Part shown: piece by piece, positions 1 through 64,000 of the stretch
Numbering within the stretch: the stretch's first letter is position 1
How the letters are laid out: each line of letters starts with the position of its first letter
Assembly (NCBI RefSeq): GCF_018129005.1
Contig: NZ_JAAEDL010000002.1
Span: 77,897 to 141,896, forward strand
Origin: Neoroseomonas eburnea
Lineage (GTDB): Bacteria > Pseudomonadota > Alphaproteobacteria > Acetobacterales > Acetobacteraceae
Length of the DNA stretch: 64,000 bases
Direction: 5' to 3'
The notes under the pieces: model-generated
The model's input: only the letters and a program-made list of their open reading frames with translations
Database searches by the model: none
What the model was told of the DNA's origin: nothing
Position numbers and translations under genes: made by a program

Positions 1-93
1 GGCACAGGCGGCAAGCACCATCCAGTCCGCGATGCGGCCGAAGACGTCGTTCACCGAATCCACGGCGCGGCTGAAGCCGAGAAGTGCACGCAT
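1..93 (-). CDS. 5' end of an unidentified gene running off the window (the N-terminus MRALLGFSRAVDSVNDVFGRIADWMVLAACA is visible)
   Basis: ATG at 93-91 on the minus strand, with an open frame to the window edge. The N-terminus is hydrophobic, possibly the start of a small membrane protein. No family assignment is possible from 31 aa. Confidence 0.3.
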   Translation of the reverse strand, partial: MRALLGFSRAVDSVNDVFGRIADWMVLAACA

Positions 94-290
94 CTAGCGT
101 CTGACCGGGCCGTTCTTCGGCCCCGAATGGCGGCGCATGGCGCGCGGCCCCCCCGTGTGTGACCTTGTCCCCCGACAGGCGAGGCCCCCTCCTAGCCCCG
201 ACGGCCAGGCAATGCAAACCGGGTCATATGTTTGGCGTGGCGGCAACGCGGAGCCTATCCTGCCAGGGTGACTCGGTCCTGCCGCCGTCC

Positions 291-2306
291 ATGCTGACGG
301 CCCTGGCACTGCTGGTGGCTACCCTGGCGGCGCTCGGTTTCGCCGGGTTGGCGCTTGCCCGCCGCCCGGCGGGGGCGCGGCTGCTGCATGGCGCCTGCGC
401 CGTGGCCGGCTTCGCGCTGGTCGCCGGCGGCGTTGCCGGGCTGCTCGGCGGGCCACAGACGATCGACCTGCCCTTCGGCCCGCCCTGGGGGCCGGCGCGG
501 CTGGCGCTCGATCCGCTCTCCTCCTGGTTCCTGCTGCCGCTCGGCATTGCCGTGGCCTGCGCCTCCCTGTTCGCCCTGGGCGGCATCCACGGGACGGTTC
601 CGGCGCGGGAACTGGTGCCCTGGCCGCTCTTCATCGCCGGCATGGCGCTGACCGTGCTGTCCGCGGACGGCTTCACCCTGCTGCTGGGGTTCGAGGCGAT
701 GTCGCTCGCCTCCTGGGCGCTGGTCGCGCACGACCACGCGCAGGCGGAGAATCGCCGGGCGGCGAGGATCTACCTCGGTTTCGCCGGCTTCGGCGGGCTC
801 ACGCTCATCCTGGCGATCGGGCTGCTGGCCGGCGGCGCGGGGGATGTCGCCTTCGCGGTCCTGCGGGAAGCCCCCCCCGAAGGCCTGCGCGCCATCGGGG
901 TATTGTTGCTGGTGCTCGCCGGCACAGGCTCGAAGGCCGGGCTCGCGCCGCTGCATGTCTGGCTGCCGCTCGCCCATCCCGCGGCGCCGAGCCATGTCTC
1001 GGCGGTGATGTCGGGGGCGATGACCAAGGTCGCGCTCTACATCCTTGCCCGCTTCGCCTTCGACCTGATGGGGCCGGCGCAGCCCTTCTGGATGGGGGCA
1101 CCGCTGATCGCCCTCGGTGCCGCCTCGGCGGTGATCGGGGCGCTGAGGGCCAATCTGGAGGACGACACCAAGACCCTGCTCGCCTGCTCGACCATCGAGA
1201 ATGTCGGGCTGATCGCCATGGGGCTCGGCCTGGCGCTCGCCTTCCGCGGTTCGGACCTGACGGCGATGGCGGCGCTGGCGGCCGGGGCGGCGCTGCTGCA
1301 TGCGCTGAACCACGCGGTCTTCAAGACGCTGCTCTTCCTCGCCGCCGGCGAGGTGCTGCACGGCGCGCTGTCGCGCCGGCTCGACCGGCTCGGCGGGCTG
1401 ATCCACCGCATGCCCTGGACCGCCTGGGCTGCGCTGGTCGGCACCGCGGCTGCGGCCTCGCTGCCGCCGCTGTCGGGTTTCGCCTCGGAATGGCTGCTGC
1501 TGCAGGCGCTGCTGGCCGGCTGGCGGGTCGGCGACCTCGCCTTCCAGATGGGCGTGGCGGCGGCGACGGCGCTGGCGGCGCTGGCCGCGGCACTGGCGGC
1601 CTCGGCGATGGTGCGGTTCTGGGGTTTGGCCTTCCTCGGCCGGCCGCGCACGCCACGCGCCGCGGGGGCGGAGGAAACCGGGGGCGCCGCCCGGATCGCG
1701 CTGCTGCTGCCGGCCGGGCTCACCGTTCTGCTCGGGCTGGCGCCGGGGCTGATGCTCGACCTCGCGGAACCGGCGCTGCGGCTGATGGCCGGCGCCGCCG
1801 CGCCGCGGGCGGGGTCCCTGGCGATCGGCGCGGCGGAAGGCGGCGCCCGCTACTGGCCGCTCTTCGTCGCGGCGCTGCTGGCGGGGGCGATCGGGCTGGC
1901 GGTCTGGCTGGTGCGGCGCCGGGCGCCGGCGGGGGTCGCGCGCGGGCCGGCCTGGGATTGCGGCTTCATCGCCGCACCGCCGCACCTGCCCTTCGGCGAC
2001 CCGGCAACGCAGCCGAGCGCCGCCGGCTTCGGCCAGCCGCTGCGTCGGATGCTGGGCGAAAGCCTGCTCGCCGCGCGCGAGAGCGTCACCATGCCGCCGC
2101 CCGGCGACACCCGCCCCGCCCTGCTGCGGGCGAGCCATCACGACCCGGTCCTCGCCGCCCTGGAAGGCCCGCTGCCGCGCTGGCGGGAGGCGATCGCGAC
2201 CCAGGCGGAGAAGCTGCGGGACCTGTCCATCCGCCAGTGCCTCGGCCTCACCTTCGGGGCGGTGGTGCTGATGCTCGCCCTGCTCGCCTGGCTGGAGGCG
2301 CGCTGA
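291..2306 (+). CDS. Hyf/Ehr-type complex membrane subunit, HyfB/NuoL/MnhA-like proton-antiporter-type subunit
   Basis: The 715-aa ORF (159-2306) contains LAPLHVWLPLAHPAAPSHVSAVMSGAMTKVALY, the hallmark of the NuoL/M/N-HyfB family, and has many TM helices. The start is uncertain (ATG at 159 or 291); 291 was chosen because it begins directly at a TM helix. Confidence 0.8.
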   Translation: MLTALALLVATLAALGFAGLALARRPAGARLLHGACAVAGFALVAGGVAGLLGGPQTIDLPFGPPWGPARLALDPLSSWFLLPLGIAVACASLFALGGIHGTVPARELVPWPLFIAGMALTVLSADGFTLLLGFEAMSLASWALVAHDHAQAENRRAARIYLGFAGFGGLTLILAIGLLAGGAGDVAFAVLREAPPEGLRAIGVLLLVLAGTGSKAGLAPLHVWLPLAHPAAPSHVSAVMSGAMTKVALYILARFAFDLMGPAQPFWMGAPLIALGAASAVIGALRANLEDDTKTLLACSTIENVGLIAMGLGLALAFRGSDLTAMAALAAGAALLHALNHAVFKTLLFLAAGEVLHGALSRRLDRLGGLIHRMPWTAWAALVGTAAAASLPPLSGFASEWLLLQALLAGWRVGDLAFQMGVAAATALAALAAALAASAMVRFWGLAFLGRPRTPRAAGAEETGGAARIALLLPAGLTVLLGLAPGLMLDLAEPALRLMAGAAAPRAGSLAIGAAEGGARYWPLFVAALLAGAIGLAVWLVRRRAPAGVARGPAWDCGFIAAPPHLPFGDPATQPSAAGFGQPLRRMLGESLLAARESVTMPPPGDTRPALLRASHHDPVLAALEGPLPRWREAIATQAEKLRDLSIRQCLGLTFGAVVLMLALLAWLEAR

Positions 2307-2307
2307 G

Positions 2308-3267
2308 ATGGCCGTGGTCTGGGGCATCCTCGCGCAGATCCTTCACCTCGCGCTGATCCTCGCCGCCGCGCCGGCGCTGACCGGCGTGGTGCGCTGGCTG
2401 AAGGCGCGGATGATGGGCCGGCAGGGGCCGCATCCGCTGCAGCCGCTGCGGGACCTCGTGAAGCTGCTGCGCAAGCGGCCGGTGCTGGCGGAGAACGCCT
2501 CCGCCGTCTCGCGCGCCGCGCCCTATGTCGCGGTCGGCGCGGCGGTGGCGGCGGCGGCGCTGGTGCCCTCCTTCGCCCGCGGCATGGCCTTCGCGCCGCT
2601 GGCCGACCTGATCCTGGTGGCGGGGCTGCTGGCGCTCGGGCGCGTCGCCATGGCGCTCGCCGGCATGGATGTCGGCACGCCCTTCGGCGGGCTCGGCGCG
2701 GCGCGGGAGATGAGCTTCGCGGCGCTCGCCGAACCCGCGCTGGTGGTGGCGGCGCTGACGCTCGCCATCCTCGCCGCCTCGACCAACCTCGATGCCATCG
2801 CCGGCGCCGTGCGCGACGGCGGGCTCGGGCTGCGCGTCTCGCTCGGCCTCGCGCTGGTCGCGCTGCTGGCGGTGGCGGTGGCCGAGAACGCCCGCATCCC
2901 GGTGGACAACCCGGCGACGCACCTGGAACTGACCATGGTGCACGAGGCGATGATCCTCGAAGCCTCCGGCCGGCACCTGGCGCTGTGGGACTATGCGGCC
3001 ATGCTGCGGCTGACGCTGTGGCTCGCCCTGCTGGCGGCGGTCTTCCTGCCGCTCGGCCTGGCGCCGCCGGGTGCTGCGCCGCACCATTGGATCCTCGGCC
3101 TGCTCGCCTGGGGGGTGAAGATGGCGGGGCTCGCCCTGGCGCTCGCCGCCTTCGAGAGCGCCATCGCCAAGATGCGCGTCTTCCGCGTGCCGGAATTCCT
3201 CGGCGCGGCGCTGCTGCTGGGGCTGCTCGGCGCCATCTTCCTCTTCGTCTCGACGGGGCTGACGTGA
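2308..3267 (+). CDS. HyfC/NuoH-like membrane subunit of the Hyf/Ehr complex
   Basis: 319-aa polytopic membrane protein immediately downstream of the HyfB-like gene, separated by 1 nt. Its architecture matches HycD/HyfC/NuoH. Confidence 0.75.
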   Translation: MAVVWGILAQILHLALILAAAPALTGVVRWLKARMMGRQGPHPLQPLRDLVKLLRKRPVLAENASAVSRAAPYVAVGAAVAAAALVPSFARGMAFAPLADLILVAGLLALGRVAMALAGMDVGTPFGGLGAAREMSFAALAEPALVVAALTLAILAASTNLDAIAGAVRDGGLGLRVSLGLALVALLAVAVAENARIPVDNPATHLELTMVHEAMILEASGRHLALWDYAAMLRLTLWLALLAAVFLPLGLAPPGAAPHHWILGLLAWGVKMAGLALALAAFESAIAKMRVFRVPEFLGAALLLGLLGAIFLFVSTGLT

Positions 3268-3932
3268 GCTTCGGGCAGCTCCCCTACGACGTCGCGCACC
3301 TGCTGGGCGGCGGCGTGCTGCTGTTCTCCTTCGTGCTGCTCTACCAGCGGCGGATCGGGGCGGTGATCAACGCCTTCGCGACGCAGGGCACGCTGCTGGC
3401 GATCGCCGCGGCCTGGCAGGGCTACGTGCAGGGGGCGCCGGGGCTCTACGTGACGGCGGTGCTGGCGCTGGCGGCCAAGGGCGTGCTGATCCCGCTCGCC
3501 CTGCACGCCATCGTCCGGCGGCTCGACCTGCACCGCACGGTGGAGACCGCGCTCGGCATCGGGCCGTCGCTGGTGGCGGGGGTGGGGCTGGTGGGGCTCG
3601 CGATCCTCGTCGTGCTGCCGGCGACCGAGGGCGCGCGCGCGCTGGCGCGGGAGGACCTCGCCCTCGCCCTGTCCGTCGTGCTGCTGGGCATGCTCATGAT
3701 GATCACGCGCCGCAACGCCATCAGCCAGGTGATCGGGCTGCTCAGTCTCGAGAACGGGCTGATCCTCGCCGCCATCGGCGTCGCCGGCATGCCGCTGGTG
3801 GTGGAGCTCTCCACCGCCGCGCTGGTGCTGATGGTCGCCGTCGTCGCCGGCGTCTTCGCCTTCCAGATCCGGGAGCGCTTCGACACGCTCGACACCGGCA
3901 GCCTGGAAGAACACCGCGGAGAGCGGCGCTGA
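3264..3932 (+). CDS. HyfE-like small membrane subunit
   Basis: GTG at 3264 overlaps the TGA of the upstream gene. About 222 aa, hydrophobic throughout (VSFGQLPYDVAHLLGGGVLLFSFVLLYQRR...). Position and size match HyfE. Confidence 0.55.
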   Translation: MSFGQLPYDVAHLLGGGVLLFSFVLLYQRRIGAVINAFATQGTLLAIAAAWQGYVQGAPGLYVTAVLALAAKGVLIPLALHAIVRRLDLHRTVETALGIGPSLVAGVGLVGLAILVVLPATEGARALAREDLALALSVVLLGMLMMITRRNAISQVIGLLSLENGLILAAIGVAGMPLVVELSTAALVLMVAVVAGVFAFQIRERFDTLDTGSLEEHRGERR

Positions 3933-5368
3933 TGCCGCTGCAATGGGCCATCGTCTTCTTCGCCTGGGGCGGTGCGGTCGTGCTGGCGGCGATCCCGAAC
4001 CTGCGCCATGCGACGCTGGCGAATGCCGCGGTCAGCGCCGGGTCGTTCCTGCTGGCGCTCGCTCTCGCCGCCCAGCCCTTCGCCGAGCATGGCTGGACGC
4101 GCACGGATGCGGTCAACCTGCCCTTCATCCTCGTCTCGGCCTTCGTCGGGCTGACCACCTCGGTCTTCTCCGCCGCGACGCTCGACCAGGAAGGCTTCGA
4201 CCACTGGCGCATCCGCGCCTATCACACCGCCTACCAGGTGTTCATGGGGGCGCAGACGCTGGCGCTGCTGGCGGACAATCTCGGCGTCATGTGGGTGGCG
4301 GTGGAGATCGCGACGCTCGCCACCGTGTCGATGGTCGCGGTGCACCGCACGCCAGCGGCCTTCGAGGCGGCGTGGAAGTTCTTCATCCTCTGCGGCGTCG
4401 GCATCGCCCTGGCGCTGTTCGGCACCATCGTCCTCTATCTCGCCGCGCAGCCGCTGCTGCACGAGGAAACCGGGCTGTCCTGGGCGGCGCTGATGGGCGT
4501 CGCGGCGCAATGCGACCCGGGCACGCTGAACCTCGCCTTCGCCTTCCTGCTGCTCGGCTACGGCACCAAGGCGGGGCTGGTGCCGCTGCATTCCTGGCTG
4601 CCGGATGCCCATGCCGAGGGCCCCGTGCCGATCTCCGCCGTGCTGTCGGGGCTGTTGCTGAACGCCGCGATGCTCGCGGTGCTGCGGGCGAAGTCGATCG
4701 TCGGCGCGAACCCGGAGGCGATCGCACCGGGACCCTTCCTGCTGGCGCTCGGCCTGGCCTCGGTGCTGCTGGCGGCGCTGGCGCTGTGGCGGCGGCGCGA
4801 TGCGCGGCGCTTCTTCGCCTGGTCCAGCATCGAGCACATGGGCCTCGCGGCCTTCGCCTTCGGCCTCGGCGGGCCGGCGGCGAACCTCGCGGGACTGCTG
4901 CACATGATCGGCCATTCTCTGGTGAAGAGCGCGATCTTCTTCGGCGTCGGCCGCGCCGCCCAGGCCAAGGGCAGCCAGAAGATCGCCGACATCGGCGGGC
5001 TGGTGGCGACGCATCCGGCGCTGGGCTGGGGGCTGGCGCTCGCCATCGCGGCGATCGGCGGGCTGCCGCCGGCGCTGATCTTCGCCTCGGAATTCCGGCT
5101 GCTCTCGGCGGCGGCGGCGGAGGCGCCGTGGCTCGCCGTGCCGCTGGCCCTCGGCATGATCACGGCGCTGGCGGCGCTGATCACCGTGCTGCAGGCAATG
5201 TGCTTCGGAACGCCGACGCCGGACGCGGCGACCGCGCCGAATGGCTGGCGCGAGACGGCGGCGGCGACGCCGCTTTGGCTCCATCTGGCAGTCGCGGCGG
5301 GGCTGGGGCTGGCCATGCCGGGGGCGCTGGCGGCGCTGCTGGCCGAGGCTGCGAGGGTGATCGGATGA
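3932..5368 (+). CDS. HyfF/NuoN-like antiporter-type membrane subunit
   Basis: 478 aa. ATG overlaps the upstream stop (TGATG). The motif LVPLHSWLPDAHAEGPVPISAVLSG is typical of NuoM/N-HyfF. Confidence 0.8.
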   Translation: MPLQWAIVFFAWGGAVVLAAIPNLRHATLANAAVSAGSFLLALALAAQPFAEHGWTRTDAVNLPFILVSAFVGLTTSVFSAATLDQEGFDHWRIRAYHTAYQVFMGAQTLALLADNLGVMWVAVEIATLATVSMVAVHRTPAAFEAAWKFFILCGVGIALALFGTIVLYLAAQPLLHEETGLSWAALMGVAAQCDPGTLNLAFAFLLLGYGTKAGLVPLHSWLPDAHAEGPVPISAVLSGLLLNAAMLAVLRAKSIVGANPEAIAPGPFLLALGLASVLLAALALWRRRDARRFFAWSSIEHMGLAAFAFGLGGPAANLAGLLHMIGHSLVKSAIFFGVGRAAQAKGSQKIADIGGLVATHPALGWGLALAIAAIGGLPPALIFASEFRLLSAAAAEAPWLAVPLALGMITALAALITVLQAMCFGTPTPDAATAPNGWRETAAATPLWLHLAVAAGLGLAMPGALAALLAEAARVIG

Positions 5369-5383
5369 GCGCCGTGATGAAAG

Positions 5384-5516
5384 GAAGGTCGGGGGAGGAG
5401 AACCTCCCCCGATCCCCCTCCCTTCCTTGTCCCTTGGGAACTGACTTCGGCTGTCAGTCCCCAGGTGCCAGAGAAGGTTGGGGGGTGCGGGGGGAAGTTC
5501 CCTTCCCCCCGACCTT
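5384..5516. repeat. Intergenic repeat family A, copy 1 (three-hairpin palindromic element, about 130 bp)
   Basis: The left arm gaaggtcgggggaggagaacctcccccgatccccctccc is an imperfect inverse of the right arm ggttggggggtgcggggggaagttcccttccccccgacctt. The central hairpin is gggaactgacttcggctgtcagtcccc. It sits between the hyfF-like stop and the large-subunit start. Three further copies are listed below. Confidence 0.8.
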
Positions 5517-5525
5517 TGTCGCCCC

Positions 5526-7034
5526 ATGACCGCAACCGCCCTCATCCGCGGCGGTGCCCCGCAGGGCGCCCGGCCCTTCGAGCGCTTCCTCCTCACTGCC
5601 GAGACCTGGGCGGAACTGCCGGCGGCGCTGCTGGCCGAGCCTTCGCTCGCCTTGCTCGGCCTATGGGCGGAGCCCGGCATGGTGCATGCCGCGTTCATGG
5701 ATGACGAGACGAACGCGGCGCTGCTCGCCTCCGCCCCGGCCGGGGCCGGCCGCTACACCGCCCTCTCCTCCGCCCGCCCCGGTGCCATCCGCTTCGAGCG
5801 CATGATCCGCGACCTCTGGGCGCTGACGGCGGAGGGCGCGGTCGATCTCCGCCCCTGGCTCGACCACGGGCGCTGGGGCCTGGAGGGCCCGATGTCCGGC
5901 CGCCCCGCGGTGACGGGCGGCGAGCCGCCGCAGCCCGAATTCCTCCCCGTCGAGGGCGAGGGCGTGCATCAGATCCCGGTCGGCCCGATCCATGCCGGCG
6001 TCATCGAGCCCGGTCATTTCCGCTTCCACATCCAGGGCGAGCTGGTGGTCCGGCTGGAGGAGCGGCTCGGCTACAAGCACAAGGGCACGCTCGGGCTGAT
6101 GCTCGGCAAGTCGCCGCGCGCCGCGGCGGCCTTCGCGGCGCGGCTGTCCGGCGATTCCACCGTCGCGCATGGCTGGGCCTTCGCCGCCGCGGCGGAGGCC
6201 GCGCTCGGCGCCGAGGTGCCGCCCCGGGCGCTGGCGCTGCGCGCGGTGATGGGCGAGCTCGAGCGCATCCACAATCACCTCAACGACTGGGGCTTCGTCT
6301 GCAACGATGCCGCCTTCGCCTTCCCGCATGCCCGCTGCGGCTGGCTGCGCGAAGGCGTGCTGCGCGCCTGCGAGGGCGCCTTCGGCCATCGGCTGATGAT
6401 GGACCGCGTGCTGCCCGGCGGCGTGGCGCCGGACATCGCGCCGGGCGGGGCGGAGGCGATCCTCGCCGCCCTCGACGCCGTGGAGCGCGAGACGCCCGCC
6501 CTGATGCGCATCTATGAGAGCCACGCCAGCCTGCAGGACCGGGTGGTCGGCACCGGGTTCCTCGACCCTATGCTGGCGGCGCGCTTCGCCGCCGGCGGCT
6601 TCGTCGGCCGTGGGTCGGGCCGGCGCTTCGATGCGCGGCGGGGGCCCGGCTACGCGCCCTTCGACGCCATGGTTCCGGCGCTCGCGGTGGAGACGGGCGG
6701 CGACGTCGATGCGCGGGTGCGGGTGCGGGTGGCGGAGATCGGTACCGCCATCTCGCTCGTGCGGCGCCTGCTGATGACACTGCCGGAGGGCGAGACGCTG
6801 CTCCCGCTGCCCTCCCGCGCCGGGGAAGGCAGCGCGATGATCGAGGGCTTCCGCGGGGAGTGCCTCGCCTGGGTGCGGCTGGACGAGGGCGGGCTGATCC
6901 GCGCGGTCTTCCTGCGCGACCCTTCCTGGCTGCAATGGCCGCTGCTGGAAGCCGCGATCGAGGGCAACATCGTCGCCGACTTCCCGCTGTGCAACAAATC
7001 CTTCAACTGCTCCTACAGCGGGGTGGACCTGTGA
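5526..7034 (+). CDS. NuoC-NuoD/HycE-like large subunit of an energy-converting-hydrogenase-related (Ehr-type) complex, lacking the [NiFe] cysteine ligands
   Basis: It contains PVGPIHAGVIEPGHFRF and ERLGYKHKG (NuoD/large-subunit signatures). At the position of the N-terminal RxCGxCxxxH motif the sequence is RLSGDSTVAH. The C-terminal DPCxxCxxH motif is replaced by DFPLCNKSFNCSYSGVDL. The start was set at ATG 5526; the upstream in-frame ATG at 5478 reads through repeat A. Confidence 0.85.
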   Translation: MTATALIRGGAPQGARPFERFLLTAETWAELPAALLAEPSLALLGLWAEPGMVHAAFMDDETNAALLASAPAGAGRYTALSSARPGAIRFERMIRDLWALTAEGAVDLRPWLDHGRWGLEGPMSGRPAVTGGEPPQPEFLPVEGEGVHQIPVGPIHAGVIEPGHFRFHIQGELVVRLEERLGYKHKGTLGLMLGKSPRAAAAFAARLSGDSTVAHGWAFAAAAEAALGAEVPPRALALRAVMGELERIHNHLNDWGFVCNDAAFAFPHARCGWLREGVLRACEGAFGHRLMMDRVLPGGVAPDIAPGGAEAILAALDAVERETPALMRIYESHASLQDRVVGTGFLDPMLAARFAAGGFVGRGSGRRFDARRGPGYAPFDAMVPALAVETGGDVDARVRVRVAEIGTAISLVRRLLMTLPEGETLLPLPSRAGEGSAMIEGFRGECLAWVRLDEGGLIRAVFLRDPSWLQWPLLEAAIEGNIVADFPLCNKSFNCSYSGVDL

Positions 7035-7414
7035 CCATCCGCTTCGACCAGACGATCCCGATCCTGCGCATCTTCGATCTCGCGAAGGCGCGCGAGTTCT
7101 ACGTCGACTTCCTCGGCATGAGCTGGGACTGGGAGCATCGCTTCGAGCCGGACCTGCCGGTCTTCGCGCAGGTCTCGCGCGGGGGGCTGCTGCTCTTCCT
7201 CAGCGAGCATTTCGGCGACGGCACGCCAGGGACCAAGCTGCTGCTGCGCATGGGCGGACTCGATGCCTTCCGCGCGGAACTTCTCGGCAGGGCCTATCGC
7301 CATGCCCGGCCTGGCATCCACGAGCGGCCCTGGGGATGGCGGGACATGGAGGTGACGGACCCCTTCGGCAACCGGCTCGTCTTCTCCGAGCGCATCGGGG
7401 AGACATGCGACTGA
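7032..7414 (+). CDS. Glyoxalase/bleomycin-resistance/dioxygenase (VOC) family protein embedded in the Ehr operon
   Basis: GTG at 7032 overlaps the large-subunit stop. About 127 aa. VTIRFDQTIPILRIFDLAKAREFYVDFLGMSWDWEHRF...LFLSEHFGDGTPG is a typical VOC fold sequence pattern. Its 3' end overlaps the next gene by 10 nt. Confidence 0.65.
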
Positions 7415-7947
7415 TGCTGTGGCCCCGCCTCGCCCGCGCCCTGCTCGGCAAGCCGCTGACCGATGCACCGCCGCCCGTGCCGCAGCATACGGTCGTCGCG
7501 TTGGGGGAACGCCTGGCCGCGGCCGCCCGCGTGCGGCTCGGCCGCAGCCTGGCGATCCGCGAGGTGGACAGCGGATCCTGCAACGGCTGCGAGCTGGAAG
7601 TGAACGCGCTGCAGAATGTCGCCTATGACCTCGAACGCTTCGGCCTGCGCTTCGTCGCCTCCCCCAGGCATGCCGACGTGCTACTGGTGACCGGCCCCGC
7701 CTGCCGCAACATGACGGAGGCCCTGCAGCGCGCCCTGGACTGCACCCCGGACCCGAAATGGATCGTCGCGGTCGGCGACTGCGCCGTCGATGGCGGCGTC
7801 TTCAAGGGATCCTATGCCATTGAGGGCGGCGTCGGCGCGGTGCTGCCGGTGGATCTGCTGATTCCGGGGTGCCCGCCCTCCCCCACCCAGTTGCTGGAAG
7901 GGCTGCTGGCGCTGCTGGAAGCCGAGGCGGCGCCGGCCCGGAGATAA
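7405..7947 (+). CDS. NuoB/HycG-like small subunit (Fe-S cluster N2-type)
   Basis: The motifs GSCNGCELE, GDCAVDGG and PGCPP provide the conserved NuoB-type cysteines. ATG at 7405 (MRLMLWPRL...). Confidence 0.85.
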   Translation: MRLMLWPRLARALLGKPLTDAPPPVPQHTVVALGERLAAAARVRLGRSLAIREVDSGSCNGCELEVNALQNVAYDLERFGLRFVASPRHADVLLVTGPACRNMTEALQRALDCTPDPKWIVAVGDCAVDGGVFKGSYAIEGGVGAVLPVDLLIPGCPPSPTQLLEGLLALLEAEAAPARR

Positions 7948-7952
7948 AATTG

Positions 7953-7980
7953 GGCCGGCCGGATCGCTCCAGCCGGCCCA
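7953..7980 (+). terminator. Candidate stem-loop terminator after the Ehr operon
   Basis: gggccggccggatcgctccagccggccc forms an 8-bp GC stem 6 nt after the stop. There is no U-tract, as is common in high-GC alphaproteobacteria. Confidence 0.3.
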
Positions 7981-8191
7981 AGAGCCCTTCCAGAGGAAGG
8001 ACCGGAAACGGTGGCCTGCCGGGAATAAGCCACCGTGACGGAAAGACCTTCGCAGCCGGCACCTCACGGCATGGTGGCAACCGCCTTAACTTCCTGCAAC
8101 CATTGTGCGAAGGGCTCCACCTCCCGCCATGCCCCCTCCCGCTGCCGTGATGCGGTATGGTGGGCGGCGGAATACCCGGAAGCGGGAGGCC

Positions 8192-9553
8192 ATGATGCGG
8201 AACGCAGCCTGGCGGACCGGCGCGGCGGCGAGCCTGCTGCTGAAGGCGGCTGTGGTGCTGGCGGTGCTCCTGGCGGCACTGCCGGCGCTCGCGCAGCAGC
8301 GCGTGGCGCTGGTGGTGGGCAACGGCGCCTACCGCGCCGTGCCGCGGCTCGCCAACCCCGCGGCGGATGCGGCGGCGATCGCCGGCGCGCTGCGGGCCGC
8401 GGGCTTCTCGACCGAGCTGGTGCGGGATTCCGCCAAGGACGGGATGGAAGCGGCGCTGCGCCGCTTCGGCGTGGCGGCGGAAGGCGCGGAACTCGCGGTC
8501 TTCTACTTCGCGGGGCACGGCATCCAGGTCGGCGGCGAGAACTATCTCCTGCCCGTGGATGCCCGGCTGTCCCATGCACGGGACGTGGATTTCGAGCTGA
8601 TCGGCCTGCCGGTCGTGACCCGGGCGATGCAGCCGGCGCGGGCGCGCGTGCTGATCCTCGATGCCTGCCGCGACAACCCGCTGGCGGCGCAGATGCGCGG
8701 GTTGTCCGGCACGCGTTCGGTCGGGCGGGGGCTCGCGCGGGTCGAGACGGTGGACCTCGGCACACTGATCGCATTCTCCACCAGCCCGGGGGCGGTGGCG
8801 CTGGACGGCACGGGGCGCAACAGCCCTTTCACCGCGGCGCTGGTGCAGCACATGGCGACGCCGGGCATCGAGATCCGGCAGTTGATGACGCGGGTGCGCC
8901 GCTCCGTGGTCGAGGCGACGGGCGGCCAGCAGGTGCCCTGGGACAACAGCAGCCTGATCACCGAGGTGGTGCTGCGGCCCGGGCGCGCCCCCGCCGCGCC
9001 GGCCCCGCCGCCGGTCGCCCTGGCGCCGCCGGCATCCCCCGTGCCGCAACCCACGCCGCAGCCCGCCCCGCGCGGCCGTGAGGCCACCATCGCTCCGACG
9101 GCCCCGGCCGTGCCGCTGCGTTTCGCGGCAGCCCGGCAGGTGGCGGCGAGCCAGGGCATTCCCCTGCCGGCCGACCTGCCGGCCGAGGCCGGCCGCGGTG
9201 CCCACCCCCTGCTCGGTGCCTGGGGCGGCACGCCGCGCTGGAACCGGACCGCGCGCGACTATCTGCTGATCGTCCTCGCCGTGGATGCGGCGGCCGGCTC
9301 GGCGGACATCCTGCTCGCGGCCGGCCATGGCACGACGCGCAGTTTCTCCGAAGGGCTGCAGCCAGGCTGGAGCCGCCACCGCGCGGCGCTGCGCGGCGAT
9401 TCCCTCATCTGGCAGGATGCCCTGGGCGACAGGTTCGAGGCCCGCCGCAGCGACTTCTTCGGCGAGGCGGTGGAGATCATCCACCGGCGGTCGGGCAGCG
9501 GCGGCCGCATCGTGAACGCCCAGGGGCAGATCGGGCTGGGCCGGATCGAATAG
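8192..9553 (+). CDS. Secreted caspase-family (peptidase C14) protein with a Pro-rich linker and an uncharacterised C-terminal domain
   Basis: The N-terminal signal/TM is AAASLLLKAAVVLAVLLAALPALAQQ. The caspase His-Cys dyad context is YFAGHGIQ and LILDACRDNP. Then comes a PAAPAPPPVALAPPASPVPQPTPQPAP linker followed by a domain of about 160 aa with no family I can name. Confidence 0.8.
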   Translation: MMRNAAWRTGAAASLLLKAAVVLAVLLAALPALAQQRVALVVGNGAYRAVPRLANPAADAAAIAGALRAAGFSTELVRDSAKDGMEAALRRFGVAAEGAELAVFYFAGHGIQVGGENYLLPVDARLSHARDVDFELIGLPVVTRAMQPARARVLILDACRDNPLAAQMRGLSGTRSVGRGLARVETVDLGTLIAFSTSPGAVALDGTGRNSPFTAALVQHMATPGIEIRQLMTRVRRSVVEATGGQQVPWDNSSLITEVVLRPGRAPAAPAPPPVALAPPASPVPQPTPQPAPRGREATIAPTAPAVPLRFAAARQVAASQGIPLPADLPAEAGRGAHPLLGAWGGTPRWNRTARDYLLIVLAVDAAAGSADILLAAGHGTTRSFSEGLQPGWSRHRAALRGDSLIWQDALGDRFEARRSDFFGEAVEIIHRRSGSGGRIVNAQGQIGLGRIE

Positions 9554-9583
9554 GTCGCCGCGTCATACCAACGGCCGCCATTT

Positions 9584-9685
9584 GCGACCGCTGGCATCCG
9601 CCCTTTCGTGCCCTGAGACGCCGGGCGCAAACCTCCGGTTTGCCTGGCTTCGCCGGACCACCGGCGGGCCGCATTCCGGATCCGC
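9584..9685. repeat. Intergenic repeat family C, copy 1 (about 100 bp)
   Basis: The segment gcgaccgctggcatccgccctttcgtgccctgagacgccgggcgcaaacctccggtttgcctggcttcgccggaccaccggcgggccgcattccggatccgc reappears inverted at 30827-30921 with about 90% identity. It contains a small hairpin caaacc-tcc-ggtttg. Confidence 0.6.
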
Positions 9686-9721
9686 GGTCACGCCGCAAGG
9701 CAACGCGACCGGTTGCCCGTC

Positions 9722-9765
9722 GCGGCCTCGGCACGAGTCAAGAACTCGTGCCGCCGGTATCAGAT
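9722..9765. repeat. Repeat family D, copy 1 (about 44-bp conserved terminator hairpin that also supplies the stop codon of the DUF1489 gene)
   Basis: gcggcctcggcacgagtcaagaactcgtgccgccggtatcaga. The stem is ggcacgagt / actcgtgcc. A near-identical copy lies at 34955-34997. Confidence 0.55.
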
Positions 9766-10197
9766 CAGGCAGAGCTCCGCCAGGTCCCGCCGCAGCTTCG
9801 GCGGCAGCCTGTCCAGCCCGCGGGCGGCAGGGCGTTCCAGCGCGACGTCCGGCGGCGCTTCCTCCGGCTTGAGGTAGCGCCAGCCCTGGAAGGGCTTCAT
9901 CGGGCGCGCCTCCACCGGCACCAGCGTCGGGTCGAGCACCAGCGCCGCGCAGGCGGTGCCGTCGTCCCATTCCTCCTCGCGGATCTCGAGGATGCGCTGG
10001 CGCACCCGGACGAAGCCGGCGACCACCCAGTAGATCGAGCCGCCGTCGGTGACCTCCTCGATCCGCTTGGGGAACATGCGGGTCCAGGCGCGCAGCGGCG
10101 GGTCGGTGCGCAGGCGCTCCTGCTGGATCGCCGCCAGCGCGGCGACGTCCTTGGGCCCGACGGAGAGCTTGATCAGGTGCAGCACGGCCCCCTGCAT
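9760..10197 (-). CDS. DUF1489 family protein
   Basis: MQGAVLHLIKLSVGPKDVAALAAIQQERL...GSIYWVVAGFVRVRQRILEIRE matches the conserved alphaproteobacterial DUF1489 pattern. Start chosen at ATG 10197; the ORF extends further upstream to 10329. Confidence 0.55.
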   Translation of the reverse strand: MQGAVLHLIKLSVGPKDVAALAAIQQERLRTDPPLRAWTRMFPKRIEEVTDGGSIYWVVAGFVRVRQRILEIREEEWDDGTACAALVLDPTLVPVEARPMKPFQGWRYLKPEEAPPDVALERPAARGLDRLPPKLRRDLAELCLI

Positions 10198-10312
10198 GTC
10201 GCGCCGCGGGCCGAGTCGGCAAGCCCCATCCGTCGCAACGCTTCGTAACCGGCCGCGACGCCCCGGCGAAGTCCCGGCAGGAGCGGTCTTCAGGGCCGCG
10301 CCGGAGACCCCG

Positions 10313-11060
10313 ATGGCCCGTCCCGACATCCCGGCCGAGCACCGCCCGCGCCTCTATCGCTCGGCGCGGGACACGCCGCTCGATATCGTCCGCGGCTGGC
10401 TGCAGGTCTCGGTCTTCGGCGCCCATGCGGTGGGCTCGGCCTTGGGCGCCTGGGGCATCCACGCCGCCCGGCGGCTGTCCAAAGCTTCGGGGCAGTTCCT
10501 CTTCCTCTCGGGCTTCGTGCCCGGCTCGGTCCACACGCTCAAGGCGCATCGGAACGAGGTCGGGGCAGCCGGGCGGGACCCGCGGCAGCGGGCCGGCCGG
10601 GCGTGGCTGACGCACCGCCTGCTGTTCTGCATGTTCGGGGCGCTGATCCTCCGGGCCAGGATGGCCCTGCCCCTGGCCTTAGAGACCGTTTGGAAAGTCC
10701 GTCACCGGTCCGCACCCCCACCCGGCCACCCACGTCAGTATGCTCGAATGGGTGACCGGGTGGGGGTGCGAGCCGGTGACGGACCCGGAAACGCGCCGCG
10801 AGGGGCGTTTCCAAACGGGCTCTTGGAGGTGGACCGGCTGCAATGGCGGATGCTGGCGGATGCCCCCTGGACGGCGCTGCTGCTCCACAGGCCGAATTAC
10901 CACGATATCCTGCCGGTCTTCGTCCTGTGCATGCTCGCCTTGCCCGGCTTCCTGTGGCGGGTGGAGCGGGCGGGCGCGGCGGCGTGGCCGACGGGGATTC
11001 GGCTCGGTTCCGCTGCCGAGCCATGCCGGCCTAGGATGCGCGCGCAATCGAACGGGCGCG
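10313..11060 (+). pseudogene. Remnant of an acyltransferase-3 (OafA/OpgC-like) membrane protein gene interrupted by the repeat-B MITE
   Basis: The N-terminal RDTPLDIVRGWLQVSVFGAHA...GQFLFLSGF resembles the acyltransferase-3 motifs (R-x-D-x-L-R-G and FFV-SGF). The frame reads straight through the 141-bp palindromic element at 10682-10822 and then stops making sense before the sigma-factor gene. The total length is far too short for an intact 10-TM acyltransferase. Confidence 0.3.
10682..10822. repeat. Repeat family B, copy 1 (about 140-bp large palindromic MITE-like element)
   Basis: gagaccgtttggaaa-gtccgtcaccggtccgcacccccacccggccaccc-[loop]-gggtgaccgggtgggggtgcgagccggtgacggac-...-tttccaaacgggctc. 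The arms are near-perfect reverse complements. The second copy is at 37245-37373. Confidence 0.75.
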
Positions 11061-11062
11061 CC

Positions 11063-11617
11063 GTGACGGCAGCACAGGACGGCCGGTGGGAAGCATGGAT
11101 GGCGGCGGCGCAGGCGGGGGACGCCCGCGCCTACGACCTGCTGCTGCGCGACTGCCTGCCCTTGCTGCGCGCCATCGCCCGCCGCCGTATCGCCGACCGG
11201 CACGAGGCCGAGGACGCGGTGCAGGACACGCTGCTCACCATCCATCGCATGCTCGCCGCCTACGACCCCGCCCGCCCCGCCCGCCCCTGGATCGCCGCCA
11301 TCGCCGAGCGCCGCTGCGTGGACCGCCTGCGCCGGCGCGGTCGCGGCGCCGGGCGGGAGACGCCGATCGACGACCATGCCGAGACCCTCGCCGCCCCGCC
11401 CGGCACGACGGGGGAGGACCGCATCGCCGGCCGCCAGTTGCGCGATGCCGTGGCGGAGCTGCCCGAGAGCCAGCGCACCGCGCTGCGCCTCGCGAAGCTC
11501 GAGGATCTGCCGCTGGCCGAGGCGGCCGCGCGGTCCGGCCTGTCGATCGGCGCGCTGAAGGTGGCGACGCACCGCGCGCTGAAGACGCTGCGCCGGCGCC
11601 TGGGCGGGGAGGAGTGA
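11063..11617 (+). CDS. ECF (sigma-70 family) RNA polymerase sigma factor, SigF-like
   Basis: Region 2 is [38 protein letters not shown]. Region 4 is [46 protein letters not shown]. The start is GTG 11063 (the alternative is ATG 11099). Confidence 0.85.
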
Positions 11618-11619
11618 CG

Positions 11620-12282
11620 ATGGAGACCGAGGAGCTGATCGGCCGCCTCACCGCCGGGCTCCGCCCCGTGCGGCGCCTGCCGCATCCGCTGCGCCGCGCG
11701 GCCACGTGGATCGGCTTCGCGCTGGCCGTGATCGCCGTCTTCGTCGCCGCCTTCGGCCCGCGCCAAGACCTGATGGAGCGCCTCCAACGGCCGCACGAGG
11801 TCGCGCAGCTCCTGTTCTGCCTGGCGACCGGCGTGCTGGCGGCGATCGCCGCCTTCGAGCTCTCCCTGCCCGACCGGTCCGCGCGCTGGGTGCTGCTGCC
11901 GCTGCCGGCGGCGGCGGCCTGGGTGGCGAGCCTCGGCATGGGCTGCCTCGCGGACATCGCGCGGATGGGGCCGCAGGCGCTGGTGTTCGGCGCCTCCTGG
12001 GGGTGCTTCCGATTCATCGTTCTGATGGGCGTGCCGCTGGCGCTCTCGCTGGTGTGGATGCTGCGCCATGCGGGGCCGATCCGGCCGGTGCCCGTTGCCG
12101 CCCTGGGCGGGCTCGCCGGCGCGGCGTTGAGCGCGGTCGGGCTGTCGATCTTCCACCACCTCGACGCCGCGCTGATGGTGCTGGCCTGGCATGGCGGCAC
12201 GACGCTGCTGGTGGTGGCGGGCTTCCTGCTCGCGGGGCGCGCCTGGGGCGCGCGGTCGATGCCGGGCTTCACGGCAGCTTAA
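11620..12282 (+). CDS. NrsF-family (DUF1109) membrane anti-sigma factor
   Basis: It begins 3 nt after the sigma-factor stop. 220 aa with six predicted TM helices and a conserved Cys pair ([25 protein letters not shown]). The gene order sigF-nrsF matches the Caulobacter heavy-metal stress module. Confidence 0.7.
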
Positions 12283-12335
12283 GGCGGTACCCGCAGGATG
12301 GCTCCGTCCATCCAGCCCGGGGGGGGTCCCGTCCC

Positions 12336-14657
12336 ATGCGTGCGTTCCTGAACCTGCCAGTCGGCCTCAAGCTAGGTGCATCGGGCCTCGTGGCCCTGCT
12401 GATGCTCGGCGGTATCATCAGCGCGATCCATGTCACCGGCACGACGGTGCAGGAACGTCTGCACGAGCAGGAGCGCGTCACCGAAGCGGGCGCGCTGCTG
12501 TCGAGCGCCTCCACCTCGGCCGCGGAAGCGCCTGTCCATGCATTGACACTGCGCGCCGCCAACACGGCCGAGGAGGTGGAATCCTCCCGCGCAGCGGCGC
12601 TCGCCGCGGTCGAGGCGGCGGCGCGTCTCGCCGGCGAGGCCGCCGGCAAGGTCGGCGACGCATCGGCCGCGCGGCTGATGACCGAGGTCGGCACGCGTGC
12701 CGAGGCCTACGGCGCGGCCGTGAGCGAGCTGGCGCAGCAGCGCCTGGCCATCCTGCGTGCGCGGGACGAGGTCTTCCTGCAGCGGTCGATGGAATACGAC
12801 CAGGCCTTCGAAGGCGCCAACGCCACCATCGAGTTCGACCTCACCGGCCCGACGCAGGAGGATGTCCGCAACCGCTTCGTGTCCTTCCACCAGGGCGTGA
12901 ACGACATGCGGGCCTCGGCGCTGCGCTACCTCGCCACCGGGGATACGCGGCAGGCGCAGCGCGCACGGCGCAGCCTTGCGCAGGCACGGGTGCATGTGCG
13001 CGGCGCCGTCTCCGCCGCGCAGGCGCATGCCCGGGTGAAGGAGGAGCTGGAACGCATCGCCCGGCTGGCCGACCAGGCCGGAGAGGGTGCGATCGCCGCG
13101 ATCGACACCGGAGCGGCACTGCACCGCTACGCCGAGGAGACGGGACGACCCGCGCGCGATGCCTTCGGCGCGGCAGTGACCGCGGCGAATGCACGGCTCA
13201 GGGAGCTCGACCGCGGCTCGGCGGCGGCGGTGACCAATGCGCTCTCGCACCAGTCGAGCATCGTGTTCGGCGTGGCCGGCGGCATCGCTCTGGTGCTGCT
13301 GCTCTCGGCCTGGGTGATGACGCGCGCGATCGGCACGCCGCTGCGCCGCCTTGCCGGCGCGATCGGCGGGATCGCCGAGGGCCGCAGCGACATCGAGGTG
13401 CCGGACCGCGGCCGCCGCGACGAGATCGGCCGCATCGCCGAGGCGCTGGAAGGGCTGCGCGGCAAGGTGGCGGAGGCCTTCAGCCGCAGCCAGATGATCG
13501 AGCAGTTGCCGATCGGCGTGGTGGTGGCCAACCCGAATGACGGCTTCCGCATTTCCTATGCCAATGCCTGCTCGCTGGATCTCGCGCGTGGCATGGAAAA
13601 GGACATGCGCGTGAAGCCGGAGGAGATCGTCGGGCAGGCCATCGACATCTTCTACGACCGGCCCGCCGAGGCGCGCGCCATCCTCGCCGACGCCACCCGC
13701 CTGCCGCACAAGTCGCGCGTGCGCATGGGGGCGGAGGTGCTGGACCTCAACGTCTCGGCGCTGCGCGATGCGGGCGGTGCCTACAGCGGCGCGATGCTGG
13801 CCTGGTCGCGCGTGACCGAGCAGGCGCGGCTCGCCGACACCTTCGAGGAGGAGGTCGGCGCCGTGGTCAATTCCGTGGCGGCCGCAGCGGGGCAGCTCCA
13901 GCATTCGGCGCGCGCGCTGACCGATGCGGCGGCCGAGGCCGGGCGCGAGGCGGTCGCGGTCTCCGAGGCCGGCGCGCAGGCCAATGCGGATGTGCAGGCG
14001 GTCGCCGCCGCGGCAGAGGAGATGGCGGCCTCGGTCGAGGAGATCACCCGTCGCGTCTCCGAGGCCGCCGAGGTTGCCCGCCGCGCCGTCGCCGAGGCCA
14101 AGGCGACCGATTCCACCGTGCGCGGACTGGCCGAGGCGGCATCGCGCATCGGCGACGTGGTGCGGCTGATCGGCGAGATCGCCGGGCAGACCAACCTGCT
14201 CGCGCTCAACGCCACGATCGAGGCGGCGCGTGCCGGCGAGGCCGGCAAGGGCTTCGCCGTGGTGGCGAGCGAGGTGAAGAACCTCGCCGGCCAGACCGCC
14301 AAGGCGACCGAGGAGATCGGCCGCCAGATCGCCGAGATGCAGGGCGCGACCACCCAGGCGGTGGAGGCGATCCGCGCCATCGGCACCACCGTGGACCGCA
14401 CCAGCGACATCGCCACCGCCATCGCCGCCGCGGTCGAGGAGCAGGGCGCCACCACGCGGGAGATCGCGCGCAGCGCCGCGCAGGTGGCGCAGGCCACCGA
14501 CACGGTCGCGCGCAAGATCGAGGGCATCCGCGCCGCGGCGGATTCCACCGGGGAATCGGCCGGGGCCGTGCTGCAGGCTTCCGGCGCGCTGTCCGGCGAT
14601 GCCGAGACACTGCGGGCGCGGGCCGACGGCTTCCTTCGCGCGGTACGGGTCGCCTGA
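12336..14657 (+). CDS. Methyl-accepting chemotaxis protein with periplasmic sensor, HAMP, PAS-like and MA signalling domains
   Basis: Two TM segments flank a periplasmic helical domain of about 260 aa. HAMP is [24 protein letters not shown]-like segment follows ([26 protein letters not shown]...). The conserved MCP signalling core is [31 protein letters not shown]. Confidence 0.9.
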
Positions 14658-14691
14658 CGCGGGGCCTTCCCACCCCTCACCGGCATGTCCT

Positions 14692-14723
14692 GGAGCGGTT
14701 TCCACCCGGGTGGGAACCGCTCC
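14692..14723 (+). terminator. Near-perfect 16-bp-arm palindrome downstream of the MCP gene (candidate terminator)
   Basis: ggagcggtttccaccc-gggtgggaaccgctcc, flanked by catgtcc direct repeats, 35 nt after the stop. Confidence 0.4.
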
Positions 14724-14838
14724 AGCCATGTCCCGGCCGGCATCTGCGCGCATGCGGCCGATTTCCAGCCATGCGCGATCTGCTCTAGACCCCCCTTCGC
14801 GCGGCACTGCGGCCGCGCGAAAGGTCAGGAGCTAGCGC

Positions 14839-15870
14839 ATGGGCTACCGGGTCGCGGTCGTCGGCGCCACCGGCGCGGTGGGGCGGGAGATGCTGAAGAC
14901 GCTCGCCGAGCGGAACTTCCCGGTGAGCGAGGTGGTCGCCCTGGCCTCCGGCCGTTCCGCGGGCGCCGAGGTCTCCTTCGGCGAGAAGACGGTGCTCAAG
15001 GTGCGGGACCTCGAGCGCTTCGATTTCACCGGCATGGATATCGGGCTGTTCTCGCCCGGCGCGGCGGTCTCCGCCGTGCATGCGCCGCGTGCGGCGGCCG
15101 CGGGATGCCTCGTGATCGACAATACCTCCCAATTCCGCATGGAACCCGGCGTGCCGCTGGTGGTGCCGGAGGTGAACCCGCATTCCATCGCCAGGCGGCC
15201 GAAGAAGGGGATCATCGCCAACCCCAACTGCTCGACCATCCAGATGGTGGTGGCGCTCAAGCCGCTGCACGACATCTCACGCGTGAAGCGCGTGGTGGTC
15301 GCGACCTACCAGTCGGTCTCCGGCGCGGGGAAGGAGGCGATGGACGAGCTGTGGTCCCAGACCCGCGGCGTCTTCGTCAACGACCCGCCGCTCGCGGAGC
15401 AGTTCACCAAGCCGATCGCCTTCAACGTCATCCCGCATATCGACCGCTTCATGGACGATGGCGCGACGAAGGAGGAATGGAAGATGGCGGTGGAGACACG
15501 GAAGATCCTCGACCCCGACATCCAGGTGATGGCGACCTGCGTGCGCGTGCCGGTGATGATCGGCCATGGCGAGGCCGTGCATGTGGAGTTCGAGAATCCG
15601 ATCACCGAGCGCCAGGCGCGCGAGGCGCTGCGCGACGCGCCGGGCATCACGCTGCTCGACAGCCGTGACGATGGCGGCTACGCGACGCCGCTCGAGATCG
15701 CCGGCGAGGATGCTGTGTTCGTATCGCGGCTGCGGCGCGACCCGACGGTGCCGAACGGGCTCGCCTTCTGGTGCGTGGCGGACAACCTGCGCAAGGGGGC
15801 GGCGCTGAACGCGGTGCAGATCGCGGAGGAAGTGCATCGGAACGGAAGCCTGAAGGTTGGGGGAGGGTGA
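14839..15870 (+). CDS. asd: Aspartate-semialdehyde dehydrogenase
   Basis: MGYRVAVVGATGAVGREMLKTLAERNFP...IANPNCSTIQMVVALKPL...ATYQSVSGAGK are canonical Asd motifs. Confidence 0.95.
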   Translation: MGYRVAVVGATGAVGREMLKTLAERNFPVSEVVALASGRSAGAEVSFGEKTVLKVRDLERFDFTGMDIGLFSPGAAVSAVHAPRAAAAGCLVIDNTSQFRMEPGVPLVVPEVNPHSIARRPKKGIIANPNCSTIQMVVALKPLHDISRVKRVVVATYQSVSGAGKEAMDELWSQTRGVFVNDPPLAEQFTKPIAFNVIPHIDRFMDDGATKEEWKMAVETRKILDPDIQVMATCVRVPVMIGHGEAVHVEFENPITERQAREALRDAPGITLLDSRDDGGYATPLEIAGEDAVFVSRLRRDPTVPNGLAFWCVADNLRKGAALNAVQIAEEVHRNGSLKVGGG

Positions 15871-15980
15871 ACCTCCCCCAGACCCCCTCCCTTTTCTGGC
15901 TTCTGGGAACTGACATCGGAAGTCAGCTCCCAAAGGACAAAAAAAGGAGGGGGACCGGGGGAGTTCACTCCCCCGGCCTT
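15852..15980. repeat. Repeat family A, copy 2
   Basis: gaaggttgggggagggtgaacctcccccagaccccctccc ... gggaactgacatcggaagtcagctccc ... ggagggggaccgggggagttcactcccccggcctt. It overlaps the last 19 nt of asd and the stop of the convergent DMT transporter gene. Confidence 0.75.
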
Positions 15981-16840
15981 TTCCCCTTCGGCCAAGCCAG
16001 CACCAGCCCCGCCGCGGCGATCAGCGCACATCCCGCCAGCGCCCATGCATCCGGGAACCGCGCGAACAGCAGCGCATCCAGCCCCAGCGCGAAGACGATC
16101 CGCGAATAGTGCCAGGGCGCGAGGCCCGAGACCTCCGCCCGCCGCACCGCCCCGGCGAGGCACAGCAGCGCCGCCGTCTGCACCGCGGTGTAGAGCGCGA
16201 CCAGCGCCAGCGCCGCCAGGTCCGGCGCCCGCCACAGGAAGGGCATCGCCGGGCCGAGCATCGTCACGCCGACCAGCGCGCCCTGCAGCGTCGCGTCCCA
16301 TTCGCTGGCGACGTCCCGGATGCGGCGCGTCAGCACCTGGTAGAGCGCGTAGATCAGTGCCGCCAGGACAGGCACGGCGGCGGTCCAGGTGAAGAGCTCG
16401 CCGTCCGGCCGCACCACCAGCAGCATGCCGCCGAAGCCGAGCACGACGGCCACCCAGCGGCGGCTGCTCACCTTCTCCCGCAGCACCACGGCACCGAGCG
16501 CGACCAGGATGATCGGGGCGGTGAAGCCGAGGGCCGAGGCTTCGGTCACCGGCACCAGCGCATAGCCGAGCACGGCGATGGTGGTGGAGACGATCAGCGC
16601 CACGCCCGCCAGGCGCTGGTCCCTTGCGCGTGCCGGCACGATCAGCCGGCGGACGGCCCCGGCCGGGTCGGCGGCGCGCGGCAGCCACAACGCGGCGGCC
16701 GCCAGCACCAGCACGGAACGCAGGAAGGTGATCTGCACCGGATCGAGCGTGGCGGAAAGCACCTTCGCCAGCGCATAGCCGAGCGTGTAGAGCGCGCCCG
16801 CCGCCAGCGTCAGCAGGATGGCGAGGACGGGTTGGCTCAC
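15965..16840 (-). CDS. DMT-superfamily (EamA-like) transporter
   Basis: Ten predicted TM helices with the two-repeat EamA architecture. GTG start at 16840 overlaps the upstream stop (GTGA). Confidence 0.75.
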   Translation of the reverse strand: MSQPVLAILLTLAAGALYTLGYALAKVLSATLDPVQITFLRSVLVLAAAALWLPRAADPAGAVRRLIVPARARDQRLAGVALIVSTTIAVLGYALVPVTEASALGFTAPIILVALGAVVLREKVSSRRWVAVVLGFGGMLLVVRPDGELFTWTAAVPVLAALIYALYQVLTRRIRDVASEWDATLQGALVGVTMLGPAMPFLWRAPDLAALALVALYTAVQTAALLCLAGAVRRAEVSGLAPWHYSRIVFALGLDALLFARFPDAWALAGCALIAAAGLVLAWPKGKRPGE

Positions 16841-17481
16841 CGGCTGTCCGGGTAGTTGCGGCCCGGCCGGGCGCGATAGGCCGGCAGCGACCAGCCGGTG
16901 ACGATCGCCACGGCGCGCGCGCCGAAGGCGAGCAGCCCGCCGAGACTCACCGCGACCTCCCGCGCCACGCCGGCGTCCTGCAGCAGGACGCAGACGAGGG
17001 CGCCGAGGGCGGCGGCGGTGGCGTAGATCTCCCGCCGCAGGATCAGCGGGATCTCGGCGCAGACGATGTCGCGCAGCATGCCGCCGGCGGTCGCGGTGAT
17101 GGTGCCCATCAGCACCGCGACCCAGAGCGTGGCGCCGGTCCGCAGCGCGGCTTCCGCCCCCAGCACGGCGAAGAGGCCGAGGCCGACCGCATCGGCCCAG
17201 AGCAGCACGACGAAACGGCGTTCCAGCAGATGCGCGGTGAAGAACACCACGAGGGCAAGACCGGCGGCGAGTGCGACCATGCCCGGCACCGCCAGCCAGA
17301 AGACCGGCTGGTTCAGGATGACGTCCCGCACCGTGCCGCCGCCGAAGGCGCAGAGGCAGGCCACCAGCATGAAGCCGACCGGGTCGAGCTGCTTGCGGGA
17401 GGCGCTGAGGGCGCCGGCGACTGCCAGCACGGCGACGGCGGCCCAGGTCAGCGCGGCGAGGAGGTCGTCGAAGACGATCAT
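16837..17481 (-). CDS. UPF0126/TRIC-family (trimeric intracellular cation channel-like, YadS-type) membrane protein
   Basis: 214 aa with two repeated glycine-rich TM motifs (CAFGGGTVRDVIL and TATAGGMLRDIVC) typical of the UPF0126 duplicated domain. Confidence 0.65.
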   Translation of the reverse strand: MIVFDDLLAALTWAAVAVLAVAGALSASRKQLDPVGFMLVACLCAFGGGTVRDVILNQPVFWLAVPGMVALAAGLALVVFFTAHLLERRFVVLLWADAVGLGLFAVLGAEAALRTGATLWVAVLMGTITATAGGMLRDIVCAEIPLILRREIYATAAALGALVCVLLQDAGVAREVAVSLGGLLAFGARAVAIVTGWSLPAYRARPGRNYPDSR

Positions 17482-17704
17482 GCGGTGGGCCGACGAGGGC
17501 GCCGCCCCCGAATCCCCGCCCGGGGGCCAAAAGGCCCCCGGCCCCCCATGACATGGGCGGGGCGCGCGACGGGAATGGTGCGTCCGTGATCGTTGCCGGG
17601 GCTGTCGAGCCCCCGCCGCACCCCGACCATGTCGAGGGTTCGAGGGGCCCTGAGCCCTTGGCGGGAGGGTTCCGGAAGGCAGCGCCCTCCCGAGGCGGCC
17701 GGCA

Positions 17705-18928
17705 TCACTCCGCCGGCGCCGGCGCGGCCCGACGGCTGCGTGCCTCCGCCTGGGCGGATCCGGCGCAGAGCAGCGAGAGCCCCAGCAGGCCCGCGACCAC
17801 CGGCAGCACGAGCTGCGGGTATCCCATGTCGATCAGGAAGCCGAGCGGCACCGGCGTGATCGCCCCGCCCAATGGCAGGCCGGAGGAGACGAAGCCGAAC
17901 ACCTTGCCGATCTGCCCCGGCGGGGAGGCATCCTTCAGCATCACGTCGCGCGGCGTGCGGGAGGCGCCCATGGCCAGCCCGCCGAGCAGCCCGACCAGCG
18001 GCAGCACCAGTTCCGGCAAGGGCAGCAGGCCGAGCGCGAGGATCATCGCCATGGCGAACAGCGTGAGCACGACGACGAAGCCGATGAGGCTCTTCTTCGT
18101 GCCGTCGGCGATCCAGCCGCCGACCAGCGTGCCGCCGGTGGCACCCACCATGTAACCGGTCAGCACCGTCGAGGCGACCGCGACCGGCGTGCCCCACAGC
18201 TTGCCGAGCACCGTGATGACGAAGGCCTGGATGCCCGAGCCCGCCATGGAGGAGAGCAGGAAGAAGGCGAAGAACATCAGGATGGGGCGGGAGAGCAGGA
18301 TCTCGCGCCCCGTGGGCTCGTCGCCCGTCTTCTTCGGCTTGGCCTGGTCGCGCAGGATGCGGCTCTGCACCAGGATGGCGGCGACCACCGGCACGCCGAG
18401 CAGCCCGACCAGCAGCAGCGCGGGCCGCCAGCCCATGGCCGCGGCAAGCAGCGCGATCACCGGCGGCGCCAGCGCGAAGCCAAGGTTGCCCGTGAAGGTG
18501 TGCAGCGCGAAGGCGCGGCCCATGCGCGACTTGTCGATCGACCCCGCGAGGATCGCATAATCCGCCGGGTGGATCACCGAATTGCCCACGCCGGAGAGCA
18601 CCGCCAGCGCCCAGATCGCCCAGATGCCGGGCGCCGCCGCCATGGCGGAGACCGCGAGCGCCATCAGCAGCGTTCCGCCCACCAGGAAGGGTCGCGCCCC
18701 GTGCCTGTCCACCCAGAAGCCGACCGGCGTCTGCAACAGCGCGGTGGTGCCGGACATCAGCGCGACGGCCAACCCGAGTTCGGCGAAGGAGGCACCGAAT
18801 TCCTCCCGCCAGAACAGGAAGAGCGGCGGCAGGCACAGCATGTAGAAATGCGACAGGAAATGCCCCGTCCCGATCAGGGCGATGATCCGCGCATCCTGCG
18901 CGGTGCCGGGCTTGGGATCGGCGCTCAT
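17705..18928 (-). CDS. MFS transporter
   Basis: 407 aa with 12 predicted TM helices and the MFS loop motif between TM2 and TM3 (GFWVDRHGARP). Confidence 0.85.
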   Translation of the reverse strand: MSADPKPGTAQDARIIALIGTGHFLSHFYMLCLPPLFLFWREEFGASFAELGLAVALMSGTTALLQTPVGFWVDRHGARPFLVGGTLLMALAVSAMAAAPGIWAIWALAVLSGVGNSVIHPADYAILAGSIDKSRMGRAFALHTFTGNLGFALAPPVIALLAAAMGWRPALLLVGLLGVPVVAAILVQSRILRDQAKPKKTGDEPTGREILLSRPILMFFAFFLLSSMAGSGIQAFVITVLGKLWGTPVAVASTVLTGYMVGATGGTLVGGWIADGTKKSLIGFVVVLTLFAMAMILALGLLPLPELVLPLVGLLGGLAMGASRTPRDVMLKDASPPGQIGKVFGFVSSGLPLGGAITPVPLGFLIDMGYPQLVLPVVAGLLGLSLLCAGSAQAEARSRRAAPAPAE

Positions 18929-19207
18929 TCAGGCATCCGTTGTGAAGACCCCGACAACGCTGCGCGCCGGCCGCTTCCCCGTCAACGGCACGGCGGCCCG
19001 GCAAGGCTGGCATGAGTATGGCGCGAGCCATCACGCCGGTCCTGCCGGGCGGCGGCGCGGTGCGCTGGGAGTGCGGCGATGAGTAGTTGAGAATCGTTCG
19101 CGATGCCTCCGCGATTTGACGCTGCGCCGCGCCGCACCATACAAAGACCCCGCAAAGGCCGGCTCCGGCTCGGGATCGGGGCACGCGGCCACCTGGAGTT
19201 CGGACCC

Positions 19208-19654
19208 ATGTCCAAGATCACCGACGCGCGGGAGGCCGTGATGGTCGGCCGCCGGTCGGACGGCACGCTCGTCCGCCGTCCGCTCTCGCCGCATCTGCAA
19301 GCCTACGACATGCTGCAGATGACGAGCGCGCTTTCCATCACCCACCGCATCACCGGCACGATCTGGTCGATCGGCCTGGTCTTCCTGGTCTGGTGGCTGT
19401 GCGCGGCCGCCGCCGGCGAATCGGCCTTCAACGCGGTGCAGTGGGTGCTCGGCTCCTTCCTCGGCGTGCTCGGGCTGATGGCGGTGACCGCCGCCGCCTG
19501 GTACCACACGCTGGCGGGCATCCGGCACCTCTACTGGGATTCGGGGCGCGGCTTCGACCTGCCGACGACCTACCTCACCGGCCGGGCCGTGCTGATCGGC
19601 ACCGCGGCGCTCACGGCGCTGACCTGGCTGATCATGCTGATCACCTGGATCTGA
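19208..19654 (+). CDS. sdhC: Succinate dehydrogenase cytochrome b556 subunit
   Basis: RPLSPHLQAYDMLQMTSALSITHRITG is the conserved SdhC heme-ligand region. It is the first gene of the sdhCDAB cluster. Confidence 0.85.
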   Translation: MSKITDAREAVMVGRRSDGTLVRRPLSPHLQAYDMLQMTSALSITHRITGTIWSIGLVFLVWWLCAAAAGESAFNAVQWVLGSFLGVLGLMAVTAAAWYHTLAGIRHLYWDSGRGFDLPTTYLTGRAVLIGTAALTALTWLIMLITWI

Positions 19655-19659
19655 CGACC

Positions 19660-20052
19660 ATGGCCGAGCCTTCGATCCGCACCCTTCGTTCCCCGCTCGG
19701 CCGCGTGCGCGGCCTGGGGTCCGCCAAGGGCGGCACGCATCACTGGTGGATGCAGCGCGTCACCTCCATCGCGCTGCTGCCGCTGACGATCTGGCTGGTC
19801 TTCTCGCTCGCGCGCATGCCGGACAGCACCTGGCAGGAAGCGACCGCCTGGATCGGCCGGCCGTTCAACGCCGTGCTGCTGCTCGCCTTCCTCGCGGCCG
19901 CCTTCCACCACGCCGCCTACGGCCTGCAGGAGGTGATCGAGGATTATGTGCGCGGCGAGCTGACGCGCATCGGCGCGCTGCTCGCGGTGAAGGGGCTCTG
20001 CCTGCTGCTGTGGCTCGCCTCGACGCTCGCGGTGCTGCGGATTGCGGTCTGA
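19660..20052 (+). CDS. sdhD: Succinate dehydrogenase hydrophobic membrane anchor subunit
   Basis: 130 aa with three TM helices (HHWWMQRVTSIALLPLTIWLVFSL). It lies between sdhC and sdhA. Confidence 0.8.
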   Translation: MAEPSIRTLRSPLGRVRGLGSAKGGTHHWWMQRVTSIALLPLTIWLVFSLARMPDSTWQEATAWIGRPFNAVLLLAFLAAAFHHAAYGLQEVIEDYVRGELTRIGALLAVKGLCLLLWLASTLAVLRIAV

Positions 20053-20148
20053 CGCGCGCCGCGGCGCGCATGCTGACTGGGTTGGTTCGAGGAAAGTACG
20101 CGGGCCGGAGGGCACAAGCCCCGCCGCGGAACGGATGAGACGGGTGCG

Positions 20149-21960
20149 ATGAACGCGATCAGCAAGCCTTCCAACGGCGCCTACCGCATCGTGGACCACA
20201 CCTACGACGTCGTCGTCGTGGGCGCGGGCGGCGCGGGGCTGCGCGCCACCTTCGGCATGGGTGCCGCCGGCCTCAAGACCGCCTGCATCACCAAGGTCTT
20301 CCCCACCCGCAGCCACACCGTCGCCGCGCAGGGCGGCGTCGGCGCGGCGCTCGGCAACATGGGCGAGGACGACTGGCGCTGGCACATGTACGACACCGTG
20401 AAAGGCTCGGACTGGCTCGGCGACCAGGACGCCATCGAATACATGTGCCGCGAGGCGATCCCCGCGATCATCGAGCTCGAACACTACGGCGTGCCGTTCT
20501 CCCGCACCGAGGACGGCAAGATCTACCAGCGCCCCTTCGGCGGCCACATGAAGCACTACGGCAAGGAACCCGCGATGCGGGCCTGCGCCGCGGCCGACCG
20601 CACGGGCCACGCGATCCTGCACACGCTCTACCAGCAGTCGCTCAAGCACAATTGCGAGTTCTTCGTCGAGTACTTCGCCCTCGACCTCATCATGGACGAT
20701 GAGGGCGCCTGCCGCGGCGTCACCGCCTGGTGCCTCGAGGACGGCTCGATCCATCGCTTCCGCGCGCAGACGACCGTGCTCGCCACCGGCGGCTACGGCC
20801 GCGCGTACTTCTCCTGCACCTCGGCGCACACCTGCACGGGCGACGGTGGCGGCATGGTGCTGCGCGCCGGCCTGCCGCTGCAGGACAACGAGTTCGTGCA
20901 GTTCCACCCGACCGGCATCTACGGCTCGGGCTGCCTCGTCACCGAAGGCGCCCGCGGCGAGGGCGGATATCTCACCAACTCCGAGGGCGAGCGCTTCATG
21001 GAGCGCTACGCGCCGACGGCGAAGGATCTCGCCTCCCGCGACGTCGTCTCCCGCGCCATGTCGATGGAGATCCGCGAGGGGCGCGGCGTCGGTCCGCTCA
21101 AGGACCACATCCACCTGCACCTCGAACACCTGGGTGCGGACATCCTGCACGAACGGCTGCCCGGCATTTCCGAGACGGCGAAGATCTTCGCCGGCGTGGA
21201 CGTGACGAAGGAGCCGATCCCGATGCTCCCGACCGTCCATTACAACATGGGCGGCATTCCCACGAACATCCATTGCGAAGTGCTGGCCGCGACCGGCACC
21301 GACCAGGACAAGGTGGTCCCCGGCCTGATGGCCGTCGGCGAGGCGGCCTGCGTCTCGGTGCATGGCGCGAACCGCCTCGGTACCAACTCGCTGCTCGACC
21401 TCGTGGTGTTCGGCCGCGCCGCCGCGCACCGCGCCGCCGAGACGATCAAGCCGGGCGCGAGCCAGGCGCCGCTGCCGCCCAAGGCCGGCGAGGCGTCGCT
21501 CGACCGCTTCGATCGCGTGCGCAATGCGAAGGGCTCGACCTCGGTCTCCGAGCTGCGCCTGAACATGCAGCGCACGATGCAGACGCATGCCGCCGTCTTC
21601 CGCACCGCCGACCTGCTGAAGGAAGGCGTGGAGAAGATGAACAAGGTCGCCGCCGGCTACAGCGACATCAGGATCGCCGACCGCTCCCTGGTCTGGAACA
21701 GCGACCTGATGGAGGCGCTGGAACTCGACAACCTGCTCGGCAATGCGCTGACCACCATCACCGGCGCCGATGCGCGCAAGGAATCCCGTGGCGCCCATGC
21801 GCATGAGGACTTCCCGGAGCGCGACGACGTCAACTGGATGAAGCACACCCTGGCGCGCGTGGACGAGAACTACCGCGTGAGCCTCGACTACCGCGACGTG
21901 AAGATGCGCACCCTCACCAACGAGGTGCAGGTCTTCCCGCCGAAGCCGCGCGTGTACTGA
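20149..21960 (+). CDS. sdhA: Succinate dehydrogenase flavoprotein subunit
   Basis: [15 protein letters not shown] (FAD-binding GxGxxG). The covalent-FAD histidine context is [10 protein letters not shown]. The C-terminal [19 protein letters not shown] matches. Confidence 0.97.
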
Positions 21961-21972
21961 GGATCCCGACCG

Positions 21973-22755
21973 ATGGCCACTTTCACGCTTCCGAAGAACT
22001 CCACGGTCGGCGAGGGCAAGACCTACCGCGCACCGGCCGGTGCCAAGAACGTCAGGTCCTTCAAGATCTACCGATGGGACCCGGATGCCGGCGCCAACCC
22101 GCGCACCGACACCTATGAGATCGACCTCGACCAGTGCGGCCCGATGGTCCTGGACGCGCTGATCAAGATCAAGAACGAGGTGGACAGCACCCTGACCTTC
22201 CGGCGGTCGTGCCGCGAAGGCATCTGCGGCTCCTGCTCGATGAACATAGACGGGCTGAATACCCTCGCCTGCCTCAAGCCGATCGAGGACGTGAAGGGCG
22301 ACGTCCGCATCTCCCCGCTGCCGCACATGCCGGTGGTGAAGGATCTGGTGCCGGATCTCAGCCAGATCTATGCGCAGCTCCGCTCGGTCGAGCCCTGGCT
22401 GAAGGCCGAGACGCCGCCGCCGCCCGATGGCGAGCGCCTGCAGTCCAAGGAGGAACGGGCGAAGCTCGACGGCCTCTGGGAATGCATCCTGTGCTTCTGC
22501 TGCTCGACCGCCTGCCCCTCCTACTGGTGGAACGGCGACCGCTACCTCGGCCCGGCGGTGCTGCTGCAGGCCTATCGCTGGATCGCGGACAGCCGCGACG
22601 AGGCCGCGGGCGAGCGGCTCGATGCGCTGGAAGATCCGTTCAAGCTGTATCGCTGCCACACCATCATGAACTGCACCCGGACCTGCCCGAAGGGGCTGAA
22701 CCCGGCGCAGGCGATCGGCGAGATCAAGAAGCTGATGGTCGAGCGCCAGGGCTGA
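21973..22755 (+). CDS. sdhB: Succinate dehydrogenase iron-sulfur subunit
   Basis: The 2Fe-2S motif is [15 protein letters not shown]. The 4Fe-4S/3Fe-4S motifs are [17 protein letters not shown] and [15 protein letters not shown]. Confidence 0.97.
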
Positions 22756-22775
22756 ACCGCCCGCGCCCGACGCGC

Positions 22776-22815
22776 CTTCGAGGCGCCGCGGCCCCTTCGT
22801 CGGGGCCGCGGCGCT
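22776..22815 (+). terminator. Stem-loop terminator after sdhB
   Basis: gcgccgcggcccc-ttcgtc-ggggccgcggcgc followed by tttgcat. Confidence 0.45.
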
Positions 22816-22889
22816 TTGCATGTCGAAATGATGGCTCTCCCGGGCACCGTGGCGCTAGCCTTCCGGCAACGCCATGACGGGAGGCCGGA

Positions 22890-24461
22890 ATGTCCAGGAC
22901 CATGCACGCCCTGCTCGCGGGGGCGCTCGCATTTGCCGCACCCGCGGCGATCGCACAGACGCTGACCCTCGGCTCCGCCGCCCCGGTCACCTCGATCGAC
23001 CCGCACTATCACAACCTCGGGCCGAACAACGCGCTGACCATGCACATCTTCGACCGGCTGGTGGAACGCGACGGGCGCGCCCGTCCGCATCCCTCGCTGG
23101 CGGAATCCTGGCGCGTGGTTTCCGACACTGTGTGGGAATTCAAGCTGCGTCGGGGCGTCACCTGGCACGACGGCCGGCCGTTCACCGCCGACGACGTGGT
23201 CTTCACCTTCTCCCGCGTGCCGAACGTGCCCAACAGTCCGGGCGGCTTCCAGGGCTTCCTGCGCGCCATCGAGCGGATCGAGGTGGTGGACCCCCACACC
23301 ATCCGCATCCACACCAAGCGGCCGCATCCGCTGATGCCGCTCGACCTCGCCTCCGTCTCGATCATCTCCCGCCATGCGGGGGAGGGCGCGAGCACCGAGG
23401 ACTACAACAGCGGCAAGGCCGCGATCGGCACCGGCCCCTATCGCTACGCCTCGTATCGTCTCGGCGACCGGGTGGAGATGGAGCGCAACCAGGCCTGGTT
23501 CCGCGGCGCCGAGCCCTGGGCGCGGGTGAACTACCGCATCCTCAACAACGACGGCGGCCGCACGGCGGCGCTGCTCGCCGGCGACGTGGACCTGATCGAG
23601 CAGATCCCGACCTCCGACCTGGCGCGGCTGCGGCAGGATTCGCGCGTGATCGTCACCTCCATTCCCAGCCTGCGCACGGTCTACATCGTGCCTGATTACG
23701 GGCGGGCCGGCGGCGACCCGCAGGTGACGGACAATTCGGGCGCGCCTCTGCCGGCGAACCCCTTCCGCGACCTGCGCGTGCGCCGGGCCCTCTCCATGGC
23801 GATCAACCGCCAGGCGCTCGCGGAACAGGTGATGGAGGGCGCCGGCACCGCGACCGCGCAATGGCTGCCGGAAGGCGCCTTCGGCTACGCGCCCGGCGTC
23901 CGTCCGCGTGGGTTCGACCCTGACGGGGCGAAGCGCCTGCTCGCCGAGGCGGGCTATCCGGACGGCTTCCGCGTGACCATCACCGCGCCCAATGACCGCT
24001 GGCCGAACGATTCGCGCATCGCGCAGGCGGTGGCGCAGATGTGGACGCGCATCGGCGTGCGTACGCAGGTGCAGACCTACCCGTGGACCGGCTTCGTGCC
24101 GCGCCGGATGCGGTTCGAATACCCGATCCAGCTCGCCGCCTGGGGCAGCAGCACCGGCGAGGCGTCCAACTTCCTCGCCAATGTCGTGGCGACGCGCGAC
24201 CGCGCACGGCTGACCGGGGCCAACAACAATGCCCGCTTCTCGGATGCGGCCTTCGACGACCTGCTGATGCGCGCCTCCGCCACGCTCGACGACGAGCGGC
24301 GCGAGGCGATGTGGCACCAGGCCGTCGCCCGCTATGCGGAGGAGGAGCCCTATATCCAGCTCATCCAGTACGTGAACACCTGGGCGGCGCGCCGGGGCTT
24401 CACGCACGACCCGCGGATGGACGAGCGGACCATCGCCATGGGGGTGCGCCCCGCGCGGTAG
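22890..24461 (+). CDS. ABC transporter substrate-binding protein, family 5 (peptide/nickel/opine type)
   Basis: The signal peptide is MSRTMHALLAGALAFAAPAAIAQ. The family-5 conserved N-terminal region is TLTLGSAAPVTSIDPHY...LVERDGRARPHPSLAESW...GVTWHDGRPFTADDVVFTF. No cognate permease or ATPase genes are adjacent. Confidence 0.85.
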   Translation: MSRTMHALLAGALAFAAPAAIAQTLTLGSAAPVTSIDPHYHNLGPNNALTMHIFDRLVERDGRARPHPSLAESWRVVSDTVWEFKLRRGVTWHDGRPFTADDVVFTFSRVPNVPNSPGGFQGFLRAIERIEVVDPHTIRIHTKRPHPLMPLDLASVSIISRHAGEGASTEDYNSGKAAIGTGPYRYASYRLGDRVEMERNQAWFRGAEPWARVNYRILNNDGGRTAALLAGDVDLIEQIPTSDLARLRQDSRVIVTSIPSLRTVYIVPDYGRAGGDPQVTDNSGAPLPANPFRDLRVRRALSMAINRQALAEQVMEGAGTATAQWLPEGAFGYAPGVRPRGFDPDGAKRLLAEAGYPDGFRVTITAPNDRWPNDSRIAQAVAQMWTRIGVRTQVQTYPWTGFVPRRMRFEYPIQLAAWGSSTGEASNFLANVVATRDRARLTGANNNARFSDAAFDDLLMRASATLDDERREAMWHQAVARYAEEEPYIQLIQYVNTWAARRGFTHDPRMDERTIAMGVRPAR

Positions 24462-24621
24462 AGCGGATCCCGATCAGGTGGCCTCGCCTGGACGGGTGAA
24501 GATGCTCGCGAAAGCACGAGGCTCGAGCGGCCGCCATGGGCCGGAGCGAGCGGAAACCGCTTCAGCCGGCCGGGCGGCGCCCCTGAGCGGGGCGTTCCGG
24601 GTGGTGCGGTGCCGGTGGCGG

Positions 24622-26844
24622 CTACAGGAAGCCCACCGGGTCCACGTCCACCTGGACGCGGACATTGTTCGGGACCTGGACCTTCGCGAGCCAGGCCTCC
24701 AGCAGCGGCTGCACCGCGATGTCGCGCCGCGTCTTCAGCAGCAGCCGCCGGCGATGCCGCCCGCGCAGGATGGCGAGCGGCGCCGGGGCGGGGCCGAGCA
24801 CCTCCACCCCCTCCCCGCCCGGCGCCGCCAGGCCGAGGTCCCGTGCGGCCCGGTCGGCCGCCCGCTCGTCCTCGGAACTGACGATCAGCGCGGCGAGCCG
24901 CCCGAAGGGCGGCCAATGGCCGGGCCGGCGGCCATCCGCCTCCGCGGCCATGAAGGCATCGAGGTCGTTCGACACCAGCGCCTGCATCACCGGATGCTCC
25001 GGCACGAAGCTCTGCAGCAGCACCCGGCCGGGGCGCTCCTCCCGCCCCGCGCGGCCGGCGACCTGGTGCAGCAACTGGACGGTGCGTTCGGAGGCGCGCA
25101 GATCGCCGCCGGCCAGGCCGAGATCCGCATCCACCACGCCGACCAGCGTCAGATGCGGGAAATGCCAGCCCTTGGCGACGATCTGCGTGCCGATGATGAG
25201 GTCCACCTGCCGGTCCTGGATCGCCTGCGCCGCCGCCGCGGCCGCGGCCGGGCCGGGGATCGTGTCGGATGCCATGACCAGCAGCCGCGCCTCGGGCCAC
25301 AGCGCCGTCGCCTCCTCCAGCACGCGCTCCACGCCCGGCCCGATCGGCACGGTGGAATGGGCGGCGCCGCAATTCGGGCAGGCCTCCGGGATCGGCTCCA
25401 CATGGCCGCAATGGTGGCATTGCAGGCGGCGGGCGGCGCGGTGCTCGACCAGCCAGGCGGTGCAATTGGGGCAGCGCAGCCGGTGCCCGCAAGCGCGGCA
25501 GAGCGTCATCGGCGCATAGCCGCGGCGGTTCAGGAACAGCATCGCCTGTTCCCCGCGTGCCAGCGTCTCCGTCACCGCCGCGACCAGCGGCGGGGAGAGG
25601 AAGCGCCCGCGCTCCGGTGGCGTGCGGCGCAGATCGACCGCCTCCACCACCGGCATTTCCGCCCCCCCGTGCCGCGCGGGCAGGTGCAGGGCGGCATAGC
25701 GGCCGGTCTGCGCATTGTTGGCGCTTTCCAGCGAGGGCGTGGCACTGACGAGCACGCAGGCGGCGGCCGACAGGCGCGCGCGCACCACGGCCATGTCGCG
25801 CGCGTGGTAGACGACGCCTTCCTCCTGCTTGAAGGCGGTCTCGTGCTCCTCGTCCACCACGATGAGGCCGAGATCCGGATAGGGCAGGAACAGCGCGGAA
25901 CGTGCCCCGACCAGCACCGGCGCCTCCCCTTCCGCCACGGCGCGCCATGTCTCCCGCCGGGTGCGGGAGGTCAGCTCCGAATGCCACAGCGCCGGCGCGG
26001 CGCCGAAGCGCGCGCGGAAACGGTCGAGCCATTGCGCGGACAGCGCGATCTCCGGCAGCAGCACCAGCGCCTGGCGGCCCTGGCGCAGGCATTCGGCGAT
26101 GGCCTCGAAATAGACCTCGGTCTTGCCGGAGCCGGTCACGCCGGTCAGCAGGGTGGTGGCGAAGGCACGGCGGGCCACGGTGGCCTTCAGGGCTTCGGCG
26201 GCCTGATGTTGTTCCGGGCGCAGCTCGGGGCCGGGCCGGTCGGGGTCCGGCGGCACGAAGCGCGGGCGGCGGGGCAGCAGGACGGGCTCGATCAGCCCGG
26301 CATCGGCCATGCCGCGCAGCACGGCGGGGGCGACGCCGGCCGCCTCCGCAAGTTCCCCGCCGGCACGGGCGGCGCCGTCGGCCAGCACCTCCAGCACGCG
26401 CCGGCGTGTCGGCGTGATGCGCGCCCCCCCGGGCAGCGCGGCGGCGCGGCGCCAGCCGGCCTGCGGCGCCGGGGGCTCGAGCGCGGAGGGCGCGCTCATC
26501 GCCATGCGCAGCACCGCGCCGGGCGGGCTCAGCGTATAGTCGGCCACCCAGTCCACGAAGCGGCGCAGCGTCGCCGTCATCGGCGGCGCGTCGAGCACGG
26601 AGAGGATGTTGCGCAACCGCTTCTCGGGCAGTGCCGGGTCGGGTTCCCCGTCCCAGGCGACGCCCAGCACCTCCCGCCCGCCCAGCGGCACCGCGACGAA
26701 ATTCCCCGGCCTCACCGCGAGCCCCGGCGGGACGCGGTAATCATAGGCATCTGCCAGAGGAAGCGGCAGCAGCACGCGAAGTCGTGGCAGTGGCGAAACA
26801 GGCGTTGCTGCCACATCACTGCGCGTTCTTTTCCCCTCCACCAT
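24622..26844 (-). CDS. priA: Primosomal protein N' (replication restart helicase PriA)
   Basis: Walker A is [18 protein letters not shown] is [15 protein letters not shown]. The PriA-specific Cys-rich insertion is [21 protein letters not shown]...CHHCGH...CPNCG. The true start may be an internal GTG near 26799 ([21 protein letters not shown]). Confidence 0.9.
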
Positions 26845-26917
26845 CGTCTATAGCGTGATCTGGATCAGTGTTCGCAGACGCATCTGCGTACAGATTGTTG
26901 CTGGAAGGTTCCGCATC

Positions 26918-27574
26918 ATGAAGTTTTTCGTCGACACCGCAGAGGTTGCAGACATCCGGTCGCTCGCAGCGGCCGGCCTCGTGGACGGCGTCACCACCAA
27001 CCCCTCCCTGGTCGCGAAATCCGGCCGCGACTTCAAGGAGGTGATCGCGGAGATCTGTGCCATCACCCCCGGCCCGGTCAGCGCGGAGGTCACCGCCACG
27101 GACGCCGCCGGCATGATCGCCGAGGGCAAGGTGCTGCGCGCCATCGCGCCCAATGTCGCCGTGAAGGTGCCGCTGACCGAGGCCGGCCTGGTCGCCTGCC
27201 GGACCCTGGCGGGCGAAGGCGCGATGGTCAACGTCACCCTCTGCTTCAGCCCCGCGCAGGCGCTGCTGGCCGCCAAGGCGGGCGCCACCTTCATCTCCCC
27301 CTTCGTGGGCCGGCTCGACGACATCTCGACCGACGGCATGCGGCTGATCGCGGACATCGTCCAGATCTACCGCAACTACCCCGCCCTGAAGACCGAGGTG
27401 CTGGTCGCCTCCGTCCGCCACCCGATCCACCTGATCGAGGCGGCGAAGATGGGCGCCCATGTCGCAACCCTTCCGCCGAACGTGATCCGGATGCTGCTGA
27501 AGCACCCGCTCACCGACCGCGGCCTGGAGGCCTTCCTGGCCGACTGGCAGAAGACGGGGCAATCCATCCTGTGA
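26918..27574 (+). CDS. tal: Transaldolase/fructose-6-phosphate aldolase (type 3 short transaldolase)
   Basis: [31 protein letters not shown]...[12 protein letters not shown]...[13 protein letters not shown]. The catalytic Lys context and the length of about 218 aa are typical of Fsa/TalC-type enzymes. Confidence 0.85.
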
Positions 27575-28251
27575 GCGAAAGCCTCCCCGCCAAGGGCGTC
27601 CTGACGGACCTCCAGGCGGAGGAGGTCGAAGCCTTCCTGCGCGCCCATCCGGGCTTCCTGGCGGAGCGCCCGGACCTCTACCGGGCGCTGCTGCCGCCGC
27701 GACGCGTACATGGCGAACGGCTGGCCGACCACATGGCCGCGATGCTCGAGGCCGAGCGCAGCCGCACCCGGGCGCTCGAGACCGAGATGTTCGCCGCGAT
27801 CGAGGCCGGCCGCGCCGGCGCGGGCCTGACCGTGCGCATCCGCCTCGCCGTGCTGGCGCTGATGCGCGCCCAGGACGTGCTGGAGGCGGTGACGCAGGAG
27901 ATCCCTGCGCTGCTTGGCGTCGAGACCTGCACCCTGGCCGCCGAGCCTTCCGGGATGTTGTTGCCGGCCCTGCCGGCCGGCATCCTGCCGCTGCCACCGG
28001 GCGCCGTCGTCCGGCTGATCGGGCGCGGCCGCGACGCGGTGGTGCGGTCCCACCCGACCGAAACGGTTCTGCTCCATGCCGAGGCCGCCGGCCTGGTGAT
28101 GCGCGACGCGCTCGCCCGCGTGCCCCTGTCGGTCGGCCCGCCGGCGCTGATCGCGCTCGGCGCGCGGGAACCGGCCGCCCTGCCCGCCCGGCAGACGGTG
28201 GCGATCCTCTCCTTCCTCGGCCGCGCCGTGGCGGCCGCGCTGTCGCGCTGA
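27571..28251 (+). CDS. DUF484 family protein (conserved partner gene upstream of xerC)
   Basis: GTG start overlaps the tal stop. 226 aa. The gene order DUF484-xerC is widely conserved in proteobacteria. Confidence 0.55.
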
Positions 28252-28252
28252 G

Positions 28253-29185
28253 ATGACCGGCGATCAGGCGCGCGCCGCCTGGCTCGCCTGGCTGGCGCAG
28301 GAGCGGCGGGCGAGCCCCAACACGCTGGAAGCCTACGGCCACGACGCCGCGGCGTTCCTCGGCTTCCTGACGCGCCACCTGGGCGGGGAGCCGGATCTCG
28401 TGGCGCTCGGCGCGCTGCGCCCGGCGGATCTGCGCGGCTTCCTGGCGGAACGCGCCGCGGCGGGCGATTCCAACGCGACGCGCGCGCGTCGGCTTGCCGC
28501 CATCCGCGGCTTCCTGCGCTACCTGACGCGGCGGCACGGCATGGCGGCACTGCCGGTCGGCGCGCTGCGCGGCCCGCGGCCGAAACCGCCCATCCCCCGC
28601 GCGCTGACGCCCGAGACCGCGCGCAGCGTCGCCACCGAGGCGGGCGATGTCTACGACCCCGAACGCCACGAGCGCGCGCCCCTGCAGGCGGCGCGCGACG
28701 TCGCGCTGTTCAGCCTGCTCTATGGCGCCGGGCTGCGCATCGCGGAGGCGCTGGCGCTGAACCTCGGCGATGCACCGCTGCCGGGCAGCGAGGCCGCGCT
28801 GCGCGTCATCGGCAAGGGCAGCAAGGAACGGCTGGTGCCGGTGCTGCCGGCGGTGCGCGCCGCGGTCGCCGCGTACCTGAAGCATCGCGGGCCGGGCGGG
28901 CCGGGGGAACCGCTCTTCATCGGCGCGCGCGGCAAGCGGCTCGATCCCGCCGTGGCGCAGCGATCGCTGCGGGAATTCCGCCGCCTCGCCGGCCTGCCCG
29001 AGCACGCGACGCCGCACGCGCTGCGGCATTCCTTCGCGACCCATCTGCTCGGCGCCGGCGCCGACCTGCGCGCCATCCAGGAACTGCTGGGCCATGCCAG
29101 CCTGTCCACCACGCAACGCTACACGGCGGTCGATGCCGCGGGGCTGCTGGCGACCTGGAAGAAGGCGCATCCGCGGGCGGGCTGA
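28253..29185 (+). CDS. xerC: Tyrosine recombinase XerC
   Basis: It begins 1 nt after the DUF484 stop. The catalytic motifs are HALRHSFATHLL and LGHASLSTTQRYT (R-H-R-Y tyrosine recombinase). The N-terminal core-binding domain is LAWLAQERRASPNTLEAY. Confidence 0.85.
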   Translation: MTGDQARAAWLAWLAQERRASPNTLEAYGHDAAAFLGFLTRHLGGEPDLVALGALRPADLRGFLAERAAAGDSNATRARRLAAIRGFLRYLTRRHGMAALPVGALRGPRPKPPIPRALTPETARSVATEAGDVYDPERHERAPLQAARDVALFSLLYGAGLRIAEALALNLGDAPLPGSEAALRVIGKGSKERLVPVLPAVRAAVAAYLKHRGPGGPGEPLFIGARGKRLDPAVAQRSLREFRRLAGLPEHATPHALRHSFATHLLGAGADLRAIQELLGHASLSTTQRYTAVDAAGLLATWKKAHPRAG

Positions 29186-29274
29186 TCGGCGCTCTACCGC
29201 CTTCCTGCATCGTCATGCGTCATGACACTGCCGTGAAGCGCCCGGCGCGAGGCGCGCGGCCGGATGGGATCACC

Positions 29275-30762
29275 ATGTTCGAAGCGGCCGAACTCGAGCA
29301 CGAGGTCAGCAAGGAAGACTACAGGAAGGAGGAGGCGGAGCTCCGCCGCGCCCTCCTGGCAGCGCAGCGGGAGCTCGGCCAGCAGCGCCGCTTCCCGGTG
29401 CTGATCCTGATCGCCGGCGTCGAGGGCGCGGGCAAGAGCGAGACGGTCCATCTGCTGAACGAGTGGCTGGACCCCCGCTTCATCGAGGTGAGCGGCTTCG
29501 GCCTGCCCACCGAGGAAGAAGCCGTTCATCCGCCCATGTGGCGCTTCTGGCGCGCCCTGCCGCCCAAGGGGCGTATCGGCATCTTCTTCGGCGCCTGGCA
29601 GACGGTGCCGATCCTCGAGCGCGTGCTGGGCAAGCTCGGTCCCGGCGGCTTCGCCACGCGCATGGAGGAGATCATGCGCCTCGAGCGCATGCTCGCCCAG
29701 GAAGGCGTGCTGCTGCTGAAATACTGGTTCCATTTGTCCAAGGCCCAGCAGAAGAAGCGCATCAAGTCGCTGGAGAAGGACAAGGAGACCTCCTGGAAGG
29801 TCACGCGCTACGACCGCACGCTGTTCGAGCACTACGACGACTTCATCGAGGTCTGCGAGCCCTACCTGCGCGAGACCTCGACCGGCGAGGCGCCCTGGAC
29901 GGTGGTGCCGGCGGCGAATGAGCGCTTCCGCGCGCTCTTCGTCGGGCGACACTTGCTGGGCGCGCTGCGTGCGCGGCTCGATGCGCCGGCGCCGGCGGCG
30001 GTGAAGGCAACGCCCGCGCCGCCGGCGGCGCCGGAGCAGGTCAACATCATCCGAGCCCTGACGCTGAAGCAGGAGATGTCGCGCGACGACTACGACAAGG
30101 AGCTCGCCGAAGCGCAGGGCCGTCTGGCCCGCGCGACGCGGCACAAGCGCTATGGCAGCATCAGCGTCATCGCGGTGTTCGAGGGCAACGACGCGGCCGG
30201 CAAGGGCGGCGCGGTGCGGCGGCTCGGCGCCGCGCTCGATCCGCGCGCCTACCGCATCGTGCCCGTCGCCGCGCCGACCGAGGAGGAACGCGCCCAGCCG
30301 TACCTCTGGCGCTTCTGGCGCCACGTGCCGCGGCCCGGAAGGCTGACGATCTTCGACCGGTCCTGGTACGGCCGCGTACTGGTGGAGCGCGTGGAAGGCT
30401 TCGCGGCGGAACCCGACTGGCGCCGCGCCTATGCCGAGATCAACGATTTCGAGGAGCAGCTCGTCACCAACGGCGCCGTGGTGGCGAAGTTCTGGCTGGC
30501 GATCAGCAAGGACGAGCAGCACCGCCGCTTCAAGGACCGCGAGGCGACCGCCTTCAAGCGCCACAAGATCACCGAGGAGGACTGGCGCAACCGCGAGAAG
30601 TGGGACGCCTACGAAGCCGCGGTCTGCGAGATGGTGGAACGCACCTCCACCGGCATGGCGCCGTGGACGCTCGTCGAGGCCGACAACAAGCTGCACGCGC
30701 GGGTGAAGGTGATCAGGACGCTCGCCGAGATGGTCGAGGACGGGCTGAAGCGGGCGAAGTGA
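29275..30762 (+). CDS. pap: Polyphosphate:AMP phosphotransferase (tandem PPK2 domains)
   Basis: Two PPK2 repeats, each with a Walker A-like motif (IAGVEGAGKSE and FEGNDAAGKGG) and a lid motif (WRFWRALPPKGRIGIFFGAWQ and WRFWRHVPRPGRLTIFDRSWY). Confidence 0.85.
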   Translation: MFEAAELEHEVSKEDYRKEEAELRRALLAAQRELGQQRRFPVLILIAGVEGAGKSETVHLLNEWLDPRFIEVSGFGLPTEEEAVHPPMWRFWRALPPKGRIGIFFGAWQTVPILERVLGKLGPGGFATRMEEIMRLERMLAQEGVLLLKYWFHLSKAQQKKRIKSLEKDKETSWKVTRYDRTLFEHYDDFIEVCEPYLRETSTGEAPWTVVPAANERFRALFVGRHLLGALRARLDAPAPAAVKATPAPPAAPEQVNIIRALTLKQEMSRDDYDKELAEAQGRLARATRHKRYGSISVIAVFEGNDAAGKGGAVRRLGAALDPRAYRIVPVAAPTEEERAQPYLWRFWRHVPRPGRLTIFDRSWYGRVLVERVEGFAAEPDWRRAYAEINDFEEQLVTNGAVVAKFWLAISKDEQHRRFKDREATAFKRHKITEEDWRNREKWDAYEAAVCEMVERTSTGMAPWTLVEADNKLHARVKVIRTLAEMVEDGLKRAK

Positions 30763-30826
30763 TGCGGTCGGTGCCCGCACCGGCCGCATTGCATGTGCGC
30801 TGGTGGGCGGCCAGGCGCCGGACAAG

Positions 30827-30921
30827 GCGGATTCGGGCCGCGGGTGGTCCGGCGAAGCCAAGCAAACCGGAGGTTTGCGCCCGGCGCCTGAGGGCACGAA
30901 ACGGCCGATGCCAGCGGTCGC
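30827..30921. repeat. Repeat family C, copy 2 (inverted relative to copy 1)
   Basis: It is the reverse complement of 9584-9685 with a few mismatches. It lies between the convergent pap and SPFH genes, directly abutting repeat A copy 3. Confidence 0.6.
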
Positions 30922-30939
30922 GAAGAGCGGCCGTTGGCA

Positions 30940-31069
30940 TGAGGTCGGGGGAGGAGAACCTCCCCCGATCCCCCTCCCTTCCTTGTCGGGGCGCATCGCC
31001 GATGGCGATGCGCAAGGATCCCAAAGAAGGTTGGGGGGTTCGGGGGGAAGTTCCCTTCCCCCCGACCTT
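30940..31069. repeat. Repeat family A, copy 3
   Basis: gaggtcgggggaggagaacctcccccgatccccctccc ... gcgcatcgccgatggcgatgcgc (a perfect 10-bp-arm central hairpin) ... ggttggggggttcggggggaagttcccttccccccgacctt. Confidence 0.8.
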
Positions 31070-32932
31070 TCACCGCGCCGGCAAGGGCGGCGGCCGCGTC
31101 GTCGGCACGTCCGCCGGCTGCGGCCCACGCAGCATCGCCGCGATCCCTTCCAGCCCCGTCCCCCCGCCCGTCACCAGCGTCTGCGGCACCAGCCGCGGCG
31201 CCAGCGAGATCAGTTCCGGCTTCTCCCGCAGCGTCGCCAGCACCTGCTGCAATGCCTGCAGCAGCAGCGCGTTGGACGGACCGAGCACGTTTGCCTGCGC
31301 TTCCTGGCCGCGCGCCAGCGATTCCAGGTAGCGCCGCTCCGCCTCGCCGAGGTTCTGCCGTTCCACCATCGTGCGTTCCGAGACCTGCACGGCGATCTGC
31401 GCGCGCACCAGTTCCCGCTGCTGGTCGGCGGTGGCGCGGGCCTGCTCGGTCTTCACCCGTTCCTCCTGCGCGATCGTCTCCTGCTGGTAGGCCTGGCGGA
31501 GCTGCTGCGCGAGCTGCTCGCGACGGCGGGCGACCAGCAGTTCCGGCGGGATGACGCTTTCGCCGAAACGGAGCTGGTTGACCTCCAGCCCGGCCTTCGC
31601 CGCCTCCTCCCGCACCAGGCGCTCGATCGTCGTCTCGATGGCGTCGCGCTGGTCCACCAGGTCCAGCACGCGGGTCGCGCGGCGCGTGGTGCCGACGACG
31701 ATCTCGGACCCCACCACGTTTCGCACGACGGAGCGGATCATCGGCGTGATGACACGGTCCTCGATCTCGCCGAGGCCGCCGACGGAGGCGACCACGAAGG
31801 GCGCGTTGGTCGGCGTCACCTGCACCAGCACGCGCAGTTCCTGCGGCACGTCCCACCCCTCGACCCGGACCATCACGGCGCGGTCGGCGGCCTCGCGCGG
31901 GACGGGAACGGGCTGCGTCGTGGCGCTCTGCTGGATCTCACCGCGCTGATCCACCGTGAGGTTGATCCGACGCTCGTCATAGCCACCGCGATATTCCCAG
32001 GTCTGCAGTCGGACATCGACCAGCGTCACCGCATAGGCATCGCGGTTCATGTAGTACGCGCCGGGAAGCAGCGGGTCGCGCCAGACGCCGCGGCAGCCGG
32101 CCGGCACCAGGGCGACGGTCAGCGCCTCGGCCTGGGCGGGGGCACGTTCCTCGCGGCAGTCGCGGCCGCGCTCGGTCACGTTGGACTTCACCACGCCGAC
32201 ATGGCCCGCCGGCACCTCGATCACCGAGGTCAGTTCCGTCTGCGGGCGCTCGTGGCGCACCACGCGCAGCCCGGCGCGGTCGTAGGTGACGGTGCGGTCC
32301 GGCTGCCGGATCTCGACCCGGAAGAGGTAGAGATTCAGCGGATAGCGACCGGGCTTCAGGATCGAGGTCTGCGCGCCGCGTTGCCCCCGAGGGCCGGCGC
32401 CGGCGCGTTCCTCGCCGAGGAAGAAGGTCGCGTCGAGCATGCGCGCGGAAAGCTCTTCCGGCCAGGAATCGGCCATCACCTGGTCGGCCGGCATGGGGGC
32501 GCCGTCGGCGGCCTGGATGCGGCCATAGGTGCCGTTCGGGATCTCCACCATCGGCAGCAGGTCGATGTCGTGCGTCAGGCGGATGAGCGGCCAGAAGGAC
32601 ACGCCCGGCGGCAGCACCTGCGCCTGGAAGCCGTTCTCGCCGCCCGTCGCGATGACGCGGCCGGCGGGCATGGAGCGGCCGCCGTAGATCTTGCGCAGGT
32701 GGCCGACCTCATCCGCGCCGACCTGCACGATGGAGGCACCGGCGAAGAGGCAGACCACGCCCGCGCCGGCCAGGATGCCGCTGGTCAGGCGCCAGCCCTG
32801 GGCGGCTGCGGCGCCTGCCGGCCCCTCCAGCGCCGGCGGGCCGCGGCGGCGCTGCAGCCAGATCCGCACCGGCAGCAGCACGGCCAGCGCAAGCGCCGCG
32901 ACGCCGGCCAGGAGAAAGAGGAAGGACAGCAT
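31070..32932 (-). CDS. SPFH/band-7 (flotillin-like) membrane protein
   Basis: N-terminal TM, an SPFH domain of about 250 aa, then a long Glu/Ala/Gln/Arg-rich coiled-coil (QQLRQAYQQETIAQEERVKTEQARATADQQRELVRAQIAVQ) typical of the flotillin C-terminal region. Confidence 0.65.
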   Translation of the reverse strand: MLSFLFLLAGVAALALAVLLPVRIWLQRRRGPPALEGPAGAAAAQGWRLTSGILAGAGVVCLFAGASIVQVGADEVGHLRKIYGGRSMPAGRVIATGGENGFQAQVLPPGVSFWPLIRLTHDIDLLPMVEIPNGTYGRIQAADGAPMPADQVMADSWPEELSARMLDATFFLGEERAGAGPRGQRGAQTSILKPGRYPLNLYLFRVEIRQPDRTVTYDRAGLRVVRHERPQTELTSVIEVPAGHVGVVKSNVTERGRDCREERAPAQAEALTVALVPAGCRGVWRDPLLPGAYYMNRDAYAVTLVDVRLQTWEYRGGYDERRINLTVDQRGEIQQSATTQPVPVPREAADRAVMVRVEGWDVPQELRVLVQVTPTNAPFVVASVGGLGEIEDRVITPMIRSVVRNVVGSEIVVGTTRRATRVLDLVDQRDAIETTIERLVREEAAKAGLEVNQLRFGESVIPPELLVARRREQLAQQLRQAYQQETIAQEERVKTEQARATADQQRELVRAQIAVQVSERTMVERQNLGEAERRYLESLARGQEAQANVLGPSNALLLQALQQVLATLREKPELISLAPRLVPQTLVTGGGTGLEGIAAMLRGPQPADVPTTRPPPLPAR

Positions 32933-33014
32933 CGCGGTCTCCGCCGTTGGCTACGCGCACCGATCCTACGGGGCGCGGCGGCGGCGAGCCATGACGATCC
33001 TCACGTGCGCGGCA

Positions 33015-34013
33015 CTACTCCACGCGAACATCGGCGGTGCGGATCACCTCGCCCCAGCGCGCGACCTCGGCGCGCAGGAAGTCACCGGTCGGGCCCGGCG
33101 GCCGGCCTTCGACGACGAAGCCGAGATCCTGCAGGCGGCGCGTCATGGCGGGCTCGCGCACGATGGTGGCGACCTCGGCCGCGATGCGGTCCAGCACCGG
33201 CTGCGGCGTGCGCGCGGGGGCGAGCAGCATGCACCAGGAGCTGGCGACGAAATCCGGCAGGCCGCCCTCGATGATGGTCGGCAGTTCGGGCGCGAAGCTG
33301 GGGCGGGTCGCGGTGGCGATCCCGAGCGCGCGGACATTGCCGGCCTCGAACTGCGGCTTCAGCGTCGAGTAGGTGTCGAACATCAGGCCGATATTGCCGG
33401 CCATCAGGTCCTGCAGCGCCGGCTGGGTGCCGCGGTAGGGGACGTGCTCCATGCGCAGCCCGGTGCGGAGCTGGAGCTGTTCCATCGCGAGATGCGCGGT
33501 GGCGCCGATGCCGCTCGATCCGTAGTTCACGCGGCCGGGGCGGGCGCGGATGTATTCGACGAAGCCGCGGAAATCCTCGGCCGGCACGTGCTTGGTGCCG
33601 GCCAGCACCAGCGGCGCCTGCACCACCAGGCTGACCGGCGCGAAGGAGGCCAGCGCGTCGAATGGCATCTTGCCGGCCTGGAGCGTGGCGTTCGCCGCAT
33701 GGGCCGGCAGCACCATCACCAGCGTGTAGCCGTCGGGCGGGGAGGAGGCGGCCGCGGCGGCGCCGACGATGCTGTTGGCGCCGGGGCGGTTCTCCACCAC
33801 CACCGGCTGGCCGAGCACGCGGGAGAGTGGTTCCGCGACCAGGCGCGTCGCGATGTCGGTCGTGCCGCCGGGCGTGTAGGGAACGATGATGCGCAGCGGG
33901 CGTGTGGGCCATTCCTGCGCGGAAGCGCCACGGGCGGCGAGCGCCAGGCCGGCGGTGACGCCTAGTGCCGCGCGGCGGGAGAGGCCGCGCCGCGGCGCGT
34001 CGTGGGTGGTCAT
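33015..34013 (-). CDS. Tripartite tricarboxylate transporter substrate-binding protein (TctC/Bug family) with Tat-type signal
   Basis: RRGLSRRAALGVTAGLALAARGASA (twin-arginine signal). The Bug-family core is IIVPYTPGGTTDIATRLVAEPLSRVLGQPVVVENRPGANSIVGAAA...PDGYTL. It is an orphan; no tctA/tctB genes are adjacent. Confidence 0.85.
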   Translation of the reverse strand: MTTHDAPRRGLSRRAALGVTAGLALAARGASAQEWPTRPLRIIVPYTPGGTTDIATRLVAEPLSRVLGQPVVVENRPGANSIVGAAAAASSPPDGYTLVMVLPAHAANATLQAGKMPFDALASFAPVSLVVQAPLVLAGTKHVPAEDFRGFVEYIRARPGRVNYGSSGIGATAHLAMEQLQLRTGLRMEHVPYRGTQPALQDLMAGNIGLMFDTYSTLKPQFEAGNVRALGIATATRPSFAPELPTIIEGGLPDFVASSWCMLLAPARTPQPVLDRIAAEVATIVREPAMTRRLQDLGFVVEGRPPGPTGDFLRAEVARWGEVIRTADVRVE

Positions 34014-34088
34014 GGTCGTTTCCCCGGATGGTGCATGTTGTGGGCTTGCGGCGCAGTCTATGGGGTTCGCGCGGGTGGGCAAGGCGCG

Positions 34089-34214
34089 AAGGTCGGGGGA
34101 GGAGAACCTCCCCCGAACCCCCCCTCCCTTCTTTGGTGTCTCTTGCGCATCGCCGCAGGCGATGCGCCCGGACAGAAGAAGGAGGGGGTTTGGGGGAGTT
34201 CACTCCCCCAACCT
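34089..34214. repeat. Repeat family A, copy 4
   Basis: gaaggtcgggggaggagaacctcccccgaaccccccctccc ... gcgcatcgccgcaggcgatgcgc ... ggagggggtttgggggagttcactcccccaacctt. It overlaps the 3' end of nfi by about 15 nt. Confidence 0.75.
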
Positions 34215-34886
34215 TGCGGCATTGGCGGCCGCATGCGCCGCGCGTATCGGCGCCGGCACCCGCCGCCCTCGCGTCGCCCCCAGCACGATCGCGACGGCGG
34301 TGGCAAGCGACACCCGATGCCCGACCGAGACGTAGAGCGGATTCGCCGCCCGCCGCGTGCGCAGTGCCGTGCCGATGCGATGTCCCTTCCACATCAGCGG
34401 CGCCATGTCGCCCGGTTCCGGCCCTGGCGTGCCCTCCCCTACCAGCAGCGACTTGGCGACGCCGATCGTCGGCACGCCGAGCACCACACCGAGATGACAG
34501 GCGAGACCAAGCCCGCGCGGATGCGCCATCCCCTGCCCATCCACCAGGATGACATCGGGCCTCACCGTGAGCCGCGCCCAGCAGGCGAGCAGCGCCGGCA
34601 CCTCGCGGAAGCCGAGATAGCCCGGCACGTAGGGAAAGTCGGCGCGGCGCGTTTCCGTCGCGGTGGCGAGCGGCGCGTCGCTCGCCGCGTCGAGCGTCAC
34701 GAGCGCGGCATGCACGCGCTTCGCGGGGTCGAAGCGCGTGTTGCTGACATCGGCACCGCCGAGGCGCGCGATGCGCGCCGGCAGGTCGTCCTCGGCGACG
34801 AGACGCGCGGCCATCTCCGCCTGGGCGGCGCGCGCCTCGGCGATGTCGCGCGGATGGAGCCAGTGCGGCGGCAGGTCCGATGCCAT
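34200..34886 (-). CDS. nfi: Endonuclease V (deoxyinosine 3' endonuclease)
   Basis: ADFPYVPGYLGFREVPALLACW...ILVDGQGMAHPRGLGLACHLGVVLGVPTIGVAKSLL matches the Nfi catalytic core (D..E..D..K). ATG 34886 was chosen; the ORF extends to 34967. Confidence 0.8.
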   Translation of the reverse strand: MASDLPPHWLHPRDIAEARAAQAEMAARLVAEDDLPARIARLGGADVSNTRFDPAKRVHAALVTLDAASDAPLATATETRRADFPYVPGYLGFREVPALLACWARLTVRPDVILVDGQGMAHPRGLGLACHLGVVLGVPTIGVAKSLLVGEGTPGPEPGDMAPLMWKGHRIGTALRTRRAANPLYVSVGHRVSLATAVAIVLGATRGRRVPAPIRAAHAAANAARLGE

Positions 34887-34954
34887 GCCCCGAGCCTGCC
34901 ACGCGGCGCGGCGCCTCAGAACCCGCTTGAGGATGCCGGCACCGGCCCGCATTC

Positions 34955-34997
34955 GCGGCCTCGGCACGAGTCATTGACTCGTGCCGCTGGTATCAGA
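34955..34997. repeat. Repeat family D, copy 2 (conserved terminator hairpin that supplies the stop codon of the OMP gene)
   Basis: gcggcctcggcacgagtcattgactcgtgccgctggtatcaga. In both copies the TCA in ggtatcaga is the minus-strand stop codon of the upstream gene. Confidence 0.55.
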
Positions 34998-36213
34998 ACC
35001 CGCCCTGGTAGCCGAGGCGCACCAGGATGGCGTGGGAGGTGCCGAGCGTCGCCGTCTCCTCCCGCACGTAGCGGCCGTACTGGTAGCCGACATCGAGCCC
35101 GAAGCCGCCGCCGATGTCGCGACCGACCGAGGCCTCGACGTAGTTCTCCGTCGGCATGGTGTCGACGCTCCGCTTGCGCTGGTCGCGCTGCCAGGCGAGC
35201 GTGCCGCGCCACGGCCCGTGGCGGTGCTGCACGCCGAGCGTGGTGAAGGTGCGGCGCTCCGCGAGCGTCGTTTCCGCCGTGCCTTCCACCTCCTCCCCCG
35301 TGCCGGGCTCGAAGGTGGTGGTGGAGACTTCCGTGAAGGGCCGGCCGCCGGCGCTGCGGAACTGCACGGCCTCGGCGAAGAGCAGCGTCGCCTGGTCGCG
35401 CGACCAGCGGTGCTCGTAGCGGATCGCGCCGGCATAGCCCCATTCGCGCGCCGTGCCGTCCACGCCGTGGCCGCGGCTCACCACGGCGAGGTGATAGGAG
35501 AAGCCGGGCAGCCAGGAGAAGCCATCCCCGTCCAGCGCGACGGCGAAGTTGTCGAGCCTGCCGGTGTTGCCCGGCCCGCCCTGCTGTTCGGTGTTGCGGT
35601 TGAACCGCTCGTAGCGCTCGTCGCAGCAGCGCCGGCGCGTGATCCAGGTGGAGGAGAGGAAGGTGCGGTCGAGCGTGAAGACCGCGGCGGAGAGGTCGTG
35701 CTCGCCGAAGGTGGGATCGGAGAGGAAGGTCCAGGATCCGCCGGCGCCGAGGCTGTCGCCGACCATCTCCACCTCATGCGCGCGCAGCCGGGTGAGGATG
35801 CCGGGGAAGTCGTGGTAGCCGCGGCCGAAGGGCGCGACGAAGCGGCCGCCGTAGAGCGTCAGGGCATCGGCCGGCTTCCATTCGGCGAAGAGCGCCTCGA
35901 GATAGGCGGCCTGGCGGCGGAAGAAGATGACGCCCCGATCGGGCGTGCCGCCGGTCGAATCCCCCTCGCCGATCGGCTCGAAGGCCAGCACGCCCTGGAG
36001 CGAGAAGTTCGGGGCGAGATGCAGGCCGGCGGCGAGTTCGCCGAAGAGATAGACGCTGGTGCCCTCGCGCACGGCGTCCGGGGCGGCGACGGTGGAGACG
36101 GAATAGAGGCCGATATCTGCCTCCGCCGAAAGCTGCGGGTAGGAGGGCGGCGCCTGCTGGGCGACGGCGGGTGCGGCGAGCAGGAGCGCGGCTGCGAAAG
36201 CAGTACGCCTCAT
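34993..36213 (-). CDS. Outer-membrane beta-barrel protein, co-transcribed with the ZnuA-like gene (putative Zur-regulated porin)
   Basis: Signal peptide MRRTAFAAALLLAAPAVAQQ. Alternating amphipathic beta-strands. C-terminal ...LVRLGYQGGF ends in Phe, as outer-membrane proteins typically do. ATG overlaps the znuA-like stop (ATGA). Confidence 0.55.
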   Translation of the reverse strand: MRRTAFAAALLLAAPAVAQQAPPSYPQLSAEADIGLYSVSTVAAPDAVREGTSVYLFGELAAGLHLAPNFSLQGVLAFEPIGEGDSTGGTPDRGVIFFRRQAAYLEALFAEWKPADALTLYGGRFVAPFGRGYHDFPGILTRLRAHEVEMVGDSLGAGGSWTFLSDPTFGEHDLSAAVFTLDRTFLSSTWITRRRCCDERYERFNRNTEQQGGPGNTGRLDNFAVALDGDGFSWLPGFSYHLAVVSRGHGVDGTAREWGYAGAIRYEHRWSRDQATLLFAEAVQFRSAGGRPFTEVSTTTFEPGTGEEVEGTAETTLAERRTFTTLGVQHRHGPWRGTLAWQRDQRKRSVDTMPTENYVEASVGRDIGGGFGLDVGYQYGRYVREETATLGTSHAILVRLGYQGGF

Positions 36214-37154
36214 CGCGCGCCACCCTGCATCGCCGGCACGAGCAACCCGACATTGTGGCGGAACATCGCCTCGTAGCTCGGCGCCGGGCCGTCGGGGGGC
36301 GAGAGCGCATCGGCATAGAGGCGCCCGCCGACGGCGATGCCGGCCTCCTGCGCCACGCGGCGCAGCGTCGCCGGGTTGGTCATGTTCTCCAGGAAGGCGG
36401 CGGTGATGGATTGCTCGCGGATCAGGCGGATCAGCCGGGCCACCTGGGCGGCGGAGGGCTCGCTTTCCGTCGAGATTCCCTGCGGCGCGAGGAAGGTGAT
36501 GCCGTAGGCGGCGCCGAAATAGCCGAAGGCGTCATGGCTGGTGACGACGCGGCGCCGCGCCTCCGGCACGGTCGCGACCTGGGCGCGCACCCAGGCATCG
36601 AGGTCCGCGAGGCGCGCGAGATAGGCTTCGGCGTTGCGGCGGTAGGTCGCCTCCCCGGCCGGGTCGGCGGCGATCAGGGCGGCGGCGATGGCGCGGACAT
36701 AGGATTGGCCGTGGCGCAGGTCCTGCCACGCGTGCGGATCCGGGACTTGGCGCGGGCCGACGCTGTGCTGGTGCCGGCGGCCGGCACCGCCGTGGTCGTG
36801 CTGGTGCGCTGCCATGCTGCGCGGCGTGATGCCGTCCGTGGCGGTGACCACCGTGCCGGACGGGCCGGCGGAGCGCAGCAGGCGGTCGATCCAGGCATCG
36901 AAGCCGAGCCCGTTGCGCACGACCAGGCGTGCGCCGCGCAGCGCCACGGCGTCCGACGGCCGCGGCTGAAAGCCGTGTGCATCCACATCCGGCCCGGCGA
37001 TGGTGCGCAGCGCGATGCGATCCCCGCCGATACGCGCCGTCATGTCGCCGAGGACGGAGAAGGAGGCGACGACCGGCAGGCGATCGGCGCCCTGGGCGGC
37101 GGCACGCCCGGCGAGCAGCAGCGCCGGCAGCGCGAGAAGGGAACGACGGTTCAT
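36210..37154 (-). CDS. Metal ABC transporter substrate-binding protein, ZnuA/TroA-like with His-rich loop
   Basis: Signal MNRRSLLALPALLLAGRAAAQ. The cluster-9 SBP core is LPVVASFSVLGDMTARIGGDRIAL...GPDVDAHGFQPRPSD. The His-rich insertion is HQHDHGGAGRRHQHS. No znuB or znuC genes are adjacent. Confidence 0.8.
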   Translation of the reverse strand: MNRRSLLALPALLLAGRAAAQGADRLPVVASFSVLGDMTARIGGDRIALRTIAGPDVDAHGFQPRPSDAVALRGARLVVRNGLGFDAWIDRLLRSAGPSGTVVTATDGITPRSMAAHQHDHGGAGRRHQHSVGPRQVPDPHAWQDLRHGQSYVRAIAAALIAADPAGEATYRRNAEAYLARLADLDAWVRAQVATVPEARRRVVTSHDAFGYFGAAYGITFLAPQGISTESEPSAAQVARLIRLIREQSITAAFLENMTNPATLRRVAQEAGIAVGGRLYADALSPPDGPAPSYEAMFRHNVGLLVPAMQGGAR

Positions 37155-37167
37155 GGTGGCGACCCTG

Positions 37168-37186
37168 TGATGTTATATTATAACGC
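37168..37186 (-). promoter_or_regulatory. Candidate Zur box overlapping the promoter of the ZnuA-like/OMP operon
   Basis: tgatGTTATAtTATAACgc is a 6-1-6 AT-rich palindrome 14-32 nt upstream of the ATG. It resembles alphaproteobacterial Zur operators. The surrounding DNA is about 70% GC, so this AT-rich palindrome stands out. Confidence 0.5.
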
Positions 37187-37244
37187 TATCTCTGCCTACC
37201 GATCTGCACAAGACCACCCTTGTCAGTTCAGTCAGCGATCGTTT

Positions 37245-37373
37245 GAGACTGCCCGCACCAGCCCCCCCGCGCCGGGCCAGCCATCCAGGATGCTGTCGCC
37301 GGTTGGCCGGGTGGGGGTGCGGGCCGGTGCCGGACCCCAAAACGCGCCGCGAGGCGCGTTTCCAAACGGTCTC
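37245..37373. repeat. Repeat family B, copy 2 (partially deleted left arm)
   Basis: gagact-gcccgcaccagcccccccgcgccgggccagcc...ggttggccgggtgggggtgcgggccggtgccggacc-ccaaaacgcgccgcgaggcgcgtttccaaacggtctc. The right half is about 90% identical to copy 1 and the left arm is shortened. Confidence 0.65.
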
Positions 37374-38126
37374 TCAGCCCTTGCCGAAGAGGCGCCGCAG
37401 CCAGCCGATCAGACCGCCGGCGGCGGGGTCCCTGCGCTGGTGCGTCACATGCGGCCGGCGCGCCGGCGGCGGCAGGGCGCTCGCCACGGTGTGGCGGCCA
37501 GCGTCATGCGCGGCGATCAGCCGGCGCTCGAGCGCGATGACCTGGCTGACCGCCTCGGACGGAGAGATACCGGCGAGTTCGGCCGCGGTGGCCTCCGCAT
37601 CCTGCCACGCCTCGGCGCGGCGGAGCGCGTCCACCACGCGGACCGTCTGCTCGGCATCGAGCGCCGGGCCGCTGCGCCACAGCGCCACGGCTTCCTGCCG
37701 CCAGGCGCTGGCAAGGTCAGCCCGGCCCGCATCGTCGGCCACCCAGGCCGCCTGCAGCGTGGCCTCGGCCGCGGCGTGCAGCGCGCCGGTCTCCTCCAGC
37801 ACCAGGGCCCAGGCGAGGAAGCGCCGGGCGAGCGGCGGATGGGAGGCATCGCGCAGCAGCGCGCGAAACGGCGCGGCGGAGACGGCGGCGGCGGCGGCCG
37901 GATGCGCCTTGGCGATCGACGGCGCCGCGTAGCCGCAATGCGGGCATTGCTGCAGCCAGCGCGCCATGGTGGAGCGGACCGGCTCGCCCGGCCGCAGGTC
38001 GAGGTCCGGCGCCTGTTCGGGCGGCGGCGGGCGGAACGGGGCCTGGCGGCTCTCGCGCCCGCAGACGCCGCAGGTCGATTGGCCGGCGGCGGCGGAACGG
38101 GACGAGGTGGAAGGCGTCTCTGCCAT
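37374..38126 (-). CDS. Hypothetical protein with N-terminal zinc-ribbon (CGVCG...CPHCGY) and C-terminal Ala-rich helical domain
   Basis: 250 aa with a C-x2-C ... C-x2-C pair near the N-terminus. No recognisable catalytic motif. Its 3' end abuts repeat B copy 2. Confidence 0.45.
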   Translation of the reverse strand: MAETPSTSSRSAAAGQSTCGVCGRESRQAPFRPPPPEQAPDLDLRPGEPVRSTMARWLQQCPHCGYAAPSIAKAHPAAAAAVSAAPFRALLRDASHPPLARRFLAWALVLEETGALHAAAEATLQAAWVADDAGRADLASAWRQEAVALWRSGPALDAEQTVRVVDALRRAEAWQDAEATAAELAGISPSEAVSQVIALERRLIAAHDAGRHTVASALPPPARRPHVTHQRRDPAAGGLIGWLRRLFGKG

Positions 38127-38229
38127 CGAAGCTTCATCCTAGACCAGAACCGCCGCCGCCGGAATCCGACAACGCCGGGCCAAGCATCGCGACGGGTGGC
38201 CCATTGCACAGGCGGCGCGGGTTGGGCAC

Positions 38230-39189
38230 ATGATCGGCATCATGCCCCGCGGCGACCTCTTTCCCGATATCGCGCCTTACGAAACCGGCTTGCTGCCGCT
38301 GTCGGGCGGTCACGTGATGTACTGGGAGCAGGTCGGCAACCCCCGCGGCCAGCCGGTGCTGTTCCTGCATGGGGGCCCCGGCGCCGGAGCAGGCGCGGTC
38401 CACCGGCGCTTCTTCGACCCGGGCCACTGGCGCGTGGTGATCTTCGACCAGCGCGGCGCCGGCCGGTCCCGCCCGCTTGGGGAATTGCGGGACAACACGA
38501 CGCCGCACCTCGTTTCCGACATCGAGACGCTGCGCCGCTTCCTCGGCATCGAGCGCTGGCTGTTGTTCGGCGGTTCCTGGGGATCGACGCTGGCACTGGC
38601 CTACGCGCAGGAACATCCGGAACGCGTCACGGGCTGCGTGCTGCGCGGCGTCTTCCTCGGCCGCCGGACGGAAGTGGAGTGGTTCCTCACGGGCCTGCGG
38701 CGGGTCTTCCCGGATGCCTGGGCATCCTTCGCCGAGCATGTGCCGGAACAGGAGCGCGACGACCTGCTCGGAGCCTACCTCAAGCGGCTCTGCCACCCCG
38801 ACCCGGCGGTGCACCTGCCCGCGGCACGTGCCTGGAGCCAGTACGAGGGATCCTGCTCGACTTTGCTGCCCTCGCCCGAGACGGTGGCGTCCTTCGCGCA
38901 GGACCGCTCGGCGCTGGGGTTGGCGAGGATCGAGGCGCACTACTTCGTGCACGACCTGTTCCTGCCGCCGGAGGGGCTGCTTGGGCGCATCGGGCGGATC
39001 GCCAGGATCCCGGCGGAGATCGTGCAGGGTCGCTACGACATGGTCTGCCCGGCGGAGACGGCCTTCGATCTCGCCGCGGCCTGGCCGGGGGCGCGGTTGA
39101 CGGTGGTGCCGGATGCCGGCCATTCGGCGCTGGAACCCGGCGTGCGGACGGCGCTGGTCTCGGCGGTGGACCGGTTCCGGCGGCGCTGA
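38230..39189 (+). CDS. pip: Proline iminopeptidase (prolyl aminopeptidase, S33 alpha/beta hydrolase)
   Basis: YWEQVGNPRGQPVLFLHGGPGAG...WRVVIFDQRGAGRS...LLFGGSWGSTLALAYA (the GxSxG nucleophile elbow) and a C-terminal D/H pair. Confidence 0.9.
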   Translation: MIGIMPRGDLFPDIAPYETGLLPLSGGHVMYWEQVGNPRGQPVLFLHGGPGAGAGAVHRRFFDPGHWRVVIFDQRGAGRSRPLGELRDNTTPHLVSDIETLRRFLGIERWLLFGGSWGSTLALAYAQEHPERVTGCVLRGVFLGRRTEVEWFLTGLRRVFPDAWASFAEHVPEQERDDLLGAYLKRLCHPDPAVHLPAARAWSQYEGSCSTLLPSPETVASFAQDRSALGLARIEAHYFVHDLFLPPEGLLGRIGRIARIPAEIVQGRYDMVCPAETAFDLAAAWPGARLTVVPDAGHSALEPGVRTALVSAVDRFRRR

Positions 39190-39225
39190 GCACGTGATAT
39201 AAGCCGCGCCGGTGGGTCCCCGTAG

Positions 39226-39302
39226 CTCAGCAGGATAGAGCACAGGATTCCTAATCCTGGGGCCGTGAGTTCGAATCTCGCCGGGGACGCCACTTCCAGT
39301 TC
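39226..39302 (+). tRNA. tRNA-Arg (anticodon CCT)
   Basis: Acceptor stem is gtccccg/cggggac, discriminator g, encoded CCA. The anticodon loop is ttCCTaa in stem cagga/tcctg. TTCGAAT T-loop. Total 77 nt. Confidence 0.85.
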
Positions 39303-39588
39303 GTCAAACTATGCTCTTGGCCCGGTGGCCTCGCCGTGAGGCGCAGGTTTCCCGTGATTCTTGTACGTGGGCTGGCCACCGGGCACAGGGACCGACGCCC
39401 CGAAATCCTCTCTCTCGGGCGGCCTCTCTCCGAACCTGGTGACTTGGCCGATTATCGAGCCACGCTGAAAGCCGCGGAAAACATCGACTTTCTGCGGCAG
39501 AAGTGCGGCGCAGTTGGCAGAGCGCATGGGGGAGCGAAGCAGTCTCCCACCGAATCGTTGATGGGTAGCCAACTGGTCAGCACCACCA

Positions 39589-42756
<3,168 letters not shown>

Positions 42757-42835
42757 CCTCTCTGTGACCGCCTCGGCGCCCGAAACCGGTCGCGAGATGC
42801 ACGTCTCGGGACGCAAGGCGCCTGCCGCGAGAAGG

Positions 42836-43447
42836 TCAGAGGCATGCCTCAATCCCCTCGCGGAAGACACGGAAGCTGACGGTGCGATTGGCGGAGGCAG
42901 TCATGTTCTCCGCGATTCGACGCGCGGCTTCGATCTTCTGGTAGGTGCCGGGATAGTAGCCGTGCTTCTTCAGAAACCTGTGCAGGGCCTCCCACGAGCC
43001 GCCATTCTCTGGGTTCCGGAACGGCGACGCCGCAAGCTTGATCTGCGGCAGCCTCGGAAATGTGACGCGCAGGGCGTCAGGATCCCCAAGAAACCAGGAT
43101 TCCAACTCTTCGATCGCTATGCGCGCCACAACCGTGAAGGGCGAGCCCCCGCGCGCGGCCGACTTCGTGATCAGTCCGGCCGCTTGCGCCGCCCGTTCCA
43201 TCTGGGCCTTCAGTGCCGTGCAGTCGTCCTGGTCGCGGTCCACCAGCACGAGGACGCGGAGATCCTCGCCGCCTTTCAGCCTGTCCGCATATCCGCGAAG
43301 CCGTGCCTCCAGCTTCTTGAGGAGGGCGTGCTTGCTGCCGAGATTGATGATCTTGATCCGAGCGCGCCCCTGCACGATCCGCGGCAGCAGCACCTGCAAC
43401 GCAGCTTCGGCCGAGGGCTCCTCCACCAGGACCTCGATCCGGCGCAT
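42836..43447 (-). CDS. DUF4276-like protein with TOPRIM-type acidic motifs (E...DxD), putative nuclease partner of the adjacent ATPase
   Basis: [24 protein letters not shown] (conserved Glu) and [12 protein letters not shown] (DxD) follow the TOPRIM pattern. About 204 aa. The start overlaps the ATPase stop (gTGAtg). Confidence 0.65.
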
Positions 43448-44646
43448 CACGCGGTCTCCGAGGCCAGCGGGTCGCCGACCTCGAAATGCCCTTCCATCCA
43501 GATCTCGCCCAGGCTCGCCCCCTGGTTGAGGAAGGCCATAGCGCCCGGCATGTCGGCCACCCGCTTGGCGGCAGTGTAGCCTTGGGCGTTACGGTAAAGG
43601 ACCCGGACTTCCTTCGGATCCATCGAATTGATGAAGAAAGGCGAGTGTGTGGTGATGATGAGCTGCGTGCGGGCCGAGGCGCTGCGGCATTCCTCGGCGA
43701 GTTCGGGCAGCAGGCGCGGGTGCAGGAAGTTCTCCGGCTCCTCGATGCCGATCAGGCGCGGCGGATTGGGATCGTAGAGCAGCGTGAGGTAGGCGAGCAG
43801 CTTCAGCGTCCCGTCGGATACGAAACGCGACAGCACGGGCGTCGAGAAGGGCGCGTCCTTGAAAAGCAGCAGCAGGCGGCTGTCCGCCAGCACCTCGGCC
43901 TCGACCTTCTCGATGCGCGGGACACGGCGACGCAAGGTCTCGAAGATCTGATCCAGCCGTTCGGGATGCTGATCGCGGAGATACTGGATGACGTTGGGCA
44001 GGTTGCTGCCGTCGGGCGAGAGCCTCTCCTCAGCGCCGGCTTCTGGGCTGCCGCGCGCGGCCTCGGCCGACAGGTAGGAGAGGTGCCAGCTGGTGATGAA
44101 GTTCCGCAGCGCGATGACGCGCGGGTTCTCGGCGAGCGTGCCGAGCGTGGAGACTGCAAGAACGTCGGGCCCGGCCAGTGAGCGTTCAACCCGGGTGTCC
44201 TTGTCCTCTGGTTGCTCGCCGGTGATGACGCGGCCCTGGCCGTTCTCGTAGTCCAGGAAACGGAAGGGCTTGCCGCCTTTGCCGCGCGTCCAGCTCAGGT
44301 ACTCGCGCGCGACGACCGGGCCTCGGCGCGTCTCGTCCAGCTCAAGGTGATACGTGATCAGCGGGGTCTTCGGGGCTTCGCGGTACTTGATCTCGATGAG
44401 GATCCGGCCTTCGCTGTCGCGGCTGCGCAATTCCCGGAAGCGGCCGCGCCGGTCCCATGGCTTGCGGATGCCTTCCTGGAAGGCTTCGGCTAGGAAGGCG
44501 AACACGTCGAACACTGTGGACTTGCCGCTGCCATTCGGGCCGAGCAGGACGGTGACGTCCGTCAGATCTTTCAGCGTCAGGTCGCGCAGCGCGCGGTAGT
44601 TCTGCACCTGTAGGCTGAGGATCCGCGGCGGGGGGGGAAGCGTCAT
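43447..44646 (-). CDS. ABC-type/AAA_21-family ATPase (OLD/AriA/PtuA-like) embedded in the Type I R-M operon
   Basis: Walker A is [11 protein letters not shown]. The ABC signature is like [14 protein letters not shown]. Walker B is [14 protein letters not shown]. The H-loop is IITTHSP. ATG overlaps the hsdS stop (ATGA). Confidence 0.8.
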
Positions 44647-45915
44647 GCGGCGGTTTCCATCAGGCGCTCGGCGTCGTGCACGCGGAGTTCGCCCGACATC
44701 AGACGAGGGAGGAGGAGGTCGCGGGTAGCGGCGAGGGTGCGGGACTCAAGGGAGTTGGCGAGGCTGCGCTGAAAAAGCGGCGCGATCAGCTCGTCGGCGG
44801 CCTTCATGATCTCACGAGATCCAATCACCGTCATCGCTTCCGAGAGATGGTGCCGCTGAATGTGCCCCATCGTTGTCGCCTTGGACGCCGCAATGGCCTG
44901 AAATCGAGGCAGGTGGTGGTCCACCCAAAGGTAGTGCAGCCACTTCGGCCACTCCTTGGACGTGACCTTGAAGAGGTGCTGGTTCAGCGCGCCGCGACCA
45001 CCCGTCCAGACGCGCTGGAGCAGGCTGCCTGACCAGGAGAACAGGATGTCCCCATCCTCGACGACATACTGCGGCGGGATGGCGCGCGAGGCACGGTCGC
45101 TGCCGCTCGGGCTGCCGGCCCGGAGCTCAGCGATCTTGATCACCGGCAGGTCGTCGTCGCCGGTGCCGGGGTACTTCTGAAGCGCGAGGCCGTTCAGGAA
45201 GTCCGCGATCTGGTCGAGCGGCACTTCGCGCCACCCCTCCGGCTTCCCCTCCGCGTCGAGGCGATCGGGGAACAGGGCCCAGAGGTCGGGGGCGAGGTAG
45301 GGCGGGCTGCCTTCCATCTTGGCGCGGGTGGGGCCGAAGGCGACGAACCAGTCCTGGAAGATCGCCCGCGCCATCGCCTCCAGCGTCTCGTTCATCCGCC
45401 GGTTCAACTCGATCTTGTCGTCGAGCGCGCCGAGGATCGAGGAAATCGCCTGCCGTTCGTGACGCGGCGGGAGCACGATCGGCAGCCGCGAGAGGTCTCT
45501 GAGGTTCAGGGTCGCCTGAACCGTTGTGTTGAGGCGGCTTTGAATCATCGACGCGGCGGCGGACGACCGAAGGCCAAGTTGGACCCAATACGGCCCAACC
45601 TCCGGCTTGACCGGCAATACGGCGATGGCGCGAGCCACATTCCAGCCGGCCATATCGGGTGGAACAATGGCGGTCTCGCCCACAGTCCCCACGATGGTAA
45701 TGAGCAACTCGCCGCCACGCAGCCGTGTGCGGCCGTACGCGCGCTCGATATCTGCCGAGACGCGCAGGGGCGACCGGACTTCAATGCGGCCGTTTCGCAC
45801 ATCGGAAACTCTGACGATCGGCACGCCATCAGGAACCGGTGATCCCGGCTGCACGATGCCGTATGAGATGCCGCGTTGTGGGTCCACCAACTCGCTGAGC
45901 GGAACGGATGGCCAG

Positions 45916-45926
<11 letters not shown>
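44643..45926 (-). CDS. hsdS: Type I restriction-modification specificity subunit (HsdS)
   Basis: Two target-recognition domains are separated by a central conserved helix, with a C-terminal conserved helix ([12 protein letters not shown]). The start was set at [14 protein letters not shown] (45926), overlapping the hsdM stop by 11 nt. Confidence 0.85.
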
Positions 45927-47760
<1,834 letters not shown>

Positions 47761-47903
47761 GGCTTCCCGGGATCATATTGGCGAAGCAGCCTGCCGATTC
47801 GGGGCTGCGGCGCGATATGATCAACCATGGGTGGAACGGATTCAATCGCGCGATGGATTATGCCTGGTCCGCGCGGGAATCTTGTCCGTGTGCCTGCCGT
47901 GCG

Positions 47904-48297
47904 TCACCCGAGAGCGCGACGTTGCTCCGCCCACGCGTCGTCGATCAACATCCCGGGCCGGATGCTGTTTGCGTCCACGGTCTGCCGGCCATCGAGGATG
48001 CCCTCCAACAGATCCGGCGCCAACAGGGTTAAGCGCAGCAGGCGCGCGACATAGGACCGATCTGCTCCCTCGGCGACGGCCAAGTCGCGCATGGAGGCGT
48101 ACCGCCCCTCCTCCAGCATCCGCCGCCACCGGAACGCCCGCGCCAGCGCCTTGACCAGGGCTGGGTCGCCGCTAGTGGCTTCCACACCCAACCCGTCCTG
48201 GCCAGCCCGCACCGGCGACCCATCCGGCCCAACGATCTGCTTCCGCCCTCCGCGGCGGCGAATCGTCATCGGCACCACTACCGTCACGCTGCTCATG
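47904..48297 (-). CDS. Small HTH (ParB/KorB-like helix-turn-helix) protein translationally coupled to the serine recombinase
   Basis: ATG overlaps the recombinase stop (ATGA). MSSVTVVVPMTIRRRGG...YASMRDLAVAEGADRSYVARLLRLTLLAPDLLEGI resembles the ParB-type HTH. Confidence 0.5.
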
Positions 48298-49624
48298 CTG
48301 CGATCGCCTCCCGCGGCTTCGCCGCCATGTCCCGCGCCAGCCCAGCGAGCCCCTCCAGGTTCAGCCGAATCTCTGCGCCCTTCTCGGTGACCGTCACACG
48401 CTCGACGAGCAGCCGCACGATCCGCTCCTGCTCGCCGGGGAACAGTTCGTCCCAAAGGGGATCGAGCCGCCCAAGCCCGTCGCGCACCTCCGCCTCGGTC
48501 AGGTCCGGCGCCTCCTCCCGCGCAGCCCGCCAGGTGCCGACGACGACCTCCGGCTGGCGCAGGAGCGCCCGGATCTGCGCCAGCACCAGCCCCTCGATCT
48601 CCCCGGCCGGCAGGCGCCGGAGCGGTGCGTCGTCTGCCCCGCCCTGCAGCACCGCCTGGCTGACGTAATAGCGGTAGAGCCGCCCCTTCTTTCGCGTATG
48701 GGTCGGCGACATCGCCCGCCCGTCCGGCCCGAACAGCAGGCCGCGCAGCAGCGCCGGCGCGGTGGCGCGGTTCTTCGCCGCGCGGGCGCGCGGGCTCTCG
48801 ACCATGATGGCGTGCACCCGGTCCCACAGCTCCCGCGGGATGATGGCGGCGTGCTCGCCGGGATAGGATGTCCCCTTGTGCACCGCCTCGCCGAGAAAGG
48901 TCCGGTTCACCAGCAGCTTGTAGACGGCCCCCTTGTCGAAAGGCCGGCCGGTCTTGGTGACGAGGCCCTCGGCGCGGAGGACGGGCAGCAGCCGCGTGGC
49001 GGATCCGATCTCGGCGAAGTTCTCGAACACGCGGCGCACCGTCGCAGCGCCCGCCTCGTCCACCACGAGCTTGCGGTTCTCGACCCGGTAGCCGAGCGGC
49101 ACCGGACCGCCCATCCACATGCCCCGCGCGCGCGAGGCGGCGATCTTGTCGCGAACGCGCTCGCCGATGATCTCCCTCTCATACTGGGCAAAGCTCAGCA
49201 GGATGTTCAGCGTGAGCCGGCCCATGCTGGTGGTGGTATTAAAGCTCTGAGTGACAGCAACAAACGTGACCTCGTTGTCGTCGAAGGTCTGCACCAGCTT
49301 GGCGAAGTCCATCAGCGAGCGGGACAGACGATCAATTTTATAACAGACGATGACGTCGATCAGGCCGGCCTCAATATCGGCCAGCAATCGCTTCAATGCG
49401 GGGCGATCGAGCGTGCCGCCCGACACGCCGCCATCATCGTAGCGATCGTGCACCAGCACCCAGCCCTCGGAGCGCTGCGACGTGATGAAGGCCTCGCACG
49501 CGGCCCGCTGCGCGTCGAGCGAGTTGAACTCCTTCTCCAGCCCCTCGTCTGTGGATTTGCGGGTGTAGACGGCGCAGCGGAGCTTGCGGATTTTCGCCGG
49601 CAGGACGGGTTCGCGGCGGGTCAT
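48293..49624 (-). CDS. Large serine recombinase (resolvase/invertase N-terminal catalytic domain plus recombinase and zinc-ribbon/coiled-coil C-terminal domains)
   Basis: The N-terminus is LRCAVYTRKSTDEGLEKEFNSLDAQR (catalytic Ser in the RKST context), then DVIVCYKIDRLSRSLMD. At about 443 aa with the C-terminal extension it is a large serine recombinase. Confidence 0.85.
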   Translation of the reverse strand: MTRREPVLPAKIRKLRCAVYTRKSTDEGLEKEFNSLDAQRAACEAFITSQRSEGWVLVHDRYDDGGVSGGTLDRPALKRLLADIEAGLIDVIVCYKIDRLSRSLMDFAKLVQTFDDNEVTFVAVTQSFNTTTSMGRLTLNILLSFAQYEREIIGERVRDKIAASRARGMWMGGPVPLGYRVENRKLVVDEAGAATVRRVFENFAEIGSATRLLPVLRAEGLVTKTGRPFDKGAVYKLLVNRTFLGEAVHKGTSYPGEHAAIIPRELWDRVHAIMVESPRARAAKNRATAPALLRGLLFGPDGRAMSPTHTRKKGRLYRYYVSQAVLQGGADDAPLRRLPAGEIEGLVLAQIRALLRQPEVVVGTWRAAREEAPDLTEAEVRDGLGRLDPLWDELFPGEQERIVRLLVERVTVTEKGAEIRLNLEGLAGLARDMAAKPREAIAA

Positions 49625-50109
49625 GCGCCGGGCTTCCGCAGCCCGAAGAACACCCAGCCATTCCAGCGCGTGCCGGTGATGGCGCGGGCGATGGCGGAAA
49701 GCGACTGGTAGGGGCGACCCTGGTATTCGTAGCCGTCGCGCGTGACGGTGACGACATGCTCGACGCCCTGGTACTCGCGGATCAGCCGCGTGCCAGCGAT
49801 CGGCCGCTGCTCGTGGCGGATGCGGCGCAGGGTGATATTCCGGCCGTCGAACTGCTCACCCAGTGCCTCGAGGCGTTCCAGCGTCTCCCTCTTCAGGCCG
49901 CCATAGGCCAGCTCCTGGATGCGATATGCGAGGCGGCTCTCCAGGAAGCGCCGATTATAGGGCGGCGGCTCGGTGCCGAAGAGGCTGCGCCATTCGGCCT
50001 TCAACTCGCCGATGGGCATGCCGGGCAGCGCGGCGAGGCGCGCCGGCACGTCCGGCTTCGGGAGGGCGGTGATCGTCGTCGTCATGGTGTTCGGCTTCGC
50101 GCGGGTCAT
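49621..50109 (-). CDS. DUF2924 family protein (conserved partner of large serine recombinases)
   Basis: Its stop overlaps the recombinase ATG (ATGA). LPGMPIGELKAEWRSLFGTEPPPYNRRFLESRLAYRIQELAYGGL fits the DUF2924 pattern. Confidence 0.6.
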   Translation of the reverse strand: MTRAKPNTMTTTITALPKPDVPARLAALPGMPIGELKAEWRSLFGTEPPPYNRRFLESRLAYRIQELAYGGLKRETLERLEALGEQFDGRNITLRRIRHEQRPIAGTRLIREYQGVEHVVTVTRDGYEYQGRPYQSLSAIARAITGTRWNGWVFFGLRKPGA

Positions 50110-50312
50110 GCGTCTCCCTTTCTCCTGGGGTTCGCACGAAGGCGCTGGCCGGGGACGGAGTGTAGGCGAACCACGCGCTCGCCGCCGGCCGCGGGCGCGG
50201 CTTCCTCGGGAGCGCGACTCCTCAGCCGCAGCAGCCCGCGGGCGAGAAGGTCGCAGACCTCGCGAAGGTGAGGCGGGAGGTGGGCGTTGATGGGACGGTC
50301 GTCACGCTGCAT
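50106..50312 (-). CDS. Small hypothetical protein (68 aa) translationally coupled to the DUF2924 gene
   Basis: ATGA overlap with the DUF2924 start. Arg-rich (PHLREVCDLLARGLLRLRSR). It is a possible small DNA-binding/excisionase-like protein, or it could be spurious. Confidence 0.3.
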   Translation of the reverse strand: MQRDDRPINAHLPPHLREVCDLLARGLLRLRSRAPEEAAPAAGGERVVRLHSVPGQRLRANPRRKGDA

Positions 50313-50397
50313 GGCGTGACAATACGAATCGGCGATCGCCGCGGGGAGTGCTGAGTTGTAGCGCTACGCAGCGCTCCCGCTGGCAGGCCCGTCCGGC

Positions 50398-51129
50398 TCA
50401 GGCGACCGAGACATCCGGCGGCAGGATCACCACCCGCGCCCCGATCGGGACGCGCTGGTACAGGTCGATGATGTCCTGGTTGATCAGCCGCACGCAGCCT
50501 GCCGAGGCCATGGTGCCGATGGTCCAGGGCTCCACCGTGCCGTGCAGGCGGTAATAGGTGTCGACGCCGTCCTGGTAGAGGTAGAGCGCCCGCGCCCCGA
50601 GCGGATTGCGGCCGCCACCGGGCACGCCGTCGCGGAAGGCGCCATAGCGCTGCGGATCGCGCCGGACCATGTCGGGGGTCGGGCGCCAGTTCGGCCAGGC
50701 GGCCTTGCGCTCGACAAAGGCTTCGCCCGTGAGGTTGAAGGCCTCGTCCCGGCCAACGGCGATGCCGTAGCGCATGGCACGGCGGCCCTCGAGGGCCAGA
50801 TAGGCGTAGCGGGCGGCCGTATCGACGACGATGGTCCCGGGTTCGTCGTCGCGCGGATAGGCCACCTCGCGGCGGAGGAACCGCGGATCGATGCGCCGGA
50901 GGTTCACCGCTGGGATCCAAAAGCGATCCGTGGTGATGGCCGCGTAGATCCGGCGATAGTCCGGCTCGGCCGCCGGCACGGCCGCGGGCGAAGGTTCGGG
51001 CGCGACAGGCGGGGCGGCATCCGCCTGCGGCGACACCACGCTCGGCAGGGATCGCGGCGCTTCCGACGACGCGCACGCCGTGAGCAGGCCAGGCAGGCCG
51101 GCGACAAGGCTCCTTCGGCTAACGCGCAT
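50398..51129 (-). CDS. L,D-transpeptidase (YkuD/ErfK family) lipoprotein
   Basis: The lipobox is GLLTAC. The catalytic region is GTVEPWTIGTMASAGCVRLINQDIIDLY (the conserved Cys in the SxGChR-like motif). Confidence 0.8.
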   Translation of the reverse strand: MRVSRRSLVAGLPGLLTACASSEAPRSLPSVVSPQADAAPPVAPEPSPAAVPAAEPDYRRIYAAITTDRFWIPAVNLRRIDPRFLRREVAYPRDDEPGTIVVDTAARYAYLALEGRRAMRYGIAVGRDEAFNLTGEAFVERKAAWPNWRPTPDMVRRDPQRYGAFRDGVPGGGRNPLGARALYLYQDGVDTYYRLHGTVEPWTIGTMASAGCVRLINQDIIDLYQRVPIGARVVILPPDVSVA

Positions 51130-51220
51130 CGATCGTCCGGAATCCCCTGAGCAGCAGCAAAACTGCTTGCGCCAAGTCAACGATATGGACGGCGGCTTTG
51201 TCCACCGCCTCGGCCGCTGC

Positions 51221-51997
51221 CTACGCGCCCACCTGCCGTCCGAGCCAGATCACCCGCCCGATGACATGGACGTCGTCAGCGGTCAGGCCGCGCTGCGGCT
51301 GATAGGCGGGGTTGTCCGACAGCACGCTGAGCCGCGGCGGCCGACCCAGTTCCACCTGCACCCGCTTCACCTGCAGGCCGTTGCCCGTGCGGATGACGTA
51401 GATCCCGTCCTTGTCCCCAGGCTGGTTCTGCCGGAAGTCGACCAGAACCGTGTCGCCGGTGCGTAGCGTTGGCTCCATCGAATCCCCGTCTACCGTGATC
51501 ACCGCCAGCTGGTCGAGCGGGGCGGTGGTCACTGTGCGGACCCACTCCTCCCGGAAGGCAATGCGATAGACGACGGCCTCCCGGTCGATCTCCTGGCCAG
51601 GACCGGCTGAGGCGCGGGCGTCGTAGACCGGCAGCAGCGCCCAGTTGTCGCCGCCCATGCTGATCACCTCGGCCGCGGCCGGGCCGGTGTAGGAGGTGGG
51701 CGGCCGAGGCGGCGCGGCCTTGCGTCGCACCCGCTGGCCGAGCACCGCAGCGGCTTCCTCCGGGGTGTTGATGGCGATGCCGGCGTCGCCGGCCTCCTTG
51801 CCGAACAGCAGCATCTGCCAGGTGATGCCGAGGGGCACGGCGAGCTCGCGTGCGGCACGCGCGGTGAGTGGGCGGCGGCCGCTCTCATAGGCGCGATAGG
51901 TCGCCTCCGGGACGCCAGCGAGGCGGGCCAATTCGGCCCCTGAATCAATGCCCTTGGCTTCGCGAAAGCGGCGGAGGCGGTCTGCGGTGGATTCCAT
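51221..51997 (-). CDS. CI/LexA-like repressor (XRE-family HTH plus S24 peptidase domain)
   Basis: The HTH is AELARLAGVPEATYRAYESGRR. The S24 signatures are VDGDSMEPTL (the Ser nucleophile) and ...QVKRVQ (the Lys). It is divergently oriented from a Cro-like gene. Confidence 0.8.
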   Translation of the reverse strand: MESTADRLRRFREAKGIDSGAELARLAGVPEATYRAYESGRRPLTARAARELAVPLGITWQMLLFGKEAGDAGIAINTPEEAAAVLGQRVRRKAAPPRPPTSYTGPAAAEVISMGGDNWALLPVYDARASAGPGQEIDREAVVYRIAFREEWVRTVTTAPLDQLAVITVDGDSMEPTLRTGDTVLVDFRQNQPGDKDGIYVIRTGNGLQVKRVQVELGRPPRLSVLSDNPAYQPQRGLTADDVHVIGRVIWLGRQVGA

Positions 51998-52097
51998 GGC
52001 GCTGCAATATGTAGCGCTTTCATCGCGATTGTGTAGCAGGTTTCTGCATATACAAACAGTCTTGTTTGCGTGCCGCGACGGAGCGTATCTGTCCCGC
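51998..52097. promoter_or_regulatory. Divergent CI/Cro-type promoter-operator region
   Basis: A 100-bp AT-richer spacer carries TGTAGC half-sites (52010 tgtagcgc and 52032 tgtagcag) and a 16-bp palindrome CAAACAgtctTGTTTG (52053-52068). Confidence 0.4.
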
Positions 52098-52394
52098 ATG
52101 CCCGACCGCATCGCCCTCCGCAAACGGCCCGCCGAACCGGCACGCCCGGCGCTGTCGCCCGCGCTCCCGCCGCCCAAGAGCTTTGCCGACGTGATCGCCC
52201 TGTGGCCCAGCGCCGCTGAGCTCGCCGCCCTGCTGGATGTCGAGGCGGTCACTGTCCGCGCCTGGCGTCGCCGCGGGATCCCCGCCCGGTACTGGGCCGC
52301 GGTCGCCGAGGCGGCGCGCTTCAGCGGCCGACCCGTCGATGAGCGGCTGCTCGCCGGCTTGGGCTCCATCCGCAAGGGCCGCACCCATGGGTAA
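52098..52394 (+). CDS. Cro/early-regulator-like small DNA-binding protein
   Basis: 98 aa, divergent from the CI-like repressor. The C-terminal region AVTVRAWRRRGIPARYWAAVAEAA is HTH-like. Its stop overlaps the next gene's start. Confidence 0.45.
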   Translation: MPDRIALRKRPAEPARPALSPALPPPKSFADVIALWPSAAELAALLDVEAVTVRAWRRRGIPARYWAAVAEAARFSGRPVDERLLAGLGSIRKGRTHG

Positions 52395-52812
52395 GGCGTC
52401 GCGCGACAAGGGCCTGCGCCGCGAGCGGGCCATCGTCGATGTCCATCGCAAATCCGGCATCCACGCCGAACGCGTGCCGCTGTCGGGGGCGCTCGGCTAC
52501 CGCGGCAACGATGCCGACGTCGATCTCTATGTGCGCGGCGCCGATCCGGTGAAAGCCGAGGTCAAGGCGCGTGCTGATGGGGCCGGGTTCAAGACCCTGC
52601 TGCGCTGGCTCGGGACCAAGGACGCGCTGGTGCTGATCCAGGACCGCACGATGCCCCTGGTCGTCGTCCGGTTCGACGTCTGGCTCGAGATTGCCCGGCG
52701 CAGTGCGCTGCTGCGGGATCCCGATGGCGATCGTGACCGCGATGAGCGTCGCCGCTCCGCCGAGCAGGGCCCGCTTCCGCCAACCGATGCCATCGCGCGG
52801 GAGGCCGCATGA
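52387..52812 (+). CDS. Holliday-junction-resolvase-like (Hjc/PD-(D/E)XK-type) phage protein
   Basis: KGLRRERAIVDVHRKSGIHAERVPLSG...DADVDLYV...AEVKAR follows the E...D-x-D/E-x-K layout of archaeal Hjc-type resolvases. This is an inference from motif spacing only. Confidence 0.4.
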   Translation: MGKASRDKGLRRERAIVDVHRKSGIHAERVPLSGALGYRGNDADVDLYVRGADPVKAEVKARADGAGFKTLLRWLGTKDALVLIQDRTMPLVVVRFDVWLEIARRSALLRDPDGDRDRDERRRSAEQGPLPPTDAIAREAA

Positions 52813-52945
52813 GCCGCCGCCCCCTCCGTGTCCGTCACCTGCAGCGTGCGCGCGATCTCGCCCGCACCGCCGCCGGTGGCGCCGTCCTAGCCGGCGGCTT
52901 CCTCGCCCTCTGCTGGGCCGTCGGCCTCGCCTCGATCCCCTGAGC
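52809..52945 (+). CDS. Small predicted membrane protein (45 aa), translationally coupled (ATGA) to the upstream gene
   Basis: MSRRPLRVRHLQRARDLARTAAGGAVLAGGFLALCWAVGLASIP has a basic N-terminus and one TM helix. It is absent from the supplied ORF track because of the length cut-off. Confidence 0.3.
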
Positions 52946-52971
52946 CATCCCCGCCTTCCGGAGACCCCTCG

Positions 52972-53445
52972 ATGAGCAACCGAACCACCCTGACCGATCT
53001 GCGCGGCATGGATGCCGGCCAGGCGTCCCGTCTGCCGCCCGCGCATCTCGCCCTCCTGCTGGAGGACGCCGCCGCGCTGCGCGCCGATGCGAAGCACGTC
53101 TCCGACCTGCTCGCCGACGCCCTGCATCGGCGCTACGGCCGTGTCGCCGCCGAGCGCCGGCAGGCCGAGGGTAAGGACACCGGGCGCGTCCGCTTCCTCG
53201 ACGCCGGCTTCGAGATCTCCGCCGATCTGCCCAAGCGCGTGGAGTGGGACCAGGAGCGCCTCGCCGCGGCAATCGCGACGCTCCGCAGCTGGGGTGAGGA
53301 TCCGGCGGACTACGTCGCCACCGAGATCAAGGTCCCCGAAAGCCGCTTCACCGCCTGGCCGCCGAAGCTGCAGGCGCTGTTCCAGCCCGCCCGGACCGTC
53401 GGCACCGGCCGCCCTTCCTACAGCCTCGAACAGGCGGAGTGCTGA
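52972..53445 (+). CDS. Hypothetical phage protein (157 aa) preceding the recombination module
   Basis: An RBS-spaced ATG and no overlap with the neighbouring genes. No family I can name. Confidence 0.45.
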   Translation: MSNRTTLTDLRGMDAGQASRLPPAHLALLLEDAAALRADAKHVSDLLADALHRRYGRVAAERRQAEGKDTGRVRFLDAGFEISADLPKRVEWDQERLAAAIATLRSWGEDPADYVATEIKVPESRFTAWPPKLQALFQPARTVGTGRPSYSLEQAEC

Positions 53446-53447
53446 GC

Positions 53448-53636
53448 ATGACCCACGAACTGCGCATCCGCGTCGCGATCCCGCTGGAGGGCGACGCCAT
53501 CGCCCGCGCGAAGGAGGTCGCCGCCTTCGAGGAGACGCTGGACGGCTTCGCCGAGGCGGTCGCCCGCGCCGGCGGCGACATCAGCGTCGACGTCATCAAG
53601 GCCAAGCCCCGCGCGCCGAAGCAGGAGACGCATTGA
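53448..53636 (+). CDS. Small hypothetical phage protein (62 aa)
   Basis: ATG lies 3 nt after the upstream stop. Its own stop overlaps the next start (TGATG). Confidence 0.35.
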   Translation: MTHELRIRVAIPLEGDAIARAKEVAAFEETLDGFAEAVARAGGDISVDVIKAKPRAPKQETH

Positions 53637-54430
53637 TGGCGATCTCCCTCGCCTCCCTGCGTCGCAGCGGCGACGCGCGGCCGCCGCGCCTTCTCGTCTA
53701 TGGCGTCGCCGGCATCGGCAAGACCCAGCTCGCTGCCAGCGCCCCGGCGCCGGTCTTCCTGCAGACGGAGGACGGGCTCGGCACCATCGCGGCCGACACC
53801 TTCGGCCTGTTGCGCGGCTTTGATTCGGTGATGGAGGCGATCACCAGCCTCTACACCGAGCCCCACGACTTCCAGACCGTGGTGCTCGACAGCCTCGATT
53901 GGCTGGAGCCCCTGATCTGGCAGCACACCGCCGAGGCCAATGGCTGGAAGGACATCGAGCAGCCCGGCTACGGCAAGGGCTATGTCGCGGCGCTCGATGC
54001 CTGGCGCGCCTTCCTCGATGGCATCAATGGGCTGCGCGACGACCGCGGCATGGCGGTGATCCTCATCGCCCACGCCGACATCCGGCGCTTCGACAGCCCG
54101 GAGACGGAACCCTACGACCGCTACCAGCCGAAGCTCCATGCCCGGGCCGCCGCGCTGGTGCAGGAACATGTCGATGCGGTGCTCTTCGCGAACTACCGCA
54201 TCACCACGCTGAAGTCGGACGCCGGCTTCGGCAAGAAGGTCGTCCGCGGCGTCACCGGCGGCGACCGCCTGCTGCACACCGTCGAGCGCCCGGCCTTCCT
54301 CGCCAAGAACCGCTTCGCCCTGCCGGAGAGCCTCGCGCTCGACTGGCCGACGCTCGCCGCCGGCATCCCCTTCTACGGCGCTCCCAGCACCTCCTCCCCA
54401 ACGCCGACCGCCCCGACCGACAGGAGCTGA
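53636..54430 (+). CDS. Phage Sak4-like/RecA-superfamily ATPase
   Basis: Walker A is LLVYGVAGIGKTQLA. Walker B is like QTVVLDSL, followed by AVILIAHAD. The size and position before an SSB-like gene match Sak4-type recombination ATPases. Confidence 0.6.
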   Translation: MAISLASLRRSGDARPPRLLVYGVAGIGKTQLAASAPAPVFLQTEDGLGTIAADTFGLLRGFDSVMEAITSLYTEPHDFQTVVLDSLDWLEPLIWQHTAEANGWKDIEQPGYGKGYVAALDAWRAFLDGINGLRDDRGMAVILIAHADIRRFDSPETEPYDRYQPKLHARAAALVQEHVDAVLFANYRITTLKSDAGFGKKVVRGVTGGDRLLHTVERPAFLAKNRFALPESLALDWPTLAAGIPFYGAPSTSSPTPTAPTDRS

Positions 54431-54433
54431 GCC

Positions 54434-54967
54434 ATGGCCTCCCTCAACGGCACCTTCGACGCGACCGGCGTCGCCCCCGCCCAGCCGATGGATCCGCTGC
54501 CGGCGGGGAAGTACCGGGCGCACATCATCGAGAGCGAACTGCTGCCGACGCGCTCGGGCGACGGCCAGTACCTCAAGCTGGTGCTCGAGGTGCTCGACGG
54601 CCCCTACGCCCGGCGCAAGCTGTGGGATCAGCTGAACCTGGTGAACGCGAGCACCCAGACCATGGAGATCGCGCAGCGGACGCTGTCGGCGATCTGCCAT
54701 GCGGTTGGGCAGATGCAGGTCGCCGACAGCGAGCAGCTGCACTTCAAGCCGATGCTGGTCAGCGTGAAGTACGAGCCGGCGGGCACCGACAAGCACGGCG
54801 TCTTCCATCAGGCCCGCAACAAGATCACCGGCTATGCGGCGGAGCGTGCCACGCCGGGGCTCGCGTCAGCCCCCGCACCACGCGGCCCGGCGCCCGCTCC
54901 GGCCGCCGCGGCAGCGCCGCCGCCCCGGCCGGCGACCGCCACGCCGCCCTGGCGCCGCAGCGCCTGA
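54434..54967 (+). CDS. DUF669-like phage single-strand DNA-binding/annealing-associated protein
   Basis: PAGKYRAHIIESELLPTRSGDGQYLKLVLEVLDGPYARRKLWDQLNLVN fits the DUF669 pattern. A Pro/Ala-rich C-terminal tail is present. Confidence 0.5.
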   Translation: MASLNGTFDATGVAPAQPMDPLPAGKYRAHIIESELLPTRSGDGQYLKLVLEVLDGPYARRKLWDQLNLVNASTQTMEIAQRTLSAICHAVGQMQVADSEQLHFKPMLVSVKYEPAGTDKHGVFHQARNKITGYAAERATPGLASAPAPRGPAPAPAAAAAPPPRPATATPPWRRSA

Positions 54968-54979
54968 CGCGGGGTTGCC

Positions 54980-55909
54980 ATGGCCGTGCTGCCGCCTCCG
55001 CCCGCCGCGACTGTCGCCGCCATCTACGCCGCCTATGAGGCGGCGGGCGATGCCGGCTGGCGGACTCATCTCGGCGCCTCGCAGATCGGCACGGGCTGCG
55101 AGCGCGCCCTTTGGTACGGCTTTCGATGGGCGACGCGCGCACGGCACACAGGTCGGCTCCTGCGGCTGTTCGAGACCGGGAATCTCGCCGAGGCACGCTT
55201 CGTCGCCGACCTCCGGCGTATCGGCGTCACCGTGCTCGACATCGATCCGACGACCGGGCGCCAGTGGACGCTGCGTGACCCCACCGGCCACTTCGGCGGC
55301 AGCATGGATGCGGTCGGCATCGGCTTTCCCGAGGCGCCGAAGGCTTGGCATGTCGTCGAGTTCAAGACGCACAGCACCAAGTCCTTCGCCAAGCTGACAG
55401 CGGAGGGAGTGGAGAAAGCCAGGCCACTGCACTGGGCACAGATGCAGGCCTACATGCATCTCGCCGGACTGGAGCGGGCCTTCTACCTCGCGGTCAACAA
55501 GGACACCGACGAGCTCTACCAGGAACGCATCCGCCATGATGCCGAAGCTGGGATGCGGCTCCTGGCGAAGGCGCAGCGCATCATCGCCGCCGTCCGGCCG
55601 CCGGCCCGGATCAGCGAAGATCCCGCCTGGTGGGAATGCCGCTTCTGCGACCATCACGCTGTCTGCCACGAGGGCGCCGCTCCCGAACGCCACTGCCGCT
55701 CCTGCCTGCACGTCTCGCCTGTCGCGGAGGGCGGCTGGCACTGCACGCGCCATGGCACGCCGCTGGCGCGGCGCGAGCAGGAGGCCGGCTGCGCGGCGCA
55801 TCTCTACATCCCTGACCTGGTGCCGGGCGAGCAGGTCGACGCCGGGGAGGATTGGGTCAGCTATCGCCTGCCGGACGGCAGCGCGTGGCGCGATGGGGTG
55901 GCAGCATGA
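54980..55909 (+). CDS. PD-(D/E)XK-family nuclease with C-terminal Cys cluster (Cas4/YqaJ-like phage exonuclease)
   Basis: The nuclease core is GSMDAVGIGF...WHVVEFKTHS (the D...E-x-K layout). The C-terminus has WWECRFCDHHAVCHEG...CRSCLHV...WHCTRHG (an Fe-S-type Cys cluster). Confidence 0.65.
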   Translation: MAVLPPPPAATVAAIYAAYEAAGDAGWRTHLGASQIGTGCERALWYGFRWATRARHTGRLLRLFETGNLAEARFVADLRRIGVTVLDIDPTTGRQWTLRDPTGHFGGSMDAVGIGFPEAPKAWHVVEFKTHSTKSFAKLTAEGVEKARPLHWAQMQAYMHLAGLERAFYLAVNKDTDELYQERIRHDAEAGMRLLAKAQRIIAAVRPPARISEDPAWWECRFCDHHAVCHEGAAPERHCRSCLHVSPVAEGGWHCTRHGTPLARREQEAGCAAHLYIPDLVPGEQVDAGEDWVSYRLPDGSAWRDGVAA

Positions 55910-57489
55910 CCCTGTCGCTGCGGCCCTATCAGCGCGCCGCGATCGACGCGCTCTACGACTACTTCGGCGGCGCCACCGGCAATCCGCTCGTGGTGATGCC
56001 CACCGGCACGGGGAAGTCGGTCGTCATCGGCGGATTCATCCGCGAGGCGATCGCCGCCTATGCCGACACCCGCGTGCTCGTCCTGACCCATGTGAAGGAG
56101 CTGATCCAGCAGAACTTCATGGCGCTGCTGCGCGCCTGGCCCGAGGCGCCGGCGGGCATCTACTCGGCCGGCCTGTCGCGGCGCGACATCCGGGCGCAGG
56201 TGCTGTTCGCCGGGATCCAGTCCATCCACCGCCATGCCCGGCAGGTGCAGCGCTGCGACCTGGTGCTGATCGACGAGGCCCACCTGCTCGGGCGCAGCGA
56301 CAGCGGCATGTATCGCTCCTTCCTGCAGCAGCTGAACGAGATCAATGGCGGGCTGCTCAAGGTGGTGGGCTTCACGGCAACGCCGTACCGGCTCGACAGT
56401 GGACTGCTGCACGAGGGCAAGGATCGGCTGTTCACCGACATCGCCTTCGAGGTGCCGGTGCTGGAGATGATCCAGCAGGGCTATCTCTGCCCGGTCGTGC
56501 CGAAGCACACCGAGACGCAGCTCGACGTCGGCGGCGTCGGCACCCGTGGCGGGGAGTTCATCGCCAAGGACCTCGAGGCGGCGGTCGACCGCGACGAGGT
56601 CACGCGGGCGGCGGTGGCGGAGATCGTCCAGCACGGCCAGGGCCGCGGCTCCTGGCTGGTCTTCTGCTCCGGCGTCGCCCACGCGCGACACGTCCGCGAC
56701 GCCATCCGCGAGCACGGTATCTCGTGCGAGACGGTGACGGGGGACACCTCCGCGCCCGAGCGCGACAGCATCCTCGCCGCCTTCAAGGCGGGGCGGTTGC
56801 GCTGCGTCACCAACGCCAACGTGCTCACCACCGGCTTTGACGCGCCGGGCACCGACCTCATCGCCCTTCTGCGGCCCACGAAGAGCGTCGGCCTCTACGT
56901 GCAGATGGTCGGTCGCGGCACGCGTCTCGCGGAGGGCAAGGATGACTGCCTAGTCCTCGACTTCGCCGGCAACACGGCGCGGCACGGGCCGATCGACAAG
57001 GTGGATGGCCGCAGGAAGGAACCGACCGGTGATGGCGAGGCGCCGATCAAGGTCTGCCCCGAATGCCAGACCATCAACCATGCCAGCGTCCGGCACTGCA
57101 TCGAGTGCGACTACGAGTTCCCGCCGCCGGAGGTGAAGGTCGCGGCGCAGGCGGCATCGAACGCTCTCCTGTCGATCCAGGAGCAGGCCGCGTGGTGCGA
57201 GGTGACGGGCATCCGCTACGCCCGCCACGAGAAGCCCGGCAAGCCCGCCTCGCTCCGCGTGATCTACGAGTGCGGCCTCACCTCGCACAGCGAATGGGTC
57301 TGCTTCGAGCACACCGGCTTCCCGCGCGACAAGGCGTGCACATGGTGGCGTCGCCGTGCACCGCATCTGCCGCCGCCGGACACGGTGGAGCAGGCGATGG
57401 CCGCGACCAGTGCGCTGCGCCAGCCGATCGCCATCCAGGTTCGCCCGGTCGGCCAATACACCGAGATCGTCAACGCGAGGTTCGTGTGA
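55906..57489 (+). CDS. SF2 DEAD/DEAH-box helicase with C-terminal zinc ribbon (phage-type)
   Basis: Motif I is VVMPTGTGKSVV. Motif II is LVLIDEAHLL. Motif VI is VQMVGRGTRL. The zinc ribbon is CPECQTINHASVRHCIECDY. ATG overlaps the nuclease stop (ATGA). Confidence 0.85.
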   Translation: MTLSLRPYQRAAIDALYDYFGGATGNPLVVMPTGTGKSVVIGGFIREAIAAYADTRVLVLTHVKELIQQNFMALLRAWPEAPAGIYSAGLSRRDIRAQVLFAGIQSIHRHARQVQRCDLVLIDEAHLLGRSDSGMYRSFLQQLNEINGGLLKVVGFTATPYRLDSGLLHEGKDRLFTDIAFEVPVLEMIQQGYLCPVVPKHTETQLDVGGVGTRGGEFIAKDLEAAVDRDEVTRAAVAEIVQHGQGRGSWLVFCSGVAHARHVRDAIREHGISCETVTGDTSAPERDSILAAFKAGRLRCVTNANVLTTGFDAPGTDLIALLRPTKSVGLYVQMVGRGTRLAEGKDDCLVLDFAGNTARHGPIDKVDGRRKEPTGDGEAPIKVCPECQTINHASVRHCIECDYEFPPPEVKVAAQAASNALLSIQEQAAWCEVTGIRYARHEKPGKPASLRVIYECGLTSHSEWVCFEHTGFPRDKACTWWRRRAPHLPPPDTVEQAMAATSALRQPIAIQVRPVGQYTEIVNARFV

Positions 57490-58001
57490 TGAACGCACCA
57501 TGGAGGCGCGCACCTGCGCCGACCCCGGAAGTCTCGTCGCCGATGACCGAGACGGACAAGACCGACGAAAAGAGGAAACGCAAGCGCGCGCAGCAAAGGG
57601 AGTGGGCGCGAAAGAAGCGGGCTGTCGACCCCGAGAGGTTCCGGGAGGCGTACCGGCGATGGTTGGCCGCGAACCCTGAAAAGGCTCGTGAAGCGACACG
57701 TCGCTGGCAAGCGGCGAATCCAGACAAGGCACTCGCAAACGAGGTGCTGCGACGCGAGCAAAACAGGGAGAAACTGGCCGCCGATGCCGCCGCGCGCAGG
57801 AAAGCGGATCCAGAGAAATATCGTGAAGCTGCGCGCAAGTACCGCGCCGAACATCGAGAAGAGCTGGCCGCCGCAGCAGCTGCGCGACGGAGAGCCGATC
57901 CAGAAAAGTATCGTGAGGCTGTGCGCAGGTACCGCGCCGAAAACAAAGAAAAACTGGCCGAGCAACGGCGCGTGCGCCGTGCTGCAAAAAAGGCTGAGTA
58001 G
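57489..58001 (+). CDS. Highly charged tandem-repeat protein (K/R/E-rich, about 29-aa repeats)
   Basis: The unit RRKADPEKYREAARKYRAEHREELAAAAAA is followed by the near-identical unit RRRADPEKYREAVRRYRAENKEKLAEQRR, preceded by three degenerate copies (DPERFREAYRRW, NPEKAREATRRW, NPDKALANEV). At the DNA level it is a direct repeat of about 87 bp twice at 57790-57965. Confidence 0.5.
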   Translation: MNAPWRRAPAPTPEVSSPMTETDKTDEKRKRKRAQQREWARKKRAVDPERFREAYRRWLAANPEKAREATRRWQAANPDKALANEVLRREQNREKLAADAAARRKADPEKYREAARKYRAEHREELAAAAAARRRADPEKYREAVRRYRAENKEKLAEQRRVRRAAKKAE

Positions 58002-58144
58002 CCGCAGACGGATGAATGAAATGCTGCACCTGCAGACGCCCTGCCTGGCACTGGCTGTGGTGGCACCCAGCGCGGTCGCTGCGCGTCCATTGGACAGTGC
58101 TGTCCTGCTCGCCGACGTGCCTGGCTCTCTGGCCGGAGCGCCGC

Positions 58145-58366
58145 ATGGTTGACCCGAACGAGCAGGAGGTCGCAGCGATGCGCGCGGCCGGAGACATCGC
58201 CGGGCAGTACATCGAGGCGGTCGGCCGCAGCGATATGGCGACCTGGTCGGCGGAAGACTGGCGCGGCTTTATCGAGGCGATCTGCGGCGCCTATGTCGAC
58301 TGCCTGGTCGAGCAGCAGGTCGCGATCAATCAGGCGCTGCACAAAGTGCAGGGGCTGCCGGGATGA
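58145..58366 (+). CDS. Small hypothetical phage protein (73 aa)
   Basis: MVDPNEQEVAAMRAAGDIAGQYIEAVGRSDMATWSAEDWRGFIEAICGAYVDCLVEQQ. Its stop overlaps the primase start. Confidence 0.35.
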   Translation: MVDPNEQEVAAMRAAGDIAGQYIEAVGRSDMATWSAEDWRGFIEAICGAYVDCLVEQQVAINQALHKVQGLPG

Positions 58367-60711
58367 CGATGCACGCCTCCTTCATGGCGGAGCACGGGGC
58401 ACGCCTGGCCGACAACGGCTATGCCGTCATCCCCATCATGCCAGGCGCCAAGGTGCCGGGACGCTGCAGCGGGGGTGAGTGGACGCCGTATCCCGACTGG
58501 TCACGGCACGCCGACCGGCCGACGAAGCCGTTCGAGATCGACATCTGGCAGCGCTGGCCTGGCTGCGGCGTCGGCATCGCCTGTGGCACGGTGGTCGGGC
58601 TCGATATCGATGTCACCGATGCGGCGCTCGCGATCCAGCTCACGGATCTCGCGACGGAGATATTCGGCGATACGCCCTGCCTCCGCATCGGCCAGGCACC
58701 GAAGCGGCTGCTGGTCTACCGCGCTGAGACACCCTTCGCCGGCCGGAAGCGCCATCCGCTCGAGGTCCTGGCACGCGGGCAGCAGTTCGTCGCCCACGCG
58801 ATCCATCCCGCCACCGGCCAGCCCTATAGCTGGCCGCAAGACAGCCTGCTCGACGTGCCGCTGGCGTCGCTGCCCGCGGTCACCGAGGCGCAAGTCATGG
58901 CCTGGCTCGACCAGGCCTATGCGCTGATCCCGGCGGAGATGAAGCCGCGCACCCTGATGGCCGACAGCGCGCCGGCCGGCGCGTGGAAGGGCCCGTCCGA
59001 TCCGCGCGGCACCTTCGAGGCGGTGCAGTCCGCCCTGCAGTTCATCCCGAACGAGGATCTCGACGGCGCCTCCTGGATCACCATGGGCGCGGCGATCAAG
59101 GCGTCGCTTGGCGAGGAGGGTCGGCAGCTCTGGCTGGACTGGTCCCGCCAGGCTTCGAAGTCGGGCGCTTCCGGGCGCAGCGACACGCCGGAGCGGCGCT
59201 GGAAGACGCTGCGCCCGCACAGCATCGGCGCCGGCAGCATCTACGCCATGGCGATCGAGCGCGGCTGGGTACCGCCGGCGGAGATCACCCTGAACGCCGC
59301 GGCGGCCGAACGCGCGGCGCAGCCCCATCCCGCAGCTGCCTTCCTCGCGACGTTGAACGCGAACCGCGCGAACCAGGCGGCTGAGCCGCTTCCGGTGCCC
59401 GCCAGCATCCTGCAGCCCGGCGGTGTCTTGCAGATGCTGGTCGAGGAATGCGTCAGAAGCGCGTTGCGACCTCAACCATTCCTGGCGCTCGGCGCCGCCA
59501 TTTGCGCCGTGGGCGCGCTCGCCGGGCGGAAGTACCGCACCAGCACAGACCTCCGCACCAATATCTACATCGCGGCCGTGGCTGAGAGCGGCGGAGGGAA
59601 GGATCACGCGCCGGAGGTGATCCGGCGGTGCTTCGATCTGGCGCGATTGGAGCGATACCTGGGCGGCGAGAACATCGCTTCAGGGCGCGGCATGCTGTCC
59701 TCCTTGGAGCAGCATCCCGCACGGCTATTCCAGATCGATGAATTCGGCCTGTTCCTCGGCACCGTCACGGGAGGCAGGGCTCCGGCGCACAAGGCTGAGA
59801 TCTGGTCCGAGCTCATGAAGCTCTACAGCCGTGCCAAGGGCATCTATCGCGGCACGGAATACGCCGACAAGAAGGACGCGCCGCGCGTCGACATTCACCA
59901 GCCCTGCGTCTGTTTCTACGGCACCACCACGCCCTCGACCTTTTGGAAGGCGCTGGAGGGCGGCGCGATGATGGACGGCTCGCTCGCGCGTTTCCTTGTG
60001 TTCGTGACCGACGTGGACCGGCCCGAGCGGAACCGGGGGGCTGGCATCGTCGCGCCGCCGGCAGGCTTGCTCGAGGCGCTGAAGGCTATCGCGCGCGGGC
60101 AAGGTGATCCGCCAGCACTCGGGAACCTCCCTGATGTGCACGTGGTGCCGATGTCGGCGACCGAGGAGCCCACGCCCTTCACCGTCCCACTCAGCGTCGA
60201 GGCAGAGGCAATCCAGGAGCGGAAGTTGGCGGAAGAGGACGCTTGGGCACGCCGCGTCGCCGGCACGCCGCAGGCAGCCATCGTTAATCGCCTGGGCGAG
60301 AATGCCAGCAAACTAGCGTTGATCTGCGCCATCAGCCGAGATCCGGCCCATCCGCAGATGACCGAGGCTGACGTGACCTGGGGCTGGGCGCTGGCCGAGC
60401 ATTGCGCCAGGACCGTGCTGCGCGATGCCCAGCGCTTCCTCGCCGACAGCGAGTTCGAGAAGCGGCTGAACAAGGCCATCCACATCATCGGCAAGCATGG
60501 TCCGTGCAGCCGGCGCGACCTGTTCCACAAGGGGCTCAAGCTCACCGCACGGGAGTTCGGCGAGGTGATCGACGCATTGGTGAGCAACGGTGTGGCCGTC
60601 GAAACGCCGCCGCCGCCTTACAGCGGCGTCGGCCGCCCTCCGGGCCCGCGATACGTCCTGGTCCAGCCCAACAGCGAGATGGCGGCCGAGCAGGCCGCGG
60701 AAGACGAGTAA
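58363..60711 (+). CDS. Phage/plasmid replication protein: bifunctional DNA primase/polymerase (Prim-Pol) N-terminal domain plus DUF3987-like C-terminal half
   Basis: N-terminal NGYAVIPIMPGAKVP...CGVGIACGTVVGLDIDV matches the Prim-Pol N-terminal domain. A central PriCT-like region is WITMGAAIKASLGEEG. The C-terminal half, about 400 aa, resembles DUF3987/D5-N-type primase-associated domains. Confidence 0.75.
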   Translation: MTMHASFMAEHGARLADNGYAVIPIMPGAKVPGRCSGGEWTPYPDWSRHADRPTKPFEIDIWQRWPGCGVGIACGTVVGLDIDVTDAALAIQLTDLATEIFGDTPCLRIGQAPKRLLVYRAETPFAGRKRHPLEVLARGQQFVAHAIHPATGQPYSWPQDSLLDVPLASLPAVTEAQVMAWLDQAYALIPAEMKPRTLMADSAPAGAWKGPSDPRGTFEAVQSALQFIPNEDLDGASWITMGAAIKASLGEEGRQLWLDWSRQASKSGASGRSDTPERRWKTLRPHSIGAGSIYAMAIERGWVPPAEITLNAAAAERAAQPHPAAAFLATLNANRANQAAEPLPVPASILQPGGVLQMLVEECVRSALRPQPFLALGAAICAVGALAGRKYRTSTDLRTNIYIAAVAESGGGKDHAPEVIRRCFDLARLERYLGGENIASGRGMLSSLEQHPARLFQIDEFGLFLGTVTGGRAPAHKAEIWSELMKLYSRAKGIYRGTEYADKKDAPRVDIHQPCVCFYGTTTPSTFWKALEGGAMMDGSLARFLVFVTDVDRPERNRGAGIVAPPAGLLEALKAIARGQGDPPALGNLPDVHVVPMSATEEPTPFTVPLSVEAEAIQERKLAEEDAWARRVAGTPQAAIVNRLGENASKLALICAISRDPAHPQMTEADVTWGWALAEHCARTVLRDAQRFLADSEFEKRLNKAIHIIGKHGPCSRRDLFHKGLKLTAREFGEVIDALVSNGVAVETPPPPYSGVGRPPGPRYVLVQPNSEMAAEQAAEDE

Positions 60712-60740
60712 CGAAAGGCAGCCGCTGATGACCAAGTCAT

Positions 60741-60884
60741 TGAAAACAGGCTTCTGTGCCTTCTGTGATTTCGTGCGCGGGCGCGGGGGTAAGACCCCTC
60801 CTCACGCAGGCACGGGCGCAGATCAGGACACCCCGCTACATAATCACAGAAGTAACAATATTATATATATCAATGAGATAGGAG
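60741..60884. other. Non-coding segment with a 10-bp inverted repeat bracketing a GC-rich core, followed by a strongly AT-rich tract (candidate phage promoter/ori/pac-type signal)
   Basis: cttctgtg occurs twice (60741, 60750), and ttctgtgatt (60751-60760) is the reverse complement of aatcacagaa (60842-60851). It is followed by taacaatattatatatatcaatgagatagg, which is less than 25% GC in a genome of about 68% GC. Confidence 0.35.
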
Positions 60885-60916
60885 GGTGTTCCGTGCCAGC
60901 CAGGGGGATTGCGTAG

Positions 60917-61363
60917 ATGCCGCTTCCCACCCGGCAGCGCCGCGCCCTGGAGATTAATGAAAGCGCGGAGCACGCGCGCGCCAAGCGCCGCCTGGCGCGG
61001 TGGCTGACCGCCCCGATTGCGGGATCGCGCGAGCCGCCGACGTACCGCGTCATGCTCGAATACCCCTTCACCGAGGGCGGCGGCGGCGTGATCGCGTGGG
61101 AGGCCCGCGGGTTCGGCCGTAAGCCAACCATCCCTATGCTGCGCAAGCGGTCCGGAGCGCTGATCTGCATCTGCGACCTGGTGCTGATCGAGGGGCAGAC
61201 CGTGACGACGGCGGTCGAAGTCGTGAAGACCAACGTGACGCCGCCCTGGAAGATTGGCTGGCTCCGATCACATGGCGTGGAGGTCTACGAGGCCAGCGCC
61301 GAGGCGATCCTGGAACACAACGGCAAGCCAGCGTCGCTCGACGCGCTGATGGTGCTCGCATGA
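60917..61363 (+). CDS. Hypothetical phage protein, possible VRR-NUC/PD-(D/E)XK-like small nuclease
   Basis: ICDLVLIEGQTVTTAVEVVK shows a D...E-V-K arrangement like small VRR-NUC nucleases. 148 aa. Weak inference. Confidence 0.35.
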   Translation: MPLPTRQRRALEINESAEHARAKRRLARWLTAPIAGSREPPTYRVMLEYPFTEGGGGVIAWEARGFGRKPTIPMLRKRSGALICICDLVLIEGQTVTTAVEVVKTNVTPPWKIGWLRSHGVEVYEASAEAILEHNGKPASLDALMVLA

Positions 61364-61587
61364 CCCTGCCAGGCGCTCCGCGACCGCCACGGTCGTCCCT
61401 CGACCTTGCCCGCAGCCCGACGACCAGCCCCGAGATGGAAGCCCTGCGCCGGCGCGTCTGGCGCGACCAGGGCGTGGTCTCGCTGGCGATCGACGACATC
61501 ACCGACCCCTGGCTGCGCCAGGCTGTCCAGAACGAAGCCACGCGGCGCTGGGGGCCGCGGAACGGAGGCGGTCAGCATGGCCGGTAA
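61360..61587 (+). CDS. Small hypothetical phage protein (75 aa)
   Basis: ATG overlaps the upstream stop (ATGA). Its stop overlaps the next start. Confidence 0.3.
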   Translation: MTLPGAPRPPRSSLDLARSPTTSPEMEALRRRVWRDQGVVSLAIDDITDPWLRQAVQNEATRRWGPRNGGGQHGR

Positions 61588-62158
61588 GCGCAGGACGAAG
61601 CAGCCCGCGATGCCGCGCGAGGATCTCGGCAGGCCGAGTGCGTGGCGGCTGCAGCATGGCAGCTTCGGAGATCCCGTACGCGAGGCCGATCCCGAGACGG
61701 GCACGCCGATCGCGCTGCGCCGTGCGGTCGACACGCTCGGGGCCATGCTGGCCAACGGCACCATCACCGCGCCGATGCACGACGCAGGGGTCGTGTTCCG
61801 AGGGCAGTTTCGCGCGGCGGCCCTCGACACGCTGCGCGCCATGCCGCTGATCCGCATCCCGGCTGGTAGCGGCGACCCGCTGACGGAGCGGCATGTGCAT
61901 GCACGTCGCAAGGTGGCTGCGGCCATGCACGTGTTGGGCGGGCAGGACAGCGCTGCGGGTTCCTGCGCCTGGCATGTCGTCGGCTGCGAGGCGTCGATCC
62001 GGGAATGGGCGACGCGGCAGGGATGGGGTGGAAAGCCCATCGGGCACAGCCAGGCGCAGGGCATCTTGATTGCAGCGTTGGGCGTTCTTGCATCGCATTA
62101 CGGACTTGCTGACCGGAGCAATGCCCTCTCGCGCAACGCTTCCAGCGCGGTGACGTGA
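61577..62158 (+). CDS. Hypothetical phage protein (193 aa, basic N-terminus MAGKRRTKQP)
   Basis: An ORF with an overlapping start in a tightly packed phage-like gene string. No assignable family. Confidence 0.35.
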   Translation: MAGKRRTKQPAMPREDLGRPSAWRLQHGSFGDPVREADPETGTPIALRRAVDTLGAMLANGTITAPMHDAGVVFRGQFRAAALDTLRAMPLIRIPAGSGDPLTERHVHARRKVAAAMHVLGGQDSAAGSCAWHVVGCEASIREWATRQGWGGKPIGHSQAQGILIAALGVLASHYGLADRSNALSRNASSAVT

Positions 62159-62222
62159 GGCGCGACAGCGCTACACCTTCGCACTCCCCGGTGGAATCCA
62201 CATGGAGTAGGTTTTTGCCATC

Positions 62223-62567
62223 GTGGATTGCTGCGCCGGCGGGGGCGACGTGATGCGGAAGTCAGCGCTGCGTATGCTGTCCTCCCGCATCGCGCGACAC
62301 GACACGCGCACCGCACTACCACCGCCGAAGCAGCCTGACCCGCACTACGGTTCCGCCGCCCATCGTGAATGGCGTGCCGCTGTCCTTGCCCGCGCTGGCC
62401 ATGCTTGCCAGCGCTGTGGGCGCCGCGGCGTACGGCTCTACGCCGACCACATCGTCGAACTGCAGGACGGTGGTGCGGCGCTCGACGTGACGAACGGCCA
62501 GGCGCTGTGCGGTGCCTGCCACACGACCAAGACCGCCGCCGCCCGCGCCGCGCGCATGGCGCGCTGA
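62223..62567 (+). CDS. HNH endonuclease
   Basis: CQRCGRRGVRLYADHIVELQDGG...NGQALCGACH carries the HNH zinc-finger cysteines plus the catalytic His (DHIVE) and Asn. The true start may be ATG 62253 (MRKSAL). Confidence 0.7.
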   Translation: MDCCAGGGDVMRKSALRMLSSRIARHDTRTALPPPKQPDPHYGSAAHREWRAAVLARAGHACQRCGRRGVRLYADHIVELQDGGAALDVTNGQALCGACHTTKTAAARAARMAR

Positions 62568-62682
62568 CCCCGCACCCCCTGCCGATGGGGAGGGGGGATC
62601 GGATCTCTGGCGCCTTGGGGCGCCCCTCCGCGACGGGGGACACGCAGGGATTTTTCCCTCCCTAAAAAGGCGGAGTTCACAC

Positions 62683-64000
62683 ATGCAGCGAGACTGGCCG
62701 GCCGATGCGGTGGAGCGGCGGCCGGTGGCGTCGCTGCTGCCCTACGCCCGCAATGCGCGCACCCACAGCGAGGCGCAGGTTGCGCAGATCGCCGCCGCCA
62801 TCCGCGAATGGGGCTGGACGGTGCCGGTACTGGTCGACGAGGCGGGCCAGCTGATCGCCGGCCATGGCCGCGTGCTGGCCGCGAAGTCCCTCGGCCTGCT
62901 CGACGTGCCGGCGATGGTCGCACGCGGATGGTCCGAGGCCGACAAGCGCGCCTATGCGCTGGCCGACAACAAGCTGACGCTGAACGCCGGCTGGGATGCC
63001 GATCTGCTGAAGGGCGAGCTGTTCGAGCTGCGCTCGGAGGGCTTCGACCTCGGCCTGACCGGCTTCGGCGCCGATGAGGTGGCGGGGCTGCTCGGTGATC
63101 TCGCAGAGGTGGCCGCGACGGACACGGGCGAGACCGGGGGCGGATCCGGCGGCGGCGGCGGCATCGGTGCTGGCGGTGGTGCCGAGAGGGACGAGGATCC
63201 CGCAGACGCCGAGCCGGTGCCGCCGCGCCAGGCCGTCACCCGCACGGGCGATCTCTGGCTGCTCGGCGAGCATCGCCTGCTCTGCGGCGACAGCACCGAC
63301 GCCGCCTGCGTCGCCCGCGTGCTGGGCGCGGACCGCGCGGCGCTGCTGTTCACTTCGCCGCCCTACGGCAACCAGCGCGCCTACACCACCGGCGGCATCT
63401 CGGATTGGGACGCGCTGATGCAGGGGGTGTTTCAGCACCTGCCGGCGATCCTCGCCGAGGACGGTCAGGCGCTGGTGAACCTCGGGCTGATCCATCGCGA
63501 CGGCGAATGGCAGCCCTACTGGCAGGGCTGGGTGGAATGGATGCGCGCGCAGGGCTGGCGGCGCTTCGGGCTCTACGCCTGGGACCAGGGGCCGGGCCTG
63601 CCGGGGGACTGGAACGGCCGGCTGGCCCCGGCCTTCGAGCTGGTGTTCCACTTCAACCGGAAGTCGCGCCAGCCGAACAAGATCATCCCCTGCAAATGGG
63701 CGGGGACGGAGAACAAGGGCAGCGGGCTGCGCGCTGCCGATGGCGAGGTGAAGGCCTACACCCATGCCGGCCTGCCGGTGCAGGAGATGCGCATCCCGGA
63801 CAGCGTGCTGCGCATCACGCGGCACAAGGGGCGGGGGATCGAGACCGAGCACCCGGCGGTGTTCCCGGTCGCGCTGCCGGAACTGTTGCTGCAGAGCTAC
63901 GCCAACCTCGGCGATGCAGTGTTCGAGCCCTTCGCCGGCTCCGGCACGACGATCCTGGCCGGGCAGCGCACGGGGCGGAAGGTCAGAGCGATCGAACTGG
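62683..64000 (+). CDS. ParB-like nuclease domain fused to a DNA methyltransferase domain (partial, runs off the window)
   Basis: The N-terminal ParB/Srx-like part is LLPYARNARTHSEAQVAQIAAAIREWGWTVPVLVDEAGQLIAGHGRVLAA. After a Gly-rich linker the MTase motif is LFTSPPYGNQRAY, with a C-terminal AdoMet-binding FEPFAGSGTT. Confidence 0.8.
   Translation, partial: MQRDWPADAVERRPVASLLPYARNARTHSEAQVAQIAAAIREWGWTVPVLVDEAGQLIAGHGRVLAAKSLGLLDVPAMVARGWSEADKRAYALADNKLTLNAGWDADLLKGELFELRSEGFDLGLTGFGADEVAGLLGDLAEVAATDTGETGGGSGGGGGIGAGGGAERDEDPADAEPVPPRQAVTRTGDLWLLGEHRLLCGDSTDAACVARVLGADRAALLFTSPPYGNQRAYTTGGISDWDALMQGVFQHLPAILAEDGQALVNLGLIHRDGEWQPYWQGWVEWMRAQGWRRFGLYAWDQGPGLPGDWNGRLAPAFELVFHFNRKSRQPNKIIPCKWAGTENKGSGLRAADGEVKAYTHAGLPVQEMRIPDSVLRITRHKGRGIETEHPAVFPVALPELLLQSYANLGDAVFEPFAGSGTTILAGQRTGRKVRAIEL

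Follow-up and report, generated by a model that had tools for sequence, protein, structure and literature searches.

The hyqRBCEFGI operon of Azorhizobium caulinodans encodes six subunits and has lost both CxxC motifs (Ng 2009, PMC2650096; Sprecher 2012, PMC3357923), while three family-conserved cysteines and an N2-type cluster are retained (PMC2650096, PMC3357923). Orthologues are found in Rhizobium, Bradyrhizobium, Azospirillum, Rhodopseudomonas and others. In vivo data on hyq come from A. caulinodans only, where the operon is tied both to H2 uptake and to H2 evolution (PMC2650096, PMC2930871, PMC3357923), and the hyq deletion made there also took out the regulator gene hyqR. The name Ehr comes from Coppi 2005 (Geobacter GSU0739-0745) and Marreiros 2013. 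Ehr complexes are without NiFe motifs (PMC6349859, PMC10284858, PMC6728331) and are placed next to group 4f (PMC10284858), and the Geobacter subunits are made, are detected in proteomes and respond to the electron donor (PMC7894505).

The window, a 64,000-nucleotide stretch of the Roseomonas eburnea genome, carries a single operon of this type at 291-7947, with seven intact and co-directional ORFs (Table 1). The original prediction had described six subunits encoded by tightly overlapped genes. All six subunit types are indeed matched by family profiles, but a seventh gene, of the VOC type, had been missed, and the tight overlap fails at the hyqF/hyqG junction. The GTG start of hyqE overlaps the hyqC stop. 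The six structural genes and their order are those of A. caulinodans Hyq and its orthologues, as are the NuoC::NuoD fusion of about 500 aa without CxxC motifs and the four-Cys, NuoB-like HyqI. The three family cysteines are also conserved (C259/C489/C495 in HyqG, 258/491/497 in A. caulinodans; PMC3357923). HyqG is 52-57% identical to the Rhizobium and Azospirillum orthologues, including that of R. johnstonii 3841 pRL11, whose gene order is also the same, and it shares with its relatives the motifs RxSGDSTVA[HY] and ICNDAAF and an identical C-terminal PLCNKSFNCSYSGxDL-stop. In 80/80 related genome loci the gene content is consistent with the B-C-E-F-G-I order, with all six genes present wherever the locus is long enough.

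Table 1. Features of the hyq operon and its flanks (positions in the window)
Feature	Position	Strand	Description
Presumed promoter region	94..290		intergenic, between hyqB and divergent TRAP small-permease-like gene
hyqB (HyfB/NuoL-like antiporter-like subunit)	291-2306	+	671 aa; NF005086 'hydrogenase 4 subunit B' 2e-179; Proton_antipo_M PF00361 1e-43
hyqC (NuoH/HyfC/HycD-like membrane subunit)	2308-3267	+	319 aa; PF00146 NADHdh 2e-33, residues 12-310/319
hyqE (HyfE-like membrane subunit)	3264-3932	+	222 aa; NF008556 'hydrogenase 4 membrane subunit' 4e-18
hyqF (HyfF/NuoN-like antiporter-like subunit)	3932-5368	+	478 aa; NF005043 'hydrogenase 4 subunit F' 3e-167, above its cut-off
REP-like insert, hyqF/hyqG	5369..5525		about 158 bp; nested GC-rich palindromes, ten inverted-repeat pairs
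hyqG (fused NuoC-NuoD/HycE-like large subunit)	5526-7034	+	502 aa; PF00346 1e-28; HycE 7z0s_E 4.6e-44
Former N-terminal NiFe motif	6141-6170	+	RLSGDSTVAH in place of RxCGxCxxxH; aligns with HycE RVCGICGFAH
Former C-terminal NiFe motif	6978-7031	+	DFPLCNKSFNCSYSGVDL, then stop codon; HycE-type is DPCxxCxxR plus cleavable tail
VOC gene	7031-7414	+	127 aa; Glyoxalase_7 PF19581 2e-47
hyqI (NuoB/HycG-like small subunit)	7414-7947	+	177 aa; PF01058 3e-32; NF005012 4e-36
GC-rich palindromic hairpin	7950..7981		directly 3' of hyqI; 14-pair stem (terminator scan)

The operon thus very probably belongs to the hyqBCEFGI (Hyq/Ehr) family and is not a NiFe hydrogenase. Like the Ehr operons of Geobacter (GSU0739-0745) and M. 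tuberculosis (Rv0082-Rv0087), it combines NiFe-ligand-free, group-4-like large and small subunits with NuoH-like, HyfE-like and two NuoL/N-like membrane subunits. Within the broad Ehr class, the Roseomonas operon falls in the alphaproteobacterial 'NCSYSG' subgroup; some other members have degenerate pocket motifs or carry the small-subunit gene elsewhere, with none after G in locus L088. In M. tuberculosis this gene is Rv0082, which we take to lie upstream (H37Rv annotation). The Ehr assignment made in the original prediction is right, with NiFe ligands gone, cluster ligands kept, no formate dehydrogenase or ferredoxin-type subunit, and HyqG inside the Cys-less clade, but it is not new, as hyq with the same features was already described in A. 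caulinodans. Nor is this a 'minimal version', since two antiporter-like subunits are the standard Hyq/Ehr composition. Except for one small additional gene, the R. eburnea copy is unremarkable. Its host is a Roseomonas (Acetobacteraceae), whereas the Hyq family had been called restricted to diazotrophic microaerophiles.

The former active site lies in HyqG. Both motifs are exactly where they had been placed, and alignment with E. coli HycE confirms that all four Ni/Fe cysteines are absent or displaced: C241 is replaced by S208, C244 by S211, C531 by S496 and C534 by G499. Where HycE reads SLDPCYSCTDR followed by 32 residues, HyqG reads SFNCSYSGVDL-stop, so that the protein ends in 'VDL' without a cleavable C-terminal tail; C489 and C495 are near the former ligand positions but off register. 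A misreading of the cysteines through a frameshift or a wrong start was rejected, since a 502-aa Roseomonas eburnea protein is 100% identical to HyqG and since none of S208, G209, D210 and G499 varies among the query and its 120 closest homologue clusters. The database entry for this identical protein carries the wrong name 'HypE'. Ligand loss is family-wide: S/S/S/G occupies the ligand positions in about 90% of the 50%-identity representatives, and the replacement residues are common to thousands of homologues. Asp210 is found in 73 of 90 Cys-less representatives versus 0 of 10 four-Cys sequences, and Gly at 499 in 85 of the 90.

The modelled fold of HyqG is of the HycE/NuoCD type. Its phmmer matches are HycE (7z0s_E, 4.6e-44), MbhL (1e-33) and Nqo4 (6e-22), and its AlphaFold2 model (pLDDT 95.2) best matches HycE (TM 0.90), followed by E. 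coli NuoCD (0.89). The PDB holds no structure of any Hyq/Ehr member, the best sequence identity being 25%, to HycE. Large-subunit representatives at 50% identity were placed in a rough neighbour-joining tree. HyqG nests deep in a clade without the four NiFe-ligand cysteines rather than with true group-4 hydrogenases; a few four-Cys, group-4f-like sequences stand at the base of this clade, and HycE/HyfG are outside. Group 4f (Ehf) members, the nearest four-Cys relatives, have DFPLINKSF and much of the pocket in common with HyqG, but they keep R.CG.C and ELCY[SA]C.DR where HyqG reads R.SGDS and NCSYSG.DL. We read the complex as a descendant of group-4 (4f-like) [NiFe] hydrogenases that is predicted to be unable to hold a NiFe centre.

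This bears on the proposal, made for A. caulinodans Hyq, of a true 'endo-hydrogenase' (an H2:quinone oxidoreductase) with a non-classical catalytic site, which the invariant Ser-Gly-Asp-Ser and Ser..Gly residues, together with C259, C489 and C495, might form. HyqG has these three conserved cysteines, the invariant Asp210, and the hydrogenase-type proton-pathway glutamate (HycE E193, HyqG E161) along with most second-shell residues. In nodules, A. caulinodans hup hyq double mutants evolve about 80-fold more H2 than either single mutant (27 versus about 0.3 umol per g per h; PMC2930871), H2 evolution is hyq-dependent at <1 uM O2 (PMC3357923), and Rhodocista centenaria, which has hyq but neither hup nor hyp, reportedly recycles H2. 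However, the four metal-ligating cysteines have become three Ser and one Gly and the maturation tail is gone, while two of the three family cysteines lack conservation beyond the alphaproteobacterial subgroup (among all Cys-less representatives, position 495 is Leu in 60/90 and 489 is Ile in 37/90). An indirect regulatory effect is also possible in the published deletion, from which hyqR was lost too, and other authors hold Ehr complexes to be non-hydrogenases (PMC6728331, PMC13194489, PMC10284858). Unlike A. caulinodans Hyq, the Roseomonas operon has no hyqR helix-turn-helix gene ahead of hyqB and no nif-type promoter: a consensus scan of the upstream intergenic region found no NifA UAS (TGT-N10-ACA), sigma-54 or FNR/FixK site, and no sigma-70 consensus match either. 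On the minus strand, the divergent TRAP gene has its start at 93; about 30 related loci show synteny for the divergent TRAP gene pair. On balance, we consider an H2-converting site in HyqG unlikely.

The remaining subunits retain the machinery expected of their relatives. In HyqI, C56/C59 (CNGC), C123 (GDCA) and C153 (GCPP) align with the HycG/HyfI cluster ligands, as had been foreseen for N2-type cysteines, and the motif is found in 43/43 scorable loci; four ligands are thus kept for one predicted [4Fe-4S] cluster. A start at position 7414 (MLWPRL) appears most likely for hyqI, and an upstream start is disfavoured because relatives also begin with MLWPRL. In the membrane, HyqB E135/K215/K246/E400 align with E. 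coli NuoM E144/K234/K265/E407, and HyqF E125/K213/N244/E387 reproduces the pattern of E. coli HyfF, so that by alignment both antiporter-like subunits keep their charged residues. HyqB has a HyfB-like layout, ending with a long amphipathic stretch and an anchoring transmembrane helix (last hydrophobic segment 645-671). HyqE has a NuoK-like segment (PF00420, 6e-05, below the Pfam cut-off).

Each subunit finds its best sequence and fold match in E. coli Hyf or Hyc/formate hydrogenlyase (PDB 7Z0S), which also have the same pattern of antiporter residues and a small subunit of the CxxC type. Only the E. coli enzymes, however, possess the four NiFe cysteines, a tail of 32 residues that is cleaved off, a formate dehydrogenase partner, ferredoxin-type subunits (HycB/HycF, HyfA/HyfH) and, in Hyf, a third antiporter-like subunit, HyfD. 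As originally predicted, genes for formate dehydrogenase, HycB and HycF are missing from the operon and its annotated neighbours, as is one for NuoI; no conserved formate dehydrogenase, HycB, HycF or other partner oxidoreductase neighbour occurs within 10 kb in 80 related loci, and the operon has no linked gene for a ferredoxin or flavodoxin. With complex I/NDH-1 (NuoB, CD, H, K, L, N) the complex shares its folds, the N2-position cluster, a NuoH-like coupling subunit, antiporter-like subunits and a NuoL-like lateral C-terminal extension. Unlike complex I, it has no NuoA, NuoI, separate NuoJ, third antiporter-like subunit or NADH module, its first cluster ligand pair is a hydrogenase-type CxxC instead of the tandem CC of NuoB, and the quinone ligands are replaced (E. 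coli NuoCD H224 by I160 and Y273 by G209).

A former active site with neither NiFe nor quinone ligands, charged transmembrane residues kept in both antiporter-like subunits and no linked electron-input module or partner would also suit a redox-independent, Mrp-like cation/proton antiporter, in which the HyqG/HyqI arm is a structural or redox-sensing lid and the Fe-S cluster a regulator instead of a catalyst. We find this improbable. Conservation is strict for the four cluster cysteines and for the NuoH-like coupling subunit, the SGD pocket motif does not vary among close relatives, and the dN/dS of HyqG (about 0.25) is close to those of the membrane subunits, as would be expected of a working site more than of a lid. 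To our knowledge, Mrp systems are without NuoB/D/H homologues.

Insertions have altered the R. eburnea copy. Compared with A. caulinodans, it carries a REP-like element between hyqF and hyqG and a VOC gene between hyqG and hyqI. The element is absent from the close relatives L004 and L006, in which F and G abut; its hairpin GGGGGGAAGTTCCCTTCCCCCC recurs at 31042-31063, with a variant at 15859-15879 (5 matches observed versus 0.08 expected by chance). The VOC protein resembles bleomycin/zorbamycin-binding proteins (PDB 5cj3_A, 1e-06). Its gene, which overlaps both neighbours (GTGA with the hyqG stop, TGATG with the hyqI start) and is translationally coupled on both sides, occupies the same junction in 11/80 related loci, has a dN/dS of 0.21, and is most likely an accessory passenger in a variable operon slot, not a core subunit. 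Downstream of hyqI, the hairpin has a T-run on its minus-strand side only; it likely marks the operon end and might act as a terminator for the plus-strand operon. The foreign VOC gene and the REP-like element, together with one paper's assumption that Geobacter Ehr is non-functional (PMC13194489), could suggest that a group-4 hydrogenase operon is decaying here and no longer has a function. This is very improbable and is effectively refuted by the conservation data: the ORFs are intact, every operon gene is under purifying selection (dN/dS 0.14-0.26 versus three relatives), gene order and replacement residues are retained across the family, and the Geobacter subunits are seen in proteomes. 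The antiporter Glu/Lys set, the HyqI ligands, the dN/dS values and the HyqG model fold make the machinery look functional.

The most likely function, which we hold to be reasonably probable, is that of a single-cluster, redox-coupled ion-translocating module. HyqB, C, E, F, G and I would form a complex-I-like membrane assembly, put together in the manner of the formate hydrogenlyase or complex I core. Since no NuoI-type subunit covers the HyqI cluster, a soluble low-potential carrier, either ferredoxin or flavodoxin, is its probable direct redox partner. The HyqG/HyqI/HyqC cavity probably houses a small acceptor that takes up or gives back the electrons, and for this a membrane quinone in a non-canonical binding mode is the most plausible candidate. 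The redox step may drive H+ or Na+ movement through HyqC-E-F-B or be driven by it. The complex-I quinone ligands are missing in HyqG, and therefore quinone as the acceptor is a guess; the specific carrier-to-quinone coupling is put forward only tentatively. Against the redox-module proposal, E161 and most second-shell residues are kept, which is more than a quinone site needs, and the link of A. caulinodans hyq to H2 uptake and evolution is left unexplained. The MBS complex of Pyrococcus keeps a NuoI-type subunit and many more membrane subunits, and it is distant (MbsL 5.6e-10 versus HyqG). Like the Roseomonas complex, however, the sulfane reductase MBX/MBS (PDB 6U8Y) is hydrogenase-derived, a NiFe-free respiratory complex with Mrp-like subunits, and it provides a precedent for new chemistry arising in a hydrogenase scaffold.

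The operon consists of seven co-directional genes on the plus strand, between window bases 291 and 7947, as defined by ORF calls and family matches. According to Pfam- and NCBIfam-type matches, only six of these genes are related to complex I. The original prediction gave six as the total, which holds for the complex-I-related genes and is one short for the operon, the VOC gene having been overlooked. The tight gene overlap it described is found at most junctions, with 1-4 shared bases, and the VOC gene overlaps its two neighbors in this way (GTGA and TGATG), except that hyqF and hyqG are separated by a 158-bp gap. This gap (5369-5525) contains nested GC-rich palindromes forming a REP-like element with the core GGGGGGAAGTTCCCTTCCCCCC, and the core hairpin is found again at 31042-31063 and 15859-15879 (5 matches in the window vs. 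0.08 expected by chance). The insert is missing in the close relatives among the loci compared. Inserts rich in G and C that resemble it are present in some related genome loci (L020, L058, and L066), either between F and G or between G and I. A palindromic hairpin lies 3' of hyqI, the last gene, at 7950-7981, and the G+C content of the window is about 72%.

Genes of the operon and the gene that comes after it (window coordinates)
Gene	Position	Strand	Type
hyqB	291-2306	+	HyfB/NuoL-like
hyqC	2308-3267	+	NuoH-like
hyqE	3264-3932	+	HyfE-like
hyqF	3932-5368	+	HyfF/NuoN-like
hyqG	5526-7034	+	NuoC-NuoD/HycE-like, 502 aa
VOC-fold gene	7031-7414	+	Glyoxalase_7, E 2e-47
hyqI	7414-7947	+	NuoB-like
caspase-domain gene	8105-9553	+	Peptidase_C14, after the operon

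Ehr complexes as a class reportedly go back to Coppi in 2005 and Marreiros in 2013, the latter described here through citing papers. They are defined by large and small subunits like those of group-4 hydrogenases, combined with complex-I-like membrane subunits but without NiFe motifs (PMC6349859, PMC10284858), and one such locus is present in Mycobacterium tuberculosis (PMC6728331). The operon has this subunit set and lacks the NiFe-binding motifs, and its earlier assignment to Ehr was correct, though the kind had already been described as Hyq/Ehr. Judged from gene order and sequence, hyqRBCEFGI of Azorhizobium caulinodans is a more exact match than Ehr at large. The six structural subunits of that operon, described by Ng in 2009 and Sprecher in 2012, have NuoL, H, J/K, M/N, C::D, and B as homologues, and include a 504-aa HyqG with neither CxxC motif and a four-cysteine HyqI (PMC2650096, PMC2930871, PMC3357923). 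The B-C-E-F-G-I order is common to both, save for one extra gene between G and I in the window. The window HyqG is likewise a NuoC::NuoD fusion in which the N- and C-terminal CxxC are both gone, and its HyqI also has four cysteines for a [4Fe-4S] cluster at the N2 position. The conserved cysteines of A. caulinodans HyqG are 258, 491, and 497 (numbering per PMC3357923), and the spacing of C259, C489, and C495 in the window is the same when compared by published numbering only; these three align with cysteines of the Rhizobium and Azospirillum copies. In tblastn, the operon is found in plasmids of Rhizobium leguminosarum/johnstonii and Azospirillum, two published hyq genera, at 52-57% identity, and the alignment of their HyqG proteins with that of the window reveals the common motifs RxSGDSTVA[HY], ICNDAAF, and PLCNKSFNCSYSGxDL-stop. 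The annotated order on R. johnstonii plasmid pRL11 is HTH regulator, hyfB, nuoH, hyfE, hyfF, “NuoC,” and NuoB. A genome scan yields 80 related loci, nearly all from Roseomonas-type Acetobacteraceae; all 80 are consistent with the order B-C-E-F-G-I, and wherever a locus has room for the whole operon, the six genes are all there. The window operon is a Hyq/Ehr family member with minor local variations, of a kind already described.

The large subunit aligns to E. coli HycE from residue 72 to the C-terminus (phmmer). In the phmmer and MAFFT alignments, the HycE ligands C241, C244, C531, and C534 correspond to S208, S211, S496, and G499 of HyqG, so that all four cysteines of the group-4 motifs L1 (RxCGxCxxxH) and L2 (DPCxxCxx[HR]) are replaced. 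This bears out the predicted absence of the Ni/Fe cysteines, and the two motifs lie exactly where they had been placed, the bases being confirmed. HyqG ends in “VDL,” with no terminal Arg and none of the tail that an endopeptidase cleaves off in Hyc/Hyf: the stop comes directly at this point, whereas HycE and HyfG continue for 32 residues beyond “DR,” and the terminal Arg of hydrogenases and NuoD is replaced by Leu. A frameshift or mis-start behind the missing cysteines can be rejected, since a full-length protein 100% identical to HyqG is on record from Roseomonas eburnea and the replacements are family-wide, S208, G209, D210, and G499 showing no variation when the query is aligned with its 120 closest homologue clusters. 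In the same aligned set, C259, C489, and C495 are kept in 121, 118, and 113 of the 121 sequences, respectively. The protein encoded at 5526-7034 has been named “hydrogenase expression protein HypE,” “nickel-dependent hydrogenase large subunit,” and “NADH-quinone oxidoreductase subunit C” in public records; as it is a NuoC-NuoD fusion free of NiFe, each of the three names misleads.

The exhaustive search with HyqG gives 5,529 matches among 50%-identity representatives, 846 of them below 1e-30, and there are at least 8,000 90%-identity clusters of Hyq/Ehr homologues. The pocket was aligned using the full-length sequences among the best 150 of the 50%-identity representatives. About 90% of them follow the Cys-less consensus R[ILV]SGD[ST].V[AG]H plus DFPL[CIV]NKSFNLSY[SA]G.DL, and eight have the four cysteines (R.CG.C plus ELCY[SA]C.DR). 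Among 90 Cys-less representatives, the former ligand positions are Ser (60/90), Ser, Ala, or Thr, Ser (66/90), and Gly (85/90). The Asp between the first two of these positions (Asp210 in HyqG) is present in 73 of the 90 vs. none of 10 four-Cys sequences, and is by this count Ehr-specific. The Glu of the hydrogenase proton pathway, E193 in HycE, is retained as E161. E. coli NuoCD residues H224 and Y273, the quinone-binding His and Tyr of NuoD, align to I160 and G209, with Ile in 56 and Gly in 74 of the 90. From these ligand, Glu, and quinone-residue columns, the pocket is not a NiFe site, and it is not a canonical quinone site either. The AlphaFold2 model of HyqG (pLDDT 95.2) has HycE as its top fold match (TM 0.90) and E. 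coli NuoCD as the next (0.89), both over the full length; fold comparison of this model found no solved structure closer than these two. The main rival reading, published for A. caulinodans Hyq, is that of a NiFe-free “endo-hydrogenase.” It has the sole in vivo data in the family behind it. The deletions used took hyqR as well, and the claim is at odds with the sequence. When the literature was searched for the structure or biochemistry of Ehr or Rv0082-87, only transcript and proteome mentions came up.

In a neighbor-joining tree of 101 sequences, a rough method used here without support values, the query is deep inside the Cys-less clade, the four-Cys sequences are at its base, and HycE and HyfG are outside. 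HyqG therefore does not cluster with the group-4 hydrogenases. This placement agrees with published work, in which Ehr is beside group 4f (PMC10284858).

The small subunit keeps C56-x-x-C59, C123, and C153, in agreement with the N2-type cysteines first read from the sequence, and 43 of 43 loci carry this motif. Complex I NuoB has tandem CC ligands, whereas HyqI has CNGC. In the membrane arm, NuoM E144, K234, K265, and E407 have retained counterparts in both HyqB and HyqF, patterned as in E. coli HyfB and HyfF, and the HyqB C-terminus has the long HyfB/NuoL-type stretch with a final transmembrane segment. The complex might also be read as an antiporter that works independently of redox and has a sensing lid. 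Complex I has NuoA, NuoI, NuoJ, and an electron-input module, whereas none of these is among the six complex-I-related genes. Group-4 hydrogenases (Hyc/Hyf/Ech/Mbh) have a NuoI/HycF-type 2x[4Fe-4S] subunit, which is absent from the operon and its annotated neighbors; across the 80 loci no such conserved neighbor is found within 10 kb. All the genes, including the VOC gene, have a dN/dS of 0.14-0.26 against three relatives, and are under purifying selection. The conservation data exclude the reading of the operon as the dead relic of a hydrogenase operon.

Beside the established architecture, NiFe-ligand loss, single cluster, ion-translocation residues, lack of a capping or input subunit, and purifying selection, a model of the Hyq complex can be proposed. 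The complex is probably a redox module with one cluster, coupled to the translocation of ions. Electrons would pass between the HyqI cluster, which is uncapped, and a soluble carrier of low potential, and the interface of HyqG, HyqI, and HyqC would bind a small acceptor, perhaps a quinone held in a non-canonical pose.

The published work confines the hyq family to diazotrophic microaerophiles and makes it part of the nif regulon. In A. caulinodans, hyqR is the first gene and the operon has a NifA UAS and a sigma-54 promoter, whereas in the window there is no hyqR-type regulator gene in front of hyqB, and a consensus search of 94-290 found no NifA UAS (TGT-N10-ACA), sigma-54 site (GG-N10-GC), or FNR box. 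On R. johnstonii pRL11 a 98-aa HTH_3 gene overlaps hyfB; in the window its place is taken by 197 bp of non-coding DNA, and upstream of this a divergent TRAP small-permease-like gene starts at base 93 of the minus strand. The diazotroph and nif-regulon statements do not seem to describe the window operon. A conserved promoter motif upstream of hyqB was rejected, as eleven intergenic regions align poorly; among these, the stretch CTATCCT...GGTGACTCGG just 5' of the start codon is confined to the closest relatives. The promoter region of the Neoroseomonas terrae operon (locus L004) contains the perfect palindrome GATGCAAATTGCATC, some 120 bp ahead of hyqB, which could be an operator; the window has no more than a partial copy, GCAATGCAAACC, at about 205-220.

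In an all-against-all ORF clustering of 81 loci, genes for formate dehydrogenase, ferredoxin, NuoI-like proteins, Hyp maturation, or regulators do not recur as neighbors. The only recurrent ones, apart from shadow ORFs, are the divergent TRAP pair and DUF1489. The former (DctQ/DctM-like; window 1-93, minus strand) is a conserved upstream neighbor in about 30 Acetobacteraceae loci (including L004, L006, L020, L021, L030, L035, L042, L044, L045, and L051), and the latter is conserved downstream in about 25. The neighbors annotated in the window encode a caspase-domain protein, DUF1489, an ECF sigma factor accompanied by NrsF, and a chemoreceptor. A caspase-family gene is also near the R. johnstonii pRL11 hyq operon (L085, 1-807). 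A tie with the caspase gene was rejected: the gene shows synteny in no more than two of the 80 loci, the nearest ones (L006 and L020), and its adjacency is therefore probably a coincidence. The ECF sigma factor gene and the NrsF-type anti-sigma gene that follows it are at 10049-12282 (+), and a PAS/HAMP chemoreceptor gene comes after the pair at 11706-14657; no evidence ties these genes to the operon. The sole RNA-family match in the window is a tRNA-Arg(CCT) at 39216-39292 (+), and just 3' of it, over 40-48 kb, the G+C content falls from about 73% to about 66%, which might indicate an island.

The junction between hyqG and hyqI is empty in most of the 80 loci. Besides the window, 11 of the 80 have the VOC gene there, in several genera. 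This gene overlaps both hyqG and hyqI and has a dN/dS of 0.21, and its product is a weak match (1e-06) to bleomycin/zorbamycin-binding proteins. Since VOC identity broadly follows HyqG identity among loci, its history suggests inheritance with repeated loss, and the protein is read as an accessory passenger. Eleven loci (Falsiroseomonas and others) have another conserved ORF of about 77 aa at the junction (L033, 11497-11744, and likewise L034, L036, L039, L040, L041, L044, L045, L048, L064, and L071). Its product has the pattern …GASGxFTVTLxKPGPGR..EHWAYDxRAxAL…GTELVLRDPEGxDLLR… and no Pfam match. The idea that the VOC and 77-aa proteins are related half-modules was rejected (hhalign probability 1%). 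The junction holds a YnfA-like gene in L065, and an opposite-strand DOPA-dioxygenase-like gene in L066. It is most improbable that the SGDS/Ser..Gly pocket is a new non-NiFe catalytic site with the VOC and 77-aa slot proteins as real accessory subunits. If it were, the site would act with C259, C489, and C495 in the window's subgroup, and would either explain the A. caulinodans H2 phenotypes or perform another small-molecule redox reaction. The slot proteins would then dock on the exposed small subunit, at the NuoI/HycF position of all other relatives.

Alone, the window copy adds little, and its features are leads for biochemistry rather than a discovery: the replacement residues, Asp210 foremost, are strictly conserved, and small extra genes are tolerated between G and I. 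The published idea of co-selection between hyq and nitrogen fixation is weakened, because Roseomonas-type Acetobacteraceae commonly carry members of the family and the window copy has neither hyqR nor a nif-type promoter. No purified Hyq/Ehr complex and no solved structure of one is known, and the “endo-hydrogenase” is the only functional claim made for them. These complexes are widespread, and they stand at the evolutionary junction of membrane hydrogenases and respiratory complex I.

Follow-up and report, generated by a model that had tools for sequence, protein, structure and literature searches.

A dispersed family of hairpin-forming palindromic repeats at gene 3' ends in Neoroseomonas and Roseomonas genomes

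The four sequences of approximately 130 bp located in the analyzed 64-kb stretch of Neoroseomonas eburnea DNA (referred to as the window) are true copies of one hairpin-forming repeat family occurring across Neoroseomonas and Roseomonas genomes. This family has apparently not been described before; neither a matching paper was found in the literature search nor a corresponding family in Rfam. The REP/REPIN/BIME-type repeats known from other bacteria have their local counterpart in this family, and the kind of system is not new. Comparison of the copies and their sites shows dispersed non-coding DNA that is gained and lost at single chromosomal positions, leaves no target-site duplication, and decays to center-less and single-arm remnants. 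The best joint explanation, which we consider probable, is a lineage-specific composite palindromic repeat of this Acetobacteraceae branch that is non-autonomous and REPIN/BIME-like, is moved in trans, and is co-transcribed as a 3' hairpin.

All four copies were recovered at the positions given in the original prediction, and all of them are in plus orientation. Their components are listed below.

5384..5516, plus strand: copy 1, full element
5389..5412, plus strand: copy 1, left arm hairpin TCGGGGGAGG-AGAA-CCTCCCCCGA; closing pairs covary across the family
5413..5486, plus strand: copy 1, central stem (CCCCCTCCCTTCCTTG / CAGAGAAGGTTGGGGGG) with tip module 1 (GGGAACTGAC-TTCGGCT-GTCAGTCCCC)
5487..5512, plus strand: copy 1, right arm hairpin, variant A (GCGGGGGGAAG-TTCC-CTTCCCCCCGA)
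15852..15980, plus strand: copy 2, full element
15857..15881, plus strand: copy 2, left arm hairpin TTGGGGGAGG-GTGAA-CCTCCCCCAG; asd terminates at the TGA in its loop (15868-15870)
15882..15954, plus strand: copy 2, central stem with tip module 1 (GGGAACTGAC-ATCGGAA-GTCAGCTCCC)
15955..15976, plus strand: copy 2, right arm hairpin, variant B (CCGGGGGAG-TTCA-CTCCCCCGG)
30940..31069, plus strand: copy 3, full element
30945..30968, plus strand: copy 3, left arm hairpin with the same sequence as in copy 1
30969..31039, plus strand: copy 3, central stem with tip module 2 (GCGCATCGCC-GAT-GGCGATGCGC)
31040..31065, plus strand: copy 3, right arm hairpin, variant A
34089..34214, plus strand: copy 4, full element
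34093..34116, plus strand: copy 4, left arm hairpin
34117..34189, plus strand: copy 4, central stem with tip module 2 (GCGCATCGCC-GCA-GGCGATGCGC)
34190..34211, plus strand: copy 4, right arm hairpin, variant B

The core of the left arm (GGGGGAGGAGAACCTCCCCC) was matched six times in the window when up to three mismatches were allowed, compared to 0.02 matches expected, and these six matches represent the four left arms and, on the opposite strand, two right arms. A profile built from 47 members detected exactly four copies and no partial ones in the window, whose G+C content is 71%. Pairwise identities between the window copies ranged from 58% to 80%, copies 1 and 3 being the closest pair. The wider survey was performed as a pattern scan followed by a profile search. 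At least 105 stretches were obtained from the genome scan, and no fewer than 13 genomes and MAGs of Roseomonas/Neoroseomonas contributed at least 84 further non-overlapping profile matches. The original prediction had named a restriction to the four window copies, with no conservation elsewhere, as speaking against itself, and this is clearly not what was observed. The similarity spans over 100 nt and takes in the C/T-rich stem as well as unpaired linkers, the lowest profile E-value being 1e-33. Full copies in the survey measured 118-139 nt, center-less copies 94-111 nt, and half copies 42-53 nt, approximately 20 half copies being present among the matches listed. A blastn search of plasmids, rhizobial megaplasmids included, yielded no match, although the low-complexity filter may mask the element. 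Short-read assemblies were seen to stop at the repeat element.

Each unit consists of two inverted REP-like G/C hairpin arms placed around a long central stem, in which CCCCCTCCCTTCTTTG pairs with CAAAGAAGG(TT)GAGGGGG and the tip represents an exchangeable or dispensable module. The two alternative centers proposed previously were confirmed (GGGAACTGAC..GTCAG in copies 1 and 2; GCGCATCGCC..GGCGATGCGC in copies 3 and 4), and the same applies to the two right-arm variants A (GGGGGGAAGTTCCCTTCCCCCC, copies 1 and 3) and B (GGGGGAGTTCACTCCCCC, copies 2 and 4). All four combinations of right-arm variant and center occur in the window, arm and center assorting independently. Further centers, as well as center-less forms, were found in relatives, and in most species the right arm is unlike the left one and does not carry the GACCTTC end. 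The recurring pseudo-peptides SGGRELPPxPPNLLW and KEGRGIGGGSPPPT, previously attributed to translation of the element, were located on the minus strand of copies 1 and 3.

Folding of the window copies resulted in energies between -82 and -94 kcal/mol (z = -6.9 to -9.7), and none of 200 shuffled sequences was as stable. The three hairpins assigned to each copy in the original prediction were not recovered for single copies, whose minimum-energy fold is one long hairpin, but did emerge across the family, since RNAalifold returned three hairpins for 47 copies and their arms covary. The closing pairs of the arms alternate between TC..GA, GC..GC, CC..GG, TT..AA, AC..GT, and CA..TG. For either arm, the observed within-arm pairing was reached by none of 5000 partner shuffles, and long-range pairing between left and right arms was no better than in shuffled data (1344/5000 and 4177/5000). 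For the left arm, count_structure_pairs recorded double-sided changes in 15 instances, and the covariation score, 0.094 versus 0.040, was equaled in none of 500 shuffles. Covariation in the aligned copies thus supports the predicted three-hairpin architecture.

Orthologous sites were encountered in filled, half-filled, and empty states. At the copy 1 site, N. marina (L197) and a JGI relative (L196) are empty and possess an ATGA stop/start overlap instead; the site is occupied by a full element in R. nitratireducens (L198) and contains the right arm alone in three further loci (L193-L195). ATGA flanks the insert on both sides, a hint of duplication, and is located 10-17 nt beyond the conserved core. 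At the copy 4 site, N. marina is again empty (L108; 81-nt spacer, gene order unchanged), and N. soli harbors a half copy (L107). An element orthologous to copy 2 was identified in Roseomonas sp. HF4 (L064:5441-5568); in 80 metagenome relatives, no element follows asd. Between copy 2 and its HF4 orthologue, the arms are 93-97% identical, the center 55%, and the flanking coding DNA 77-85%; the differences in the arms include a compensatory change from T:A to C:G. This pattern suggests that the arms are constrained, being kept by pairing selection or by homogenization among copies, with the center drifting. Gene conversion or coding overlap, instead of function, could also account for arm conservation in orthologues.

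Concerning the gene context, a gene 3' end was located within 60 nt of at least one element end in 57 out of 64 copies. The stop codon lies at positions -4 to +2 nt relative to the left end in 27 out of 43 cases, often touching the element or being part of it. Only the left end faces a gene in 24 cases and only the right end in 14, the element occurring in either orientation relative to its neighbors; since either end can face the upstream gene, both strands are used. The reading frames of Asd, EamA, and endonuclease V finish on codons supplied by the element.

Copy 1 was expected between genes within an operon, and the coordinates bear this out: it resides in a hyf-like operon, 15 nt past the stop of a Proton_antipo_M gene (3932-5368) and 9 nt ahead of the ATG (5526) of a NiFe-hydrogenase-like large-subunit gene. 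Likewise, copy 2 overlaps convergent stops as proposed, because asd (14839-15870, plus strand) and the minus-strand EamA transporter gene both end inside the element, the TGA stop of the latter appearing as TCA at 15965-15967 within the right arm. The same position had been assigned to copy 3, which agreed with the data on one side only. On the right, it directly adjoins the stop (31070-31072) of a minus-strand SPFH/Band7 gene (31070-32932), but the PPK2 gene on the left (29215-30762) ends 178 nt upstream, and no ORF of at least 20 aa ends at the left edge. Copy 4 is situated between two genes of the minus strand, a TctC-family gene (33015-34082) and an endonuclease V gene (34200-34967). It holds the endonuclease V stop (TCA, 34200-34202), which had been left unmentioned in the original prediction, and the last four codons of this gene (R-L-G-E) are element sequence.

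With regard to mobility, no target-site duplication was detected in 41-43 copies at k = 2-10 and offsets of up to 45 nt, direct-repeat matches being equal to the shuffled expectation. Most RAYT-associated REPs carry a GTAG or CGTC tag, and CGTC REPs were reported to be missing from Acetobacteraceae (PMC3733652). The arms of the present family lack such a tag: the six positions preceding the stem (-6 to -1) are AAGG(T/G)C in 77 copies, and GTAG is seen in only a few copies. A tblastn search with E. coli RayT gave no match in the window and approximately 190 loci, corresponding to about 1% of the genomes concerned. No alphaproteobacterial RAYT was found on plasmids, and no recurrent transposase-like ORF or IS was seen in the 105 loci examined. 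The REP/BIME-type classification put forward originally thus holds as a likeness (abundant, intergenic, and palindromic elements with two inverted hairpin units and interchangeable modules, present or absent at orthologous sites), but not as membership of the named families, given the missing GTAG/CGTC tag, the lack of a detected RAYT gene, and the unmatched Rfam models. The element would be non-autonomous and moved in trans by an enzyme encoded elsewhere in the genome, most likely through handling of single-stranded hairpin DNA by an enzyme of the HUH/Y1 type (RAYT or IS200/IS605-like). As the transposase search covered only about 1% of the genomes, we purely infer this mobilizing enzyme.

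Among known systems, REPINs, i.e., RAYT-mobilized REP doublets of Pseudomonas and Enterobacteria (PMC3116915, PMC3337134), likewise consist of two inverted short G/C-rich imperfect palindromes around a spacer. In both, one long hairpin can form over the entire unit, copies are many and intergenic, single-arm remnants occur, and target-site duplications are absent. Moreover, one copy is common to two species at an orthologous site, and arm pairing is kept there by a compensatory change. In contrast to REPINs, the family described here features no GTAG/CGTC tag by the stem, a spacer formed by a long stem with swappable tips, arms that are non-identical in most species, and an unusually close, often overlapping stop codon, and no RAYT gene was found in the window and approximately 190 loci. 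The BIMEs of E. coli (PMC2817692) are mosaics of Y/Z REP units with alternative linkers; the present family is equally mosaic, with freely recombining variants, and its copies at gene 3' ends and inside operons would, by analogy, be expected to affect mRNA stability and termination. However, its sequence is unrelated, and each site contains a single doublet rather than a tandem array. ERIC/IRU and other enterobacterial imperfect palindromes of 100-170 bp (RU-1/2/3; PMC2759123, PMC2229807) are of similar size (approximately 127 bp), vary by internal insertions and deletions, are transcribed with their neighbors, and sometimes add codons to ORFs, but differ in sequence and host lineage, and the arms of the present family are independent hairpins. 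ERIC-type elements are usually classed as MITEs. RIME and Sm-repeats of rhizobia are, like the present family, intergenic elements of Alphaproteobacteria that consist of large palindromes.

A role of the element at the RNA level is suggested by analogy. Since the copies are almost always located directly behind stop codons, they would form the 3' end of the upstream transcript; copies 1 and 4 would be transcribed as intra-operon spacers. The very stable hairpins would block 3'-5' exonucleases, as REP elements do in E. coli, and may act as partial, orientation-independent terminators, by which upstream gene levels are uncoupled from downstream ones. Stop codons and the final few residues of flanking proteins would be supplied as a by-product. 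A scan for intrinsic terminators, run on copies 1 and 2, called a single consensus terminator, which lies in antisense direction in the left arm of copy 1; copy 2 gave no hit. The element flanks are C/T-rich and do not contain T-runs, U-tracts being weak.

That the hairpins are ordinary terminators that arose in place, alike only through the G+C-rich genome and neither a repeat family nor mobile, is extremely improbable. Their position at gene 3' ends would fit, and the bare hairpin GGGGGAGG-NGAA-CCTCCCCC is also terminator-like in many unrelated viral contigs. However, in-place origin is contradicted by the profile matches, whose similarity covers linkers and stem alike, and by orthologous sites that are filled in one genome and empty in another; assemblies breaking at the element and the mostly negative terminator scan of copies 1 and 2 also argue against it. 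A small-RNA family, treated as an equal alternative in the original prediction, proved to be poorly supported, and we judge structured RNA genes (sRNAs) or a cis-regulatory RNA kept for a strand-specific task very unlikely. Copies face upstream genes with either end, overlap coding ends, and are commonly reduced to half or center-less forms; in one orthologous pair the center is only 55% conserved, and no promoter-like site was found at copies 1 and 2, the only ones scanned. An RNA-level task is favored by the very stable folds (z about -7 to -10), the compensatory changes in the arms, and a weak likeness along the whole element to the alphaproteobacterial sRNA models BjrC80 (RF02354; 25.1 versus 80 bits) and ar35 (RF02346; 21.5 versus 45 bits). 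These scores, as well as a best value of 36.9 versus 168 bits, are far below threshold, and only tRNA passed the Rfam threshold in the window.

A classical MITE, namely a deletion derivative of a DDE-transposase IS moved via terminal inverted repeats (GAAGGTCGGGGG ... CCCCCGACCTTC), is conceivable but unlikely. The mutually inverted ends of the window copies, a size of 95-145 bp, the copy number, the ATGA flanks of the copy 1 insert, and sub-threshold Rfam matches to the long-hairpin plant miRNA precursor family MIR1437 are compatible with this explanation; the absence of target-site duplications at any boundary or length in 41-43 copies, covariation joining the halves of each arm and not the left with the right end, the dissimilar right arm of most species, and the lack of a parent IS or transposase in the loci examined are not. 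With rather low probability, the family may instead be a palindromic element that depends on neither RAYT nor IS. It would then home to gene 3' ends or translation stops, or reach them by a hairpin- or microhomology-mediated template switch that copies few flanking bases along with it. This would jointly explain the absent target-site duplications, the stop codon within a few bases of the element in most copies, and the ATGA on both sides of the operon insertion. If homing applies, the stop-bearing loops (GTGAAC/GTTCAC) would represent an adaptation for harmless landing in the last codons of convergent genes.

Four copies of a palindromic intergenic repeat of ~130 bp, composed of a left arm, a central hairpin and a right arm, were originally predicted in the window. 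All four were recovered, with the alignment spanning their whole length:

Copy 1: 5384–5516, + strand, between the Proton_antipo_M (HyfF-like) and NiFe-hydrogenase-like large-subunit genes of one operon
Copy 2: 15852–15980, + strand, between the convergent asd and EamA genes
Copy 3: 30940–31069, + strand, between the PPK2 gene and a convergent SPFH gene
Copy 4: 34089–34214, + strand, between the endonuclease V and TctC-family genes, both on the minus strand

The genes flanking these copies are housekeeping genes. The left-arm core GGGGGAGGAGAACCTCCCCC was matched six times in the window with at most three mismatches (0.02 expected), the matches representing the four left arms and, on the opposite strand, two right arms. 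A search of the 64 kb with a 47-member family profile matched the four copies and detected no partial ones. Pairwise identity among the copies was 58–80%, and folding energies ranged from −82 to −94 kcal/mol per copy on either strand (z = −6.9 to −9.7). The two alternative centres, the two right-arm variants and the recurrent pseudo-peptides of the prediction were likewise confirmed; the central stem is much longer than described. Since both right-arm variants occur with both centres, in all four combinations, the element represents a mosaic.

Other features were also observed in the window. A second, unrelated palindromic repeat family occupies 10706–10823 and 37257–37374; its cores (10750–10823 and 37301–37374) share 89% identity and include the hairpin GGAAACGCGCC-GCGA-GG(G/C)GCGTTTCC, an upstream segment reads as GGGTGACCGGGTGGGGGTGCG inverted, and no Rfam family matched it. 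Two tandem 90-nt units with 74% identity (57753–57932) probably belong to coding sequence that is repeated. In the 178 nt between the PPK2 gene and copy 3, immediately before the latter, lies a further small hairpin, AACGGCCG...CGGCCGTT (30900–30939), which may be the PPK2 terminator. The only RNA gene detected was tRNA-Arg(CCT) at 39216–39292.

In most species, the unit starts with (G)AAGG(T/G)C and the left arm GGGGGAGG-NGAA-CCTCCCCC, continues after a short linker with CCCCCTCCCTTCTTTG, a variable tip and CAAAGAAGG(TT)GAGGGGGG, and ends, after another short linker, with the right arm GGGGGGAGAAG-TTCC-CTTCTCCCCCC, in place of which the window copies carry two other variants. The base pairs closing each arm covary within that arm. 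Left arms are closed by TC..GA (19), GC..GC (7), TT..AA (3) and CC..GG (2), and right arms additionally by AC..GT, CA..TG and GT..AC; the observed within-arm pairing was reached by none of 5000 partner shuffles for either arm. For the left arm, 15 double-sided changes were counted, and the covariation score was 0.094 versus 0.040, with none of 500 shuffles scoring as high. The arms are constrained by structure.

Concerning the overall fold, the predicted three-hairpin structure was upheld for the family but not for the individual copy, whose minimum-energy fold is one long hairpin closed by the terminal inverted repeats. The long-range pairs of that fold do not covary: pairing of the outer left with the outer right flank, and of the inner flanks with each other, was no better than in partner shuffles. 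Moreover, the RNAalifold consensus of the 47-copy alignment consists of three hairpins, namely left arm, central stem and right arm. The covariation evidence therefore favours the three-hairpin architecture for the family, and the single long hairpin was rejected.

The endonuclease V and HyfF-like protein encoded in the window share 100% identity with proteins listed by NCBI under Roseomonas (Neoroseomonas) eburnea. An arm-pattern scan of species-representative genomes yielded at least 105 stretches. Most of those listed originated from Roseomonas sp. HF4, N. soli, N. rubea, N. oryzicola and R. nitratireducens, and further ones from N. marina, N. terrae, N. alkaliterrae, N. lacus, CECT 9278, CAU 1739 and three MAGs. 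Matches in other phyla comprised the bare hairpin only and were unrelated. The profile search of the 105 listed loci found at least 84 non-overlapping copies; among the matches listed, about 60 were full copies (118–139 nt), about 20 were half copies with the left arm and the C/T-rich strand (42–53 nt), and a further class lacked the central tip (94–111 nt). In viral contigs, the scan gave 72 matches (loci L199–L270), of which 68, nearly all low in GC, were rejected as unrelated bare hairpins; the only true family members were L214, L222, L236 and L241 (68–74% GC). In many viral contigs of low GC content, the bare GGGGGAGG-NGAA-CCTCCCCC motif recurs as a hairpin resembling a terminator, often following an A-run.

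As expected of a high-copy repeat, short-read contigs of N. eburnea, N. soli and N. rubea stop inside the element (locus L001; L107, the N. soli locus at the copy 4 site; and the N. rubea loci L010, L040, L046, L063 and L101), so that the repeat fragments draft genomes of the genus.

Gene neighbourhoods were evaluated for 64 full or near-full copies, genes being called heuristically as ORFs of ≥100 aa with high GC3. In 57 of them, at least one element end has a gene 3′ end no more than 60 nt away (left end in 43, right end in 33, both in 19 copies). The left end alone faces a gene in 24 copies and the right end alone in 14; since either end can face a gene, no strong orientation rule is apparent. 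In most copies, the stop codon is very close to the element, and in 27 of the 43 left-end cases it falls at −4 to +2 nt of the first element base, in the contexts TGAAGG, TAAGG and TAGAAGG.

Within the window, the asd stop at copy 2 is a TGA in the left-arm loop, and the EamA and endonuclease V stops are TGA read from the right-arm GTTCAC loop. The original prediction, with element–stop overlaps at copies 2 and 3, was incomplete, since the endonuclease V stop lies within copy 4; at copy 3, the right side touches a stop codon, whereas the left side does not. Asd ends in ..GSLKVGGG* in N. eburnea and ..GALKAGGG* in HF4, and in ..GLLAKQAA* or similar in 80 metagenome relatives, in which no element was present at asd. 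The element partly encodes the protein ends and alters the true C-termini of Asd, EamA and endonuclease V.

Orthologous sites are filled, half-filled or empty. At the copy 1 site, a full element occurs in N. eburnea and R. nitratireducens (L198), only the right-arm hairpin within a 49-nt spacer in three Logan contigs with 90% protein identity (L193–L195), and an overlap of the HyfF stop with the next start (GGATGAGCGCC) in N. marina (L197) and a JGI relative (L196). The copy 4 site holds a half copy in N. soli and an 81-nt spacer with the same gene order, but no element, in N. marina. Copy 2 is shared with HF4: the arms are 93–97% identical, including a compensatory T:A to C:G change, the centre 55%, and the flanking coding DNA 77–85%. 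These site states and the divergence of copy 2 indicate insertion and decay across the time of species divergence. The arms are maintained, either through selection for pairing or through homogenisation, and the centre drifts.

The copy 1 insertion took the place of the ATGA stop/start overlap between the two operon genes (window 5366–5528; L193–L198). At all filled sites, the downstream gene restarts with ATGACC, so that ATGA stands on both sides of the insert; no Shine-Dalgarno sequence is visible before this ATG. The flanking ATGA lies 10–17 nt outside the conserved core, and the family as a whole has no duplications: none were found at fixed offsets of 0–11 (k = 2–9) or freely placed within 45-nt flanks (k = 7–10). 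The closeness to stop codons and the ATGA of copy 1 could reflect targeting of stop regions, template-switch copying with flanking bases, or selection alone.

The element is dispersed, non-coding and modular, and has been gained and lost. It may be mobilised in trans as hairpin DNA by an HUH/Y1 enzyme, as in REPINs and IS200/IS605 derivatives. Neither the window nor the fetched loci (~1% of the genomes concerned) yielded an HUH/Y1 gene, and tblastn with E. coli RayT gave no match in the window and the loci examined, nor, against plasmids, an alphaproteobacterial RAYT as a closer probe. When 1504 ORFs of the 105 listed loci were clustered all against all, no recurrent transposase emerged, only families of ordinary paralogues (TctC, ABC, SBP, CoA-transferase, acyl-CoA dehydrogenase, etc.).

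REPINs, which are inverted REP doublets, and BIMEs, in which REP variants and linkers form mosaics, are the nearest analogues; ERIC-type palindromes (127 bp) resemble the element in both size and setting. In contrast to RAYT-associated REP superfamilies, the element lacks the GTAG/CGTC tag (PMC3733652), and its membership among them is not established. A 2013 survey did not find CGTC-tagged REPs in Acetobacteraceae (PMC3733652). Classical MITEs are defined by a target-site duplication, which the element lacks. At the gathering threshold, no Rfam family matched the element in the whole window, and permissive scans of two copies returned only generic long-hairpin matches, which were rejected. 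No match was obtained by blastn of copy 1 against plasmids, where low-complexity filtering may have masked the query. Literature searches on repeats in Roseomonas and Acetobacteraceae turned up no account of the family. The repeats form a real, abundant, lineage-specific and apparently undescribed palindromic family of the REPIN/BIME-like kind and do not constitute a new type of system.

Judging from their position and the behaviour of E. coli REPs, the copies are probably transcribed together with the upstream gene, and the element could serve as a 3′ hairpin barrier and a leaky, orientation-independent terminator. For copies 1 and 2, the consensus terminator scan called only one antisense match, so any termination would be non-canonical, and the promoter scan was essentially negative. 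Folding of the copy 1 hairpin would leave the HyfF stop and the following ATG no more than ~24 nt apart, which, speculatively, may be why the insertion is tolerated in a coupled gene pair.

The element matters for annotation and assembly, since it creates spurious antisense ORFs and breaks short-read assemblies of the genus. The family extends REP/REPIN-like repeats to the Acetobacteraceae and leaves knowledge of this kind of repeat unchanged. With orthologous sites that are filled, half-filled or empty in sequenced type strains, the family offers a clean, tractable system for studying how such elements move and why they settle against stop codons. Copy 1, situated in a hydrogenase-like operon, is a natural experiment on the tolerance of a −89 kcal/mol hairpin between genes that are translationally coupled.

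What the first reader, a model, noticed from the sequence alone, without database searches (positions are those of the whole stretch)
7032..7414. A glyoxalase/VOC-family gene is inserted between the large and small subunit genes of the Ehr operon with overlapping start/stop codons
The 127-aa VOC protein starts at a GTG overlapping the large-subunit stop, and its last codons overlap the start of the NuoB-like gene. It is therefore co-translated with the complex subunits. VOC proteins are not known subunits of group-4 hydrogenase/Ehr/complex-I modules. This may be a lineage-specific accessory subunit or a co-regulated detoxification or metal-binding function.
Basis: seen in the sequence. Interest (0 to 1): 0.5.

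Follow-up and report, generated by a model that had tools for sequence, protein, structure and literature searches.

The report
Bleomycin-resistance-like gene inside a Hyq/Ehr operon
A real, well-conserved gene for a small bleomycin-resistance-like (VOC-fold) protein sits between the two catalytic-arm genes of a six-gene complex-I-like (Hyq/Ehr) operon, but only in some Acetobacteraceae and with repeated loss, so it is more likely a dispensable co-expressed passenger or accessory protein than a core subunit.

Summary
A 127-aa ORF (7031-7414, +) matches Pfam Glyoxalase_7 (E 9e-48). Its GTG overlaps the large-subunit stop (GTGA) and its TGA overlaps the NuoB-like ATG (TGATG). The host operon is the six-gene hyqBCEFGI/Ehr type of Neoroseomonas eburnea.

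The insert recurs at the same junction in at least 12 other Acetobacteraceae-type operons. Its dN/dS is 0.23-0.30 and its dS matches its neighbours, which fits one old insertion inherited with the operon. However, 62 of 81 orthologous operons scored have no insert, including the closest genome found (81% identical large subunit). One operon keeps a decayed VOC remnant and two carry a shortened, divergent copy. A different 78-aa orphan gene occupies the same slot in Falsiroseomonas.

The protein resembles bleomycin/zorbamycin-binding proteins (about 30% identity) and lacks the canonical VOC metal ligands. Its family is widespread in bacteria with no Hyq operon nearby.

Best reading: a translationally coupled, lineage-specific, dispensable ligand-binding protein, not an obligatory subunit. 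The accessory-subunit idea is neither shown nor excluded. Interest is moderate to low.

The parts
159..2306 (+). hyqB/hyfB-like antiporter-type membrane subunit. The true start is probably downstream of 159.
   Evidence: Pfam Proton_antipo_M and NCBIfam 'hydrogenase 4 subunit B' at E 2e-179. Orthologue alignments begin around residues 30-110.
2308..3267 (+). hyqC/NuoH-like membrane subunit
   Evidence: Pfam NADHdh, E 2e-33.
3264..3932 (+). hyqE/hyfE-like membrane subunit. Its GTG overlaps the hyqC stop (GTGA).
   Evidence: NCBIfam 'hydrogenase 4 membrane subunit', E 1e-18. Sequence read.
3932..5368 (+). hyqF/hyfF-like antiporter-type membrane subunit
   Evidence: NCBIfam 'hydrogenase 4 subunit F', 557 bits, above the cut-off of 533.
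5523..7034 (+). hyqG-like large subunit (NuoC::NuoD fusion type) without [NiFe] cysteines
   Evidence: Pfam Complex1_49kDa and NiFeSe_Hases. 100% identical to a N. eburnea protein. The L1 site reads RLGYxHKG, with no Cys in 85 of 85 orthologues.
7031..7414 (+). VOC / Glyoxalase_7 (bleomycin-resistance-like) gene, 127 aa. This is the finding.
7031..7034 (+). GTGA overlap: VOC start codon over the large-subunit stop codon
   Evidence: Sequence. The same xTGA overlap occurs in all VOC-bearing operons.
7399..7402 (+). GGAG Shine-Dalgarno-like motif for the NuoB-like gene, encoded inside the variable C-terminal tail of the VOC gene
   Evidence: Read from the sequence. An equivalent GGAG or AAGGAG lies 7-11 nt upstream of the hyqI start in every VOC-bearing operon.
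7412..7416 (+). TGATG overlap: VOC stop codon over the NuoB-like start codon
   Evidence: In insert-free operons the same TGATG joins the large subunit directly to the NuoB-like gene.
7414..7947 (+). hyqI/NuoB-like small subunit with four invariant Cys ([4Fe-4S] site)
   Evidence: Pfam Oxidored_q6 at E 2e-32 and NCBIfam NuoB subfamily above cut-off. Cys56, 59, 123 and 153 are invariant in 78 of 78 orthologues.
7950..7981 (.). GC-rich hairpin immediately after the operon, probably a terminator
   Evidence: 14-bp stem. No promoter-like or terminator-like site lies between the large subunit, the VOC gene and the NuoB-like gene.

Best explanation
A gene of the widespread Glyoxalase_7 family (VOC fold, bleomycin-resistance-like) was inserted once, long ago, into the TGATG junction between hyqG (the NuoCD-like large subunit) and hyqI (the NuoB-like small subunit). 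The host was the six-gene Hyq/Ehr complex-I-like operon in an ancestor of a group of Acetobacteraceae.

The insert rebuilt translational coupling on both sides (GTGA upstream, TGATG downstream) and carries the hyqI ribosome-binding site in its own 3' end. It is therefore made from the operon mRNA together with the complex. It has since been inherited vertically under purifying selection, but deleted many times.

The product is most likely a soluble homodimeric ligand-binding or sequestering protein that lacks the canonical VOC metal centre. Its biochemical role is probably the same as that of its many stand-alone relatives. It is co-expressed with the Hyq/Ehr complex but is not an obligatory structural subunit of it.

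Shown here: the gene, the overlaps, conservation, selection, patchy distribution, loss scars, the fold and the missing canonical ligands. Inferred: dimeric ligand binding, autonomy from the complex, and single gain followed by losses.
For: Gene reality and family:
- Pfam E 9e-48.
- The closest solved structures are the zorbamycin and bleomycin binding proteins at about 30% identity, by sequence and by fold (probability 1.0, TM about 0.7).
- The hinge Pro10 and the PWG tryptophan are invariant.

Same junction in other operons:
-, and L020 and L039. The flanking genes outside the operon differ between these loci.

Co-divergence with the operon:
- VOC dS is 0.49-0.65, against 0.49-0.78 for hyqC, hyqG and hyqI in the same genome pairs.
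- VOC dN/dS is 0.23-0.30, at or below that of the large subunit.
- GC3 is 0.89, like the neighbours.

Dispensability:
- 62 of 81 operons have a gap of 60 nt or less between hyqG and hyqI.
- VOC-bearing and VOC-free operons are sister taxa throughout the Acetobacteraceae clade.
- Rubritepida keeps two recognisable VOC blocks (PILRIFD and WDGDHR) around internal deletions.
- L025 and L030 carry a 115-aa, 41-48% identical copy that lacks the PWGW segment.

Autonomy of the family:
- Homologues at 62-65% identity lie in unrelated neighbourhoods.
- Homologues at 45-65% identity occur on plasmids and chromids of Streptomyces, Listeria, Pantoea and Methylobacterium. Only two of these sites were inspected, and neither has Hyq genes nearby.
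- No residue in hyqG or hyqI tracks VOC presence better than residues in the membrane-subunit controls.

Canonical metal ligands are absent.
Against: - The tight overlaps at both ends and the embedded ribosome-binding site are typical of genes whose products are needed in fixed ratio with their neighbours.
- The slot is the one that holds the NuoI-like ferredoxin gene (hycF/hyfH) in the E. coli hyc and hyf operons (textbook knowledge). A second, unrelated small gene is confined to the same slot in other lineages. Both facts hint that this position favours peripheral-arm partners.
- The family keeps invariant polar residues (D33, E35, H36, E59, H60, D63, D110, N114). These look more like an active or specific binding site than a simple drug sponge, so the 'sequestering' label may be wrong.
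- The short-protein NJ tree does not cleanly make all operon copies monophyletic.
- The co-variation test has low power.
- No ligand, expression or interaction data exist.
Confidence: 0.55

Rival explanations
1. The VOC protein is a genuine lineage-specific accessory subunit or assembly factor. It would dock on the HyqG/HyqI peripheral arm, for example capping the surface that NuoI/HycF covers in complex I and formate hydrogenlyase. That ferredoxin-like subunit is missing from all Hyq/Ehr operons of this type.
For: - It occupies the slot between the large and small subunit genes and is translationally coupled on both sides.
- It has been kept for a long time under purifying selection inside the operon.
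- None of the operons examined shows an additional gene at that junction that could encode a NuoI-like subunit.
- A second small soluble protein (about 78 aa) is found only on Hyq contigs, at the same junction.
Against: - It is absent from about three quarters of orthologous operons, including sister species, with no compensating change detected in HyqG or HyqI.
- Decay and truncation are seen in three lineages.
- It has no cofactor-binding motif. Its single Cys lies in the C-terminal tail, which varies between orthologues.
- The conserved residues include both operon-borne and stand-alone members of the family, and no operon-specific positions were looked for.
Confidence: 0.2
2. The VOC protein is not a structural subunit but is functionally tied to the complex. 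It would bind or convert a small molecule connected with the unknown chemistry of the complex, such as a quinone-like or redox-active aromatic compound or a reactive by-product. Co-expression would therefore be adaptive rather than accidental.
For: - An aromatic-rich, polar, invariant pocket (W32, W34, W101, Y89, E35/H36, E59/H60) in a fold whose relatives bind planar aromatic ligands such as bleomycin, zorbamycin, tiancimycin and riboflavin.
- Hyq has been proposed to work at a quinone site between HyqC, HyqG and HyqI (PMC3357923).
Against: - Stand-alone relatives occur in organisms and neighbourhoods without any Hyq/Ehr genes.
- The gene is frequently lost from the operon.
- No ligand is known.
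Confidence: 0.15
3. The patchy pattern reflects several independent insertions of Glyoxalase_7 genes at the same junction, rather than one gain followed by many losses.
For: In the NJ tree of the 127-aa proteins, some operon copies (L005/P0094, L090/P0111/P0108, L025/L030) branch among stand-alone homologues, outside the main operon clade.
Against: - Junction architecture is identical in all cases.
- dS parity with neighbouring genes.
- A deletion scar is directly observed.
- The outlying copies are the fast-evolving ones (dN 0.25-0.31), so long-branch effects are likely.
- The tree is built from a short protein and has no support values.
Confidence: 0.1
4. The ORF is a spurious open frame in high-GC DNA.
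For: Long chance ORFs are common here in all six frames.
Against: Pfam E 9e-48, 3321 homologues, dN/dS well below 1, a confident VOC fold and a RefSeq annotation.
Confidence: 0.01

Closest known systems
Azorhizobium caulinodans hyqRBCEFGI 'endo-hydrogenase' operon (Ng et al. 2009, PMC2650096; Sprecher et al. 2012, PMC3357923)
   Same: - Same six structural genes in the same order (B, C, E, F, G, I).
- HyqG is a NuoC::NuoD fusion of about 504 aa; the window protein is 503 aa.
- HyqI is NuoB-like with a CxxC plus two further Cys.
- No NuoI/HyfH-like gene.
- An orthologue from the related Xanthobacter flavus is 56% identical to the window large subunit.
   Different: - The window operon carries an extra VOC gene between hyqG and hyqI.
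- No hyqR could be checked, because the window starts at the operon.
- The published operon is described as six structural genes without any such insert.
- The A. caulinodans sequences themselves were not compared.
Ehr (energy-converting hydrogenase-related) complexes, as described in PMC6349859 and PMC10284858
   Same: Group-4-hydrogenase/complex-I-like subunits with antiporter-like membrane subunits. The large subunit lacks the CxxC motifs that bind Ni-Fe. Function is unknown.
   Different: No VOC or other small soluble protein is mentioned as a component in the passages on Ehr that were read in these two papers.
Bleomycin-family binding proteins (Sh Ble, BLMA, BLMT, ZbmA; PDB 1byl, 1xrk, 2zhp, 5cj3, 4iag)
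   Same: - VOC fold of about 125 aa.
- About 30% identity along the whole length.
- A conserved N-terminal Pro hinge and the PWG tryptophan.
- No canonical metal ligands.
   Different: - It scores far below the NCBIfam cut-offs for these families (36.8 against 140 bits).
- It has family-specific invariant motifs, DWEH and LSEHxGD, that are absent from the Ble proteins.
- It is not next to an antibiotic biosynthesis or transposon resistance context.
hycF / hyfH (NuoI-like 2x[4Fe-4S] ferredoxin genes) of the E. coli hyc and hyf operons
   Same: Same position in the operon, between the large and small subunit genes (textbook gene order hycE-hycF-hycG and hyfG-hyfH-hyfI).
   Different: There is no sequence or fold relationship. 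The VOC protein has no Cys clusters and cannot carry Fe-S centres.

Membership tests
VOC superfamily / Pfam PF19581 Glyoxalase_7 | Profile match above the curated threshold | tested here: met
   162.1 bits against a cut-off of 23.6, covering profile positions 11-130 of 133.
VOC superfamily / Pfam PF19581 Glyoxalase_7 | Paired beta-alpha-beta-beta-beta modules | tested here: met
   AlphaFold model with pLDDT 90. Elements are E11-13, H17-27, E31-37, E44-50, E53-58, then E69-73, H77-86, E96-98, E103-109, E115-121. The 50 listed PDB fold matches are VOC-fold proteins by their descriptions, and 223 matches have E <= 0.001.
Metal-dependent VOC enzymes (glyoxalase I type) | Four metal ligands (His/Glu) on strands beta1, beta4, beta5 and beta8 | tested here: not met
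   Alignment with E. coli GloA maps H5, E56, H74 and E122 to I9, F56, K69 and V117. These columns are not conserved His/Glu in the family. A non-canonical site formed by E35/H36/E59/H60 is not excluded.
Bleomycin-binding protein family (BLMA / Ble-Sh / ZbmA) | NCBIfam model score above cut-off | tested here: not met
   NF033156 scores 36.8 against 140. NF000479 scores 27.5 against 280. NF000489 scores 26.7 against 260.
Bleomycin-binding protein family (BLMA / Ble-Sh / ZbmA) | Stoichiometric binding of bleomycin-type antibiotics | not testable with these tools
   There is only fold and sequence resemblance and an automatic GO term 'response to antibiotic' on a homologue.
Ehr complex (operon context) | Group-4-hydrogenase/complex-I-like large subunit lacking the Ni-Fe binding CxxC motifs | tested here: met
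   The L1 position reads RLGYxHKG in 85 of 85 orthologues. There is no CxxC anywhere in the window protein. The C-terminus has C-x5-C, and those Cys are not invariant.
Ehr complex (operon context) | NuoB-like small subunit, NuoH-like subunit and antiporter-like membrane subunits encoded together | tested here: met
   The four Cys of the NuoB-like protein are invariant.
Hyq endo-hydrogenase operon | Gene order hyqB-C-E-F-G-I, with a HyqG NuoC::D fusion of about 504 aa and no hyfA, hyfD or hyfH | tested here: met
   Gene order and sizes in the window against the published description. The only departure is the VOC insert.
Hyq endo-hydrogenase operon | Direct orthology to AZC_4355-4360 and an upstream hyqR activator | not tested
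Xanthobacter flavus (L056, 56% identity) was used as a proxy. The region upstream of the operon is cut off by the window start.
Subunit of the Hyq/Ehr complex | Present wherever the complex is encoded | tested here: not met
   62 of 81 orthologous operons have no gene at the junction.
Subunit of the Hyq/Ehr complex | Physical association with HyqG/HyqI | not testable with these tools
   No multimer prediction or biochemical data were available. The co-variation scan was negative but has low power.

The most novel reading that the evidence does not exclude
The VOC protein, and in sister lineages the unrelated 78-aa orphan protein, could be true interchangeable peripheral-arm subunits of a minimal six-subunit complex-I-like enzyme. 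They would occupy the surface left bare by loss of the NuoI/HycF ferredoxin, and might tune or protect the exposed NuoB-type Fe-S cluster or dock the still unknown electron partner. That would be the first VOC-fold accessory subunit of the complex I / group-4 hydrogenase superfamily. It would also be a natural case of accessory-subunit gain, swap and loss.
Probability: 0.15. Interest if true: 0.65.

Novelty: new variant of a known kind. Interest (0 to 1): 0.35.

Why it matters
Hyq/Ehr complexes are widespread minimal relatives of complex I. Their substrate and partners are unknown, and the one genetic study system (A. caulinodans) is described as having six structural genes.

A conserved, translationally coupled extra gene in the catalytic-arm junction gives a cheap experimental handle. 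If the VOC protein co-purifies with the complex, it points to how such complexes recruit new peripheral subunits and perhaps to their ligand. If it does not, the locus is a clean example of a passenger gene that has adapted its own ends to preserve the coupling of an essential downstream gene.

Either way, the result warns against reading operon overlap as proof of subunit status. It also assigns a large uncharacterised family (Glyoxalase_7) to the bleomycin-binding branch of the VOC fold.

Tried and rejected
- A 51-sequence large-subunit alignment was too diverse for the genome scan. A 14-sequence alignment worked.
N. eburnea itself was not among the loci.
- Look-up of P0096 (Roseateles) found no record. 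P0100 was returned without DNA.
- Homology between the 78-aa junction gene and the VOC gene was tested and not supported. hhalign gave probability 1%, Pfam gave nothing, and its beta-beta-alpha-beta-beta model had no PDB match below E 0.1. UniRef nevertheless calls two members 'glyoxalase-like'.
- A search for HyqG or HyqI residues that track VOC presence found nothing above the membrane-subunit controls.
- Literature searches for PF19581/Glyoxalase_7, and for VOC together with hydrogenase/NuoB, found no relevant report.
- A tree of the VOC proteins was not decisive on single versus multiple origin.
- A spurious ORF and recent horizontal transfer were both considered and rejected.
Full report
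**1. What is in the sequence**

The + strand of window 159-7947 carries a tightly packed operon of seven genes:
- an HyfB-like antiporter-type subunit (159-2306; the start is uncertain);
- a NuoH/HyfC-like subunit (2308-3267);
- an HyfE-like subunit (3264-3932);
- an HyfF-like subunit (3932-5368);
- a 503-aa NuoC::NuoD/HycE-like large subunit (5523-7034);
- a 127-aa ORF (7031-7414);
- a 177-aa NuoB-like small subunit (7414-7947).

A GC-rich hairpin follows the operon at 7950-7981.

That GTG overlaps the large-subunit TGA as GTGA. The ORF's own TGA overlaps the ATG of the NuoB-like gene as TGATG. No promoter-like or terminator-like site lies inside this stretch.

The window comes from Neoroseomonas (Roseomonas) eburnea. 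The large subunit is 100% identical to a protein of that species. RefSeq annotates exactly the same 127-aa and 177-aa proteins, as WP_338148118.1 'glyoxalase superfamily protein' and WP_211844748.1.

**2. The ORF is a real gene**

- It matches Pfam PF19581 (Glyoxalase_7) at E 8.9e-48.
- It has 3321 homologues at E <= 0.001.
- 25 columns are invariant in a 35-sequence alignment spanning 59-90% identity.
- The AlphaFold model has pLDDT 90 and two beta-alpha-beta-beta-beta modules.
- Between operons, dN/dS is 0.23-0.30. That is as low as or lower than for the large subunit, which is 0.35-0.46.
- GC3 is 0.89, against 0.88-0.98 for its neighbours.

**3. What kind of VOC protein it is**

The best sequence matches among solved structures are the zorbamycin-binding protein ZbmA and the bleomycin-binding proteins, with E 1e-6 to 5e-5 and alignment along the whole length. 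Foldseek ranks the same proteins first at about 30% identity.

NCBIfam models for the BLMA, ZbmA and Ble-Sh families hit only far below their cut-offs. The protein is therefore a relative of these families, not a member.

In an alignment with E. coli glyoxalase I, the four metal ligands map to I9, F56, K69 and V117. The canonical VOC metal centre is thus absent, as it is in the Ble proteins.

The family has its own invariant polar and aromatic residues, in the motifs DWEH, LSEHxGD, PWG and DPFGN. These suggest a specific pocket whose ligand is unknown.

The family occurs at 45-65% identity on plasmids and chromids of Streptomyces, Listeria, Pantoea, Klebsiella, Bacillus and Methylobacterium. 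Only two of these sites were inspected, and neither has Hyq genes nearby. PGAP attaches only an automatic 'response to antibiotic' term.

**4. The host operon**

- The large subunit has no Cys at the L1 Ni-Fe site. It reads RLGYxHKG in 85 of 85 orthologues.
- The window protein contains no CxxC anywhere.
- The NuoB-like protein keeps four invariant Cys.

This fits the published definition of Ehr complexes.

The gene order and sizes match the Azorhizobium caulinodans hyqRBCEFGI 'endo-hydrogenase' operon. That operon is described as a six-subunit core version of complex I, with a 504-aa HyqG NuoC::D fusion and a four-Cys HyqI. None of the operons examined has a NuoI/HycF-like gene. In the E. coli hyc and hyf operons that ferredoxin gene sits exactly between the large and small subunit genes (textbook gene order). 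The VOC gene therefore occupies the old 'HycF slot'.

**5. Distribution of the insert**

Every VOC homologue looked up with 63% identity or more to the window protein lies at the same junction of the same operon, except P0100 (65%), which is stand-alone. The genes outside the operon differ between these loci.

| Homologue or locus | Source |
|---|---|
| P0012 | |
| P0026 | Siccirubricoccus phaeus |
| P0079 | Roseomonas arctica |
| P0094 | |
| P0073 | |
| P0111 | |
| P0108 | |
| L020, L039 | genome scan |

Stand-alone relatives at 62-65% identity sit in unrelated contexts:

| Homologue | Context |
|---|---|
| Bauldia protein | after homoserine dehydrogenase |
| P0100 | among SnoaL, DinB and glyoxalase genes |
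| P0097 | between a 2OG oxygenase gene and an enolase-superfamily gene |
| Methylobacterium bullatum protein | no Hyq genes within 5 kb |

A genome scan with a large-subunit alignment returned 80 orthologous operons at 52-81% identity. Together with the loci fetched earlier, both flanking genes could be scored in 81 loci.
- In 62 of them the large-subunit stop runs straight into the NuoB-like start. In many Acetobacteraceae loci this is the literal TGATG.
- These include the closest genome recovered, Roseomonas sp. HF4 (81% identity), and Siccirubricoccus deserti, sister to the VOC-bearing S. phaeus.
- No operon outside the Acetobacteraceae clade has the insert. Inside the clade, VOC-bearing and VOC-free operons alternate in almost every subclade.

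**6. Gain and loss**

Three observations favour one old insertion followed by many deletions.
- First, the junction architecture is identical everywhere. There is an xTGA overlap upstream, a TGATG overlap or near-abutment downstream, and a GGAG-type ribosome-binding site for hyqI encoded in the otherwise variable C-terminal tail of the VOC gene.
- Second, synonymous divergence of the VOC gene matches that of hyqC, hyqG and hyqI in the same genome pairs.
- Third, Rubritepida (L037), sister to the VOC-bearing Sediminicoccus, retains a roughly 100-nt remnant. It holds two recognisable VOC blocks, one encoding PILRIFD and one corresponding to WDWEHR, separated by deletions and ending in a premature stop.

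Two MAGs (L025, L030) carry a 115-aa copy at 41-48% identity. It still matches PF19581 but has lost the PWGW segment. The copies in L003 and L005 show raised dN.

On the NJ topology this scenario implies about ten or more independent losses. The NJ tree of the short VOC proteins does not place all operon copies in one clade. The outliers are the fast-evolving ones and the tree has no support values, so I give multiple insertions only a minor probability.

**7. A second gene at the same junction**

In Falsiroseomonas and Roseomonas oleicola operons (L024, L027, L028, L029, L043) a different gene of about 78 aa sits between hyqG and hyqI. In L001 it follows the VOC gene.

It has only 88 homologues among 5.8 billion proteins. 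For about a dozen of them, contig lengths coincide with large-subunit hits, so they lie on Hyq contigs.

It has no Pfam family and no detectable similarity to the VOC family. Its beta-beta-alpha-beta-beta model has no significant PDB match.

Its existence shows that this junction repeatedly hosts small soluble-protein genes. That keeps the accessory-subunit idea alive.

**8. Weighing the explanations**

Against an obligatory subunit:
- the complex is encoded without the VOC gene in most lineages, including sister species;
- the gene decays in some lineages;
- no HyqG or HyqI residue tracks its presence better than residues in the membrane-subunit controls;
- the alignment that yields the invariant residues mixes operon-borne and stand-alone members.

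For a functional tie:
- translational coupling on both sides;
- long retention under selection;
- the 'HycF slot' position;
- the second junction gene.

I therefore rank the explanations as follows:
- a co-expressed but autonomous ligand-binding or detoxification-type protein (0.55);
- a true accessory subunit or assembly factor (0.2);
- a protein handling a ligand related to the complex's chemistry (0.15).

A spurious ORF is excluded.

**9. Novelty and score**

The gene is already annotated generically. The operon type is known, as Hyq/Ehr. No paper found describes a VOC gene inside it. It is a new variant of a known kind.

The finding is solid as an observation, but the protein is dispensable and its function is unknown. 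Interest is 0.35.

Noticed in passing
L024:8628-8861; L029:5278-5511; L027:3182-3415; L028:8733-8966; L043:8595-8822; L001:8368-8601: An orphan gene of about 78 aa occupies the same hyqG|hyqI junction in Falsiroseomonas and R. oleicola operons, and follows the VOC gene in L001. Its conserved motif is GxFTxTLxxPGPGRxxxEHWAYDxRAxALDxxGWxAERVxPGTELVLRDPEG. Only 88 homologues exist, and about a dozen can be placed on Hyq contigs by matching contig lengths. It has no Pfam match, no PDB fold match and no similarity to the VOC family. It is absent from the window.
   Followed up: partly
L037:2087-2190: Rubritepida carries a decayed remnant of the VOC gene between hyqG and hyqI (MQTVTPILRIFDGWDGDHRIDAPLF...*). 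Two VOC blocks survive around internal deletions, which is direct evidence of loss.
   Followed up: yes
L025:8503-8850; L030:8503-8850: A shortened (115 aa), fast-evolving Glyoxalase_7 copy sits at the junction, 41-48% identical to the other operon copies. It lacks the RPG...PWGW segment, which suggests relaxed or changed constraint.
   Followed up: partly
window 5384-5517: The 154-nt gap between hyqF and hyqG holds a long imperfect palindrome of about 134 nt (RNA fold -94 kcal/mol, z = -5.3). Most orthologous operons have overlapping genes here. It is single-copy in the window and absent from the fetched loci. Rfam gives only sub-threshold generic hairpin hits.
   Followed up: partly
window 5523-7034 and orthologues L008-L087: NCBI names this large subunit 'hydrogenase expression protein HypE' or 'nickel-dependent hydrogenase large subunit'. 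However, the L1 Ni-Fe cysteine pair is replaced by RLGYxHKG in all 85 orthologues examined, including Xanthobacter flavus, a relative of the organism in which Hyq was published as a Ni-Fe hydrogenase.
   Followed up: partly
window 6935-7414: Database versions of the same VOC gene differ in start: 114 aa (MBR0679389.1), 127 aa (WP_338148118.1) and 159 aa (WP_246522786.1). Comparative data support the 127-aa GTG start at 7031.
   Followed up: partly
L023:8495-8520; L033:8522-8547: In Siccirubricoccus deserti and Paeniroseomonas aquatica, the hyqG stop is followed by TGATGCAG..., six extra codons (MQSLRRL / MQPLRRL) in frame with the usual MLWP start of hyqI. This may be a deletion scar of a former insert or an N-terminal extension.
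   Followed up: no
window 8105-9553: Immediately downstream of the operon lies a gene for a 482-aa protein with a caspase (Peptidase_C14) domain (Pfam E 3e-39). The genes downstream of the operon differ in every related genome.
   Followed up: no

Follow-up and report, generated by a model that had tools for sequence, protein, structure and literature searches.

Within the window, i.e., the whole 64-kb stretch of Neoroseomonas eburnea DNA that was analysed, a remnant of opgC, a palindromic element (copy c1), a sigF-like gene for an ECF sigma factor and the anti-sigma factor gene nrsF follow each other on the forward strand (Table 1). A second copy of the element, c2, is situated between a gene for a 250-aa protein and znuA. 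The DUF1489 protein encoded beside c1 shares 100% identity with that of N. eburnea, and so does ZnuA with the protein of 'Roseomonas eburnea'. Three codons, at 11036, 11063 and 11099, are candidates for the sigF start; the orthologous sigma factors are standalone proteins of 172-195 aa in the gene calls. The gene order DUF1489 <-> opgC-sigF-nrsF-MCP was found in N. soli (L121), in L122 and in Roseomonas sp. PWR1 (L125).

Table 1. Features of the opgC-sigF-nrsF locus and of the two element copies in the window
Feature	Position	Strand	Remarks
sigmaF-type promoter motif GTAACC-N16-CGAA	10245..10270	+	43 nt before the opgC' start codon
opgC remnant, 5' piece	10313..10678	+	first 122 codons; Pfam OpgC_C PF10129, tblastn 1e-78
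c1 left target-site duplication	10679..10681	.	TTA
MITE copy c1	10682..10822	.	141 nt, nested palindrome; empty orthologous sites
c1 left terminal inverted repeat (TIR)	10682-10696		GAGACCGTTTGGAAA
c1 long hairpin arms	10697-10732 + 10749-10784		36 nt, 92% complementary
c1 hairpin loop	10733-10748		16 nt
c1 second, small hairpin	10787-10812
c1 right TIR	10808-10822		TTTCCAAACGGGCTC
c1 right target-site duplication	10823..10825	.	TTG, one mismatch to TTA
opgC remnant, 3' piece and deletion junction	10826..11035	+	reaches orthologue codon ~181
ECF sigma factor gene (sigF-like)	11036..11617	+	Pfam Sigma70_r2 and Sigma70_r4_2
nrsF anti-sigma factor gene	11614..12282	+	Pfam NrsF PF06532, 2.5e-31
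c2 left target-site duplication	37232..37234	.	TCA
MITE copy c2	37235..37373	.	139 nt; right half intact, left arm decayed
c2 right target-site duplication	37374..37376	-	TCA; read as TGA on the minus strand, it ends the 250-aa gene

A sequence-only reading of this DNA had placed a large palindrome of ~140 bp at 10682-10822, and both its nature and its exact limits were borne out. Folded as single-stranded DNA, c1 reached -68 kcal/mol (z = -10.9), a value matched by 0 of 200 shuffles; as RNA, -113.9 kcal/mol were obtained (z = -10.6). The 15-nt ends GAGACCGTTTGGAAA and TTTCCAAACGGGCTC form an outer inverted repeat (13/15 complementary), and nearly the whole of c1 is hairpin. The copies, 141 and 139 nt long, are without coding capacity of their own. 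Three occurrences of a core motif, CCGGGTGGGGGTGCGNNCCGGTG, were counted in the 64-kb window against 0.02 expected by chance, and the third of them belongs to c2. An independent run of the same strain (Logan SRR10985188, L120) contains the identical c1 sequence, thus c1 is not a one-off assembly artefact; the contig of this run breaks inside the hairpin. Rfam gave no relevant match over 9000-12500 at E <= 1, and at gathering score its single match in 18 copy-bearing loci was a tRNA that did not overlap an element copy. The c1 element is outside any Rfam family. An intrinsic terminator was rejected, as 10150-11150 holds no terminator-like hairpin with a U-tract on either strand. A retron msr-msd was rejected as well: the flanks are opgC', sigF, nrsF and DUF1489, without a reverse transcriptase, and the element is multicopy, unlike a retron.

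The second copy had been noticed before with a degraded left arm and limits of 37245-37373. The degradation was confirmed, the left limit was not: c2 begins at 37235. Its left TIR is reduced to GCGATCGTTTGAGAC and the left arm carries many substitutions and indels, while the right half shares 89% identity with c1; the fold of c2 is no better than that of shuffles (z = -1.3). Both copies are insertions relative to the orthologous loci, among which those of N. soli, PWR1 and metagenomic relatives have empty sites. The c1 site is empty in N. soli, in L122 (a Logan assembly) and in PWR1, where gccctgcccctgcc is directly followed by gggggaggtggacc (gccctgcccctgcc|gggggaggtgg); the window has cccctggccTTA + 141 nt + TTGgaggtggacc at this place, a net gain over N. 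soli of 144 nt (141 + 3). For c2, empty sites were present in PWR1 (L136) and in L138, in which the spacer from the 250-aa gene to znuA measures 73-76 nt, compared to 219 nt in the window. The minus-strand junctions of c2 read GGC TGA|GAGACC...GATCGC|TGA CTG, and the first copy of this exact 3-bp duplication is the stop codon of the upstream 250-aa gene. A check for target-site duplications revealed an imperfect pair around c1 (TTA/TTG) and an exact one around c2 (TCA/TCA). Exact duplications also flank further copies: TTA in L062, TGA in L065 and TCA in L001 and L006. The identification as a MITE is supported by the TIRs, the target-site duplications, the empty orthologous sites and many other copies.

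The open reading frame around c1 had been described as acyltransferase-3-like, too short and running through the element. The description holds, including the motifs quoted in it, and the gene belongs to the OpgC family, which is part of the acyltransferase-3 clan. An intact frame of normal length is not present in the region. Orthologues in relatives are intact (373-378 aa), whereas opgC' of the window covers only positions 1-163 of the 358 in Pfam OpgC_C (PF10129), with a score of 63.2 bits after removal of the element and 56.0 bits with the element in place. Mapping of the fragments by tblastn with N. soli OpgC as query aligned residues 1-181 of 378 (1e-78), split by the element between residues 121 and 124; residues 182-378 are absent from the window gene. 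The deletion, of ~590 bp, took the opgC stop codon too, and homology resumes in the spacer before sigF, as seen in the nucleotide alignment. With the stop codon removed the frame is open from 10313 into sigF, and with the 3' half and the stop codon deleted opgC is dead. The window opgC is a pseudogene, interrupted by the element and cut off at its 3' end. It is under relaxed constraint: branch omegas derived from the pairwise Nei-Gojobori values of the window, N. soli and PWR1 were ~0.67 for opgC' of the window, and for the intact genes 0.17 (N. soli) and 0.41 (PWR1). Of the two earlier proposals, disruption by the insertion or a MITE located in a decaying gene, the decaying gene stood, and the insertion may or may not have been what killed opgC: the 3' deletion with loss of the stop codon was at least as harmful, and either event may have come first. 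In the nearest relative found (L129-L131; DUF1489 94% identical) opgC is almost wholly deleted, independently, and in L123 and L124 the entire opgC-sigF-nrsF block is missing. Thus opgC at this locus is dispensable and was repeatedly lost. A deletion junction shared by L129 and the window, by which the pseudogene might have been dated, was ruled out by differing breakpoints. A homologue search with the OpgC fragment returned only the merged gene call of the same strain.

The sequence-only reading had further suggested that the element could contribute a promoter to sigF. This idea was not sustained. A scan of 10150-11150 for sigma-70-like promoters detected none, and a sigmaF-type promoter motif lies upstream of opgC. 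The motif GTAACC-N16-CGAA was established as the sigmaF-binding consensus in Caulobacter, where sigmaF responds to chromate or cadmium stress (PMC3511200); the window contains a single exact match to this same consensus in 64 kb, with 0 expected by chance. It is conserved in all relatives keeping the locus, with matches in L121, L122, L125 and L129. On account of this conserved motif upstream of opgC, the opgC-sigF-nrsF cluster looks like an autoregulated unit. Given the same motif and the synteny, c1 is more likely a transcribed part of the sigF-nrsF leader than a promoter source. Transcription from the sigmaF-type promoter would run through c1, and the transcript would form a very stable hairpin in the leader, with possibly a negative effect on the expression of the downstream sigF-nrsF.

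The family was scanned with a 21-base core motif in one genome per species, an exact match being demanded in one arm; this demand biases the apparent conservation, but does not touch the opposite arm or positions beyond the motif. The 64-kb window holds two copies, and at least 119 core-motif loci were found in genome_contigs; other copies of the element are plentiful. For 33 of the first 80 matches a contig end was within ~130 nt, a nearness typical of an assembly-breaking repeat. Complete hairpins were found, among others, in isolates of Roseomonas alba, Neoroseomonas lacus and oryzicola, Belnapia mucosa, four Sphingomonas species and Citromicrobium as well as in many Acetobacteraceae and sphingomonad MAGs; 77 were extracted among the matches listed. 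Their stem of ~36 bp has 31 nearly invariant base pairs. The outer 4-5 pairs vary and are nevertheless paired (e.g., GC 24 / AT 17 at one position), a compensated switch occurs at position 17 (A:T 50 vs T:A 11), and the hairpin top carries a conserved asymmetric internal loop. The ~78-nt core hairpin has the structure GCACCGGCCCGCACCCCCACCCGGCCACCCA - loop - TGGGTGGCCGGGTGGGGGTGCGGGCCGGTGC, and isolates of Sphingomonas and Neoroseomonas have identical arms in spite of their differing shells.

The shells around this core depend on the lineage. Copies of Roseomonas and Neoroseomonas have GAGACCGTTTGRAAA ends and T-N-A duplications, those of sphingomonads and of some Acetobacteraceae MAGs have other GAG...CTC ends and are flanked by TA within CTAG. 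In a motif test for shell ends with offset controls, 11 of 66 testable copies showed the canonical T(N)A-GAG...CTC-T(N)A on both sides, compared to 0-1 of ~60 controls; ~40 of the 66 core copies had no recognisable GAG...CTC shell. TIRs were perfect or near-perfect in L018, L062 and L065. On one or the other side of the core stands a second hairpin, small and frequently closed by a GNRA-like loop, whose sequence is lineage-specific. Roseomonas-type ends also enclose other interiors, namely in L115 (82 nt), L109 (163 nt) and a Roseomonas plasmid locus, L126 (143 nt). In 12 Roseomonas-type copies, judged by eye, the orientation of the asymmetric loop relative to the shell was 6 vs 6. The central ~78-nt hairpin may therefore be seen as a separable module that would be carried in shells with lineage-dependent ends, with arm-to-arm correction, or else selection for the hairpin, as the reason that its two arms stay alike.

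The flanking genes, called by codon-position GC, pointed with their 3' ends toward the element 58 times and with their 5' ends 30 times. Where both flanks were called, 11 pairs were convergent, 12 tandem and 3 divergent. Stop codons are typically 10-50 nt from the hairpin. The copies are dispersed beside unrelated genes, mostly shortly after stop codons: 80 flanking genes matched 111 Pfam families without enrichment of any, and the 25 most frequent of these families included no transposase, RAYT or integrase. All other copies examined (~77) are intergenic; c1 is the sole copy seen within a reading frame, that of a pseudogene. Viral contigs gave 0 matches in the core-motif scan. BLAST of the whole element against plasmids retrieved only two weak sphingomonad matches in unannotated DNA, and with a TIR end mostly noise (E ~9). 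Three of the TIR-end plasmid matches were followed up. One is a Roseomonas MITE with the same ends and a different cargo, the Cereibacter and Rhizobium matches consist of a single end only, without an IS. Keyword and sequence-string searches of the literature found no description of the repeat family, which is apparently undescribed and widespread.

Taken together, c1 and c2 are in all likelihood copies of a ~140-bp non-coding MITE, presumably mobilised in trans by a DDE transposase. All testable features of a MITE were observed, the partner IS aside. The transposase would recognise GAGMCCGTTTGRAAA ends and duplicate a 3-bp T-N-A target. The insertion of c1 took place at ~codon 122 of opgC, which opens the conserved opgC-sigF-nrsF cluster. 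Element and duplication amount to 144 nt, therefore the reading frame was preserved, by chance. An autonomous element with matching ends was found neither in the window nor in 776 kb of loci nor on the plasmid NZ_CP024587.1; TIR pairs 0.7-2.5 kb apart did not occur in any of the loci, and the IS5-type DDE motif (D[KR]GYD...Y..R..E) had no match in the six-frame translations of the 776 kb. For this reason the transposase family is a guess, and our guess is an IS5-family-like enzyme (IS1031/IS427-type), in view of duplications that are TA or TNA and of ends shaped G-R-G...GTT..GA. Members of the IS5 family (IS1031/IS427 groups) create TA or TNA duplications of 2-3 bp and have ends beginning with GA or GG. 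The duplications observed here are TNA in Roseomonas-type shells or TA in CTAG in sphingomonad-type shells, and every end begins with GAG. The Roseomonas plasmid NZ_CP024587.1 carries an IS5-family element with the ends GGGCCTGTTGAC / GGGTCCGTTGAC, flanked by TA; its end GGGYCYGTTGAC follows the same pattern as GAGMCCGTTTGA of the MITE without being identical. Conservation in a classic MITE resides in the ends; that the interior is here more conserved than the ends is left unexplained by a plain MITE model.

The core hairpin itself could be the true unit, a REPIN-like doublet of two inverted REP-like arms spread by a single-strand transposase that recognises hairpins, e.g., a RAYT, with the GAG...CTC shells as a secondary addition, but we regard this as unlikely. 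At both sites of the window the inserted unit was the whole shell plus a 3-bp duplication, whereas REPs and REPINs move without target duplication. The ~78-nt core is indeed a hairpin of REPIN-like size with a conserved asymmetric loop at its top, and the identity of its arms in Sphingomonas and Neoroseomonas isolates with different shells, the many copies without a recognisable shell and the independence of loop and shell orientation (6 vs 6) speak for such a unit; a GTAG-type REP head is nevertheless absent. The concentration of copies at gene 3' ends resembles that of REPs, yet the 776 kb surrounding 77 copies, translated in six frames, did not contain the HUH...Y(x)2NP signature, and a Y1 transposase was missing from the 25 Pfam families hit most often by the 80 flanking genes.

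It is equally improbable that the element or its core has been co-opted as a functional RNA or DNA signal and serves at this locus in regulation, as a hairpin within the leader of sigF-nrsF. Such a hairpin could act, e.g., as RNase III site, attenuator or mRNA stabiliser. The location of c1 between the conserved sigmaF-type promoter and sigF agrees with a role of this kind, but relatives have the same cluster without the element, and the neighbouring genes of the copies are mutually unrelated. The RNA fold of -113.9 kcal/mol is strong and the small second hairpin keeps its shape across lineages in spite of differing sequences with GNRA-like loops; against this stand the lack of a U-tract terminator and of an Rfam match, and the lost fold of c2 (z = -1.3), from which it follows that single copies are not maintained. 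The compensatory stem changes (A:T 50 vs T:A 11 at position 17) and the variable but paired foot of the stem are compatible with selection on an RNA, although covariation in a palindrome is possible via arm-to-arm correction without any RNA function. Least probable by far is an in-frame insertion like that of the Rickettsia palindromic elements (RPEs), with 47-48 residues of the element translated and 10313-11617 coding for a membrane-anchored OpgC'-SigF fusion: element and duplication do yield 48 stop-free codons (144 nt), the frame is free of stops from the opgC' ATG into sigF and one gene caller joined the part after the element to sigF (P0001), but a frame is kept in 1/3 of cases by chance, stop codons are rare at ~72% GC and further frames across the element are open too, OpgC residues 182-378 are missing and constraint is relaxed, the other ~77 copies examined are intergenic and the orthologous sigma factors, of 172-195 aa, are standalone.

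With the MITE reading retained, the locus is ordinary, a genuine MITE sitting in a gene under decay. What appears as a 522-codon frame upstream of sigF is a joint reading of the dead opgC, the MITE and sigF. Annotation of Neoroseomonas benefits from this result, since gene callers already fuse the pieces of opgC', element and sigF (P0001); in relatives, sigF-nrsF is located behind opgC and under a sigmaF-type promoter. Short-read assemblies of Acetobacteraceae and Sphingomonadales break at members of the repeat family. The sole unusual aspect is the hairpin conserved across orders in interchangeable shells. A conserved core in swappable shells is unusual for a MITE and could show how palindromic modules get captured or what fixes a hairpin sequence across orders. 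The arms of the core, identical in isolates of two alphaproteobacterial orders, look to us more conserved than neutral sequence might be at such a distance. That the core is an old module of its own under sequence constraint seems rather doubtful, though we give this more credit than the alternatives discussed above. If true, a conserved partner would act on the hairpin, beyond selfish spread by a DDE transposase, and the partner would be either a protein of the host or a recombinase or nuclease specific for hairpins and so far unrecognised.

Several known repeat systems resemble the element in part. RPEs are alphaproteobacterial palindromic repeats of ~100-150 bp too, and c1 lies in frame within an open reading frame; RPEs are typically inserted in functional genes and translated, whereas the host gene of c1 is truncated and the other copies are intergenic. 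In behaviour, the element is unlike an RPE. With REP/REPIN sequences and their RAYT it shares a long hairpin of two inverted conserved arms with a variable loop, the high copy number and the preference for gene 3' ends. It differs by the outer TIRs and target duplications of the window copies, by the missing GTAG head and by the RAYT signature not being found near the 77 copies. Correia elements of Neisseria have a comparable size (~100-155 bp) and are palindromic with TIRs and a small TA-containing duplication; a further likeness lies in their intergenic copies, which number in the hundreds and frequently form hairpins in transcripts shared with adjacent genes. Sequence and host group are unrelated, and the present element gave no sign that it creates promoters, contains an IHF site or is processed by RNase III. 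RIME of Rhizobiaceae and BIME of enterobacteria are likewise mosaics of large and smaller palindromic modules in either order and orientation, but have different sequences and hosts and are not described with TIR and target-site duplication signatures. The anatomy also corresponds to that of IS5-derived bacterial MITEs (IS1031/IS427-type), which are non-coding, ~120-145 bp long and bounded by GAG...CTC ends, with 2-bp TA or 3-bp TNA duplications and dispersed copies whose presence or absence varies between relatives. The present family differs from them in that no partner IS with matching ends was found, and in an interior hairpin that surpasses the ends in conservation and is common to the differing shells of two orders.

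The opgC gene, in which the complete 141-bp element lies, is preceded by an exact sigmaF-type promoter motif, GTAACC-N16-CGAA, that is kept 5' of opgC in N. soli (L121), a Logan assembly (L122), Roseomonas sp. PWR1 (L125) and the closest relative (L129). The exact match together with this conservation implies that opgC, sigF and nrsF would form an autoregulated operon in this clade, and thus that the sigmaF regulon would include an OpgC-family gene. Several independent losses of opgC have occurred at this locus among relatives: a near-total deletion in the closest relative (L129-L131, about 3111-3420) has left behind some 12 codons and the stop codon as well as the promoter, and the whole opgC-sigF-nrsF block is absent from two metagenomic relatives (L123, L124).

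The decayed second copy was inserted upstream of an AT-rich palindrome, GTTATA(N)TATAAC (37172-37184), and left it undisturbed. The palindrome is conserved, standing shortly before znuA both here and in every relative (L136, L137, L138), and by sequence it looks like a Zur box. In one relative, the spacer between the 250-aa gene and znuA is occupied by a different insert, about 106 nt long and without relation to the element (L137:2819-3000); the spacer may be an insertion hotspot.

At 34916-34951 the window reads TCAGAACCCGCTTGAGGATGCCGGCACCGGCCCGCA, which looks like the truncated left end of a third copy, comprising the terminal inverted repeat and 16 nt from the start of the arm. The 11-nt sequence TCAGAACCCGC is repeated in direct orientation at 34994, where a minus-strand gene has its stop codon.

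Feature coordinates (window positions unless a locus is named)
Feature	Position	Remark
sigmaF-type promoter motif	10245-10270	upstream of opgC
GAGMCYGTTTGA-ended element, TCA-type flanks, unrelated interior	L115:2539-2620	
same	L109:1447-1609	
same	L126:2506-2648	plasmid NZ_CP024587.1 59693-59835
G/C-rich family copies	5386-5484, 15855-15953, 30942-30987, 34090-34135	
Inverted repeat pair, 112 nt	9563-9674 and 30831-30942	89% complementary
Two tandem 90-nt units	57753-57932	74% identical; repeat search

A repeat search revealed a G/C-rich family with GGGGGAGG..CCTCCCCC hairpins, distinct from the element and present in four copies in the window. The 112-nt inverted pair is a third repeat family; its first copy lies between a gene ending at 9553 and the DUF1489 gene, its second adjoins a G/C-rich copy at 30942. 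The tandem 90-nt units may be a repeat within a coding region.

Elsewhere, the element's own GAGMCYGTTTGA ends enclose unrelated interiors, thus ends and core hairpin are separable modules. At L041, L042, L049 and L035 (Acetobacteraceae MAG clean365), truncated left arms stand in tandem before a complete hairpin, with a period of ~38 nt and units of AAGTCCGGCACCGGCCCGCACCCCCAC plus ATGCTTAC.., which suggests repeated self-targeted insertion or slippage. The right arm of the core (e.g., 10749-10775) contains the G-rich GGGTGRCCGGGTGGGGGTGCGGG, with four G3+ tracts and short loops, opposite a matching C-rich arm; judged by its bases, this is a canonical G-quadruplex motif.
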